Assembly: GCA_017940265.1 (NCBI GenBank)
Contig: JAGAYY010000025.1
Span: 182,177-206,176, forward strand
Direction: 5' to 3'
Length of the DNA stretch: 24,000 bases
Origin: Bacilli bacterium
Lineage (GTDB): Bacteria > Bacillota_I > Bacilli_A > RFN20 > CAG-826
In this document: in pieces, positions 1-24,000 of the stretch
How the letters are laid out: every line of letters begins with the position of its first letter
Numbering within the stretch: position 1 is the stretch's first letter
Made by a program: the position numbers and the translations under genes
The notes under the pieces: model-generated
The model's database searches: none
What the model was told of the DNA's origin: nothing
The model's input: only the letters and a program-made list of their open reading frames with translations

Positions 1-732
1 GAAGATGAGTATACCTCAATTGAATTTATCATAGAATTAGAAAAGAAGATGTATTATTATCAAAATGTCTTCTATGGTAACATCCTTTTCTCCGAATCTC
101 TAAAAACAGAAGATGGATTTGTGTTTATGAGAGATCAAGAGAATCCAGAATTTATAGTTTCGGAAGGACTTAAAAAACAAAGATTCTATGATAGCTACAT
201 AAGATCAGTAGGTAATTTTAGAACAATAGTTGGTACTTTATTTACTGAAGAAGGCGCTAAAATATTAAAAGACCTACAAGGAACTATAGTTGATGTTGAT
301 AAACCATTAATAGACTCTTTCGGTAGATTTGTTGGAAATGATCTATCTTATTATATTGAAGAGTATAATAGATTATTTGAGATAGATACCAAAAGCCTAT
401 TACTTAAGATGATGGAATCTTTTGGCTTTGATGAATATACTGGAATAACTAAAGATAATAGCTATTTAATAAAAGATGGAAAATATAAAATGGAGATGGG
501 ACTGGTTGGGACAGGACTAAAAAATCTAATTAGAATATTTCCTCTTTTATATGTAGCCAGAAAAGATGGTAGACTCATTGTTATTAAAGATTTAGATAAT
601 GGCCTACACGTCAAATTAACCCAGGCTCTATTAGATTGGTTTAATAAAGGAAAAGGAAGATTAGTAACACGTCTTGGAAATTATGAAGACTATAGAGGAA
701 TTACTAATGGAAAGCACCTGGGTACAAATTGA
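1..732 (+). CDS. hypothetical protein, 5' partial; weak resemblance to the C-terminal part of AAA_21/ABC-type ATPases
   Basis: Frame 1 is open from nt 1 (EDEYTSIEFIIELEKK precedes the M at 49). The segment GLVGTGLKNLIRIF...RLIVIKDLDNGLH loosely resembles an ABC signature plus Walker B/D-loop (hhhhDExxGLH). It is degenerate and no H-loop follows. Confidence 0.5.
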   Translation, partial: EDEYTSIEFIIELEKKMYYYQNVFYGNILFSESLKTEDGFVFMRDQENPEFIVSEGLKKQRFYDSYIRSVGNFRTIVGTLFTEEGAKILKDLQGTIVDVDKPLIDSFGRFVGNDLSYYIEEYNRLFEIDTKSLLLKMMESFGFDEYTGITKDNSYLIKDGKYKMEMGLVGTGLKNLIRIFPLLYVARKDGRLIVIKDLDNGLHVKLTQALLDWFNKGKGRLVTRLGNYEDYRGITNGKHLGTN

Positions 733-1003
733 TACCAGAACTTATAGAATAACCGCATCACAAGAACCATATATACTACCAGAAGGAGAAAATCCAGGAG
801 AAAATAACATCCTTCAATTATCAGAGGTCCACAATTTTATTGAGAACCTTAAACAACGTAGTAATGGTCCAATCCTAAATTCTCCAAGACATCCAGGTTG
901 GGGTTTGAAATATATAAATCTAATACGATCTGGACAAACTGAATTTAGAGTATTTGATCGAAACTTTCAACCCATCGATTTAAATAAAGAAAAAGAAGAA
1001 TAG
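683..1003 (+). CDS. hypothetical protein (start ambiguous: TTG 674, ATG 683 or ATG 707)
   Basis: ORF track 674..1003. It overlaps the end of the previous ORF in another frame and is followed by a terminator hairpin. Confidence 0.5.
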   Translation: MKTIEELLMESTWVQIDTRTYRITASQEPYILPEGENPGENNILQLSEVHNFIENLKQRSNGPILNSPRHPGWGLKYINLIRSGQTEFRVFDRNFQPIDLNKEKEE

Positions 1004-1029
1004 AGAATAAACTCTATTCTTTTATTTTT
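1004..1029 (+). terminator. rho-independent terminator
   Basis: Stem agaata (1004-1009) / tattct (1015-1020), loop aactc, then tttattttt. Sits between convergent genes. Confidence 0.55.
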
Positions 1030-1033
1030 CTAA

Positions 1034-1411
1034 TTAACCATTTTCCAAAATTTTTCCATATACTTTGACTATTATCTCATTTTCTTTCTTACCCACAGAT
1101 TCTTGATGCTTGTCTAGTTCTTCGGTAGATCTCCAGTTATAAGGATTTCCATTCCAATATTTCTTGCCTGGACCTGTGTAACTAAGTTCATAGGTTAAAC
1201 CACGATCGGAATCATGAACAGAGAATCTATGTATCATTTCAGTCGGATCCCAGTCATATATAGGTTTCCATCTACGATCCGATTTATACATGTAATACCC
1301 TTTCTTCGCATCATACTTTATTTTTGGGCGTATATGTTTTCTAGCCCAAGTTTTCCACGTCCACCCTAAGCCCAACAATCCGAGGCAGATACTATAGAAC
1401 CATAATCCCAT
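1034..1411 (-). CDS. hypothetical membrane-anchored protein
   Basis: ORF track. N-terminal hydrophobic helix MGLWFYSICLGLLGLGWTW, then a basic stretch. Confidence 0.65.
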   Translation of the reverse strand: MGLWFYSICLGLLGLGWTWKTWARKHIRPKIKYDAKKGYYMYKSDRRWKPIYDWDPTEMIHRFSVHDSDRGLTYELSYTGPGKKYWNGNPYNWRSTEELDKHQESVGKKENEIIVKVYGKILENG

Positions 1412-1884
1412 AATTTATCAATAATTTTATCTTTTGTAACTAAGTTAGTTTCATTAATAGCACTAAGGAAGAATAGGAGATCTCGTTTTCTAATTTCTTT
1501 AACCTCAGACTCATGATCTCCCCAGTAATTTCCATCATCTTCTTCAATCCTGACAACCGAGAAATCGATTTTCTTTGGATCTATAATTAATCCAAATCCA
1601 GTATCCCCAGAAATTCTAATTAACACAAGATATCTTTTCTTGTTAGTCCACTGTGCCCATGAAGCAAACTCTAGGGTATTATCAGTAGCTAGGTAATTCT
1701 GAATAAACTGTCCTCGTTCTGGCACATCATTCCAAGCCTCATAGAATACACCTGGGTAATCTCCATACACATGATATATCCAGGAAATAACTTCAGAAAC
1801 TAAAATACACTCATCCGAAGAAATATCTACCGAAGCACAACAATTCCCTGGTCCCCAACTAGAATGAAAAGAGTGTATCGTCAT
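1366..1884 (-). CDS. hypothetical protein
   Basis: ORF track. 4-nt ATGA-type overlap with the upstream gene (1881-1884). Confidence 0.7.
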   Translation of the reverse strand: MTIHSFHSSWGPGNCCASVDISSDECILVSEVISWIYHVYGDYPGVFYEAWNDVPERGQFIQNYLATDNTLEFASWAQWTNKKRYLVLIRISGDTGFGLIIDPKKIDFSVVRIEEDDGNYWGDHESEVKEIRKRDLLFFLSAINETNLVTKDKIIDKLWDYGSIVSASDCWA

Positions 1885-2525
1885 TTAGCCACATAGGATC
1901 TAGTTTCGGGTATATAAACGTTAGTAATTCCATTCCACTCTAAGGCAGGCGAATAGCTTGGGTAATCATTTCCTTTCGCAACATCATTAAAGATATTGAG
2001 AGGTCGTAGGTTATCTAAATTAGGAGGAAGGGAGGGATTAATAATATCAACTACCCAACCATATTCGTTTTTCTGGGCAAATAGGTCTTTTCTAATTATA
2101 GCACCAGCTCTATCTAACCTAAACATCTCCGAACTTATTCCCTCAACTGGTTTAGCCTTTTCCCACATTAAGTCAATTGTTTCTTGTGGTAGACCCTTAG
2201 AAAACTTAAGATCTGAAGCTTTTCCATCCATACAAAAAATAAGATGATTCATAGTACTGAGCGACATTTTATCGGGATATTCTTTGGATATTTTAACTCC
2301 CAGAACTTTGAAAATAGTGTTAAGCTCTGATACCTTGGAAATTCTGGCCAACCCTATCTTCCCTGCCGGACTACGATGATATCCAGAAAGAAGTTTAGTT
2401 TCGGTGTTCCAAGAAAAGGCTGAGAAAAACTCCGAGCCGCCTAAGTCACCATCACTCCAATCCATTGCTTCACCGTTCGGCAACCATCCGTACTTTTCTA
2501 AATATTTTTTACTTAATTCTAACAT
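1881..2525 (-). CDS. hypothetical protein with degenerate HNH-like C-terminal domain
   Basis: C-terminus FRLDRAGAIIRKDLFAQKNEYGWVVDIINPSLPPNLDNLRPLNIFNDVAKGNDYPSY follows the layout of the small HNH family (...GW.vDHI.P.s.GG....NL.PL....N..Kg..yP). It has I in place of the catalytic His and PP in place of GG. The CCTTAT motif abuts the ATG. Confidence 0.7.
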   Translation of the reverse strand: MLELSKKYLEKYGWLPNGEAMDWSDGDLGGSEFFSAFSWNTETKLLSGYHRSPAGKIGLARISKVSELNTIFKVLGVKISKEYPDKMSLSTMNHLIFCMDGKASDLKFSKGLPQETIDLMWEKAKPVEGISSEMFRLDRAGAIIRKDLFAQKNEYGWVVDIINPSLPPNLDNLRPLNIFNDVAKGNDYPSYSPALEWNGITNVYIPETRSYVAK

Positions 2526-2538
2526 AACATATATAAGG
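2526..2538 (-). promoter_or_regulatory. CCTTAT-box (candidate promoter) abutting start codon
   Basis: Minus-sense CCTTATATATGTT, immediately followed by the ATG of 1881..2525. Confidence 0.5.
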
Positions 2539-2634
2539 CAGTTGAGAGCTTCTGACTGTGAATATCCACCAAGTTAGTTTTATCTTTTGTAGATTAGAAT
2601 ATCGGAGATTTTTATAAGGACAAAAGAAAATTTA

Positions 2635-2812
2635 TCTTGGGTCGCCCACCTAGCCCCTCCTCACTTCGTTCGTCGTTGCCCGACCCAAGACTCTGTTCAG
2701 GAGACCTGAACAAGAGGATATCATTATCTCTCCTGAGGTTTTAACCGAAGGGAGAGACATAATCAGGGGACCTCTAAGGGACCCTGATATGATTATTAAA
2801 AGTAGTGAGGGC
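2635..2812. other. GC-enriched multi-hairpin element (candidate ncRNA or origin-associated structure)
   Basis: Perfect 10-bp helix tcttgggtcg (2635-2644) / cgacccaaga (2681-2690) around a C-rich 36-nt loop. Further hairpins at 2691-2716, 2724-2762 and 2762-2788. Possible long-range pairing cctcact (2659-2665) / agtgagg (2804-2810). My hand count is about 50% G+C over 2641-2820, in an otherwise AT-rich window. No ORF. Confidence 0.45.
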
Positions 2813-2878
2813 TTGTCCCGAACGTTAATTATATAATAAAAGGATAGTATTTTAACATTTTTTTTCTTCCGACATTTC

Positions 2879-2911
2879 TATATAGAGTCTACAAGATTTT
2901 GGTCTAAAATT
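2879..2911 (+). repeat. 33-bp direct repeat copy 1 (iteron or tandem promoter)
   Basis: tatatagAgtctacaagattttggtctaaaatt; 32/33 identical to 2954-2986. Confidence 0.8.
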
Positions 2912-2953
2912 GTTAAACTTTAGACTTCATCATTATTTTTGTCATTTTTATTT

Positions 2954-2986
2954 TATATAGGGTCTACAAGATTTTGGTCTAAAATT
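2954..2986 (+). repeat. 33-bp direct repeat copy 2 (iteron or tandem promoter)
   Basis: tatatagGgtctacaagattttggtctaaaatt, 75 bp downstream of copy 1. It begins with a TATATAG core resembling the CCTTATATAT box. Confidence 0.8.
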
Positions 2987-3036
2987 AATGAAATGCTCTT
3001 CTGAAGGTCTGAATACCTTAAGGATGAGATAAGAAG

Positions 3037-3062
3037 AAACTCTCAACTGCAAGAGTTTTTAG
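3037..3062 (+). terminator. weak terminator-like or attenuator hairpin in the helicase 5' leader
   Basis: aaactct (3037-3043) / agagttt (3052-3058), loop caactgca, then a T-run. The stem is AU-rich, so confidence is low. Confidence 0.3.
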
Positions 3063-3088
3063 TTAATATAAAAATGAAATAAATAATT

Positions 3089-5137
3089 ATGAATAAGCAA
3101 AGCTTGATTGTACCAAAAAGAATAAGGTACATTAGTGATTGGAAAGGATATAGTTTGAGAGATTATACCTTTCCTCATATTTTAAACAAAACCCTCACAG
3201 GATGTGGTTTCACTGAATATTGTATCAGAAATGATCAAAATCTAGTATTGGTATCTCCCCGTAGATTTCTCTTAGAGAATAAGGAAGATCAACATCAAGG
3301 GGAGATTTTCTATGCTAGAAATGATACAGAATCTCAGATCAATTTTGAGGTGGACGTATTATCAACATCTAAAGACAATTCCACCAAGAAAACTCCGACT
3401 GATCCTTCTATAATAGCTAAGGGAATTTTAGAGTTTAAGCATAGGGTTTTTGAATATTGTACTAGTTGTGCAATTAGGAAAAAACCATTCAAGATATTAG
3501 TTACCTATGATTCTTTCCGTCATGTCAAAGAAGTATTAGCTGAGATGGGAATCTTAATGGAAACTCAGATTGTAGTAGACGAATTCCAATCGATTTTCAT
3601 TGATTCACGCTTCAAATCTCATACAGAACTTGAACTTGTTAATCAACTTTTAGGCCTTAATAGAGTGTGTTTTGTCTCAGCCACTCCAATGTTAGATGAA
3701 TACTTAGATCGACTAGATGAATTCAAAAATCTACCGTACCTGGAATTAGATTGGAAGACAGAAGAGCCAGGGAGAGTAAAATCTCCTAGACTTGAAGTTA
3801 AATTTACTGTTAGAAGTCTTAATGAGGAAATTACTCACGTTATTCAATCTTACCTTAAGGGAAATTATGATATGAGGATGTTTCAAAATGAAGACGGTAC
3901 TTATCATGAGGTTGTTTCTAATCAAGGCGTATTCTTCATGAATTCAGTGAAAGGAATTTGTCAGGCTATTCGGAGTAATTTATTGACTATAGATCAATGT
4001 AATATTCTATGTGCTAAGACTGACGAAAATGAAAAGAAAATTAGAGCAGCATTTAATGAAGTTCTAAAACGAAAAGAACTTCCTAAGTTAGATAAGGTAA
4101 CGTATCCAAGAGTTATAGGCAGAATACCTAAGAAAGGTGAGCCCCATAAGATGTTTACTTTTTGTACAAGAACAGTTTATCTTGGAGCTGACTTTTATTC
4201 AACCTGTGCTAGGACTTTCATCTTCAGTGATAGTAATATAGACTGTTTAAGTGTTGATATTTCGATGGACCTAGAACAAATTCTAGGTCGTCAGAGATTA
4301 GATGAAAATCCATGGAAAGATTCTGCTTCACTATTTGTTAAAACTACGTCATTAAAAAATCGATTAACTAAGGAAGATTTTGATAGACAACTTGATAAAA
4401 AGATATTAAATAGTCAAGATCTCTTAGATATATACAGAGATGCTGACCCTACCAAGAGGCATACGTTAGCTAAAGCATATCAGGATAGAGCAAAGATGAT
4501 GAGTTATAAAGATGATTATGTTGCCGTTAATCATCATGCTGGATCCGATCTTCTGCCTGTATTCAATAACCTAATGTTAGTCTCCGAACAACGTGCTTTT
4601 GATGTTCAGCAAATCGATTATAAAAATAGATTTACTGTTTTTAACACTCTACAGGAAAATGAGATGATAGGAGTTAGAGATGAAGTTTATGAATTTGCTG
4701 AAAGGTTTAATCAGATCAAAGATACTACCACTAAACTTAGACTTCTTGTTGAATTTAGTGAAGCAGAAGGAATTAAGTTTGGAGATATGTTAAGGCTGTT
4801 TGAGCTTATTCCTCCCAAGTATAAAGACTACTACGTTATTATTGGTCCATCTAGAATTAGAACCCTATCTTACAAAGAATCTGAAATCAAACAAGAATGG
4901 AATAGGGTTTCCAGAAATAGTAAATCTATCGAAGGTGTTATTTCTAAGGTAAAGGAAACATTCAAGGTAGGTGAACGATATACTAAAGCTTGGATCAAGG
5001 AGAAGCTAAGAGAAATCTACACGGAGGAAGATTATCAGAAATCCCCTAAGGCAAATGATCTATCTGAATGGTTTGATATTAAATCAATAACAACAAAAGA
5101 TAGACAAAATGGATTTGAAATTATTAAAGAAAAATGA
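3089..5137 (+). CDS. superfamily 2 helicase (DExH-like) with atypical Walker A
   Basis: Motif I-like LTGCGFTE, motif II VVDEFQS, motif III FVSATP, motif V-like VYLGADF, motif VI QILGRQR. Confidence 0.8.
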   Translation: MNKQSLIVPKRIRYISDWKGYSLRDYTFPHILNKTLTGCGFTEYCIRNDQNLVLVSPRRFLLENKEDQHQGEIFYARNDTESQINFEVDVLSTSKDNSTKKTPTDPSIIAKGILEFKHRVFEYCTSCAIRKKPFKILVTYDSFRHVKEVLAEMGILMETQIVVDEFQSIFIDSRFKSHTELELVNQLLGLNRVCFVSATPMLDEYLDRLDEFKNLPYLELDWKTEEPGRVKSPRLEVKFTVRSLNEEITHVIQSYLKGNYDMRMFQNEDGTYHEVVSNQGVFFMNSVKGICQAIRSNLLTIDQCNILCAKTDENEKKIRAAFNEVLKRKELPKLDKVTYPRVIGRIPKKGEPHKMFTFCTRTVYLGADFYSTCARTFIFSDSNIDCLSVDISMDLEQILGRQRLDENPWKDSASLFVKTTSLKNRLTKEDFDRQLDKKILNSQDLLDIYRDADPTKRHTLAKAYQDRAKMMSYKDDYVAVNHHAGSDLLPVFNNLMLVSEQRAFDVQQIDYKNRFTVFNTLQENEMIGVRDEVYEFAERFNQIKDTTTKLRLLVEFSEAEGIKFGDMLRLFELIPPKYKDYYVIIGPSRIRTLSYKESEIKQEWNRVSRNSKSIEGVISKVKETFKVGERYTKAWIKEKLREIYTEEDYQKSPKANDLSEWFDIKSITTKDRQNGFEIIKEK

Positions 5138-5161
5138 ACTCAGAGTAAAGTGAGGAAAGAG

Positions 5162-5194
5162 GATAGGAACAATTAAGTTTCCTATCTTTCTTTT
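5162..5194 (+). terminator. rho-independent terminator
   Basis: gataggaa (5162-5169) / ttcctatc (5179-5186), then tttctttt. Confidence 0.6.
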
Positions 5195-5206
5195 CCTTAT
5201 TTATAT
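5195..5206 (+). promoter_or_regulatory. CCTTAT-box abutting start codon
   Basis: CCTTATTTATAT, directly followed by ATG 5207. Confidence 0.45.
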
Positions 5207-6241
5207 ATGAGAAAAGATAAACCAGATAGAAAAGAGCATAAGAATTCTGTTTGGTGTAGGGGAAGTGGACGTAGTAAGATGCTATTTGAATCGGAGTCTA
5301 AGGCAAATAATTTTATAAAGTTTAATGCAAAAACTATTCTAGAAGAGAGTGGTATGGCTCCGACTCGTGCTTATTATTGTCAATTTTGTTGTGGTTGGCA
5401 TGTTACTAAGCGTCCGGAGGAGTCCAAGGAATACTGTGATGCTAGAGATTTAGAAAAGCTACAGAGAGTATTAGGACTAGGACCTTCACCCAAACCAGAC
5501 ATAAAGAAAACCCTAACTGAACTACTTACTTCTTTGGAGATTGATAGTGTTAGGGTTCTTTTAAAAGATGAAGAAAGAAACCCAGACCATGATATTCAGG
5601 AGACCTTAAGGTGGCTGAACGGTGAAGAACATGATGTCTGGAGATATAAGGCTATTCAGGACGCACTTTCAAATCAAGTAGTATGGATTAAAACTTCGGG
5701 TTTATTGAAAGAAGCTGAGGATGGATTGGCAGAGATGAATGTACAAAAGACTGAGTCCTCTTTAAAAGAAGCTCGGAGATTATTTGGTCAATTCCGAGGT
5801 AGTGGATCTGTTTCTTTAGTTAAGGAATTTTCTGAGAGAGCTAAAGAGATCGATCTTGAATTAGCAGAGTTAGTCCCTATTAATGATATATGGGAATTAG
5901 TCGATGGGAAGTCTATATTAGAATATCAGGAACTACAACAAACGATCAACAATATTCTTAAGTTTTTAGCTTCTTGGGATGAACCCTCCGAAGAACCTGG
6001 CAAAGCTATAAAGAATTGTGGGAAAAGATTAATAGGTAGAGACGGGAACTCTGATATTTTAGACCGCTTCAAGTCTCTGATCCTTAAGGAAAACAAACTC
6101 CCTAAGGCTGCTCTCCTTCTTATTGCATGGAAGTGTAGTCGTGGAAAAGAACTAAGAATAGAGTATAAACGTAGAGCTTGGGTAGTGATAGATAAAGATC
6201 AAAGCCCAGATGGAATTTATGGAAGGTTACATTTAGTATGA
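5207..6241 (+). CDS. hypothetical protein with N-terminal Cys-rich zinc-ribbon-like motif
   Basis: N-terminus has C17 ... YYCQFCCGWHVTKRP (CxxCCxWH). The rest is predicted helical and acidic. Confidence 0.75.
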   Translation: MRKDKPDRKEHKNSVWCRGSGRSKMLFESESKANNFIKFNAKTILEESGMAPTRAYYCQFCCGWHVTKRPEESKEYCDARDLEKLQRVLGLGPSPKPDIKKTLTELLTSLEIDSVRVLLKDEERNPDHDIQETLRWLNGEEHDVWRYKAIQDALSNQVVWIKTSGLLKEAEDGLAEMNVQKTESSLKEARRLFGQFRGSGSVSLVKEFSERAKEIDLELAELVPINDIWELVDGKSILEYQELQQTINNILKFLASWDEPSEEPGKAIKNCGKRLIGRDGNSDILDRFKSLILKENKLPKAALLLIAWKCSRGKELRIEYKRRAWVVIDKDQSPDGIYGRLHLV

Positions 6242-6867
6242 AATTTACAGAATACAAGAGAACAAACCTAGGAGAGTTAATTATTGCTGCCGAAGATTAT
6301 TACAATAACCATTCTGATAATCGAGTTATTGTTTGTTTTGAAAGGGGTGAAGATTGTGGATGTAGGTGGTTCTTGAATAAGCAGAAAACAGGTCATTGGC
6401 GAACTTTCTTAGATGATCCATATGTTATTAAATCTGTCAAGAAGATGGGGAAAACTATGGAAGAATTTATTGCGGAGAAAGAAGCCGAAGAGAAACCAGA
6501 TCCATCTATTATTGGCGGTTTTCAAAGAATATATCCTGCGCATGATGACTTCCCAGCTGATTATGGAAATTATAGTATTAAAAATCTGACAGAGGCATTT
6601 ATTACTCATTTCTTAGATGCAGCTAAGGATTGGGTTATATTTGGTCAGACTCCATTATGGTTCGTGACTCTGGAAGATTATAAGGAATGGAAAGATTCTG
6701 ATTATGGAAAGAACTATGATCCTATTAAACATCTCAGGAATCTTTCAGTTCGTTGGGGATACATGACAGAGGAACAATGGAAACAAGATATTAATGAATG
6801 GAAGAAAGGACAGAATCAACATTACTATACTGTTCCTGATGATCCGTCTATGAGTTGGAAATACTAA
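6238..6867 (+). CDS. hypothetical protein
   Basis: ORF track. 4-nt overlap (ATGA) with the upstream gene. Confidence 0.75.
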   Translation: MKFTEYKRTNLGELIIAAEDYYNNHSDNRVIVCFERGEDCGCRWFLNKQKTGHWRTFLDDPYVIKSVKKMGKTMEEFIAEKEAEEKPDPSIIGGFQRIYPAHDDFPADYGNYSIKNLTEAFITHFLDAAKDWVIFGQTPLWFVTLEDYKEWKDSDYGKNYDPIKHLRNLSVRWGYMTEEQWKQDINEWKKGQNQHYYTVPDDPSMSWKY

Positions 6868-6870
6868 TTA

Positions 6871-6880
6871 CCTTATATGT
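6871..6880 (+). promoter_or_regulatory. CCTTAT-box
   Basis: CCTTATATGT, 14 nt upstream of ATG 6895, with an A-rich leader. Confidence 0.4.
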
Positions 6881-6894
6881 AAAAAGAAAAATTT

Positions 6895-7860
6895 ATGTGT
6901 TTATTTATTGACAAGAAAGATTGGTTTGTAGCTAAGAAAGATATTACATGCTACAAAGTCCTGGAAGGTAATGAGAAGGATGGATATCGTACTCCGTGTC
7001 AGGGTTGGCCAGTAAAACCAGGAACTACTCTTATCCCTGATGAATCAAGCCCCGTCATTGAGGAGAATGGATTTAAGTATGAATTAGGGGCAGGAGTTAT
7101 TCACGCTTATACTGGAATAGTCGAGGTTTCTGGCTCTCATATCTTCAAGGCTATAATCCCTGAAGGTACTAAGTTCTGGATACAATCTGACTTAACCGAA
7201 GTAGCAGCCGAGAAATTAATCCTGACCACTGAAGAATTAACCTCGGGAAAATGCCTGCCTGATTTAAAAGACCACCTAACACCGAAACTTAAGGTCTATA
7301 CTTCGGCAGGAGAAATAACCGAGGTAGGAAAAATCAGTGGTAGCGATATTCTTGGGGTTGTAACTTCTGGTGGTAAGATTGTTGGGGTGGAAGTTAGTGA
7401 GAGAATGTATTTTTCTGAATCTAACCCCAAGTATAGTGGGAAAACCTATGATAAACCATTCGAAGATATGGATGGCCTAGGAAACTGTGCCGAGATCAAG
7501 GAGAAAAGTACTGGAAAATTACTGGCTATTGAATGGGCTAAGTCGAAAGGCGGATATCTTCCATCATCCGGAGAACTTAAGGAAGCATTTATGGAGTTAT
7601 TTGAAATTAACTCAGTTTTAGTGATGGTCGGGAAGAAACCTATTATGTCAGATCGTTATTTCTGGACTTCTTCGATGAAGAGTTCTGAATCTATATGGAT
7701 CTGTAGCAGTAGTGGCGGTTACTATTGGGACAACTGGTGCTACTGCAGTTGGAACACCGCGGCTGTGTTCTTCCTTTCTTATCCAGCTCTCTTGAAAAAT
7801 AAGATGCAGGAGAAAGGAGCGAAATCATTGAATGATGGAGCGAAAAAGTTGACCGCCTGA
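6895..7860 (+). CDS. hypothetical protein with DUF1566-like C-terminal region
   Basis: GYLPSSGELKEAFMELF...DRYFWTSS...GGYYWDNW resembles the DUF1566/Lcl-C pattern (W.LPt..EL..l....YWSSt). Confidence 0.7.
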   Translation: MCLFIDKKDWFVAKKDITCYKVLEGNEKDGYRTPCQGWPVKPGTTLIPDESSPVIEENGFKYELGAGVIHAYTGIVEVSGSHIFKAIIPEGTKFWIQSDLTEVAAEKLILTTEELTSGKCLPDLKDHLTPKLKVYTSAGEITEVGKISGSDILGVVTSGGKIVGVEVSERMYFSESNPKYSGKTYDKPFEDMDGLGNCAEIKEKSTGKLLAIEWAKSKGGYLPSSGELKEAFMELFEINSVLVMVGKKPIMSDRYFWTSSMKSSESIWICSSSGGYYWDNWCYCSWNTAAVFFLSYPALLKNKMQEKGAKSLNDGAKKLTA

Positions 7861-7873
7861 GAAAGGCTGAAAA

Positions 7874-7886
7874 CCTTATATATGTA
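7874..7886 (+). promoter_or_regulatory. CCTTAT-box with no ORF behind it
   Basis: CCTTATATATGTA. No usable start codon follows (ATG-TAA). It precedes the ORF-free structured region. Confidence 0.4.
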
Positions 7887-8515
7887 ATAGAAAATTACCT
7901 AAAGCTGGGTTCTGTGTAAAACGGAATTCCAGCTTTTGATTCTGTTCTTATAAAAGAACTATGGAGTAGCTTATGCGAAGGTGCTGTGAGCGAGAGTTAC
8001 TCCGAGAGTATGGAGATAAGAACCATACCATCGTCTGAGCGATGTAAAAGTGTCACAGGATCAGAAACAATAGACTGAGGTGTTGTTAACTCGGTATCGT
8101 GAGATTTTCTGATTATTGGCTTAGAGCGGGAAAAATAAATGGTTTAACACAAAATTCATAGAACTTAATCTAGGGTAATATTAATAGCCCAGATAATATA
8201 AGTTTATGAATAATATAAAACAAAAAATCCTAGTATCGAAGAGGTACTAGACCTGGTAGGGTGATGGTTTCTTGGAAGACAGGAAATCTACAGTGCCCTA
8301 ATCAACACACGTAACCTAGGAACCTGGGTGAACTAATGGTGATCAAATCTCTGTATGGATTTGACTATCAGAGGAGTGTGAATTAACTTTGATTGGGTAT
8401 ACAGACCTGATCCCATGCTTAGAGGAATATTTCTGAAGAGGTTATATTCAATAGGTGAGGAGTTAATTAAGAAAGACCTGCGGAGAGAAGCCACAGGCGC
8501 AATCATTTTAAACTT
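7887..8515 (+). ncRNA. candidate long structured RNA or long 5' leader (class unknown)
   Basis: About 630 nt without a credible ORF. My hand count is about 44% G+C over 7961-8120. Helices: 7963-7968/7998-8003, 8008-8013/8023-8028, 8029-8033/8040-8044, 8060-8067/8106-8113 (8 bp), 8230-8237/8243-8250. Several helices contain T:G pairs that only work as U-G in plus sense. Confidence 0.35.
7903..7938 (+). terminator. terminator-like hairpin after 6895..7860
   Basis: agctgg (7903-7908) / ccagct (7929-7934), 20-nt loop, then tttg. The large loop lowers confidence. Confidence 0.45.
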
Positions 8516-8539
8516 TTGAGACAAAGTATATATAAATAT

Positions 8540-8767
8540 ATGAAACAAACAGAAAAAGAGATTCAGAGGCTATCCGACATGGTTAGTGCTGATCAACAAG
8601 TTTATGAGTTTCATCGTAGTGTTATAGATTTAGTCGGTCAGAAAGTAAATGGAGTCTGGACCACTGAAGCATTGAAGGTAGTCGGATATGCAACGCGTCA
8701 GGCAAGTAAGTTAGCTACTAGAATCAATACTAACAAACGATTACTCAAAGAACTTCAAGCAGGTTAA
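8540..8767 (+). CDS. hypothetical protein
   Basis: The ORF track starts at TTG 8516. The first ATG is at 8540 (MKQTEKEIQRL...). Confidence 0.65.
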   Translation: MKQTEKEIQRLSDMVSADQQVYEFHRSVIDLVGQKVNGVWTTEALKVVGYATRQASKLATRINTNKRLLKELQAG

Positions 8768-8805
8768 GGACCAACCTGCTTCCGAAACAAATAAATGGAT
8801 AAATT

Positions 8806-9003
8806 ATGAACAATACAACAGCAATTATCCTATGTGTATGGGCAATATCCTTATACATAGTCTCTAGACAGTATGACGAAGATGATAAGCTTAGTGTATG
8901 GAGAATAATACTTCTAGTACTTATTGCTCCACTCATTGCGCTTCATAAAATCTTTAGTGTTATTGCGATTATGGTATTAATTGAACTTAGACATAGTAGA
9001 TAA
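8806..9003 (+). CDS. small membrane protein (65 aa)
   Basis: ORF track. Two hydrophobic segments. Preceded by the leader ccgaaacaaataaatggataaatt. Confidence 0.6.
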   Translation: MNNTTAIILCVWAISLYIVSRQYDEDDKLSVWRIILLVLIAPLIALHKIFSVIAIMVLIELRHSR

Positions 9004-9004
9004 A

Positions 9005-9142
9005 ATGGAAAAGAAGACAACATTTTGGGATTTCGCAATTAAGAATCCCATTTCCTCCATAGTGATAGTAGGTCTGGTAACGGACTGTGTGTGGAGGGTA
9101 GCAAACTTAGTATTAAACTATTTAGGGGAGACGGAGGAATAA
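9005..9142 (+). CDS. small membrane protein (45 aa, not in ORF track)
   Basis: My translation: MEKKTTFWDFAIKNPISSIVIVGLVTDCVWRVANLVLNYLGETEE. It starts 2 nt after the previous stop. Confidence 0.45.
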   Translation: MEKKTTFWDFAIKNPISSIVIVGLVTDCVWRVANLVLNYLGETEE

Positions 9143-9178
9143 TCTCCCCATCAAAACGGACAAACAAATGGACAAATT

Positions 9179-9346
9179 ATGTATGCGAAGATTGTTAACA
9201 CATTAGAAACAGTAGTAGCCACCAGTATTGGTACGGCTATTGGCTCTGCAGTGTATGAGATAGGCAGAGCATGGATAAACTATAGATTCCTAGATGAGGA
9301 ATCTCCTGGTTATAAATTTAAAAATGGATTCGTATGGGAGAATTAA
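9179..9346 (+). CDS. small hydrophobic protein (55 aa, not in ORF track)
   Basis: My translation: MYAKIVNTLETVVATSIGTAIGSAVYEIGRAWINYRFLDEESPGYKFKNGFVWEN. Leader acaaacaaatggacaaatt resembles that of 8806. Confidence 0.45.
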   Translation: MYAKIVNTLETVVATSIGTAIGSAVYEIGRAWINYRFLDEESPGYKFKNGFVWEN

Positions 9347-9468
9347 TCAGAGATGTCGTTGGTATATTCTGGGGTGGAGTTATCAACGGTTTCAGAATTG
9401 GGGCAACAAACCTAGCGAAAGATCTTCTCATCGAATCTATTGAAAAACAAAAAGAGCGGATGGACTAA
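9334..9468 (+). CDS. small hydrophobic protein (44 aa, not in ORF track)
   Basis: My translation: MGELIRDVVGIFWGGVINGFRIGATNLAKDLLIESIEKQKERMD. 13-nt overlap with the previous ORF. Confidence 0.4.
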   Translation: MGELIRDVVGIFWGGVINGFRIGATNLAKDLLIESIEKQKERMD

Positions 9469-9507
9469 GAAACCAGCTCTTATCCGAAACAAATAAAGAA
9501 CAACAAA

Positions 9508-9708
9508 ATGAACAAATTAATAGCGTGGATTATAGCAACTATAATATATTCGTTGCTGATCCTAGGTATGGCTGGTGATTTCGGCCAAGAGACAAAGAAG
9601 TTTGCCACATGGATATTTCTTAGTGCATTAGCTTTCGGAGTATCGTATTGGTGGAAACCTTTAATCAGGCTCATTAAGAGATTATGGGCAGAAAGAAATG
9701 AAGAATGA
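9508..9708 (+). CDS. small membrane protein (66 aa)
   Basis: ORF track. Two hydrophobic helices. Leader ccgaaacaaataaagaacaacaaa. Confidence 0.6.
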   Translation: MNKLIAWIIATIIYSLLILGMAGDFGQETKKFATWIFLSALAFGVSYWWKPLIRLIKRLWAERNEE

Positions 9709-9719
9709 ATTGATATTGG

Positions 9720-9763
9720 AATTAGAGTGGTTACTATAATAGGTGATCACTCTAATTTTCTTG
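9720..9763 (+). terminator. rho-independent terminator
   Basis: Perfect 10-bp stem aattagagtg (9720-9729) / cactctaatt (9748-9757), then ttcttg. Confidence 0.7.
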
Positions 9764-9813
9764 TCGTTTAGTAATTTTAATCTAGACCTGATGAGCTCGT
9801 AAGAGCGAAACAG
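9761..9813 (+). ncRNA. hammerhead self-cleaving ribozyme, type III topology
   Basis: UUGUC|GUUUAG-uaauuuuaau-CUAGAC-CUGAUGA-GCUC-GUAA-GAGC-GAA-ACAG. All core nucleotides are present: C3-A9 = 9788-9794, G12A13A14 = 9807-9809, A15.1 9810 pairing U16.1 9764, and C17 9765. Stem I is 6 bp and stem II is 4 bp with a GNRA loop. Stem III is 4 bp and open. Confidence 0.8.
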
Positions 9814-9904
9814 CTATAGTATTAACTGCAGCTAAAGTCTGCGACCTATATTATAGAATATCAATAAATTTCAAGATATTATTAACAATTAAAAAGAACA
9901 AATT

Positions 9905-10195
9905 ATGGATAAAGAGAAAGTAAATTTAAAACAATGGCTTAAAAAGAATTGGCCAAGTGTTCTAGTGAGTGGGGTTAGTGTAATGGCTGTAGTTTATGAA
10001 TATTACCTCATCACAGAACTCAAGCGAATGAATGATGCCCTAGTTGCGGAGAACCGTGATTTAGAAAGAAAAAGTCTTGATCTAGCGGGTCAAGTCAGGG
10101 CAAGTGAACGAGAGAATCGACAGTTAACCCGAGAAATTGGAAACTTAAATTATCAACTCGGGAAAGTCGTTTCTAAAGAACATTTAAAACTTTAA
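9905..10195 (+). CDS. single-pass membrane protein with coiled coil (FtsB/DivIC-like or i-spanin-like architecture)
   Basis: TM segment WPSVLVSGVSVMAVVYEYYLI, then a heptad-like region LKRMNDALVAENRDLERKSLDL... Confidence 0.65.
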   Translation: MDKEKVNLKQWLKKNWPSVLVSGVSVMAVVYEYYLITELKRMNDALVAENRDLERKSLDLAGQVRASERENRQLTREIGNLNYQLGKVVSKEHLKL

Positions 10196-10198
10196 ACT

Positions 10199-10549
10199 AT
10201 GTACAACAGAAGATTCTTAGCGGCTAACATTAATGAAAATATGTTTAGCCCTGATGTTAGAACGGGTGGTTTTAGCATTGAACCAACAAAATCTAGTCTT
10301 TCCGAATTAAAAGGGATTGATAAAATCTATTGCTCTATTAATAATAAGGCATTAGTTAATACCCTTGAAAGAATCGGTATTAAGACAGAAAGGCTTAGTA
10401 AATTTATTGCCGAGGAAGGTGATACTATTTTCACCGTCCAAGTCAAAGGAATTGATGGACCAATCAGAAAATTCTCGGAGGATGAAGAGTTACCAGAAAC
10501 AAGTACTCTGATTGTAACGAGATATGATTTTGTGCGAAAATCGTCATAG
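10199..10549 (+). CDS. hypothetical protein
   Basis: ORF track. Starts 3 nt after the previous stop. Confidence 0.7.
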   Translation: MYNRRFLAANINENMFSPDVRTGGFSIEPTKSSLSELKGIDKIYCSINNKALVNTLERIGIKTERLSKFIAEEGDTIFTVQVKGIDGPIRKFSEDEELPETSTLIVTRYDFVRKSS

Positions 10550-10562
10550 TAATAAACTTAAA

Positions 10563-11999
10563 ATGAACAAGCAAATGGACAAAAGAAAAGAAGCAAAGTT
10601 TGATCCTGAGAGACAAATCGATTTTGTAAAATTAATCGGTGCACTTGATTGGACAAATGAAATTAATCCTGTTTCCCTGGTTAAAGCAGTGAACAAAGTA
10701 GCTAATCTTAAGGGAATAAAGAAGTATGAAACCAATGAGAAGTCCTTCGGGAGTTTGATTAAGAGTTTCGAGATGAGGGTATCAAGATTCGTCAATACCC
10801 GATTCCAAGGCAAAGATCGATTCTATCGCCTGAAAGAAGGATGTACGGTAGAACAGATGTTAGCTTTTGCAAAAACAGGAGAAGTCATTAAACCAAAGGA
10901 AATTATTGGGGAAAAGAAGTATTATATCCCTGAGGTTAAATCTGAGGAAATGGCAACAAAACGGGAACGTCGTGTTTTCCCGGATAATGAAGCTCTGATG
11001 AAAACTATTATAATTCTTAAGTACTTGAAAAAAGGAAATGGAGAATCGGTTGGATCAGAGGTGCGAAGCTTTGTAGAGAGTAACGCAGGCTGGAAACGTC
11101 AAAGATCTGTGTGTGGCAAACTTATGTCAGCATATCAAGAAGCTACCAAGATCTTGACTGAGTACTTAGATCTCCCAGAGAAGACGCTAGTAGTTAATCA
11201 TAACAAAACTAAGTTCAATGGAGATCTCTCTAAAATAGATGGGTATATAGATAGTCTTATTTCGCTTATTGATGGTGAAGAAGAAATGTCGAAAATACTC
11301 GCCTGGATGACTTTAATAGATGGTAAAGAGAGCAAAAAAGAGGAGGAAGAAGAAAACGTTGTGGTCATTCCTACAAGAAAAAAGACTACAGAAGTTGTTT
11401 ATACTTCTCCCGATACTAATGCGCCTAAGCAGTCAATTACATTGCCCACAGTAGAGCCCTTCGATGGTATTAAATCAAAGTGGAATAAGTCGTTGATCGC
11501 TGAAGTAATCCGTCGAGAAGGACGTGGGACTAGAATTGAGTATATCCCATTGTCCGGAACTATCAAGAAGAATAGATTTGTTGACATTCAAGTAACAGAT
11601 CTTAAGAGCTTGATTCGGGAAATCCAAAGTCAATTCCCGAATATCTTCTATGGTATTGATTCCCAAGGTTTCAGTATCAGCTCAGAAAAGATGCTCACTG
11701 AGTTCTGGTTGGCATATGATCAGAAGAAAATCACTGAGCAAGTGTTTATGAGACTTAAGATGAGCCTCAAAGATTTAACCGAGAATTATCCGGACCTTAA
11801 GTTCGAGATTGCTTCGGAGATTTCAGAGGAAGATAACATCTATAGTATCACAGTGGACAGAACTAATAAGGCCGAGCGGGCACTTACTAAGTTAGTTTGG
11901 AGTATGAGAAAAGGAGAAACAATCCTAGAATCACCCAATAACTGGACATTTAGAAGAGTAAATCTTATAATGAGTAAGCTTGGACTGACTGAACTCTAA
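10563..11999 (+). CDS. hypothetical protein
   Basis: The ORF track gives 10524. The in-frame ATG at 10563 (MNKQMDKRKE) avoids overlap with the upstream gene and has an A-rich leader. Confidence 0.75.
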   Translation: MNKQMDKRKEAKFDPERQIDFVKLIGALDWTNEINPVSLVKAVNKVANLKGIKKYETNEKSFGSLIKSFEMRVSRFVNTRFQGKDRFYRLKEGCTVEQMLAFAKTGEVIKPKEIIGEKKYYIPEVKSEEMATKRERRVFPDNEALMKTIIILKYLKKGNGESVGSEVRSFVESNAGWKRQRSVCGKLMSAYQEATKILTEYLDLPEKTLVVNHNKTKFNGDLSKIDGYIDSLISLIDGEEEMSKILAWMTLIDGKESKKEEEEENVVVIPTRKKTTEVVYTSPDTNAPKQSITLPTVEPFDGIKSKWNKSLIAEVIRREGRGTRIEYIPLSGTIKKNRFVDIQVTDLKSLIREIQSQFPNIFYGIDSQGFSISSEKMLTEFWLAYDQKKITEQVFMRLKMSLKDLTENYPDLKFEIASEISEEDNIYSITVDRTNKAERALTKLVWSMRKGETILESPNNWTFRRVNLIMSKLGLTEL

Positions 12000-12009
12000 G
12001 TTCACTAAA

Positions 12010-12020
12010 CCTTATATGAG
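12010..12020 (+). promoter_or_regulatory. CCTTAT-box-like sequence (doubtful; lies between a stop codon and a terminator)
   Basis: CCTTATATGAG. Confidence 0.2.
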
Positions 12021-12023
12021 GAG

Positions 12024-12055
12024 AGTATAGCAATTAAGCTATACTTTCTTCTTTT
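12024..12055 (+). terminator. rho-independent terminator
   Basis: agtatagc (12024-12031) / gctatact (12038-12045), then ttcttctttt. Confidence 0.7.
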
Positions 12056-12060
12056 GGGGA

Positions 12061-12090
12061 AACAAAAAAAAAGAAGGGAATTAACCCTTC
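12061..12090 (-). terminator. rho-independent terminator whose hairpin includes the stop codon
   Basis: Minus sense: GAAGGG-ttaatt-CCCTTC followed by T9 (plus-strand A-run 12064-12072). Confidence 0.7.
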
Positions 12091-12464
12091 TTATATTTTT
12101 CTTCAAGTACAACCTCAAAACATTCATATAATCCAATCTCCTTAAGAAATCCGATAACTTGCTCTACAGAACAGGGAGCTTCTTTATACCAATCATAGTC
12201 TCCGAAGTATTTACCGAAGATTTCCATTAGTTTTTTATAGAAGTCACCCTCTGATCCGAAGCTCTTAGTCTCAATCAGATACTTAGCAGCTTTGGTTAGT
12301 AGTTCCTTAGCGGTTGCACTCTTGAAGTCTATTACTACTTTGACTACTACAGGTGGATTTTGTTTTTTCACCACCTTTTTCTTCATTCGCCGGTAGTATG
12401 TAGTTACTCCACCGGCGGTCAGTAATAATATTAATCCTCCTAACAGTTTTTTATTATTCTTCAT
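12081..12464 (-). CDS. membrane-anchored or secreted hypothetical protein
   Basis: The ORF track starts at 12527. The internal ATG at 12464 gives MKNNKKLLGGLILLLTAGG (signal/TM-like) and is preceded by aaccgaaacaaacaac. The track's N-terminal extension runs through a strong hairpin. Confidence 0.65.
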   Translation of the reverse strand: MKNNKKLLGGLILLLTAGGVTTYYRRMKKKVVKKQNPPVVVKVVIDFKSATAKELLTKAAKYLIETKSFGSEGDFYKKLMEIFGKYFGDYDWYKEAPCSVEQVIGFLKEIGLYECFEVVLEEKYKKG

Positions 12465-12735
12465 GTTGTTTGTTTCGGTTTTTGTTTTTAATTCAGCTCT
12501 CCTCTCCCGAAAGAAAGGAGCTGCCATACGAACCTACTACTAGATTACTTCTCTATCCGAGTCCCGAAGGATTCTGATAGATTTTCTTCTAGCCTCCTTC
12601 GCCCCACTTAGCTTCCCAGCTTTAGTGGTACCTAGACTACTACACCACGTTGAGGTGTGGGGATATGCAGTAGATTGAGAGGGAATGATATTAATGTGGA
12701 GTACATGAGTCAAGTTACTTTTCGGAATTATCATA
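12465..12735 (-). ncRNA. candidate structured 5' leader or ncRNA (class unknown)
   Basis: In minus sense there is a 12-bp hairpin with a UUCG loop (plus 12494-12523) and a C(UUCG)G hairpin (plus about 12555-12575). CCCCAC/GUGGGG helix at plus 12601-12606/12655-12660. G-U pairs work only in minus sense. Confidence 0.35.
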
Positions 12736-12904
12736 TTTACATATATTCTATTAATCGTCTAATATATTCTTTACAATAAATCAGGATACTAATATTAGTT
12801 TATTTATTCTATCATTATTATATTAGTTCCCTATCCGTTCTCCATGTAACACTCGAAAGTAATTATTAATCCTCTACTCCAACATTGTCGAGCCTTCTCT
12901 CTCA

Positions 12905-13660
12905 TTAATAAGGATTTCCAGGGTCCTCTATTACAACCGGATAACCTGAAACGTTATAAAATTCAGTCTCACCAATTACTCTATGTTCTGGTTTATGGAT
13001 ATGGCCGAAAATATGTATCCTAGGTTTTACCCTTCTGACGGTTTCTGATAATTCTAATGATCCTGGTTCTTCAAATCCATAATCTCCTAGACTTTCCTTA
13101 ATACATCGGAGGCCATAGAATCTAGGAGCATCATGAGTAACTAGGATATCAAGTCCGGAAGGTATCATCTTTAGGTCTTCTCTCCTTCCTCTCGTCCACT
13201 GAAAAGCCCATCCAGAACCACAGATAGTCCAAGGATTTCCCCAGATCCTACGTCCTTCATATTCTATCTCATAGTCGACCAGTACCTCGATTCCAGTTCC
13301 CAACCGATTTCCTCTTTCTCTCTCAATCCAAAAGTCATGATTACCGGGAACAATCACGAACTTGTATGCGGCCGGAAAGAAATTTGGCAGCTCACTCAAG
13401 AATTCCCTCATTTCTTTCTTTTGTTCAGAGTAGATATCGCTGCCACATATATCACCGGCCAAGATAACTAGTTCGGCATTCCATTCCCGGTCCCAATTTT
13501 TCCAGGTTCCGTGTATATCAGAAACAGCAGCTATAGTAAGAGGACCAATATAAGGAGTGCTATCAGGTAAGGTCCTCCCCAGAATAGTATTACCCTCAGT
13601 TGCCATAGAATCAAGTAACATAATAACAATACTAAGATTAAGTTTTTAAACTTCTTTTTC
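12905..13660 (-). CDS. calcineurin-like metallophosphoesterase, probably with N-terminal signal peptide or anchor
   Basis: Motifs SDIHG, AGDICG, PGNHD, VTHDAP, GHIH. The in-frame ATG at 13660 (no intervening stop by my translation) adds MKKKFKNLILVLL upstream of the track's TTG start at 13621. The CCTTAT box abuts that ATG. Confidence 0.8.
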
Positions 13661-13673
13661 ATAACAATAATAA
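13661..13673 (-). promoter_or_regulatory. CCTTAT-box abutting start codon
   Basis: Minus-sense CCTTATTATTGTT followed by ATG 13660. It overlaps the 3' half of the upstream terminator stem. Confidence 0.45.
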
Positions 13674-13697
13674 GGAAGAGACCATAACAAGTCCCTT
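13661..13697 (-). terminator. terminator-like hairpin after the vWA gene
   Basis: Minus sense: GGAAGGGAC (13697-13689) / GUCUCUUCC (13680-13672) with one G-U pair, then UUAUUAUUGUU. Confidence 0.5.
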
Positions 13698-13706
13698 CCC
13701 TAGAAT

Positions 13707-15746
13707 CTAAGATATGGTAGTCTTTTTATCTGCTACTACTGCTTTCTTGATGATATTACCTAGTAGTTTCGGTAATTCATCTACTCCATGTCTTAAGTCT
13801 ATCACATTTTTAAACATGTCTTCAGCTCCACATACATTGTCAATAGTTACTTGAATGACAGAAAAACCATCATTCTCAAGTTTCTTAACATTTTCACGAG
13901 TATCATGTCTAGCAGCCAAACCTCTATAGTCGCAGGCACTAGGTTCACCATCACTAATAACAAACATAGTAACTGGTGATGAGGTAAATTTTCTTACTCT
14001 TTTACCTACTTCATACAGTGCGACACCATCTCTATTTTCATATAATCTTCTTCCACACATTCCGAGAGCATAAGGATCAGAATGTTTTTTTCCTTCCTTA
14101 TAAATTCGAATATCGGTAGAACCAGTATGAGTAATATCGGCAGTATGACCATAAATATAGAGATCTACTCCTGGCAAACTCCCTAAGGCTTCATTCAGGA
14201 GTATAGCGGCTTCTCTTGCTTTGGTCATCTTAGTAGAATAAGAGTATCGATATTCTTTACTATATTCTACCCAATCCGTTCCCATACTACCAGATTCATC
14301 TATTACAACGCAGACAGTACTCTTATTTGTTCTAACCTGTCCTTGTCGAATATAAACCTGTGGTACTCCTTGATATGCTTCGGCCAGTTTTGCTGTATCT
14401 AGGATTCCAGATCTACATCCATAAATATTAAAATCATAGTTTCGATCTGTATTCTTGATAAGTTTCTTAATGGCAGGAACAGATTTCTGAATTTGATTAG
14501 CAACTCGTCTATAATTCTCTGCATTTCCTTTGATATTTTCGAAATAGGTGGATTTCTTTTCCCCACGTTCGGCCATGCCAGTAATTAGTTTAGATAATAT
14601 AGAGCTATCTTTGATCTTACTAGAAATTTCAACTCCAGATATTGCACTTCCAGAATCAGAATCAGATCCATAATTTACTTTAACAAATCCCATTTCAAAT
14701 GCTTTTCCATATTTAGATAGCATTTTAACAACGTGACCAAGGCTAAGTTTCTTATCAGAACCTTTAGTTTTTAGTTCAAGATCCGGGAAAGTAGATATTA
14801 TTTCTTTATAAATTCCTAATCCTGCAATACAAGCTTCTTTAGTTGATTGTGGTAGAGGATTTAAGAATTTCTGAATAGCCTTATACTGTTCAGAATATTT
14901 CTCTAAGGTATCTTCGTCTAGATCTTCCGGATATCTGATCAACCTGAAGAGATTATTCATGAAAAGCTTAAATTGTACTTCTTTCTCGAAGGCAGAGTAA
15001 ATATTATTATTGCTATACTTAATAAAGTTTTTATATTGATAACTTTTAGCAATATCTATAAACTCTGTATATCCCGGACGTTCTTGAAGTAGTAAATTTT
15101 CAATTCTTTCATCTTCAATAAGATTAATTAATGAGATAATGAACAAAATACAATCTTCAAGTTTAGTAGTCTTACCATCAATAGTTATGCTTCTGGTACA
15201 AAGTCTATTAGAAAAATCCGTTAAGACTTTATACTCAGTGAACTTCAGATGAGAAGCTTCATGTACTCCTAAGCCACAACAGATATTAATTTTCTCTGAA
15301 TCACTATATCCAGATTCATCAAGTATTTTTGTTGGAATGAATACACGTCTAGATCCATCTTTAAGTCCTCCTTCTATTTCAGAACCATCACAAGATAATT
15401 GAATTTTAACATTGAAAGGAAAATCCAAAATAACAATCATATCTCTAGTAGATCTATAGACCTTACTAAGAAGTTCCTGTGCTTTATCAATATCGGTTCC
15501 GCTTGATCTTCCATACCAACTACTACTGCTTGATACAGTCTCTGACAGTCTAGAAGTTGAATATCCCAAAGAAGATTTATATCTAGATTTATAGGCATCT
15601 TTCCAAGAATAATCTTCTTTTTTAGATGAACCCCACCAATCCCATCCAGATGAAGAAGAGTCAGAGTCATAATAATCATCGTCATCATCTCTGCTACTTC
15701 TCCAATAACCAGAATAATATCCTTTTGACCACCAAGGTTTTGACAT
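13707..15746 (-). CDS. CobT-like vWA-domain protein with central HExxH motif and low-complexity N-terminus
   Basis: C-terminal vWA domain: MIDAS VVIDESGSMG, IYGHTAD, ENRDGVALYEVGKRV, FVISDGEPS (CobT-like spacing). HEASH at nt 15249-15263 with IEDERIE at 15099-15116. The N-terminal 85 aa are rich in S/D/W/Y. Confidence 0.85.
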   Translation of the reverse strand: MSKPWWSKGYYSGYWRSSRDDDDDYYDSDSSSSGWDWWGSSKKEDYSWKDAYKSRYKSSLGYSTSRLSETVSSSSSWYGRSSGTDIDKAQELLSKVYRSTRDMIVILDFPFNVKIQLSCDGSEIEGGLKDGSRRVFIPTKILDESGYSDSEKINICCGLGVHEASHLKFTEYKVLTDFSNRLCTRSITIDGKTTKLEDCILFIISLINLIEDERIENLLLQERPGYTEFIDIAKSYQYKNFIKYSNNNIYSAFEKEVQFKLFMNNLFRLIRYPEDLDEDTLEKYSEQYKAIQKFLNPLPQSTKEACIAGLGIYKEIISTFPDLELKTKGSDKKLSLGHVVKMLSKYGKAFEMGFVKVNYGSDSDSGSAISGVEISSKIKDSSILSKLITGMAERGEKKSTYFENIKGNAENYRRVANQIQKSVPAIKKLIKNTDRNYDFNIYGCRSGILDTAKLAEAYQGVPQVYIRQGQVRTNKSTVCVVIDESGSMGTDWVEYSKEYRYSYSTKMTKAREAAILLNEALGSLPGVDLYIYGHTADITHTGSTDIRIYKEGKKHSDPYALGMCGRRLYENRDGVALYEVGKRVRKFTSSPVTMFVISDGEPSACDYRGLAARHDTRENVKKLENDGFSVIQVTIDNVCGAEDMFKNVIDLRHGVDELPKLLGNIIKKAVVADKKTTIS

Positions 15747-15771
15747 ATGTAGTTTTTATTTAATTAAAAGT

Positions 15772-15793
15772 TTAGCCCCGGTTAAAGGGCTAA
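15772..15793 (-). promoter_or_regulatory. intercistronic hairpin between the AAA+ and vWA genes
   Basis: ttagccc (15772-15778) / gggctaa (15787-15793). In minus sense it is followed by ACUUUUAAUU. Confidence 0.4.
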
Positions 15794-15798
15794 TATTA

Positions 15799-16950
15799 TT
15801 AATATGATGAGATAGTCTTATAGATTGTACTTCTCTCACCGTCTGTAGTAGTACCTTCATATAATGGAAGGTAGATCATTTCCATAGCTTTACCCAAGTC
15901 CCATCCATCAACCACTAAGTTAGCTACCATAAGGGTTTCTCGGATTGATAGTGTACTAGAGATTTCCTGCTTGTTGTACAAGCTTCTAATATTATTAGCA
16001 ACCTTAACAATCATTTCAGAATCTTTCTCCTCCAGGCCGGTTCTCTTGCATAAAACAGCTTTTTCTTCAGTGCTAGGTATACATCCTAATTCTAAGGGGA
16101 AGAATCTATTAACAAGTGCACGGTCCATTTGATTAGTTCCACTATATTCAGAACCTACATTAGCGGTAGCAATAAATGTAACTTCGGGATGAATCTTAAT
16201 CTCACGAATATCTTTACCACCTGCAACCTCAATACTTAAGGTTCGACGATCATCAAGACACGGGAACAGCACATTATTAGACGAAAGTGCTGCTCGGTTA
16301 AGTTCATCTAGGAGAATTACACAAGGTTCCTGAATAACTTGAGTGAATTTGGCATAATCAAAAATAGATTTGCCACCTTCAAGTCTATGAACACCTAAAA
16401 GACTGCTGATTGGGTCAATAATAGATCCCATATCAAAAACATGAAGAGGGATATCCAATCTTGTACATACTTCTTTAACACAACTAGTCTTACCAGAACC
16501 AGTCGGGCCCACAATTAAAGTATTAACATGCTTCTTAATATTCCTCACCAGAAGATTCCAGTCATTTGAAGACATGTAGAATCCATCTTTCTTAGAGGAT
16601 GGGCAGACTAGTTTCGTATCTGACATAATCTTTGACAGAATAGTAGATTCTTTCATTGGATCTACGAAGGTTGTCTTGAATGTTTTATCATATTCAGCAA
16701 TCTCCGCTCTCATTCTGCCATCAAGTCGTCTGAAATTCTTAGTGGTATAGTATTTTTTACCAAACGAAAGATTCAAGGCATCACTTACAAAAATTGTGCC
16801 AATTGGAAATTTGCTTCGAATCTCTGTAGGACAACTAACCATAAGATTTTCATCTACTGGAGTTCCGTCAGATAATTTTTGACCAGGTAATGCATTAACT
16901 CTGATCTTAGATTTCTTTTTATCTTCTACAGTTTTAAAGTAATAATACAT
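15799..16950 (-). CDS. MoxR/CobS-like AAA+ ATPase (AAA_5 type)
   Basis: Walker A VGPTGSGKT, Walker B VILLDELNRA, sensor-1 FIATAN, DRALVNRF. There is an extra N-terminal domain of about 140 aa. Confidence 0.85.
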   Translation of the reverse strand: MYYYFKTVEDKKKSKIRVNALPGQKLSDGTPVDENLMVSCPTEIRSKFPIGTIFVSDALNLSFGKKYYTTKNFRRLDGRMRAEIAEYDKTFKTTFVDPMKESTILSKIMSDTKLVCPSSKKDGFYMSSNDWNLLVRNIKKHVNTLIVGPTGSGKTSCVKEVCTRLDIPLHVFDMGSIIDPISSLLGVHRLEGGKSIFDYAKFTQVIQEPCVILLDELNRAALSSNNVLFPCLDDRRTLSIEVAGGKDIREIKIHPEVTFIATANVGSEYSGTNQMDRALVNRFFPLELGCIPSTEEKAVLCKRTGLEEKDSEMIVKVANNIRSLYNKQEISSTLSIRETLMVANLVVDGWDLGKAMEMIYLPLYEGTTTDGERSTIYKTISSY

Positions 16951-16963
16951 AAGTTTTTACATA

Positions 16964-16986
16964 GGCAGGGCTTGATCCTCCCTGCC
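16964..16986. promoter_or_regulatory. GC-rich hairpin or palindrome in a divergent promoter region
   Basis: ggcaggg (16964-16970) / ccctgcc (16980-16986), between divergent genes 16950(-) and 17021(+). Confidence 0.4.
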
Positions 16987-17010
16987 CTCACATCAATAAG
17001 GAAATCAAAG

Positions 17011-17020
17011 CCTTATAAGA
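17011..17020 (+). promoter_or_regulatory. CCTTAT-box abutting a GTG start
   Basis: CCTTATAAGA followed by GTG 17021. Same geometry as 23766-23775 / GTG 23776. Confidence 0.45.
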
Positions 17021-17287
17021 GTGAGAAAATTAAATTTAAAAAAATTATCTAAGGTAATAAGAAAAATACGAGAGTTACCAAAAGATACTAATACACAATT
17101 CAAGGTTAGGGGTTATACGAGAATGAGAATTCAAGTATCAACATCGTCGGCAGATGATACTATTGCTCTTGCTTTTCTTAGTAATGATCCTAGATTGAAA
17201 GATTCAATGTTTTACCTTATTGGCGGTAAACCAGAAAAAGGATCTAATCCTTTTGACTTAGATCTCTTAACTCAGATTATTATATGA
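17021..17287 (+). CDS. hypothetical protein (GTG start)
   Basis: ORF track. Basic N-terminus MRKLNLKKL. Confidence 0.6.
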   Translation: MRKLNLKKLSKVIRKIRELPKDTNTQFKVRGYTRMRIQVSTSSADDTIALAFLSNDPRLKDSMFYLIGGKPEKGSNPFDLDLLTQIII

Positions 17288-17601
17288 AGAAAACTACTAG
17301 AAAACTTAAATCATTATTAATAAAAGCAATTCAATCTGAGGTTCTTAATGGTACCCCAACACTATTTATCCGAAAACTTCCAATAGGATCAACCTTAATT
17401 CAATCTCCTGTTCCGGAAGAATATTATTCCAAGAAACTATTATTATGTTCAGTGTCTAGGGGAATGACCCTATGGATAACTGAAGAGGATCAAAAATTAA
17501 TAGAGGTTGGTATTTATACAGGTCTTCATCATTTAAAGATAACAGATCTTCGTGAGCTCCTTAATAGTATTCTTAATGAAAAAGAAAGAATGCCGAGTTA
17601 G
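17284..17601 (+). CDS. hypothetical protein
   Basis: ORF track. ATGA overlap with the upstream gene. Confidence 0.6.
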   Translation: MKKTTRKLKSLLIKAIQSEVLNGTPTLFIRKLPIGSTLIQSPVPEEYYSKKLLLCSVSRGMTLWITEEDQKLIEVGIYTGLHHLKITDLRELLNSILNEKERMPS

Positions 17602-17911
17602 AGAAGAAACGATAAGATTATTTGGTATCTTGGAAAATTATGTTAGAATCTCTAAAAAAGAATTATATTCTAGCAATCATAGGCATGGATGGCACCAAGG
17701 ATCTAGAAGTGCTTCAGTTCATATAGGATTCTTATGTACTGATATAACTGAGATAAGAGTAACTATTGAGGGATGTACTTTTGGGTTTTCTAAGGGTGGT
17801 GATCATCAATTATTCTTTAATCGAGCAAATGGTGGAGGACTCTGGGAATTATACTTATTATTACAAGAACTATATGAAAAAGTCAAAAAAGAAATGGGTT
17901 TCGGAATTTAG
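17576..17911 (+). CDS. hypothetical protein
   Basis: The ORF track starts at 17552. The ATG at 17576 (MKKKECRVREE) overlaps the previous gene by 26 nt. Confidence 0.55.
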   Translation: MKKKECRVREETIRLFGILENYVRISKKELYSSNHRHGWHQGSRSASVHIGFLCTDITEIRVTIEGCTFGFSKGGDHQLFFNRANGGGLWELYLLLQELYEKVKKEMGFGI

Positions 17912-18098
17912 GGAACTGGATAAGAATTTCCAGTATCGAGGAATTCCGATTACTAAGGAAATTAAATTATATTGGGGTCTATCTACTAAAAGACAAATTA
18001 GTATATCTGGGAAGTATTATTTACCAGAACAAACCCCAACCAGATATCTTAGGGAAATTGTTTATATCCTTAGGATAAAAATAAAAGAAAGACATTAA
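17874..18098 (+). CDS. hypothetical protein
   Basis: The ORF track starts at 17766. The ATG at 17874 (MKKSKKKWVSEF) overlaps the previous gene by 38 nt. Confidence 0.5.
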   Translation: MKKSKKKWVSEFRELDKNFQYRGIPITKEIKLYWGLSTKRQISISGKYYLPEQTPTRYLREIVYILRIKIKERH

Positions 18099-18118
18099 TT
18101 TGTCTTTCTATTTTTATT
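18086..18118. terminator. bidirectional rho-independent terminator
   Basis: agaaagaca (18086-18094) / tgtctttct (18101-18109). The loop contains the stop TAA 18096-18098. T-run downstream and A-run upstream, between convergent genes. Confidence 0.7.
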
Positions 18119-18560
18119 CCCCAGGTGCTTCTATGAATTCATCAAATTCAGTAGGATCAATCGTATCCATTTGTTTATACATGCGCTTGACTACTTCTTC
18201 TGGTATTTGTGAAGCTCGTCGGGATAAACAAGTCTCTAGGCTGGTACACATCTTGACACCAATTACATGATAACCTAACTCTCGTAATTTCTTCAAAAGG
18301 GGTTTTCGGAAATATGGATTAACATTAGTATTATCAAGGGCAAAGTTAGCACCAGCATCAGATAACTCAGCTAATCTTTTTTCATGAAGTTCAGTAACTT
18401 TATCTTCTTGGGCCTTATCACCCAAAAATTTTTCACCTTCCTTACAATAACCGAGCTCAATTCTAATATCGTCTCGACTTATCCCGGGAATTCCTTGTGA
18501 TTTTACCCAGGTCGATTTTCCCGACCCAGGACAACCTAACATTACAAATGCTCTTTTCAT
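18114..18560 (-). CDS. polynucleotide 5'-kinase-like P-loop protein (T4 Pnk kinase-domain homologue, kinase only)
   Basis: MLGCPGSGKSTWV...ISRDDIR...LDNTNVNPYFRK...IPEEVVKRMYKQM parallels T4 Pnk GCPGSGKSTW, NRDDYR, SDTNLNPERR and VPIDVLRSMYKSM. At 148 aa it has no phosphatase domain. Confidence 0.8.
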   Translation of the reverse strand: MKRAFVMLGCPGSGKSTWVKSQGIPGISRDDIRIELGYCKEGEKFLGDKAQEDKVTELHEKRLAELSDAGANFALDNTNVNPYFRKPLLKKLRELGYHVIGVKMCTSLETCLSRRASQIPEEVVKRMYKQMDTIDPTEFDEFIEAPGE

Positions 18561-18696
18561 TGTTTATTAATCATGACGGAATTACAAATGGTTTTTATTT
18601 CTATGGCTTAATGGGTATGATTGCAAATATGTGGGTGTATCAATAGCTCACAGCGCCTCAGTGATTTGACTACCGAGATACTTACCAAGTTAAAGA

Positions 18697-18885
18697 TCAC
18701 CATAATTTACAACAAAATCCAAATTCATATACGCATAATAGTCTGAGAATGATCTTTACTCCACCTCTCGGCATCATACCAGTTCTCCAGACAGACCATA
18801 AGCCACATTTACTGTTTGCAAATTCTTTAATATTTACAAACCAACCTTTTAACATATTTTCTACATTTTCATATTGTTGATTCAT
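18697..18885 (-). CDS. hypothetical small protein
   Basis: ORF track. The CCTTAT box abuts its ATG, which supports it as a real gene. Confidence 0.5.
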   Translation of the reverse strand: MNQQYENVENMLKGWFVNIKEFANSKCGLWSVWRTGMMPRGGVKIILRLLCVYEFGFCCKLW

Positions 18886-18898
18886 TACATATATAAGG
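18886..18898 (-). promoter_or_regulatory. CCTTAT-box abutting start codon
   Basis: Minus-sense CCTTATATATGTA followed by ATG 18885. Confidence 0.5.
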
Positions 18899-18915
18899 CT
18901 TTCAGGCCTCGTTTT

Positions 18916-18928
18916 CCTTATAAATAGT
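18916..18928 (+). promoter_or_regulatory. CCTTAT-box abutting start codon
   Basis: CCTTATAAATAGT followed by ATG 18929. Divergent partner of 18886-18898. Confidence 0.5.
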
Positions 18929-19246
18929 ATGATGAACGTTATTAAATTATTTGGTTTTAATAAACCTAAAAAAGTATTTAATGCAGAGTCAGCACTTAAT
19001 CTCTATGAATATGGAGATGCCAGTGTTACTCTTGAAAGGGCTGTTAAATCCAGAATAAATGATATTAACAGCTGTATTCGGTATAATGCTAGAGGCAGAA
19101 AAAGATCATTTGTCTCTATCCTAACCGATGAAGATAAAGAATTAATAAATCGAGTTACCAAACACTTCGAAGATCAGGGCTTTTTCGTTAAAGTCCAGGA
19201 ATATGAAGAAATTCCTGAGAATAAGTTTCTGGTAATTGGATGGTGA
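18929..19246 (+). CDS. hypothetical protein
   Basis: ORF track. Confidence 0.7.
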   Translation: MMNVIKLFGFNKPKKVFNAESALNLYEYGDASVTLERAVKSRINDINSCIRYNARGRKRSFVSILTDEDKELINRVTKHFEDQGFFVKVQEYEEIPENKFLVIGW

Positions 19247-19251
19247 GAAAA

Positions 19252-19264
19252 CCTTATTAATGAA
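19252..19264 (+). promoter_or_regulatory. CCTTAT-box variant
   Basis: CCTTATTAATGAA, 17 nt upstream of ATG 19282. Confidence 0.35.
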
Positions 19265-19281
19265 TTTAAAACAATAAAATT

Positions 19282-20034
19282 ATGACATTTATTTGGTTAA
19301 GTATTGCGATTGTAGTATTTGCAATCTTGTGGGTAAAGTTTAGAATTGCTAAAAACAAACCCGCAGATCAGAGAAGTGCTTTTGAGAAAATATTAGCAAC
19401 TCTGAGTGTTAAACATCGTGAGAATATGGAAAATGCTGCGAATGCTATCCGTACTCCCGAAGTATCTAAGACTGAGGCTATCCAGAAAACAAAGGATGCT
19501 ATCAATGAGCTTAAGGCTGGTTATCAAAAGCAGCTTGCTGAGATGATCAGTAATAAAGATAAGCTCGAGGATATGCTTCCTAAGTTGAAAGAAAAACCTG
19601 GTGTCTGGGAAGGCAAGGCACGCAAGGCTAAGAAAGACATGGAAAAGGAAACTGATCCTGAATTAAAGGAACAGTTTAAGGAAAACGCCATGTTGTATCT
19701 ATCCTTGAAGGCTAAGGCAACTGAGCGTATTAATAAGACTGAACAGTACCTTAAAAAGTCTCAGACAGCTATCACTAAAGCAAGAGTAAGTTACGAAAGT
19801 AAGCAGGCTGTCTTGGAGGATATGTTAATTGACCTTGAGTCTTTGTCTACTGCTATTATTAATGTTAAGTTCAATACCAATATGGAATTGATTAAGAGCT
19901 TACAACGTGAATGTGTAGATAGTTTACGCGAGAGAAATGCTGAGATTGAAGCATCTAACATTATCAACGGAAATGATAATCCGGCAGCTAGTGTAGATCA
20001 GAGTAATTTTGAAGATGAATTCGATAAGCTCTAA
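19282..20034 (+). CDS. membrane-anchored coiled-coil protein, PspA/IM30-like
   Basis: N-terminal TM FIWLSIAIVVFAILWV, then long helices. VWEGKARKA...EQFKENAMLYLSLKAKATERI... parallels PspA EWQEKAELAL..EDLARAALIEKQKL. Acidic C-terminal FEDEFDKL. Confidence 0.45.
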   Translation: MTFIWLSIAIVVFAILWVKFRIAKNKPADQRSAFEKILATLSVKHRENMENAANAIRTPEVSKTEAIQKTKDAINELKAGYQKQLAEMISNKDKLEDMLPKLKEKPGVWEGKARKAKKDMEKETDPELKEQFKENAMLYLSLKAKATERINKTEQYLKKSQTAITKARVSYESKQAVLEDMLIDLESLSTAIINVKFNTNMELIKSLQRECVDSLRERNAEIEASNIINGNDNPAASVDQSNFEDEFDKL

Positions 20035-20040
20035 ACAACT

Positions 20041-20688
20041 ATGGCAGTAAATTTAGTTAAAGGACAACGAATTAGTCTATCAAAGTCATTTGTTGGTCAG
20101 ACGGTATACGGAATAGGGTTACGTTGGGATGTAGGTGATAAAAACTACGACCTTGATGCAATGGCCCTTCTTCTAGATAATACAGTAGACCAGGGCGGTA
20201 AGGTTATTAATGATGATTTTGTTTGCGCTTATTTCAACAATGACAGAACACGTGATAACTTTGATAAGATAACATTTGCTCTTCCAGAAGGTGGTATTGG
20301 TTTCCAGAGTATTGATGGAAGTGTGAAGAGTTTTGGAGATTCAAGAGATGGAGTAGGCGATGGTGACGATGAGAAACTAGAACTTGACCTCTCTAAAGTG
20401 GATCCTAGAGTGAAATCTATTCTTGTATTGGTTAATATCTATACGGACGATCTCTCTTCTAGTACACCAAACTTTGGACAGGTTAAGAACGCTGCTATCC
20501 GACTCTATAAGGGAAAATCTGATATTCCTGAGCTAGTCTTTGAGCTCAGTGAGGATTTCAGTACTGAGAGAAATCTTGAGTTCGTTGAGATTTATAATCA
20601 CAATGGAGAATGGAAGTTCAAAGCTCTCGGAGATGGTACTAACCTAAGTTTTCCAGAAGAGCTAAGAAAATTTGGCATAAGTTGTTGA
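20041..20688 (+). CDS. terD: TerD-domain stress-response protein
   Basis: MAVNLVKGQRISL, GLRWD...YDLDAMALLLD, Ca-binding GDSRDGVGDGDDEKLELDLSKVDPRVKSILVLVNIY, FGQVKNAAIRLY, EFVEIYNHNGEWKFKALG. This matches the canonical TerD layout along the full length. Confidence 0.9.
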   Translation: MAVNLVKGQRISLSKSFVGQTVYGIGLRWDVGDKNYDLDAMALLLDNTVDQGGKVINDDFVCAYFNNDRTRDNFDKITFALPEGGIGFQSIDGSVKSFGDSRDGVGDGDDEKLELDLSKVDPRVKSILVLVNIYTDDLSSSTPNFGQVKNAAIRLYKGKSDIPELVFELSEDFSTERNLEFVEIYNHNGEWKFKALGDGTNLSFPEELRKFGISC

Positions 20689-20692
20689 GGTT

Positions 20693-20730
20693 AAGAGGTT
20701 TATTCCTTCGGGGATGACCTCTTTCTTTTT
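20693..20730 (+). terminator. rho-independent terminator
   Basis: aagaggt (20693-20699) / acctctt (20717-20723), with an inner C(UUCG)G, then tcttttt. Confidence 0.75.
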
Positions 20731-20749
20731 AAGCGGACTCTGTATTACT

Positions 20750-20790
20750 AAAAAAAAAATAGGTTGCTACCCTCTATAAAAGAGTAGCAA
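20750..20790 (-). terminator. rho-independent terminator overlapping the stop codon
   Basis: Minus sense: TTGCTAC (20790-20784) / GTAGCAA (20770-20764), followed by a T10 run (plus-strand A-run 20751-20760). Confidence 0.65.
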
Positions 20791-21226
20791 TCCAATCCCA
20801 ATCAACTACCATGCAAACTTCTCCGAAACGATTCTTCACCGGCCGAGTTTTAATGCCGAGGTTATGATCATCGATATAGTAGTCGGCATATATCTTACGG
20901 CCGGGATCCTGCGTTTCGAGTTCCCACCATGGATTTTCTCCTATCGCATCAAACTCTAAACCCCTCTCCTTACAAAATTCAATGACTGGCGTAAGAAGAT
21001 CAACGGTCCCTGGTTTTCCGGCGCGTCCAGTTTCTTTGAGATATTCGCGAAGTTCTGGACAATAGATAGGATATTCGGTAGTTCTTTGTGTTATAAGAAT
21101 TAATCGATCACCTCTTTCGCGTATCCCTTTCAAAGTAGATATCGCGCCATCTATCTCTGGACCGATATAAGGCCATTCATCTACGCATATGGTATTATCA
21201 AAATCAATCCCGTAAGTCTTTCCCAT
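20774..21226 (-). CDS. HAD-superfamily phosphatase (DxDxT)
   Basis: The ATG at 21226 gives MGKTYGIDFDNTICVDEWPYIGP...LILITQR...YADYYIDDHNLG. These are HAD motifs I-IV. The track's longer start adds an implausible extension. Confidence 0.75.
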   Translation of the reverse strand: MGKTYGIDFDNTICVDEWPYIGPEIDGAISTLKGIRERGDRLILITQRTTEYPIYCPELREYLKETGRAGKPGTVDLLTPVIEFCKERGLEFDAIGENPWWELETQDPGRKIYADYYIDDHNLGIKTRPVKNRFGEVCMVVDWDWIATLL

Positions 21227-21328
21227 ATATAATACAATATTTAATACCTTCCCAAACAATAACACATGGATAACTTTCAGGCCTTTCTTCACCCACAAGA
21301 CCTAATCCCTCTTTTACTCCGAGGTAAT

Positions 21329-21865
21329 CTATAATTGTGTGGAGTGTTCTTTTATCCATCCCAGAATTTTTGCTATAATAATAAATTCAGCCTCATCCTT
21401 CTCAACCTCGGCATAGTCTATCTTCCATCTATCTAGAAAATCTTTAAATCTTTTATCAACTTGAATAGCCTCTTCTTCAGTTTGTTCTCTACCCTTAACG
21501 TTATAAGAAGTGCTACGTCTTAGATAAAAATTCATATTATTGAAAGCTTTGAATTGATCCACTACGAAGTCAGCAAATTTCTGATTTTCTGTTTTATCAT
21601 AGACTGCTGGATTAAGAAGACTAGAGTCACAGATAATAACCTGAACTTTTCCTACTAATCGATTTATTCTGTGAAGTTGTTTTCCGAATACATAAATAGA
21701 ATCATCCATAACCTTCCATGATTCTTCCCATACTTTTTCTTTAACATATTCTGGGGCCATCTCAACTTCTACTCCTAGAACCTTAAGGCGAGCAAAGAGC
21801 TGTGCCATCAATGTAGATTTACCAACTCCAGGTCCTGCCATTAGATTAACTATTAACGTATCCAT
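21329..21865 (-). CDS. P-loop NTPase, nucleoside/nucleotide-kinase-like (AAA_28/NadR-like)
   Basis: Walker A MAGPGVGKSTL, then APEYVKE (compare the NadR EYGRE motif), and IICDSS as a Walker B-like strand. Confidence 0.6.
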   Translation of the reverse strand: MDTLIVNLMAGPGVGKSTLMAQLFARLKVLGVEVEMAPEYVKEKVWEESWKVMDDSIYVFGKQLHRINRLVGKVQVIICDSSLLNPAVYDKTENQKFADFVVDQFKAFNNMNFYLRRSTSYNVKGREQTEEEAIQVDKRFKDFLDRWKIDYAEVEKDEAEFIIIAKILGWIKEHSTQL

Positions 21866-22362
21866 TCTTCTAATTTGTTAACTAAATTATTTGTATCTTC
21901 CAAACACCTGAGATTATCTTCTATATTAGACATCACTTTATGTTCACTTCTATTCAGATAATCCTCATATTTATCTAAGTTAATAATCTCAAGTTGTTTT
22001 TTTATCCTCGGTAGAGCTTTCTTAGCATCTTCCTCTGTTAAGAATTTATTGAAGTGATAGTTATATAGGTTTAAGGTATCTGAAGAATCGTGCCTAACCT
22101 GAAAACTATGATTTCGGCACCTATAATCTTCGTTATTCGTATCTATCTCTTCGAAAGAACACCTAAAATATTTTCCTTTGCTATACTCAAGCCACTTAAC
22201 CGTATATTCCTTAATCTGACCAGTCGGAAAATAGAATTCGATGGAGCTTCTACCGTCTTGATGAATATAAAAAGGATTTTTAGGTCTGTAAACATCACAC
22301 TCTACTACCCAAACCTTCTGACCATTTTCCCAAGGATGCTCTAAGATTTCATCTTTTGTCAT
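21853..22362 (-). CDS. hypothetical protein (distant member of the tandem paralogue family)
   Basis: GQKVWVVECDV... and FLTEEDAKKALPRIKKQLE resemble the two upstream small proteins. Confidence 0.7.
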   Translation of the reverse strand: MTKDEILEHPWENGQKVWVVECDVYRPKNPFYIHQDGRSSIEFYFPTGQIKEYTVKWLEYSKGKYFRCSFEEIDTNNEDYRCRNHSFQVRHDSSDTLNLYNYHFNKFLTEEDAKKALPRIKKQLEIINLDKYEDYLNRSEHKVMSNIEDNLRCLEDTNNLVNKLEEWIR

Positions 22363-22649
22363 AGGATTAATCGTTTCTTAAATTTCTGATACATAGACTC
22401 TGCTCTATCCATAGCTCGATAAATAGTAGAGTTCCAAACCTCGATAGCCTCTTCTTTAGTAGAGTAAAGATTTTTAGAATCCCCTGGAGATATATACCTA
22501 GTTCCGAGTTTTTCGAATTTGGCCATATATCCACCACCAGAACCTACTTCTTCGATAACTACCTCTTGTGGTTCTACTGCTCTTCTTAGTCGATCTCCTC
22601 TGTAAGTAAGTTCGGCAAGAGCATACCACATGATATCTCCTTCTTTCAT
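22359..22649 (-). CDS. hypothetical protein (tandem paralogue A)
   Basis: ATGA overlaps on both sides. Shares G..(M/V)W...E(L/F)..G and LYSTKEEAI...IYRAMDRAESMYQK with 22646..22975. Confidence 0.7.
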   Translation of the reverse strand: MKEGDIMWYALAELTYRGDRLRRAVEPQEVVIEEVGSGGGYMAKFEKLGTRYISPGDSKNLYSTKEEAIEVWNSTIYRAMDRAESMYQKFKKRLIL

Positions 22650-22975
22650 ATCATCTTTGATTTAACATACCTAACTGCCTTCTGATACTCTGAATCAAGT
22701 TTATCTAATGTGCGATAAACCATAGATCTATAATGTTGGATTGCATCCTCCTCGGTGTAGTGTAATTCGGCAGGTACACAACAACCATCAGAAGTATAGA
22801 TATAGTTAGAGGTCGGAGTTGGAGTAGTTTTAACCTCAACAATCTTTGGTTTAACTATTCTCATTGCCTTTTGACCTGTTCTTGAGAATTCTATACATGA
22901 TCTCCAAACTTCCTGTCCTTTCTGAAGTTGTCTAGCCTCTTCGTATGTCATCCTTCCAGCATATGTTTTGACCAA
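22646..22975 (-). CDS. hypothetical protein (tandem paralogue B)
   Basis: LHYTEEDAIQHYRSMVYRTLDKLDSEYQK aligns with paralogue A. Confidence 0.7.
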   Translation of the reverse strand: MVKTYAGRMTYEEARQLQKGQEVWRSCIEFSRTGQKAMRIVKPKIVEVKTTPTPTSNYIYTSDGCCVPAELHYTEEDAIQHYRSMVYRTLDKLDSEYQKAVRYVKSKMI

Positions 22976-23592
22976 GTTCTGAAAGATAGTCCATAGGTTT
23001 TCTTCTTGGCTTCGGCGATTATTGTTTCGAGAGGTATCAGAAAACTACCCTCCCTTTTAGCCACCTCAGAATCAAAACCAATATCCATACGTAGATCAAT
23101 CTTCGAGGAATTATTAAGTGAATCTATATTTCCATGACAATGACCATGTATGTTGAGAGAACCATGATATTTATGATTCCATTCTAAGATAGGATAGTGT
23201 GATAGAGTAAGTTGTATTTCCTCATCTCCCATTTTTAGGTTAATATCTAGAAGATCAGCAGTCAACTTAAAATAGCGCTGTAAGATACCTCCTGAGTAAT
23301 ACAAACGTTCCTTATCATGGTTACCAATGATTTTATACGTTTGTTTAGGTAGGAGGTTACATAGCGCTTCCATTTCTGACTGCTCTGTTTTCCAAAATAA
23401 GTCTCCTAAGTCGAATAGGATATCTTCCGGCTCGAGTGTATCCTTAAGAGTTTGTAGGATATATTCATTCATTTCCGTGACATCCTTAAAAGGTCGGCCA
23501 TTATTAAATTTAAGTATATTTTCATGACCATAGTGAAGGTCTGACATAAACCAAACCCTCTCTGGATTTACAAGTTTATTCGGGAATTTCAT
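22948..23592 (-). CDS. metallophosphoesterase (COG4186-like phosphoesterase)
   Basis: VWFMSDLHYGH, LGDLF, IIGNHD, LSHYP, HGHCHG. Confidence 0.8.
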   Translation of the reverse strand: MKFPNKLVNPERVWFMSDLHYGHENILKFNNGRPFKDVTEMNEYILQTLKDTLEPEDILFDLGDLFWKTEQSEMEALCNLLPKQTYKIIGNHDKERLYYSGGILQRYFKLTADLLDINLKMGDEEIQLTLSHYPILEWNHKYHGSLNIHGHCHGNIDSLNNSSKIDLRMDIGFDSEVAKREGSFLIPLETIIAEAKKKTYGLSFRTWSKHMLEG

Positions 23593-23743
23593 CGTTTCCT
23601 TTATGTTTTTGTTTGCGTGAATAATCTTTCTTTGATTTATGCTCGATAGAAGGCCTTAATGATAAAAGCCTTCCGTATTGTTTGAGCTCATTTTCTCGTC
23701 TAACCTTTTCTGCAAATTTAGGTTTCTTTTTCTTCTTGCTCAT
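23576..23743 (-). CDS. small highly basic protein (55 aa, not in ORF track)
   Basis: My translation: MSKKKKKPKFAEKVRRENELKQYGRLLSLRPSIEHKSKKDYSRKQKHKGNDEIPE. The CCTTAT box abuts the ATG. It overlaps the start of 22948..23592 by 17 nt. Confidence 0.5.
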   Translation of the reverse strand: MSKKKKKPKFAEKVRRENELKQYGRLLSLRPSIEHKSKKDYSRKQKHKGNDEIPE

Positions 23744-23756
23744 AACATAAATAAGG
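23744..23756 (-). promoter_or_regulatory. CCTTAT-box abutting start codon
   Basis: Minus-sense CCTTATTTATGTT followed by ATG 23743. Confidence 0.5.
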
Positions 23757-23765
23757 GAGTCACAG

Positions 23766-23775
23766 CCTTATATAT
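23766..23775 (+). promoter_or_regulatory. CCTTAT-box abutting a GTG start
   Basis: CCTTATATAT followed by GTG 23776. Divergent partner of 23744-23756. Confidence 0.45.
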
Positions 23776-24000
23776 GTGAAATTATATAAAATAATTAGTA
23801 GAGATGTAGACGTATTATTAACTAGAAGACTAGATAATCCTGATCTATATGTTATTAAGATAAATGAAGAGATTCTAATAGCATATATAGGAGACCACGA
23901 AGTAATAGATATCAATGTTACTATGCAGGTTCGAAATAAACACAGAACTTTCAAAGTAATAGATGTGACCAATGCATTTTCTAAGAATCATGGAGTTAAT
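23776..24000 (+). CDS. hypothetical protein, 3' partial (not in ORF track)
   Basis: Frame open from GTG 23776 to the window end: (M)KLYKIISRDVDVLLTRRLDNPDLYVIKINEEILIAYIGDHEVIDINVTMQVRNKHRTFKVIDVTNAFSKNHGVN. The track's 23760..23972(-) ORF is its antisense shadow. Confidence 0.55.
   Translation, partial: MKLYKIISRDVDVLLTRRLDNPDLYVIKINEEILIAYIGDHEVIDINVTMQVRNKHRTFKVIDVTNAFSKNHGVN

Follow-up and report, generated by a model that had tools for sequence, protein, structure and literature searches.

We examined a window of 24,000 nt together with the flanks of its own 268-kb contig, 41.7 kb in all, and found a short box beginning with CCTTAT next to many start codons on both strands. The first-pass annotation had reported such a box beside start codons, and we confirm this: each box that it tabulated was present next to the codon concerned. 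On the minus strand, CCTTATATATG (2528..2538) stands 7 nt before ATG 2525 of a 214-aa gene and heads a divergent unit (distances here and below run from the end of CCTTAT). A doubtful copy, CCTTATAAAAA (2609..2619, minus strand), lies 88 nt upstream of the same ATG and has no T-G at positions 10-11. On the plus strand, CCTTATTTATA (5195..5205) comes directly after the hairpin and T-run that follow gene 3089-5137 and stands 6 nt before ATG 5207 (344-aa gene). The minus-strand box CCTTATTATTG (13665..13675) lies 7 nt before ATG 13662 and 48 nt before ATG 13621 of a Metallophos gene; the annotated start at 13660 needs correction to 13662, while its box is real. The ORF opened by ATG 13662 is hydrophobic, has just 43 codons and does not share the frame of the 12905-13621 gene, and CCTTA of this box is part of the 3' arm of the upstream gene's terminator hairpin (stem 13671-13702).

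Other boxes flank divergent genes. On the minus side of the pair at 16950 and 17021, where only a degenerate copy had been described, we found a full box, CCTTATTGATG (16991..17001), 45 nt before ATG 16950 of an AAA ATPase gene, with a hairpin in the leader. On the plus side, CCTTATAAGAG (17011..17021) precedes a GTG start at 17021 that begins at box position 11. Boxes CCTTATATATG (18888..18898, minus strand; 7 nt before ATG 18885, 62-aa gene) and CCTTATAAATA (18916..18926, plus strand; 7 nt before ATG 18929, 105-aa gene) stand back to back, with their start codons 43 nt apart. Near the right end, CCTTATTTATG (23746..23756, minus strand) lies 7 nt before ATG 23743 of a 55-aa gene that has no other Met, and CCTTATATATG (23766..23776, plus strand) precedes GTG 23776, which again begins at box position 11 and opens a gene that is read for 117 aa and runs past the window end.

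The remaining copies, all on the plus strand, lie further from a start codon or have no gene behind them. Box CCTTATTAATG (19252..19262) is 24 nt before ATG 19282 and belongs to a leadered class with an A-rich leader; the variant CCTTATATGTA (6871..6881) is 18 nt before ATG 6895 and also has an A-rich leader. Box CCTTATATATG at 7874..7884 has no ORF behind it; a hairpin and T-run follow at 7887-7945 (-20.8 kcal/mol), and then about 650 nt of non-coding DNA. We regard 7874..7945 as a candidate short RNA or attenuated leader. The weak copy CCTTATATGAG (12010..12020) lies between stop codon 11999 and a bidirectional terminator region and is without T10; it may be a chance occurrence. Three copies match the motif less closely: those at 6871 and 12010 (CCTTATATG...), and the one at 2619, which has no TG. 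Where a box sits between stop codon and terminator hairpin, a short transcription unit or a promoter-proximal attenuator is probably the best explanation.

Alignment of the copies showed that the full motif is CCTTAT-N3-T-G (consensus CCTTATWWWTG), longer than the box described at first. Beyond CCTTAT, T10 was conserved in 81% and G11 in 79% of copies (a further 16% had A at 11), with weaker conservation upstream of T at -5 (74%) and A at -3 (79%); no conserved element was seen near -33 in this alignment. Within the window, CCTTATWWW was found 15 times against 5.4 expected, a number reached by 0 of 100 shuffles, and 14 of the 34 CCTTAT copies fell in the intergenic 15%. CCTTAT ranked first among 60 permutations of the word for having a long ORF start within 20 nt (8/34), and a repeat finder recovered CATAACATATATAAGGC three times independently (family D8). 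Across the 41.7 kb, CCTTATNNNTG had 15 copies between genes and 3 inside them, that is, 3.2 per kb of intergenic and 0.08 per kb of genic DNA (about 40-fold; binomial p = 3e-12).

Among 6-mers upstream of transcription-unit heads, CCTTAT also had the highest enrichment (13/34, with 1.3 expected). The view that most transcription units carry the box was borne out in the 41.7 kb, where 19 of 30 unit heads had it and 11 did not; among heads of divergent gene pairs, 11 of 12 had it. The strand of the box was always that of the downstream gene, and a hairpin and T-run often lay directly 5' of it. Protein operons, tRNA genes and short non-coding units are all headed by the box.

The distance from CCTTAT to the start codon was bimodal, being either 4-7 nt or 18 nt and more. 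Of the 19 boxes in the contig, about 12 have the short gap of 4-7 nt and abut the start codon; in the leadered class the box lies 24-35 nt away. In two box-abutting genes, one in the left flank of the window's contig (L178, 5 nt after CCTTAT) and one in a relative (L083, 7 nt after), the Pfam domain Metallophos aligned from residue 5-6 to profile position 2-3. Because these domains begin at residue 5-6, the abutting ATGs are true starts. For Thg1 (Pfam), residue 17 aligned to profile position 9. Homologs with 38-45% identity, found using the exact box pattern, aligned from residue 1 and kept the box 7 nt upstream, and the gene calls of the source assemblies pick identical start codons. Start codons 5-7 nt after CCTTAT are thus genuine. 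If the box is a promoter, geometry would place the RNA start no later than box position 12 in the left-flank Metallophos gene, 14 in the 7-nt class and 15 in tRNA-Arg.

Phage contigs of 230-400 kb and low GC form a family that shares the box. A scan of IMG/VR with an exact 16-mer returned mostly such contigs, in which its ATG is the start codon of more than 15 different genes; the same 16-mer opened no ORF in unrelated IMG/VR contigs. Enrichment was 10-20 times in loci of the family, against about 1 time in other groups of phages, and the box was conserved among phages of very different GC content and sequence. In relatives it precedes genes for tRNA-Leu, Gln, Met and Glu, indicating a transcription signal rather than a translation signal. 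Degenerate copies lie 8-10 nt before tRNA-Arg genes of relatives, and one such box is just 3 nt before a tRNA-Arg 5' end.

Also encoded on contigs of relatives is a multisubunit RNA polymerase with split subunits, of the AR9/phiKZ type. An Rpb2_6 protein was found in one relative (L104); its homologs sit on 270-430 kb contigs, adjoining Rpb1_2 genes (L190, L389), and the Rpb2_6 gene shares IMG/VR contigs with the ATPase relative and with boxes. This protein is related to the RNAP beta of AR9, PBS1, phiR1-37 and Staphylococcus jumbo phages and to PDB 7s00 and 7ogp. In the 41.7 kb read of the window's own 268-kb contig we did not find the polymerase gene, and the window has few core genes in common with the RNAP-bearing contigs; on our reading, the window's own phage would carry this polymerase too. 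No box was seen within 8 kb upstream of the polymerase operon in relatives, which points to at least one other promoter class.

We consider the box most likely to be a compact promoter, CCTTAT-N3-T-G, of most transcription units, read by a phage polymerase, with RNA starting at or next to T-G; we give this reading a probability of about 0.6. From the sequence we infer its promoter function, the position of the start site and the polymerase that reads it. The core would comprise CCTTAT-N3-T-G with the weaker T at -5 and A at -3, about 17 bp overall, and would require no -35-type element. RNA synthesis would begin within the box or at its 3' edge, most likely at the pyrimidine-purine step T10-G11. 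With a start at G11, genes whose start codon follows CCTTAT by 4-7 nt would yield near-leaderless mRNAs with a leader of 0-3 nt, and three GTG starts lie exactly at G11; a fixed start at G11 conflicts with a few relatives in which the start codon is just 2 nt after CCTTAT. Boxes of the leadered class would give mRNAs of the ordinary kind, with some 20-30 nt of A-rich leader, and the same box would drive tRNA genes and short non-coding units. The most likely reader is the phage-encoded split multisubunit polymerase of phiKZ/AR9 type. The idea of a promoter giving leaderless mRNAs, put forward in the first-pass annotation, has partial support, from indirect evidence: the placement of the box speaks for a promoter-type signal, and the genuine abutting starts for a large leaderless or near-leaderless share. 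The motif relatives that it proposed are not supported.

Three other explanations were weighed against this. That the box is a functionless by-product of low GC, terminator tails or the shared ancestry of duplicated intergenic regions is hardly credible. CCTTA does belong to the terminator stem at 13671-13702, several boxes follow T-runs, and a genome-wide scan showed that the 16-mer occurs by chance in bacterial genomes; yet the shuffles never reached the observed count, intergenic enrichment is about 40-fold, orientation and spacing are fixed before more than 15 unrelated genes, the box is exact where flanks are 38-45% identical (in pairs found with the exact pattern), and the 16-mer opens no ORF in unrelated contigs. 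It is also quite improbable that the box acts in RNA, as a translational operator over the start codon (T4 RegA-like) or as an endoribonuclease site trimming mRNAs to the start codon. Such a role would suit the many copies that touch the start codon and those between stop codon and terminator, thus in the 3' end of the upstream transcript, as well as TGTTATG, which may resemble the RegA consensus. It does not suit boxes that precede tRNA genes and non-coding units, nor the leadered class, where 24-35 nt puts the box outside the initiation region, and the T10-G11 step and the upstream T and A positions resemble initiation signals. Divergent start codons are separated by 24-70 nt, a stretch with no second conserved sequence that might be the promoter; in the pairs with starts 24-43 nt apart we found nothing conserved besides the box that could act as one, and so nothing else to transcribe a box acting in RNA.

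The view that host RNA polymerase reads the box as an extended -7 promoter, using either the primary sigma factor of Bacteroidota or a sigma-like factor encoded by the phage, is unlikely, though it has more in its favor. The Bacteroidota -7 element TAnnTTTG (TAHHTTTG) lies at -12 to -5, 4-5 nt from the start site, with T-12, A-11, T-8, T-7, T-6 and G-5 nearly invariant (PMC6847099). In the box, TA at 4-5 would be T-12 A-11 and TG at 10-11 would be T-6 G-5, an identical register, and CC would replace the need for a -33 element. The upstream T at -5 and A at -3 recall the -18 AT-rich motif of F. johnsoniae promoters (PMC6847099), leaders of the leadered class would be 15-26 nt, near the Bacteroidota-typical 23-24 nt, and the box is kept across phages differing in GC and sequence, as a host-imposed signal would be. 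Extended -10 elements of sigma-70 promoters sit at -15/-14, which is where CC falls. This placement of CC and the retained TA....TG register fit sigma-dependent reading and count against our preferred reading, as does the fact that AR9 and phiKZ transcripts are not leaderless. However, while TA is fixed in the box and T-6 and G-5 reach 81% and 79%, the T-8 and T-7 that hosts hold nearly invariant (PMC6847099) are T in just 43% and 19% of copies. With Bacteroidota spacing, the 7-nt class would have its RNA start no earlier than the G of ATG, and the 4-6-nt classes well inside the ORF, although these codons are genuine, and the degenerate box 3 nt before a tRNA-Arg 5' end meets the same difficulty. 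Host geometry would thus cut off start codons, so the likeness to the -7 element drawn in the first-pass annotation is one of register only. Gene starts here show no association with canonical TAHHTTTG, the box is not enriched in other phage groups with a homologous ATPase, and the family encodes its own polymerase. Sigma-70-like sites occurred at chance level.

A wider reading of the compact promoter is plausible, at slightly less than even odds: widespread 230-400 kb gut phages of humans and ruminants may transcribe much of their genome by their own multisubunit polymerase from an 11-17 bp promoter, with RNA starting at the start codon or no more than three bases from it. If so, a large share of phage mRNAs would be leaderless in hosts that lack Shine-Dalgarno pairing and seldom make leaderless mRNA (the leaderless share of Bacteroidota mRNAs is 3.7-5.5%), and the same promoter with a terminator hairpin would also yield small RNAs or attenuated leaders. 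The box would then be the first promoter consensus described for these uncultivated phages, and leaderless expression on a systematic scale would be new for a jumbo-phage polymerase.

Compared with Bacteroidota promoters, the box shares TA and TG in the same register and, as in F. johnsoniae, has no clear -33 element; it differs in the T-8/T-7 equivalents and in the added CCT upstream. Translation signals are similar, without Shine-Dalgarno sequences and with A-rich leaders. The T4 late promoter, which uses gp55, gp33 and the sliding clamp, is minimal, confined to the -10 region and without a -35 element, and the box is compact in the same way. The T4 likeness suggested at first goes no further, as TATAAATA occurs in a single copy (18916) and the conserved part is CCTTAT...TG.

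Jumbo phages that encode RNA polymerases each have a conserved motif of about 10 nt near -10 upstream of early operons (PMC7598289); the AR9 early promoter is AAATATATATTAT-N6-G(+1) (PMC5312081). Like these motifs, the box is short, highly conserved and detectable from sequence upstream of many small operons, with a predicted position near -10 and no -35 element (PMC7598289), and its phage family encodes a related split multisubunit polymerase. Unlike them, it starts with CC rather than being purely AT-rich, and it is common to a broad family, whereas jumbo-phage early motifs vary from phage to phage. Late promoters are AACA-N6-T-A/G(+1) in AR9, where recognition requires deoxyuridine in the template strand, and T(-3)ATG(+1) in phiKZ (PMC7598289; PMC5312081). 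These share with the box a specific block of 4-6 nt about 10 nt upstream, a short spacer and a pyrimidine-purine step, at a start that is predicted here, and the commonest variant, CCTTATATATG, ends in TATG as does the phiKZ motif; their upstream block is a different one, and conservation of the block is much stronger here than in phiKZ. AR9 leaders are 26-491 nt (PMC5312081) and no leaderless phiKZ transcript was found, in contrast to the boxes here that abut the start codon. In that respect the predicted transcripts resemble leaderless mRNAs such as lambda cI from PRM and those of many actinobacterial and archaeal genes, with a start codon at most a few nt from the 5' end and no ribosome-binding leader. 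Transcripts with 5 nt of leader or fewer are commonly counted as leaderless. In classical leaderless genes the -10 hexamer lies 6-7 nt before the ATG; here the spacing of the TA-containing hexamer is 2 nt shorter, and since the start codon varies over 4-7 nt relative to the box, many predicted transcripts would carry 1-3 extra 5' nt.

We examined the distribution of the box CCTTAT(A/T)n, in which the first-pass annotation had seen a candidate phage promoter abutting start codons and giving leaderless mRNAs; the full motif is CCTTAT-N3-T-G (positions C1 to G11). All of the boxes listed there are present in the sequence and adjoin their start codons, with two corrections. The ATG placed at 13660 is really at 13662, and it opens not the gene 12905-13621 but a 43-codon ORF (13531-13662, minus strand) for a very hydrophobic peptide (MKKKFKNLILVLLLCYLILW...), which lies directly 3' of a box at 13675 and runs, in a different frame, into the beginning of the Metallophos gene (ATG 13621). 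The minus side of the divergent pair 16950/17021, which had been called degenerate, carries a full box at 17001-16991, 45 nt 5' of the ATG. Within the window (36% GC), CCTTATWWW occurs 15 times vs 5.4 expected, a count reached in no shuffle, and 14 of 34 CCTTAT copies are intergenic, the intergenic share of the window being 15%. CCTTAT ranks first among the word's 60 permutations for a long-ORF start within 20 nt downstream, and a repeat finder recovered CATAACATATATAAGGC three times independently.

Exact-protein look-ups placed the window on a contig of 268,236 nt from ruminant gut samples and extended the sequence past its left edge by 8.1 kb and past its right edge by 9.6 kb; the total stretch of 41.7 kb was used to compare coding and intergenic frequencies. 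The results showed 15 copies of CCTTATNNNTG between genes and 3 inside them (3.2 vs 0.08 per kb, p = 3e-12). CCTTAT was the top enriched 6-mer upstream of transcription-unit heads. In the 41.7 kb, a box lies at most 100 nt from 19 of 30 heads. Divergent pairs, in which the two start codons are separated by only 24-70 nt, account for 12 heads, and 11 of these have a box within 100 nt.

No close relative emerged among GenBank phages in a Megablast search with the whole window. Relatives of the window's AAA ATPase (64-74% identical) occur on IMG/VR contigs that reach about 400 kb and have 28-29% GC, and an exact IMG/VR scan for CCTTATWTATGTTATG gave matches mostly on contigs of this ATPase-relative group. 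In these family contigs, the ATG of CCTTATWTATGTTATG is the start codon of more than 15 different genes (60-260 codons) and usually stands directly 3' of a hairpin and T-run or faces an inverted box; on unrelated higher-GC contigs it opens no ORF. The box is enriched 10-20 times in family loci and is not enriched in other phage groups with a homologous ATPase. Genes common to the window and its IMG/VR relatives were too few for a promoter-by-promoter comparison of orthologous gaps. A consensus was built from 77 non-redundant boxes, none chosen by the scan pattern. It reads CCTTAT-N3-T (81%)-G (79%, plus 16% A), with flanking conservation of T at -5 (74%) and A at -3 (79%), and none was found near -33.

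Distances from CCTTAT to the start codon fall into two classes, 4-7 nt (mode 7) and at least 18 nt (mostly 24-35), and leaders of the long-gap class are A-rich. The three 4-nt gaps all involve a GTG beginning exactly at G11. The source assemblies' gene calls pick the same start codons, and Pfam alignments begin close to them: residue 6 of a Metallophos gene 5 nt 3' of CCTTAT in the left flank matches profile position 3, residue 5 of a Metallophos gene 7 nt after the box in a relative matches position 2, and residue 17 of a Thg1 gene 7 nt after the box matches position 9. Homolog pairs (38-45% identity) align from residue 1; the box 7 nt upstream is retained in them, while the upstream hairpins are different. 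As the exact pattern was used to find these pairs, identity inside the box follows by construction. Judged by these alignments, the start codons abutting the box are genuine.

Boxes in relatives also stand 5' of tRNA-Leu, Gln, Met and Glu genes, with degenerate copies 8-10 nt upstream of tRNA-Arg genes; a tRNA scan of the window itself gave no tRNA genes. On sequence grounds, the box is a transcription signal, not a translation signal. A role as Shine-Dalgarno or anti-Shine-Dalgarno signal was ruled out, since SD-like words are not enriched upstream of 66 genes. The first-pass annotation had found it odd for a promoter that the copies at 7874 (+) and 12010 (+) lie between a stop codon and a terminator hairpin. 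The first of these can be explained: the ORF-less boxes (the 7874 copy and two more in the left flank) are followed after 60-100 nt by a terminator-like hairpin and resemble attenuated leaders or small transcription units. Distant relatives (loci L164 and L196) share the order box, hairpin and T-run, A-rich leader, ATG. The 12010 copy is a poor match to the motif, perhaps a chance occurrence.

The box at 7874 heads about 650 nt (7885-8539) with no ORF of at least 50 codons, including a strong hairpin and T-run at 7887-7945 (-20.8 kcal/mol); an Rfam scan of the window at gathering thresholds gave no match, there or elsewhere. A promoter-proximal attenuator and a non-coding RNA are two possible readings of this region. 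In the left flank (locus L178, about 16416-16537, window -4011 to -3890), 121 to 4 nt before the gene at -3797, a box is followed by about 95 nt, a GC-rich hairpin with T6 and a second box, both boxes sharing the upstream context GAAAGGCTGAAAACCTTATATATGTA with the 7874 copy; this is a candidate small RNA gene between two protein genes. Two 36-nt direct repeats (2876-2911 and 2951-2986, 94% identical, 75 nt apart), possibly regulatory or replication-related, sit in the 563-nt gap of the divergent genes 1881-2525 (-) and 3089-5137 (+), the latter without a box. Small ORFs in a row at 8540-9708 (also 9892-9910 and 10560-10583), of 45-75 aa and several of them hydrophobic, have near-identical leaders AAACAAATAAATGGAYAAATTATG upstream and resemble a cluster of paralogous small genes whose translation-initiation region is conserved. 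Between two minus-strand genes, 377 nt (12528-12904) hold no called gene and only one ORF, of 64 codons (12540-12734) and doubtful coding quality.

Three AAA-type ATPase genes and two vWA-type partners lie in a 20-kb stretch that spans part of the window and of the right flank: an AAA_5/CbbQ_C ATPase adjoining a 679-aa partner at 13707-16950 (-), and AAA, AAA_5 and VWA_CoxE genes at 25906-31315 (+) in window-extended coordinates (right-flank locus L184, 2278-7687). TerD, HSP20, AAA_28 and AAA_33 genes are nearby, and nearly all remaining proteins have no Pfam or PHROG match. Many 330-380 kb family contigs (IMG/VR loci L001-L027) stop about 4 kb past the ATPase locus, which suggests a shared assembly break (for example a genome terminus, terminal repeat or hypervariable region) near the window-homologous region.

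Taken as a whole, we consider the box to be a promoter core, with a probability of about 0.85. Sigma-70-type promoters were ruled out (71 found vs 72.8 expected), as were inverted ATAAGG/CCTTAT pairs acting as a dimeric operator, because spacers vary and most boxes are single. The host is likely a member of the Bacteroidota, given the lack of Shine-Dalgarno enrichment upstream of the 66 genes and the only cultured relative of a window protein, found in a Bacteroides phage. A 16-mer scan of 185,579 bacterial and archaeal genomes gave scattered chance matches from which no host is assignable; three boxes fell on one 284-kb Bacteroidetes MAG contig unrelated to the family. The box might be read with a host sigma factor through an element of the -7 type (TAnnTTTG), a likeness that the first-pass annotation had pointed out and that holds for the register. 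It fails, however, for T-8 and T-7, nearly invariant in host promoters (PMC6847099) but not conserved in the box, and for geometry, as a start site 4-5 nt from the element, usual in the host, would cut off genuine start codons in the 4-7 nt class; canonical TAHHTTTG shows no link to gene starts here. We regard reading by host sigma as unlikely, and keep some weight on it because the start position is inferred, not mapped, and a phage sigma-like factor could alter start-site geometry. For the box as promoter core, transcription must start at or before position 12-14, and the T10-G11 step is the most economical candidate. A start there would give leaders of 0-3 nt for about 12 of 19 contig boxes and of about 20-30 nt for the rest.

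The most likely reader of the box is a multisubunit polymerase encoded by the phage. A Pfam scan of 98 non-redundant family ORFs revealed an RNA_pol_Rpb2_6 protein in one relative (L104), with homologs on 270-430 kb contigs adjoining Rpb1_2-type genes. In an alignment-based search, this beta-like gene shared IMG/VR contigs with the ATPase relative and boxes; a single-protein search of IMG/VR returned only the gene itself, and a regular expression for the catalytic motif DFDGD found no match in the fetched fragments. Among cultured phages, the beta-like protein is related to the RNAP beta subunits of Staphylococcus jumbo phages, AR9/PBS1, phiR1-37 and RSL2, and solved structures related to it include those of the AR9 and phiKZ non-virion polymerases. 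No polymerase gene was found in the 41.7 kb read from the window's contig, and none could be placed on that contig through cluster members and further contigs. The relatives' polymerase operon has no box within 8 kb upstream, indicating that another promoter class exists. In many relatives the beta-like gene is interrupted (L190 about 9790-10000, L192 about 9880-10000, L212 about 7770-7900) by inserts that hold AACGACTA...GATATAGTCTA, resembling group I intron core elements, and adjoin NUMOD3/DUF723 endonuclease-like ORFs; one family protein has an intein (L162).

With the box, transcription units and correct start codons can be located by a simple rule in a large gut-phage family that is uncultivated and in which almost no gene functions are known. 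If start sites are as inferred, this phage would rely on leaderless translation far more than its presumed hosts (3.7-5.5% of mRNAs), which would bear on the competition of phage mRNAs for ribosomes in bacteria that lack Shine-Dalgarno pairing. The promoter repertoire of jumbo-phage polymerases would widen beyond phiKZ and AR9. A 17-bp orthogonal promoter could serve expression tools in Bacteroidota.

A literature search on start sites of Bacteroides phages gave nothing useful. Every RNAP-encoding jumbo phage is stated in a review to have a conserved motif of about 10 nt near -10 of early operons that is bioinformatically detectable (PMC7598289), and late promoters read AACA-N6-T-A/G(+1) in AR9 and T(-3)ATG(+1) in phiKZ (PMC7598289; PMC5312081). 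AR9 leaders measure 26-491 nt and no leaderless transcripts were found in phiKZ, whereas about 12 of the 19 boxes on the window contig would give leaders of 0-3 nt. Given these leaders and the rarity of leaderless mRNAs in Bacteroidota, what is unusual in this system is that promoter and start codon abut systematically.

Follow-up and report, generated by a model that had tools for sequence, protein, structure and literature searches.

In the early genes of phage T7, RNase III cuts the transcript between cistrons and the upstream mRNA keeps a 3′ hairpin. Hammerhead ribozymes in phages and prophages have been proposed to process long phage transcripts (Perreault et al. 2011, PMC3088659), and hammerhead transcript processing has since been reviewed, with the role of genomic hammerheads in bacteria and phages treated as a question that is still open (PMC6765202). 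RiboJ, a synthetic insulator that combines the hammerhead of sTRSV with a 23-nt hairpin, increases both mRNA and protein levels (PMC6206723).

Surveying IMG/VR, we found at least 120 phage loci in which a similar hammerhead stands between a hairpin and a start codon. Hammerheads of this kind are extremely common in phage contigs, and the class was already known from phage contexts, as the original prediction had stated. Among the 85 unique phage type III hammerheads from IMG/VR used for the analysis of layout, 64 have no more than 0-2 nt between the end of a strong hairpin and stem III, and a median of 22 nt separates stem III from the first ATG; stem III is 4 bp long in 12 of 90 surveyed phage hammerheads. 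The recurrent layout (strong hairpin, hammerhead, about 22 nt, start codon) suggests a general role in shaping mRNA ends at the starts of genes.

Here we analyse a 24-kb stretch of DNA (the window), in which the sequence supports a type III hammerhead at 9761-9813, with stems I and II closed, stem III open and a predicted cut between C9765 and G9766. The element belongs to the already known class, and an extra conserved hairpin sets the module apart. Like the phage and prophage hammerheads of PMC3088659 and of the IMG/VR type III set, it is intergenic, lies on the strand of the flanking genes, has a strong hairpin just upstream and a start codon downstream, and shares the proposed role in the processing of long phage transcripts. 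In the IMG/VR set 0-2 nt part the upstream hairpin from stem III, and the distance from there to the ATG is about 22 nt. In the window a U-tract comes between the upstream hairpin and the ribozyme, the helix that adjoins stem III is P1, on its 3′ side, and 92 nt separate stem III from the ATG.

The core, CUGANGA...GAA, is identical to that of the sTRSV(+) hammerhead, the type III prototype (Rfam RF00008), and the likeness extends to the A15.1-U16.1 and G10.1-C11.1 pairs, a GUC or GUA triplet, the open stem III with closed stems I and II, the lengths of stems I (6 bp) and II (4 bp) and the GNRA loop that caps stem II. The stem III sequence of sTRSV, GCUGU/ACAGC, also occurs in most relatives of the element studied here. 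The sTRSV ribozyme differs in being part of a rolling-circle RNA replicon, whereas the present element lies within an operon of a large DNA phage. Further differences from RF00008 and sTRSV are a score below the Rfam gathering threshold, the 4-bp stem III of the window copy and a lineage-specific hairpin after the ribozyme.

The hammerhead motif and its surroundings

Every coordinate that the original prediction had given for 9761-9813 was borne out by direct reading, base for base (Table 1). The reading includes the core strands, the pair 15.1-16.1 (A9810-U9764), and a GUC cleavage triplet with C17 at C9765, 140 nt from the ATG at 9905. Stem I contains a single wobble (U9768-G9785) among its 6 bp, and the open, 4-bp stem III (UUGU/ACAG) ends in another (G9813-U9761). 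N17 is C, that is, a base other than G, in keeping with the NUH rule. Fast cleavage by a hammerhead at physiological Mg2+ depends on a tertiary contact between the loops of stems I and II. In the window, loop 1 (10 nt) and loop 2 (GUAA) form no Watson-Crick pseudoknot evident from the sequence; most relatives have an internal loop in stem I (A / AGA) and an A-rich loop 2. Judged on its sequence, this hammerhead very probably self-cleaves.

Table 1. Features of the hammerhead locus, in window coordinates
Feature	Position	Strand	Basis
Recurring promoter-like motif CCTTATATATGTAA, nearest upstream copy	7874-7887	+	Motif mapping in window and relatives; putative promoter function
Terminator-like hairpin, 18 pairs, then U-rich tract UUUUCUUGUC	9718-9759	+	Terminator scan; part of minimum-free-energy fold
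Hammerhead stem III, 5′ strand UUGU (U9764 = U16.1)	9761-9764	+	Direct reading; columns covary in relatives
Predicted cleavage site, C17 (C9765)^G1.1 (G9766)	9765-9766	+	GUC triplet read; cleavage predicted
Stem I hairpin GUUUAG / CUAGAC (9766-9771 / 9782-9787), 10-nt loop UAAUUUUAAU	9766-9787	+	Direct reading; covariation
Catalytic core C3-A9, CUGAUGA	9788-9794	+	Direct reading; kept across family
Stem II hairpin GCUC-GUAA-GAGC, G10.1-C11.1 = G9795-C9806	9795-9806	+	Direct reading; covariation
Core G12 A13 A14, GAA (9807-9809), and stem III 3′ strand ACAG (9810-9813)	9807-9813	+	Direct reading
P1/P2 hairpin, adjoins stem III without linker	9814-9856	+	Covariation, 16 loci
P1	9814-9822 / 9848-9856	+	
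4x4 internal loop, UAAC opposite ACCU	9823-9826 / 9844-9847	+	
P2, UGCAG/CUGCG	9827-9831 / 9839-9843	+	
7-nt loop CUAAAGU	9832-9838	+	
A/T-rich leader box UUUCAAGAUAUUA	9869-9881	+	Aligns across relatives; box end ~24 nt before ATG
Gene, 96-aa TM/coiled-coil protein	9905-10195	+	ORF list; on predicted 3′ product
Gene, 116-aa protein	10199-10549	+	ORF list; on predicted 3′ product
Gene, 491-aa tandem winged-helix protein	10524-11999	+	ORF list; on predicted 3′ product
Bidirectional terminator-like hairpin closing the + strand gene block	12071-12092	both	Terminator scan, both strands

With requirements looser than those the motif satisfies (stem I of at least 5 bp, stem II of at least 3 and stem III of at least 4), a descriptor had its sole match in the window at this site, and matched 1 of 2,000 dinucleotide shuffles of the window searched on both strands. 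A covariance model, R1, built from 15 relatives with the window left out, returned 9757-9817 as its top match in the 24-kb window (28.8 bits, E ~1e-5; the second-best match had E 0.15). By R1 score the window copy is the most divergent of the family, the others reaching 48-87 bits; it has the family's shortest stem III and is without the extended stem I of most relatives. In nearest-neighbour folding stem III is not formed, and the hammerhead fold has -7.7 kcal/mol as against -11.6 kcal/mol for the minimum-free-energy fold.

Rfam, to which the original prediction had pointed as a check, gave a divided outcome for 9700-9900: RF00008 (Hammerhead_3) did match, yet with 24.2 bits as against a gathering score of 48.5, and its E value of 0.0032 on 201 nt scales to about 0.4 for the whole window. 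No Rfam family reached its gathering score on the window or the relatives. The gathering score is a curation threshold and not a biochemical feature. The best relative also stays below it, at 33.2 bits, and so do 11 other clear phage type III hammerheads (10 loci); because these fail too, the low score is weak counter-evidence. Taken alone, the Rfam result for 9761-9813 is inconclusive, and phage type III hammerheads of this kind escape Rfam's gathering threshold.

From 5′ to 3′ the locus consists of the terminator-like hairpin, the hammerhead, the P1/P2 hairpin, the A/T-rich leader and the gene at 9905. The first of these has the form of an intrinsic terminator, a stable hairpin followed directly by a U-tract, at which termination is predicted. 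Fifteen of the 16 relatives have a strong hairpin with a U-rich tract upstream of the cut, with about 8 to 35 nt between the end of the stem and the cut; L065, the most distant of them, has no such hairpin. By eye, the U-tract could also be taken for a Bacteroidota -7 promoter box. The start implied by that reading falls at or past the cleavage site, and we therefore judge the likeness to be coincidental with T-richness. The leader box has one exact copy within the window, and boxes that resemble it follow hairpins upstream of other small genes.

The nearest upstream copy of the recurring promoter-like motif, the only such motif on the + strand, lies 1.9 kb away and is a candidate start of the ribozyme-bearing transcript; mapping of the window and the relatives found no copy between the ribozyme and the downstream genes. 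In L065 the motif lies 4 nt before stem III, so that the ribozyme would there form the extreme 5′ end of the transcript. The order of the genes at 9905-11999 is kept in the relatives. Searches of the flanking proteins against Pfam, PHROGs, PDB sequences and known folds yielded nothing for the small proteins and only 'tandem winged-helix' for the 491-aa protein, whose AF2 model (pLDDT 79) has weak matches to winged-helix folds.

Conservation across related phage loci

The site is covered by 16 distinct loci of related phages, and every one of them has a type III hammerhead at the same position. The element thus keeps its place between genes throughout a lineage of large gut and rumen phages, whose versions of the 491-aa protein are only 28-49% identical to that of the window. 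The core CUGANGA is invariant in the 16 loci, with A at the variable position 7 in one (L055), as are GAA and A15.1; the A15.1-U16.1 pair is U-A and the G10.1-C11.1 pair G-C in 16 of 16. N17 is A in 14 members, C in 2 and G in none. The six pairs of stem I are paired in 100% of family cells, five of them with compensatory changes, and the two stem II pairs next to G10.1-C11.1 covary. Over the whole hammerhead alignment the paired cells amount to 97.3%, and compensatory changes, seen in all stems, affect 14 of 20 pairs; the observed score was reached in 0 of 500 shuffles, and slid controls were 31-43% paired. RNAalifold independently recovered the three stems from an unbiased MAFFT alignment. 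The earlier account was right about the motif itself and missed its family-wide conservation, the hairpin at 9814-9856 and the great abundance of such hammerheads in phage contigs.

The core is intact in 9 of the 10 near-identical strains sampled. The tenth, L003 (ERZ27256936), is a natural strain that carries G9790A, a change of core position G5 that is expected from hammerhead biochemistry to inactivate the ribozyme, and the ribozyme may therefore be dispensable. The same strain offers a ready dead control. The phage also occurs in the metagenome assemblies and runs ERZ27256935, ERZ2865xxxx and SRR12529173.

A 16-mer scan of viral contigs returned 25 loci, one of them a true relative and the rest chance matches, and neither megablast of 8000-12000 nor tblastn of the 491-aa protein found a match among cultured phages. 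The closest cultured relative, as judged by the MoxR-like ATPase, is Bacteroides phage BS162P1, in which neither R1 nor Rfam found a hammerhead. Because there is one hammerhead per locus, we rejected an arrangement of the circular RNA or retrozyme type.

The hairpin downstream of the ribozyme

The P1/P2 hairpin is present in 16 of 16 loci, one copy in each, and P1 begins 0-1 nt past stem III in the 14 loci that could be parsed cleanly. Compensatory changes affect 11 of its 13 pairs, a score reached by 0 of 500 shuffles. Both stems covary, and the loops (UAAC/ACCU and CUAAAGN) are nearly invariant.

The element appears to be confined to this lineage. It was absent from 100 other phage hammerhead loci, and Rfam returned no relevant match to 9700-9900 (E ≤ 10) or to six relatives (E ≤ 5). 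A degenerate P1/P2 pattern had three matches in genome contigs, all without P1 and without a hammerhead, where we estimate that about four would be expected by chance; this search found no prophage or host. We discarded P2 as a mimic of a tRNA or anticodon arm (ARAGORN finds no tRNA), and in our view its loop is at odds with a T-loop and with a normal anticodon loop alike. Comparison by eye of the P1/P2 loops with the hammerhead loops and the leader box gave no consistent complementarity or covariation.

Hammerhead and hairpin may form a single two-domain module, in which the hairpin, besides clamping the ribozyme by stacking, would bind a ligand or a factor from phage or host and so regulate self-cleavage and hence downstream expression. 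We put this forward tentatively, as a possible but doubtful reading. If true, the module would be a natural, controllable counterpart of RiboJ, specific to a clade of large Bacteroidota-type phages.

Possible roles of cleavage

Taken as a whole, the locus is best explained, and in our view probably explained, by an active type III hammerhead at 9761-9813 that splits the + strand transcript. We infer that a polymerase would pass the terminator-like hairpin and that the RNA would then form stems I, II and III, the 4-bp stem III being probably aided by coaxial stacking of the adjoining P1, and would cut itself in cis between C9765 and G9766. The 5′ product, the mRNA of the small-gene cluster, would end in the hairpin, UUUUCUUGUC and a 2′,3′-cyclic phosphate. 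The 3′ product would begin with a 5′-OH on G9766, a G paired in stem I, and continue through the remaining ribozyme, the P1/P2 hairpin and the A/T-rich leader into the genes at 9905-11999. The two halves of the operon would become separate, both physically and in stability, and the downstream mRNA would gain a fixed, structured 5′ end irrespective of upstream sequence, in the manner of RiboJ. If the upstream terminator is efficient, and with no promoter in between, little transcript would contain the ribozyme.

The role named in the original prediction, in which cleavage parts the small-gene cluster from the 9905 gene on a read-through transcript and leaves a 5′-OH on the downstream RNA, fits this context. 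Chances are about even that it acts as the insulator or processing element so described, and a stabilizing or insulating consequence for the downstream mRNA is suggested by analogy. Type III hammerhead, hairpin and ATG follow one another as the parts of RiboJ do, and cleavage, which in RiboJ strips the upstream sequence and leaves a structured 5′-OH end, is predicted to do the same here. RiboJ is engineered, however; its hairpin has no conserved loops and stands a few nucleotides away from stem III. The RNase III sites of T7 are alike in that a polycistronic phage transcript is cut between cistrons and the upstream mRNA bears a 3′ hairpin. There a host protein enzyme acts at a double-stranded site, whereas here the RNA would cut itself, leaving 2′,3′-cyclic phosphate and 5′-OH ends. 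The locus is an unusually clean natural test system for the role of genomic hammerheads in bacteria and phages: one ribozyme keeps its syntenic position throughout a phage clade that has diverged, with a terminator-like hairpin on one side and a second conserved RNA domain on the other.

A real ribozyme could instead have been selected to form the 3′ ends of the upstream genes, as a fail-safe behind the terminator. Read-through RNA would be cut 6 nt past the hairpin tract, the upstream mRNA would always end in a protective hairpin, and the 5′-OH downstream RNA would be a by-product, possibly degraded. This account draws on the terminator-like hairpin immediately upstream in 15 of 16 relatives, on the 64 other phage type III hammerheads, among 85, in which a strong hairpin stops 0-2 nt short of stem III, and on the type III topology, by which the 5′ product keeps only 4-10 nt and the 3′ product nearly the entire ribozyme. 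L065, with a promoter-like motif directly before the ribozyme in place of an upstream hairpin, does not fit it; the downstream side is conserved too (P1/P2 hairpin, leader box and gene order), and the start codon within about 22 nt in the wider class points to a role for the downstream mRNA. We regard the fail-safe function as somewhat unlikely, and it and the downstream role are not mutually exclusive. Less probable still is a regulated switch, in which a small ligand, or a protein from phage or host, would bind the UAAC/ACCU and CUAAAGN loops, stabilize or disrupt the stacking of P1 on stem III and so control cleavage, or downstream translation and stability. Nearly invariant loops on covarying stems would suit such a switch, as would the restriction of the element to the present hammerhead lineage and a zero-nucleotide junction that is kept though the lengths of stem III and P1 differ between loci. 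The element is small, however, no known aptamer or protein-binding family was matched in the Rfam search, phage type III hammerheads elsewhere do without it, and a role that has nothing to do with the ribozyme could equally account for the conserved loops.

That the hammerhead motif is a chance likeness or a decayed, inactive relic with no function in RNA would agree with the sub-gathering Rfam score, with a short stem III missing from the minimum-free-energy fold and with the natural G5A variant. We consider it very improbable in view of the 1 match in 2,000 shuffles, the invariant core and covarying stems in 16 loci that share only 28-49% identity in the flanking protein, and the intact core in 9 of 10 sampled near-identical strains. 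We also entertained a promoter or operator acting at the DNA level, as the strongly conserved motif CTAACTGTAACTAAAG resembles the promoter of T3 RNA polymerase, matching 12 of its 18 bases. We rejected this reading as scarcely credible: CTAACTGTAACTAAAG is single-copy in 24 kb, with one per related locus, and the changes within it compensate one another as in an RNA hairpin (UGCAG/CUGCG, UGUAA/UUACG, UGCAA/UUGCG and GGAA/UUCC), while the outer stem varies freely in sequence and keeps its complementarity.

Identity of the hammerhead

On direct reading, the plus strand at 9761–9813 encodes the RNA UUGUC^GUUUAG-UAAUUUUAAU-CUAGAC-CUGAUGA-GCUC-GUAA-GAGC-GAA-ACAG. Loops close stems I and II but not stem III, which is the type III topology. 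The cleavage-site residue C9765 lies 140 nt from the ATG at 9905, and this spacing, like the coordinates that the original prediction had assigned to the core, the key pairs, C17 and the stems, is correct. The element has every sequence-level defining feature of the type III class and falls short only of the Rfam curation threshold.

Features of the window and the basis for each
Feature	Position or pairing	Strand	Basis
Upstream hairpin and U-rich tract, 18 pairs	9718–9759	+	Strong hairpin and U-rich tract in 15/16 loci
Core CUGAUGA	9788–9794	+	Direct reading
Core GAA	9807–9809	+	Direct reading
Stem II closing pair	G9795–C9806	+	Direct reading
Pair next to core in stem III	A9810–U9764	+	Direct reading
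C17	C9765	+	Direct reading
Stem I	6 bp, single wobble U9768–G9785	+	Direct reading
Stem II	4 bp, GUAA loop	+	Direct reading
Stem III	4 bp, end wobble G9813–U9761	+	Direct reading
Second conserved hairpin (P1/P2)	9814–9856	+	Same position in 15 related loci; overlooked in the original prediction
A/T-rich box UUUCAAGAUAUUA, then start codon	9869–9881	+	Conserved order of parts
Bidirectional terminator-like hairpin closing the plus-strand block	12071–12092	both	Terminator scan
Motif CCTTATATATGTAA copies	2525–2538, 16988–17001, 18885–18898, 23743–23756	−	Upstream of starts
Motif CCTTATATATGTAA copies	5195, 6871, 7874–7887, 23766–23779	+	Upstream of starts

In the Rfam scan that had been proposed as a check, Hammerhead_3 (RF00008) did match 9700–9900 (+), but below its gathering score: a permissive scan gave 24.2 bits, where 48.5 would be needed, with an E-value of 0.0032 for 201 nt that we scale to ~0.4 for the whole window. 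No match in the window reached an Rfam gathering score, and Rfam by itself does not settle the identity of the element. The RF00008 gathering score is also missed by 11 other clear phage type III hammerheads (ten loci), and the best score among the relatives tested here is 33.2 bits; the threshold is therefore a poor judge of phage type III hammerheads. A descriptor looser than the motif (core, G10.1–C11.1, stems I, II and III of at least 5, 3 and 4 pairs, U16.1, N17 not G) matched the window only at this site, and gave one match in 2,000 dinucleotide shuffles (both strands). The covariance model R1, built from 15 related loci only and without the window, found its top match in the window at 9757–9817 (E ~1e-5; runner-up, E 0.15). 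Together, the descriptor and shuffle test, the R1 search and the threshold comparison are decisive in favour of a motif that did not arise by chance. We consider it very likely, judging from sequence, that the element is a self-cleaving hammerhead.

Conservation, covariation and natural variants

Loci encoding homologues of the 491-aa protein were taken from metagenome and viral collections. A type III hammerhead occurs at the same syntenic position in 16/16 distinct loci that reach far enough upstream (the window and L015, 17, 20, 21, 23, 24, 26, 54, 55, 56, 57, 59, 61, 63 and 65). The catalytic core is unchanged throughout, save the freely variable position 7 (A in L055), and 14 loci have A at N17, the other two C. 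All variants of stem I (GUUUAG/CUAGAC, GAUAGG/CCUAUC, GUUAUG/CAUAAC, GUUGUA/UACAAC and ACUAGG/CCUGGU) and of stem II (GCUC/GAGC, GUUC/GAAC, GUCU/AGAC, GAC/GUC and GUC/GAC) are paired, and stem III keeps its pairing at lengths from 4 to 10 bp. Pairing holds in 97.3% of cells of the model-based alignment, and both sides have changed in 14 of its 20 pairs; none of 500 shuffles attains these figures, and pairing falls to 31–43% in slid controls. RNAalifold on a plain MAFFT alignment recovers the same three stems, with 10/15 pairs compensatory. These patterns mark the element as a real hammerhead under RNA-level selection, and the original claim of a complete type III hammerhead is borne out by motif, synteny and covariation alike. 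Covariation effectively excludes both a chance motif or relic and a DNA-level element. Strict synteny of a hammerhead across a clade of large phages is new here.

The window copy is the most divergent of the family (28.8 bits versus 48–87 for the rest) and has its shortest stem III. It is without the distal stem I extension present in 11 relatives (6-bp stem Ia, internal loop A/AGA, stem Ib) and resembles the classical sTRSV form, which has a 6-bp stem I, a 4-bp stem II and a GNRA loop. Thermodynamic folding yields stems I and II together with the two flanking hairpins, but leaves the 4-bp stem III unformed; this is common for hammerheads, and we count the predicted absence as a caveat. A stem III of 4 bp is not unusual, being found in 12/90 phage hammerheads among the matches listed in our viral-collection survey.

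Nine of ten near-identical strain contigs carry an identical element. The contig L003 (ERZ27256936 k141_236787) differs from the window at three positions in 6,291 nt, equivalent to 9790, 9814 and 11465, and two of these fall inside the RNA module (probability by chance, ~7e-4): G9790A changes core G5, and C9814U replaces the first pair of P1 with a wobble. Because substitution of G5 is expected from established biochemistry to kill a hammerhead, at least one natural genome appears to carry a ribozyme copy that may be dead. This natural G5A variant is new.

Flanking structures and transcription context

The order of the intergenic parts is conserved: upstream hairpin with U-rich tract, hammerhead, P1/P2 hairpin, A/T-rich box and start codon. 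In the 15 loci with the upstream hairpin, ~8 to 35 nt separate the end of its stem from the cleavage site. The P1/P2 hairpin, one per locus, consists of P1 (CUAUAGUAU/AUAUUAUAG), a 4 × 4 internal loop (UAAC opposite ACCU), P2 (UGCAG/CUGCG) and the loop CUAAAGU. Across the family, the internal loop and the 7-nt terminal loop (CUMAAGN) are almost invariant and P1 and P2 covary, with 11/13 pairs compensatory and 0/500 shuffles reaching the score. In the 14 cleanly parsed loci, 0–1 nt separate the end of stem III from the start of P1, despite differing lengths of both; in L023 and L054, where the script mis-set P1, the junction was read by eye. The hairpin has no match in Rfam and was not found in 100 other phage hammerhead loci. 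A genome search with a degenerate P1/P2 pattern gave three matches, all without P1 and without a hammerhead, where we estimate that ~4 are expected by chance. The hairpin is a new structure, joined to stem III and, in these searches, found only with this hammerhead lineage.

Each small gene of the 8516–9708 cluster is also preceded by a hairpin and an A-rich box resembling that at 9869–9881; the hairpins at 8757–8781, 9128–9150, 9453–9485 and 8476–8498 are each followed by a box like CCGAAACAAAUAAA. This combination looks like the general intergenic punctuation of the phage.

Every gene from 3089 to 11999 is on the plus strand. On both strands, divergent regions included, the motif CCTTATATATGTAA precedes start codons by 0–25 nt, with 12 copies in the window (up to 3 mismatches) versus 6.9 expected, and occurs in related phages too. 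It resembles the Bacteroidota −7 promoter box and is probably the promoter or gene-start signal of the phage. Going upstream from the ribozyme on the plus strand, the first copy is met at 7874. In the relatives the motif sits 1.4–2.1 kb upstream, and no copy occurs between ribozyme and downstream genes in the window or relatives; in most genomes transcription would therefore enter the ribozyme by reading through from the small-gene cluster. The exception is the related locus L065, which has no upstream hairpin. Because the motif there ends 4 nt before stem III, the ribozyme would form the extreme 5′ end of the primary transcript. In both arrangements the downstream mRNA would acquire the same 5′ end.

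Right after the motif at 7874, ~650 nt (7861–8540) are without a plus-strand ORF of 35 aa or more. This region has nucleotide-level conserved patches in L054 and L023 and no Rfam match, and may be a long non-coding RNA or long leader.

Possible roles among phage hammerheads

Intergenic phage hammerheads are already known and very numerous, so the ribozyme itself is no new class. Searching a viral collection (IMG/VR, L071–L190) for an sTRSV-like type III pattern (CUGUM, 14–44 nt, CUGAUGAG, 6–20 nt, CGAAACAG) gave at least 120 loci, with ~36 chance matches estimated; 108 of 135 listed matches have proper stems I and II, at least several listed contigs carry two or three copies, and none of 11 tested reached the RF00008 gathering score. 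Among the matches listed, 85 unique examples had enough flank for analysis. Their upstream 45 nt are strongly structured (median z −3.1), with a strong hairpin ending 0–2 nt before stem III in 64/85; the downstream 45 nt show no such structure (median z 0.0), and the median distance from stem III to the first ATG is 22 nt. Phage hammerheads of this kind thus commonly follow a hairpin and precede a short leader and a gene. The window lineage shares the upstream hairpin, but sets it apart by the U-tract. In most phage examples listed, a helix meets the open end of stem III from the 5′ side; here the abutting helix is on the 3′ side (P1), and 92 nt separate stem III from the ATG in the window.

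The 208-kb viral contig L088 also has a Pistol ribozyme (4429–4495; 69.5 bits, above gathering) ~1.2 kb upstream of its type III hammerhead. An unrelated GC-rich phage contig, L001 (IMGVR_UViG_3300028588_000019), has hammerhead cores at 3134, 3969 and 8489. Those at 3134 and 8489 have stem I open and stem III closed, a type I layout, and the latter has stem II and loop GCUC-GUAA-GAGC exactly as in the window; the flank displayed at 3969 does not complete the motif.

In the window, a complete, conserved and covarying type III hammerhead lies between conserved structures, and terminal hairpins at either RNA end are known stabilisers. We propose that the transcript undergoes self-cleavage at the C9765/G9766 bond. 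This would leave a 3′ hairpin and cyclic phosphate on the upstream mRNA and a 5′-OH on the downstream mRNA, whose first nucleotide would already be engaged in a stem I pair, with the P1/P2 hairpin coming after. The abutting helix would plausibly stabilise the short stem III by stacking, yet the short 5′ strand could leave after cleavage. The engineered RiboJ, a type III hammerhead and hairpin before the translation-initiation region, has the same layout; because the downstream mRNA would carry a paired 5′-OH end and then a hairpin, the module may by analogy work like this insulator, and we rate such a processing or insulator role at about even chances. The RiboJ paper discusses terminal hairpins as stabilisers (PMC6206723).

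It has been proposed that phage hammerheads divide long transcripts into mRNAs the length of a gene or an operon (PMC3088659), and their function is regarded as unresolved (PMC6765202). The original prediction is supported: conservation and covariation uphold its type III identification, and the transcript-splitting role fits the context, at about even chances. Most of the data would also fit fail-safe 3′-end formation serving the upstream genes, which may operate alongside insulation of the downstream mRNA. The arrangement in L065 and the conservation of the downstream parts nevertheless speak for the importance of the downstream mRNA. A switch regulated through the P1/P2 loops is possible but less likely. 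Class and context are familiar, yet the locus offers a good way into the question of why phages carry hammerheads.

The gene at 9905 encodes a 96-aa protein that recurs unchanged on 23 metagenome contigs, the largest being 268 kb; most window proteins have no Pfam or PHROG match, start codons have no Shine–Dalgarno sequence, and the nearest counterpart of the MoxR-like ATPase is in a Bacteroides phage (49% identity). From these features we infer that the window belongs to a large phage with a Bacteroidota-type host. The 491-aa protein (10524–11999) belongs to no sequence family that we found; its 48 homologues are all metagenomic, mostly at 36–47% identity. It is predicted to form a chain of winged-helix domains (pLDDT 79), with weak fold matches to Pol III Rpc82, Cdt1 and PadR-like proteins. 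At 13707–16950 (−), the MoxR/CbbQ-type AAA ATPase (383 aa), for which Bacteroides phage BS162P1 has the nearest homologue among cultured phages, adjoins a 679-aa protein. The L065 equivalents are AAA_5 and VWA proteins, and the two neighbours look like a MoxR–VWA pair conserved in these phages.

Follow-up and report, generated by a model that had tools for sequence, protein, structure and literature searches.

A possible Ca2+-linked membrane-integrity module in a jumbo gut phage pairs TerD with a membrane-anchored, PspA-like protein

The stretch of 24,000 nucleotides analyzed in this study (the window) encodes a protein of 250 residues whose gene is followed by that of a TerD protein, an arrangement that has been retained in six lineages (32–93% identity) amid changing flanking genes, as had to be expected if the two were linked in related genomes. 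The 250-residue protein is a probable remote homologue of PspA/IM30, and on balance we favor the view that it constitutes, together with TerD, a Ca2+-linked membrane-integrity module of a jumbo gut phage whose host probably belongs to the Bacteroidota. By a mechanism that we infer below, the pair probably protects the membrane of the infected cell. The pairing as such is not new, since a similar pair was already found in the jumbo gut (Jug) phages, where terD adjoins a 'pspA-like' gene (Chen et al., Sci Adv 2026, PMC12880540).

Organization and conservation of the gene pair

The unit contains three ORFs on the same strand, coding for proteins of 105, 250 and 215 residues (Table 1), which agrees with the preliminary description of this DNA, and the motifs quoted therein (VWEGKARKA, EQFKENAMLYLSLKAKATERI, FEDEFDKL and GDSRDGVGDGDDE) are all present in the translations. 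The intergenic gaps amount to 35 and then 6 nt, a spacing which suggests that the three genes of the unit would be co-transcribed. On its 5' side, the unit is bordered by a divergently transcribed gene and on its 3' side by a convergent one. Its end coincides with a hairpin and a T-run (UUUCUUUUU), both of which are real, whereas the strength previously ascribed to this terminator is moderate, with a dG of -17.9 kcal/mol, a z-score of -1.9 and equal stability in 7 out of 200 shuffled sequences. The hairpin is absent from the output of a consensus terminator scan, and the neighboring convergent gene has its own, better terminator (20764–20790, minus strand, z -4.0). The proposed promoter box at position 18916 could not be substantiated. 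It consists of a lone TATAAAT-like string located 4 nt 5' of the ATG, which does not recur as a repeated motif within the window and which was not flagged in a sigma-70 scan, where the total number of sites in the window is no higher than in shuffled sequence. Equally, no Bacteroidota-type -33/-7 promoter was detected at 18916, and scans of the window for tRNAs and Rfam families were empty.

Table 1. Coordinates of features within the window and the evidence on which their assignment is based.
Feature	Position	Strand	Evidence
ORF 1, 105 aa, function unknown	18929-19246	+	ORF and translation
ORF 2, 250 aa, membrane-anchored, probably PspA/IM30-like	19282-20034	+	family, profile alignment, model
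Predicted N-terminal TM anchor of ORF 2, residues 2-25	19285-19356	+	hydropathy, flanking charge
PspA-like helical domain of ORF 2	19378-20028	+	second AF2 model, hhalign
ORF 3, 215 aa, TerD-domain protein	20041-20688	+	Pfam, PHROG, PDB alignment
Putative Ca2+-binding loop GDSRDGVGDGDDE, TerD residues 99-111	20335-20373	+	alignment to 2KXT, 3IBZ
Hairpin and T-run, likely intrinsic terminator of the unit	20693-20730	+	RNA fold
Metallophos phosphoesterase	12905-13621
P-loop AAA_33	18114-18560	minus
HAD phosphatase	20774-21298	minus
P-loop AAA_28	21329-21865
Second phosphoesterase	22948-23592

TerD proteins are widespread in bacteria and phages and their mechanism is unsettled. The assignment of the 215-residue protein to this family is certain, as reflected in its match to the Pfam profile PF02342 (141 bits at a cut-off of 25.3, E 3.9e-41), for which a search had been recommended, and to phrog_5698, and in its alignment to the TerD structures 3IBZ (E 9.6e-30) and 2KXT (E 1.6e-27). 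Its acidic loop GDSRDGVGDGDDE is intact and of the form GDN-x-x-G-x-GDGDDE, and it corresponds position by position to GDNRTGEGDGDDE in the TerD of Klebsiella (2KXT) and to GDNITGEGEGDDE in 3IBZ. As judged from these sequence features, the protein is a soluble, cytoplasmic and presumably Ca2+-binding TerD.

A PspA-like gene with one to five TerD genes behind it is found in the window and identical contigs, in the lineages designated L005, L006, L001/L002, L003/L004 and L108, and in the widespread lineage L111-113, which contains several TerD genes. In L005, L006, L003, L001 and L108, the gene behind the PspA-like one encodes an orthologue of the TerD of the window, and the identity to the proteins of the window declines in parallel, from 93 via 50, 50 and 49 to 32% in case of the PspA-like protein and from 85 via 47, 54 and 47 to 39% in case of TerD. 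In L108, the PspA-like gene precedes two TerD genes and a gene encoding a P-type Ca2+-ATPase with a DKTGT motif, separated by gaps of 19, 11 and -7 nt, whereas in L111 an unrelated gene of 208 residues intervenes between the PspA-like and TerD genes. Family members with at most 25% identity reside on phage-like contigs without TerD, which indicates that TerD is dispensable for the basic function of the anchored protein. The 105-residue first gene of the unit is a variable accessory outside of the conserved core. Its product has no match in Pfam, NCBIfam or PADLOC and only sub-threshold matches in PHROG, its counterparts are 43% identical in L005 and weak in L003 (26%, E 0.004), and its place is occupied by a gene of 460 residues in L001 and L006.

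Probable remote relationship of the 250-residue protein to PspA

The preliminary description had likened the 250-residue protein to PspA/IM30, a likeness that probably holds as remote homology in profile-profile comparison, but not at the level of curated profiles. PF04012 (PspA_IM30), which had been suggested for verification along with TelA, did not match any of seven family members, the protein and six relatives, even at E <= 10, and the same applies to Snf7 and TelA. Membership in the PspA family is thus remote and not standard, and the identity as TelA was rejected due to the lack of a profile match. The protein has no sequence match in Pfam, NCBIfam, PHROG or the PDB, and searches of PDB sequences with phmmer and hmmsearch returned generic coiled-coil noise only, with Vipp1 at E 1.3.

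The similarity is evident in an hhalign comparison of a 43-sequence alignment of the family with a profile of 19 diverse PspA/Vipp1 sequences, where both align with a probability of 93% (P 3.4e-7, 201 columns; 95.9% in global mode) and where columns 41–252 of the family correspond collinearly to residues 3–215 of PspA. This probability climbs from 27 to 56 and finally 93% with increasing diversity of the PspA profile, and the result holds upon removal of subsets of this profile (92.3% without gammaproteobacteria). Neither any of 300 block-shuffled alignments nor the reversed alignment came near the real score (maximum 37 compared to 52.5), which is located 7–13 sd above heptad-preserving shuffles. 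A probability of 93% falls short of what is usually regarded as comfortable, and the clades of the family, each taken on its own, reach only 63% and 21%. The alignment pairs conserved motifs of both families, with Pro 59 of the RTPE motif, invariant among seven close relatives, facing the invariant Pro 25 in the PspA motif AEDPxK, WEGKARKA facing WQEKAELA and the C-terminal motif facing DDELAALKA.

The N-terminal TM helix and the long helices that had been noted for this protein were both recovered, with a single hydrophobic helix at the N-terminus and two AlphaFold models that are helical. The first model, based on a 7-sequence alignment, has a pLDDT of 75.7 and its Foldseek results were uninformative. 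In the second (overall pLDDT 85.6), an alpha0-like helix (33–56) is followed by alpha1 (59–122) and alpha2-3 (126–187), which form a hairpin with a pLDDT above 90, by alpha4 (194–230) and by a conserved acidic C-terminal helix (240–249, FEDEFDKL). When this model was compared to the PDB with Foldseek, Vipp1 and PspA occupied ranks 1–5 and the ESCRT-III protein CHMP1B was matched as well. The superposition on E. coli PspA (4WHE) has a TM-score of 0.48 and an rmsd of 5.1 Å over 121 columns. Among the fold matches, E-values are 2.7e-3 at best and TM-scores range from 0.23 to 0.48, in a class of long helical hairpins that match easily. A fold search of BFVD gave nothing significant, with a 'PspA/IM30 family protein' of phage ME3 as eighth match (E 0.054).

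The TM helix shows a hydropathy peak of 2.2–2.6 and is located ahead of the alpha0-like helix in all 43 family members. It is preceded by zero to six residues with a mean net charge of about zero and followed by a stretch of 15 residues with a mean charge of +3.5, a pattern from which the positive-inside rule predicts a cytoplasmic C-terminal domain (N-out/C-in). The PspA-like domain is thus predicted to be cytoplasmic, behind a single N-terminal TM helix. Canonical PspA is a peripheral protein without TM anchor; the 250-residue protein contains an equivalent of its alpha0, which is located behind a true TM helix.

The family comprises about 48 clusters at 50% identity, with matches that extend from end to end and proteins that are nearly all 240–260 residues long. 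It carries no annotation and, where sources were listed, was found in metagenome assemblies only, on phage-like contigs wherever the context was examined. The exact protein of the window is present on 19 contigs with a length of up to 268 kb, in support of a phage origin. Neither the region nor the protein has a megablast or tblastn match in 50,697 phage records (INPHARED), and a scan of IMG/VR with the single protein gave no match. A large search with the family alignment gained just one further protein, an equivalent search with E. coli PspA returned near-identical enterobacterial sequences only, and a genome scan for PspA detected solely gammaproteobacterial PspA. Ten IMG/VR contigs encoding bona fide PspA are devoid of TerD within 3 kb and of similarity to the 250-residue family, and the PspA-like protein of Acinetobacter phage ME3 is not encoded within 6 kb of the TerD of this phage. 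True PspA also occurs in two records labeled 'Bacteriophage sp.', but these look bacterial and were not considered as evidence for phage-encoded PspA.

A putative role in membrane integrity and its alternatives

The sequence evidence supports a 250-residue protein that probably is a divergent representative of the PspA/Vipp1 (ESCRT-III) superfamily and is fixed in the cytoplasmic membrane of the host by its predicted TM helix, with the domain spanning alpha0 to alpha5 turned towards the cytoplasm. In the mechanism that we propose, the anchored protein might, similar to PspA and Vipp1, polymerize at the inner membrane face, where it would stabilize or reseal the membrane during infection and keep it energized despite leaks that arise from injection, from holins acting too early or from abortive-infection effectors directed against the membrane. 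As cytoplasmic Ca2+ would rise when the membrane leaks, TerD could couple the membrane activity to this ion, be it as Ca2+ sensor, as Ca2+ buffer or through contact with the anchored protein, and a P-type ATPase of the kind encoded in the same gene run in L108 may export Ca2+ to clear it. In a more specific version, which appears rather unlikely, TerD would activate the TM-anchored ESCRT-III/PspA polymer or recruit it to lesions upon influx of Ca2+, as a self-contained, Ca2+-gated repair system of gut jumbo phages, with the Ca2+-ATPase resetting it in some of them. If true, this would assign a concrete biochemical role to the TerD proteins, which have lacked a clear function for decades. In general, the conserved association of TerD with a PspA/ESCRT-III-type partner, and with a Ca2+ pump in one phage, points to a link between TerD, calcium and membrane integrity, and it suggests an active upkeep of the host membrane by jumbo phages during infection.

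Alternatively, the 250-residue protein could be a coiled-coil membrane tether or scaffold that keeps TerD at the inner membrane, where TerD would sense or buffer Ca2+. In this case, its resemblance to PspA would be a convergent similarity of helical hairpins, and the protein would have neither PspA-type polymerization nor membrane-repair activity. We regard this explanation as unlikely. It would account for the absence of a match to a curated PspA profile, for the permanent TM anchor, which is atypical for PspA, and for Foldseek results in which all E-values exceed 1e-3 and helical proteins of chemoreceptor, BAR-domain and axonemal type occur, and the conserved acidic motif at the C-terminus could be a mere docking site. 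However, convergence does not readily explain a collinear full-length alignment in which the conserved motifs of both families are paired, nor the distance of its score from shuffles that preserve the heptads, and the five top-ranked folds are specifically those of Vipp1 and PspA. The persistence of the family on other phage-like contigs in absence of TerD further argues for a function of its own.

Quite improbable, in our opinion, is the notion that both genes are independent 'morons' from gut bacteria, which are merely adjacent where a jumbo phage keeps its auxiliary genes. The TerDs of Jug phages group with those of Bacteroides, Phocaeicola and Prevotella, which suggests horizontal transfer (PMC12880540), the region is rich in unrelated auxiliary enzymes and distant family members lack TerD. 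Mere adjacency is nevertheless difficult to reconcile with an order of PspA-like gene and TerD that six lineages have preserved, at identities as low as 32%, despite replacement of the neighbors, with the 6-nt gap in the window and with the operon transcription at high depth of the similar pair in Jug phages (PMC12880540), and as there is no named bacterial genome among the listed sources of the PspA-like family, an origin from the host is not evident. Very improbable is a function as factor in lysis or superinfection exclusion, where the protein would be a type II, i-spanin-like or holin-regulating protein with periplasmic coiled coil that is unrelated to TerD. The N-terminal TM helix and coiled coil resemble the architecture of Rz, and there are faint matches to the Rz-like spanin phrog_2466 (E 0.08) and to Pfam Phage_lysis (E 4.1), but these are far from significance, the similarity to PspA spans the whole soluble domain and no gene for an o-spanin lipoprotein, endolysin or holin lies nearby. 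Moreover, the charge pattern in 43 out of 43 members points to a cytoplasmic C-terminal domain, opposite to the N-in/C-out topology of an i-spanin, an identity that was thus rejected based on topology and context.

Relation to known systems

With PspA, Vipp1 and LiaH (PF04012), the family from phage-like contigs shares the predicted order of helices, with alpha0, a long hairpin of alpha1 and alpha2-3, alpha4 and alpha5, and the conserved motifs, including the proline (P25/P59), W-x-x-KA and the acidic/Leu motif at the C-terminus. It differs by the addition of a permanent N-terminal TM anchor, by an identity of about 12–15%, at which it is missed by Pfam and NCBIfam models, by its confinement to uncultured, phage-like contigs and by its partner, which here is TerD instead of PspBC/PspF or a LiaI-type protein. 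TerD itself is absent from a broad survey of partners of the PSP system. Our analysis also defines a probable PspA branch that is permanently membrane-anchored, found on uncultured phage-like contigs only and invisible to curated profiles, and as such profiles miss the family, PspA-like functions in viromes are probably under-annotated.

In eukaryotes, membrane repair is triggered by Ca2+, with ALG-2 recruiting ESCRT-III to wounds. The Ca2+-gated version of our proposal, if true, would describe an analogue of this process in a prokaryotic virus. The likeness is one of logic only, a soluble Ca2+-binding protein combined with a remodeler of the ESCRT-III superfamily, whereas TerD is a beta-sandwich unrelated to the EF-hand protein ALG-2.

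The TerD of the window has the standard domain with Ca2+ loop, as in bacterial ter loci (terZABCDEF) and Ter-associated neighborhoods, which include TerY-P and PRTase/HAD modules. The vWA protein, phosphoesterases, HAD phosphatase and kinases, whose proximity had been emphasized in the preliminary description, are indeed present, but they do not amount to a Ter-type module. Pfam scans of the window, covering 23 of the 29 ORFs of at least 90 residues including all larger ones, contained no TerA, TerB, TerC, TelA, PP2C phosphatase or Ser/Thr kinase, and PADLOC found neither a TerY-P system in the window nor any match for the three genes of the unit, in contrast to Ter-associated neighborhoods with their triad of TerY (vWA), PP2C and kinase. 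The neighbors, including the kinases and phosphatases, are not conserved alongside the pair in other lineages, except for a recurring metallophosphoesterase. A protein of 679 residues contains a C-terminal vWA MIDAS motif (DESGS). Its partner is an AAA_5/CbbQ_C (MoxR/CobS-like) ATPase, the two forming a MoxR/CobS-CobT-like pair, and a TerY-type role was rejected. That phages can carry real Ter-type clusters is illustrated by Acinetobacter phage ME3, where genes for vWA, a TerC-like membrane protein, TerD, PRTase, HAD and PRTase are found in a row. In E. coli, PspA is reported as a co-purifying member of the TerC interactome (cited in PMC11994780).

A close counterpart, as judged by its description, is found in the Jug phages, which are likewise jumbo phages from gut metagenomes with terD beside a pspA-like gene. 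Their description agrees with the contigs of up to 268 kb and the conserved terD adjacency observed here, and the lineage L111-113 may be of the same kind. Jug genomes are described with three terD genes, compared to one in the window, and they encode a highly expressed Ca2+-ATPase (PMC12880540). That study devotes a single sentence to the pair, which does not concern TM anchor, remote homology, spread of the family or the adjacency of TerD and Ca2+-ATPase. What our analysis adds is the evidence for homology, the predicted topology, the extent of the family and its linkage to a Ca2+ pump.

Probable remote relationship of the 250-aa protein to PspA and Vipp1

For the 250-aa protein and six of its relatives, the Pfam models PspA_IM30, Snf7 and TelA gave no match even at E ≤ 10, and for the protein itself NCBIfam, PADLOC and PHROGs returned nothing meaningful, a sequence search of the PDB no significant match and BLASTP no match to E. 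coli PspA. A word-indexed search of 5.8 billion proteins retrieved only six relatives; when 1.84 billion cluster representatives were searched exhaustively with a profile, 48 clusters emerged, nearly all of 240–260 residues and matched end to end. Members with listed sources all originate from metagenome assemblies, with none from NCBI or UniRef, and the sole name given is 'hypothetical protein'. Common to the family are an N-terminal hydrophobic helix, the motifs R-T-P-E and KA..K and an acidic C-terminal E-D-E-F-x-K-L.

A 43-sequence alignment of this family was compared by hhalign with PspA/Vipp1 profiles of rising diversity, assembled from E. coli pspA, the Vipp1 of Synechocystis as given in a PDB alignment, two Firmicutes PspA, one actinobacterial plasmid PspA, gammaproteobacterial genomes and PspA genes of IMG/VR contigs. 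The probability was 27% (P 6.6e-4) with eight sequences, 56% (P 1.1e-4) with 22, mostly from gammaproteobacteria, and 93% (P 3.4e-7, score 52.5, 201 columns) with 19 diverse sequences, for which global mode gave 95.9%. In the best run, PspA residues 3–215 are paired with family columns 41–252 and conserved motifs of the family are set over those of PspA: RTPE over AEDPxK, with Pro 59, invariant in seven close relatives, opposite the invariant Pro 25 of PspA, WEGKARKA over WQEKAELA, NAMLYL over LARAAL and the C-terminal FEDEFDKL over DDELAALKA. The real score was reached by none of 300 shuffles scored against the 19-sequence profile, where shuffling gave a mean of 12.3 for single columns (sd 2.1, maximum 17.1), 16.5 for 7-column blocks (sd 2.7, maximum 23.3) and 20.4 for 14-column blocks (sd 4.2, maximum 37.3), and the reversed alignment scored 19.0. 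Omission of the gammaproteobacterial sequences left the probability at 92.3%, omission of the IMG/VR sequences lowered it to 51%, and single clades of the family reached 63% and 21% against the PspA profile and 100% against each other.

The model built with the same alignment (pLDDT 85.6) contains a transmembrane helix (residues 2–25), an alpha0-like helix (33–56), a hairpin (59–122 and 126–187, pLDDT above 90) and helices at 194–230 and 240–249. Against the PDB, Foldseek placed Vipp1/PspA assemblies at ranks 1–5 (E 2.7e-3 to 9e-3) and ESCRT-III CHMP1B at ranks 7, 11, 16 and 19; E. coli PspA 1–144 matches the model with TM 0.48 and an rmsd of 5.1 Å. Since all E-values exceed 1e-3 and the matches are interspersed with further proteins of long helices, the predicted fold is supportive of a PspA-like reading but short of decisive. 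The core reading of the preliminary description holds up, although the PspA_IM30 profile test it had proposed fails, and the 250-aa protein is probably a remote homologue of PspA/Vipp1 rather than a standard family member.

In all 43 members, 0–6 uncharged residues precede the hydrophobic helix and the first 15 residues past it carry a mean net charge of +3.5, a pattern that by the positive-inside rule predicts a cytoplasmic PspA-like domain and thus puts it on TerD's side of the membrane. Such an orientation argues against the protein being an i-spanin-like lysis or exclusion factor, a role for which spanin matches (E 0.08 and 4.1) offer faint support.

Organization and surroundings of the unit

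The TerD identity of the 215-aa protein is borne out by its match to Pfam TerD (141 bits, cut-off 25.3, E 3.9e-41) and to the TerD structures 3IBZ and 2KXT (E 1e-27 to 1e-30), with whose Ca2+-binding loops its GDSRDGVGDGDDE loop aligns. As 28 deposited phage records, most of them from jumbo phages, have a TerD annotation, its presence in a phage is by itself not new.

Features of the window and of compared loci
Feature	Coordinates	Strand	Remark
105-aa ORF	18929-19246	+	first gene of unit
250-aa ORF (PspA-like)	19282-20034	+	second gene
215-aa ORF (TerD)	20041-20688	+	third gene
Hairpin and T-run	~20693-20730		after last stop codon of unit; dG -17.9 kcal/mol, z-score only -1.9
Terminator of neighbouring gene	20764-20790	-	consensus scan
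TATAAAT-like string	18916		4 nt 5' of ATG
Upstream flank	18114-18560		divergent
Downstream flank	20774-21298		convergent
62-aa ORF	18697-18885	-	in divergent intergenic region
184-aa gene	L005:9047-9601		close relative
679-aa vWA protein with adjoining ATPase	13707-16950	-	
ORF-poor stretch	7860-9905		~2 kb
Suggested NAD-salvage auxiliary region	20774-21865, 22948-23592	-	
TerD–ATPase run	L108:4645-9107		Logan SRR18398404, 62-kb contig
Multi-TerD run	L111-L113:5028-10615		very widespread lineage
NAD-gene locus	L003:1-8107		
Ter-type run	NC_041884:206436-218696 (L110)		jumbo phage vB_AbaM_ME3 (NC_041884)

The three genes, separated by 35 and 6 nt, form an isolated unit in light of their divergent upstream and convergent downstream neighbours. 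Their initial description stands except for the claimed promoter, which is unsupported: the lone string does not recur as a motif, was not flagged by a sigma-70 scan (whose site total is no greater than in shuffles) and does not coincide with a Bacteroidota-type -33/-7 promoter. The hairpin following the unit is absent from the list of the consensus terminator scan, which found a better one belonging to the neighbouring gene. Counterparts of the 105-aa gene occur in L005 (43% identity) and, with weak similarity, in L003, whereas in other lineages its place is taken by a gene of 460 aa; it falls outside the conserved core. The 62-aa ORF may be what remains of a gene such as the 184-aa one that L005 has at the corresponding site. 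Neither strand of the ORF-poor stretch holds an ORF of at least 90 aa, and tRNA and Rfam scans gave no match there.

Neighbouring enzymes listed in the preliminary description are present, and the 679-aa protein has a C-terminal vWA MIDAS motif (DESGS ... SDGEP) after an N-terminal region with abundant S, D, Y and W; the proposed Ter-associated module is not present. The vWA protein adjoins an AAA_5 + CbbQ_C ATPase with weak matches to IetA/IteA anti-phage ATPase models; the two make up a pair of MoxR/CobS-CobT type, and another of this kind (AAA_5 + VWA_CoxE) follows immediately beyond the window's right end (L013). Since, moreover, neither TerB, TerC, TelA, a PP2C phosphatase or a Ser/Thr kinase (Pfam, 23 of the 29 ORFs of at least 90 aa, with all the larger ones) nor, by PADLOC, a TerY-P system was found in the window, its neighbourhood is not a Ter-associated module. 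The neighbouring HAD phosphatase is similar to the BT0820 family of Bacteroides. Orthologues of the AAA_28 P-loop protein and phosphoesterase reside near NAPRTase and NAD synthase genes in L003, which points to an auxiliary region for NAD salvage rather than to enzymes linked with Ter.

Linkage to TerD, possible role and known systems

Nineteen contigs, the longest of 268 kb, carry the exact 250-aa protein, which identifies a jumbo phage as source. Its linkage to TerD is kept in related genomes: one TerD gene follows in L005, L006 and L003/L004 (93%, 50% and 50% identity to the PspA-like protein of the window), three in tandem in L001/L002 (49%), two in L108 (32%), preceding a P-type Ca2+-ATPase with DKTGT (gaps of 19, 11 and -7 nt), and four, after one unrelated gene, in L111-L113 (37%; 78 blocks of the collection). 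The L108 genes form a tight same-strand run with an ATPase of 806 aa. The L111-L113 run, with an NAD synthase upstream, comprises a metallophosphoesterase, the PspA-like protein, a 208-aa unknown, TerD, a 61-aa ORF, two TerD, a 104-aa ORF and TerD; in L113 an RRXRR-domain gene is inserted nearby. Between lineages the identities of the two proteins drop in parallel and the flanks are replaced, with only a metallophosphoesterase recurring near the pair. Family members of at most 25% identity (L011, L012, L109) are on phage-like contigs that lack TerD.

Sequence evidence documents a membrane-anchored, predicted cytoplasm-facing PspA-like protein and a TerD with a Ca2+ loop encoded 6 nt apart, and a pair of genes that stays linked across deeply diverged lineages, in one case next to a Ca2+ exporter. 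The anchored protein would polymerise on the inner membrane face and stabilise or reseal the membrane during infection, and TerD would couple this activity to cytoplasmic Ca2+. Alternatively, the 250-aa protein might be a passive tether for TerD, or both genes independent morons.

True PspA is carried by putative viral IMG/VR contigs of 77–361 kb (L101-L106, e.g. 3300045988_174371; actinobacterial-type, 236–243 aa), with no TerD nearby, and by two INPHARED 'Bacteriophage sp.' records (L008, MT835668.1; L009, MT839532.1) resembling Firmicutes-type chromosome fragments (TrpRS, PcrA helicase, RumA-type methyltransferase, Tgt). According to a proteomic study cited in PMC11994780, PspA is found in the TerC interactome; a comprehensive survey of PSP partners mentions neither TerD, calcium nor viruses.

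A genuine Ter-type run, distinct from the window, is found in Acinetobacter phage ME3 (vWA, TerC-like membrane protein, TerD, PRTase, HAD enzyme, second PRTase), whose BFVD 'PspA/IM30 family protein' A0A172Q0S7 is not within 6 kb of its TerD. The Jug phages, jumbo gut phages of Bacteroides and Phocaeicola, carry three terD genes in each of three genomes analysed for transcription, transcribe their terD/pspA-like region as an operon at high depth and highly express a Ca2+-translocating P-type ATPase (Chen et al., Sci Adv 2026, PMC12880540). A small gene of 77–91 aa lies upstream of that ATPase, whereas in L108 the order is PspA-like, TerD, TerD, ATPase; L111-L113 may represent the Jug type. The terD and pspA-like pairing is reported there in one sentence without analysis. 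Here a known kind of protein occurs as a divergent variant restricted to phages, in a pairing that the literature had already flagged.
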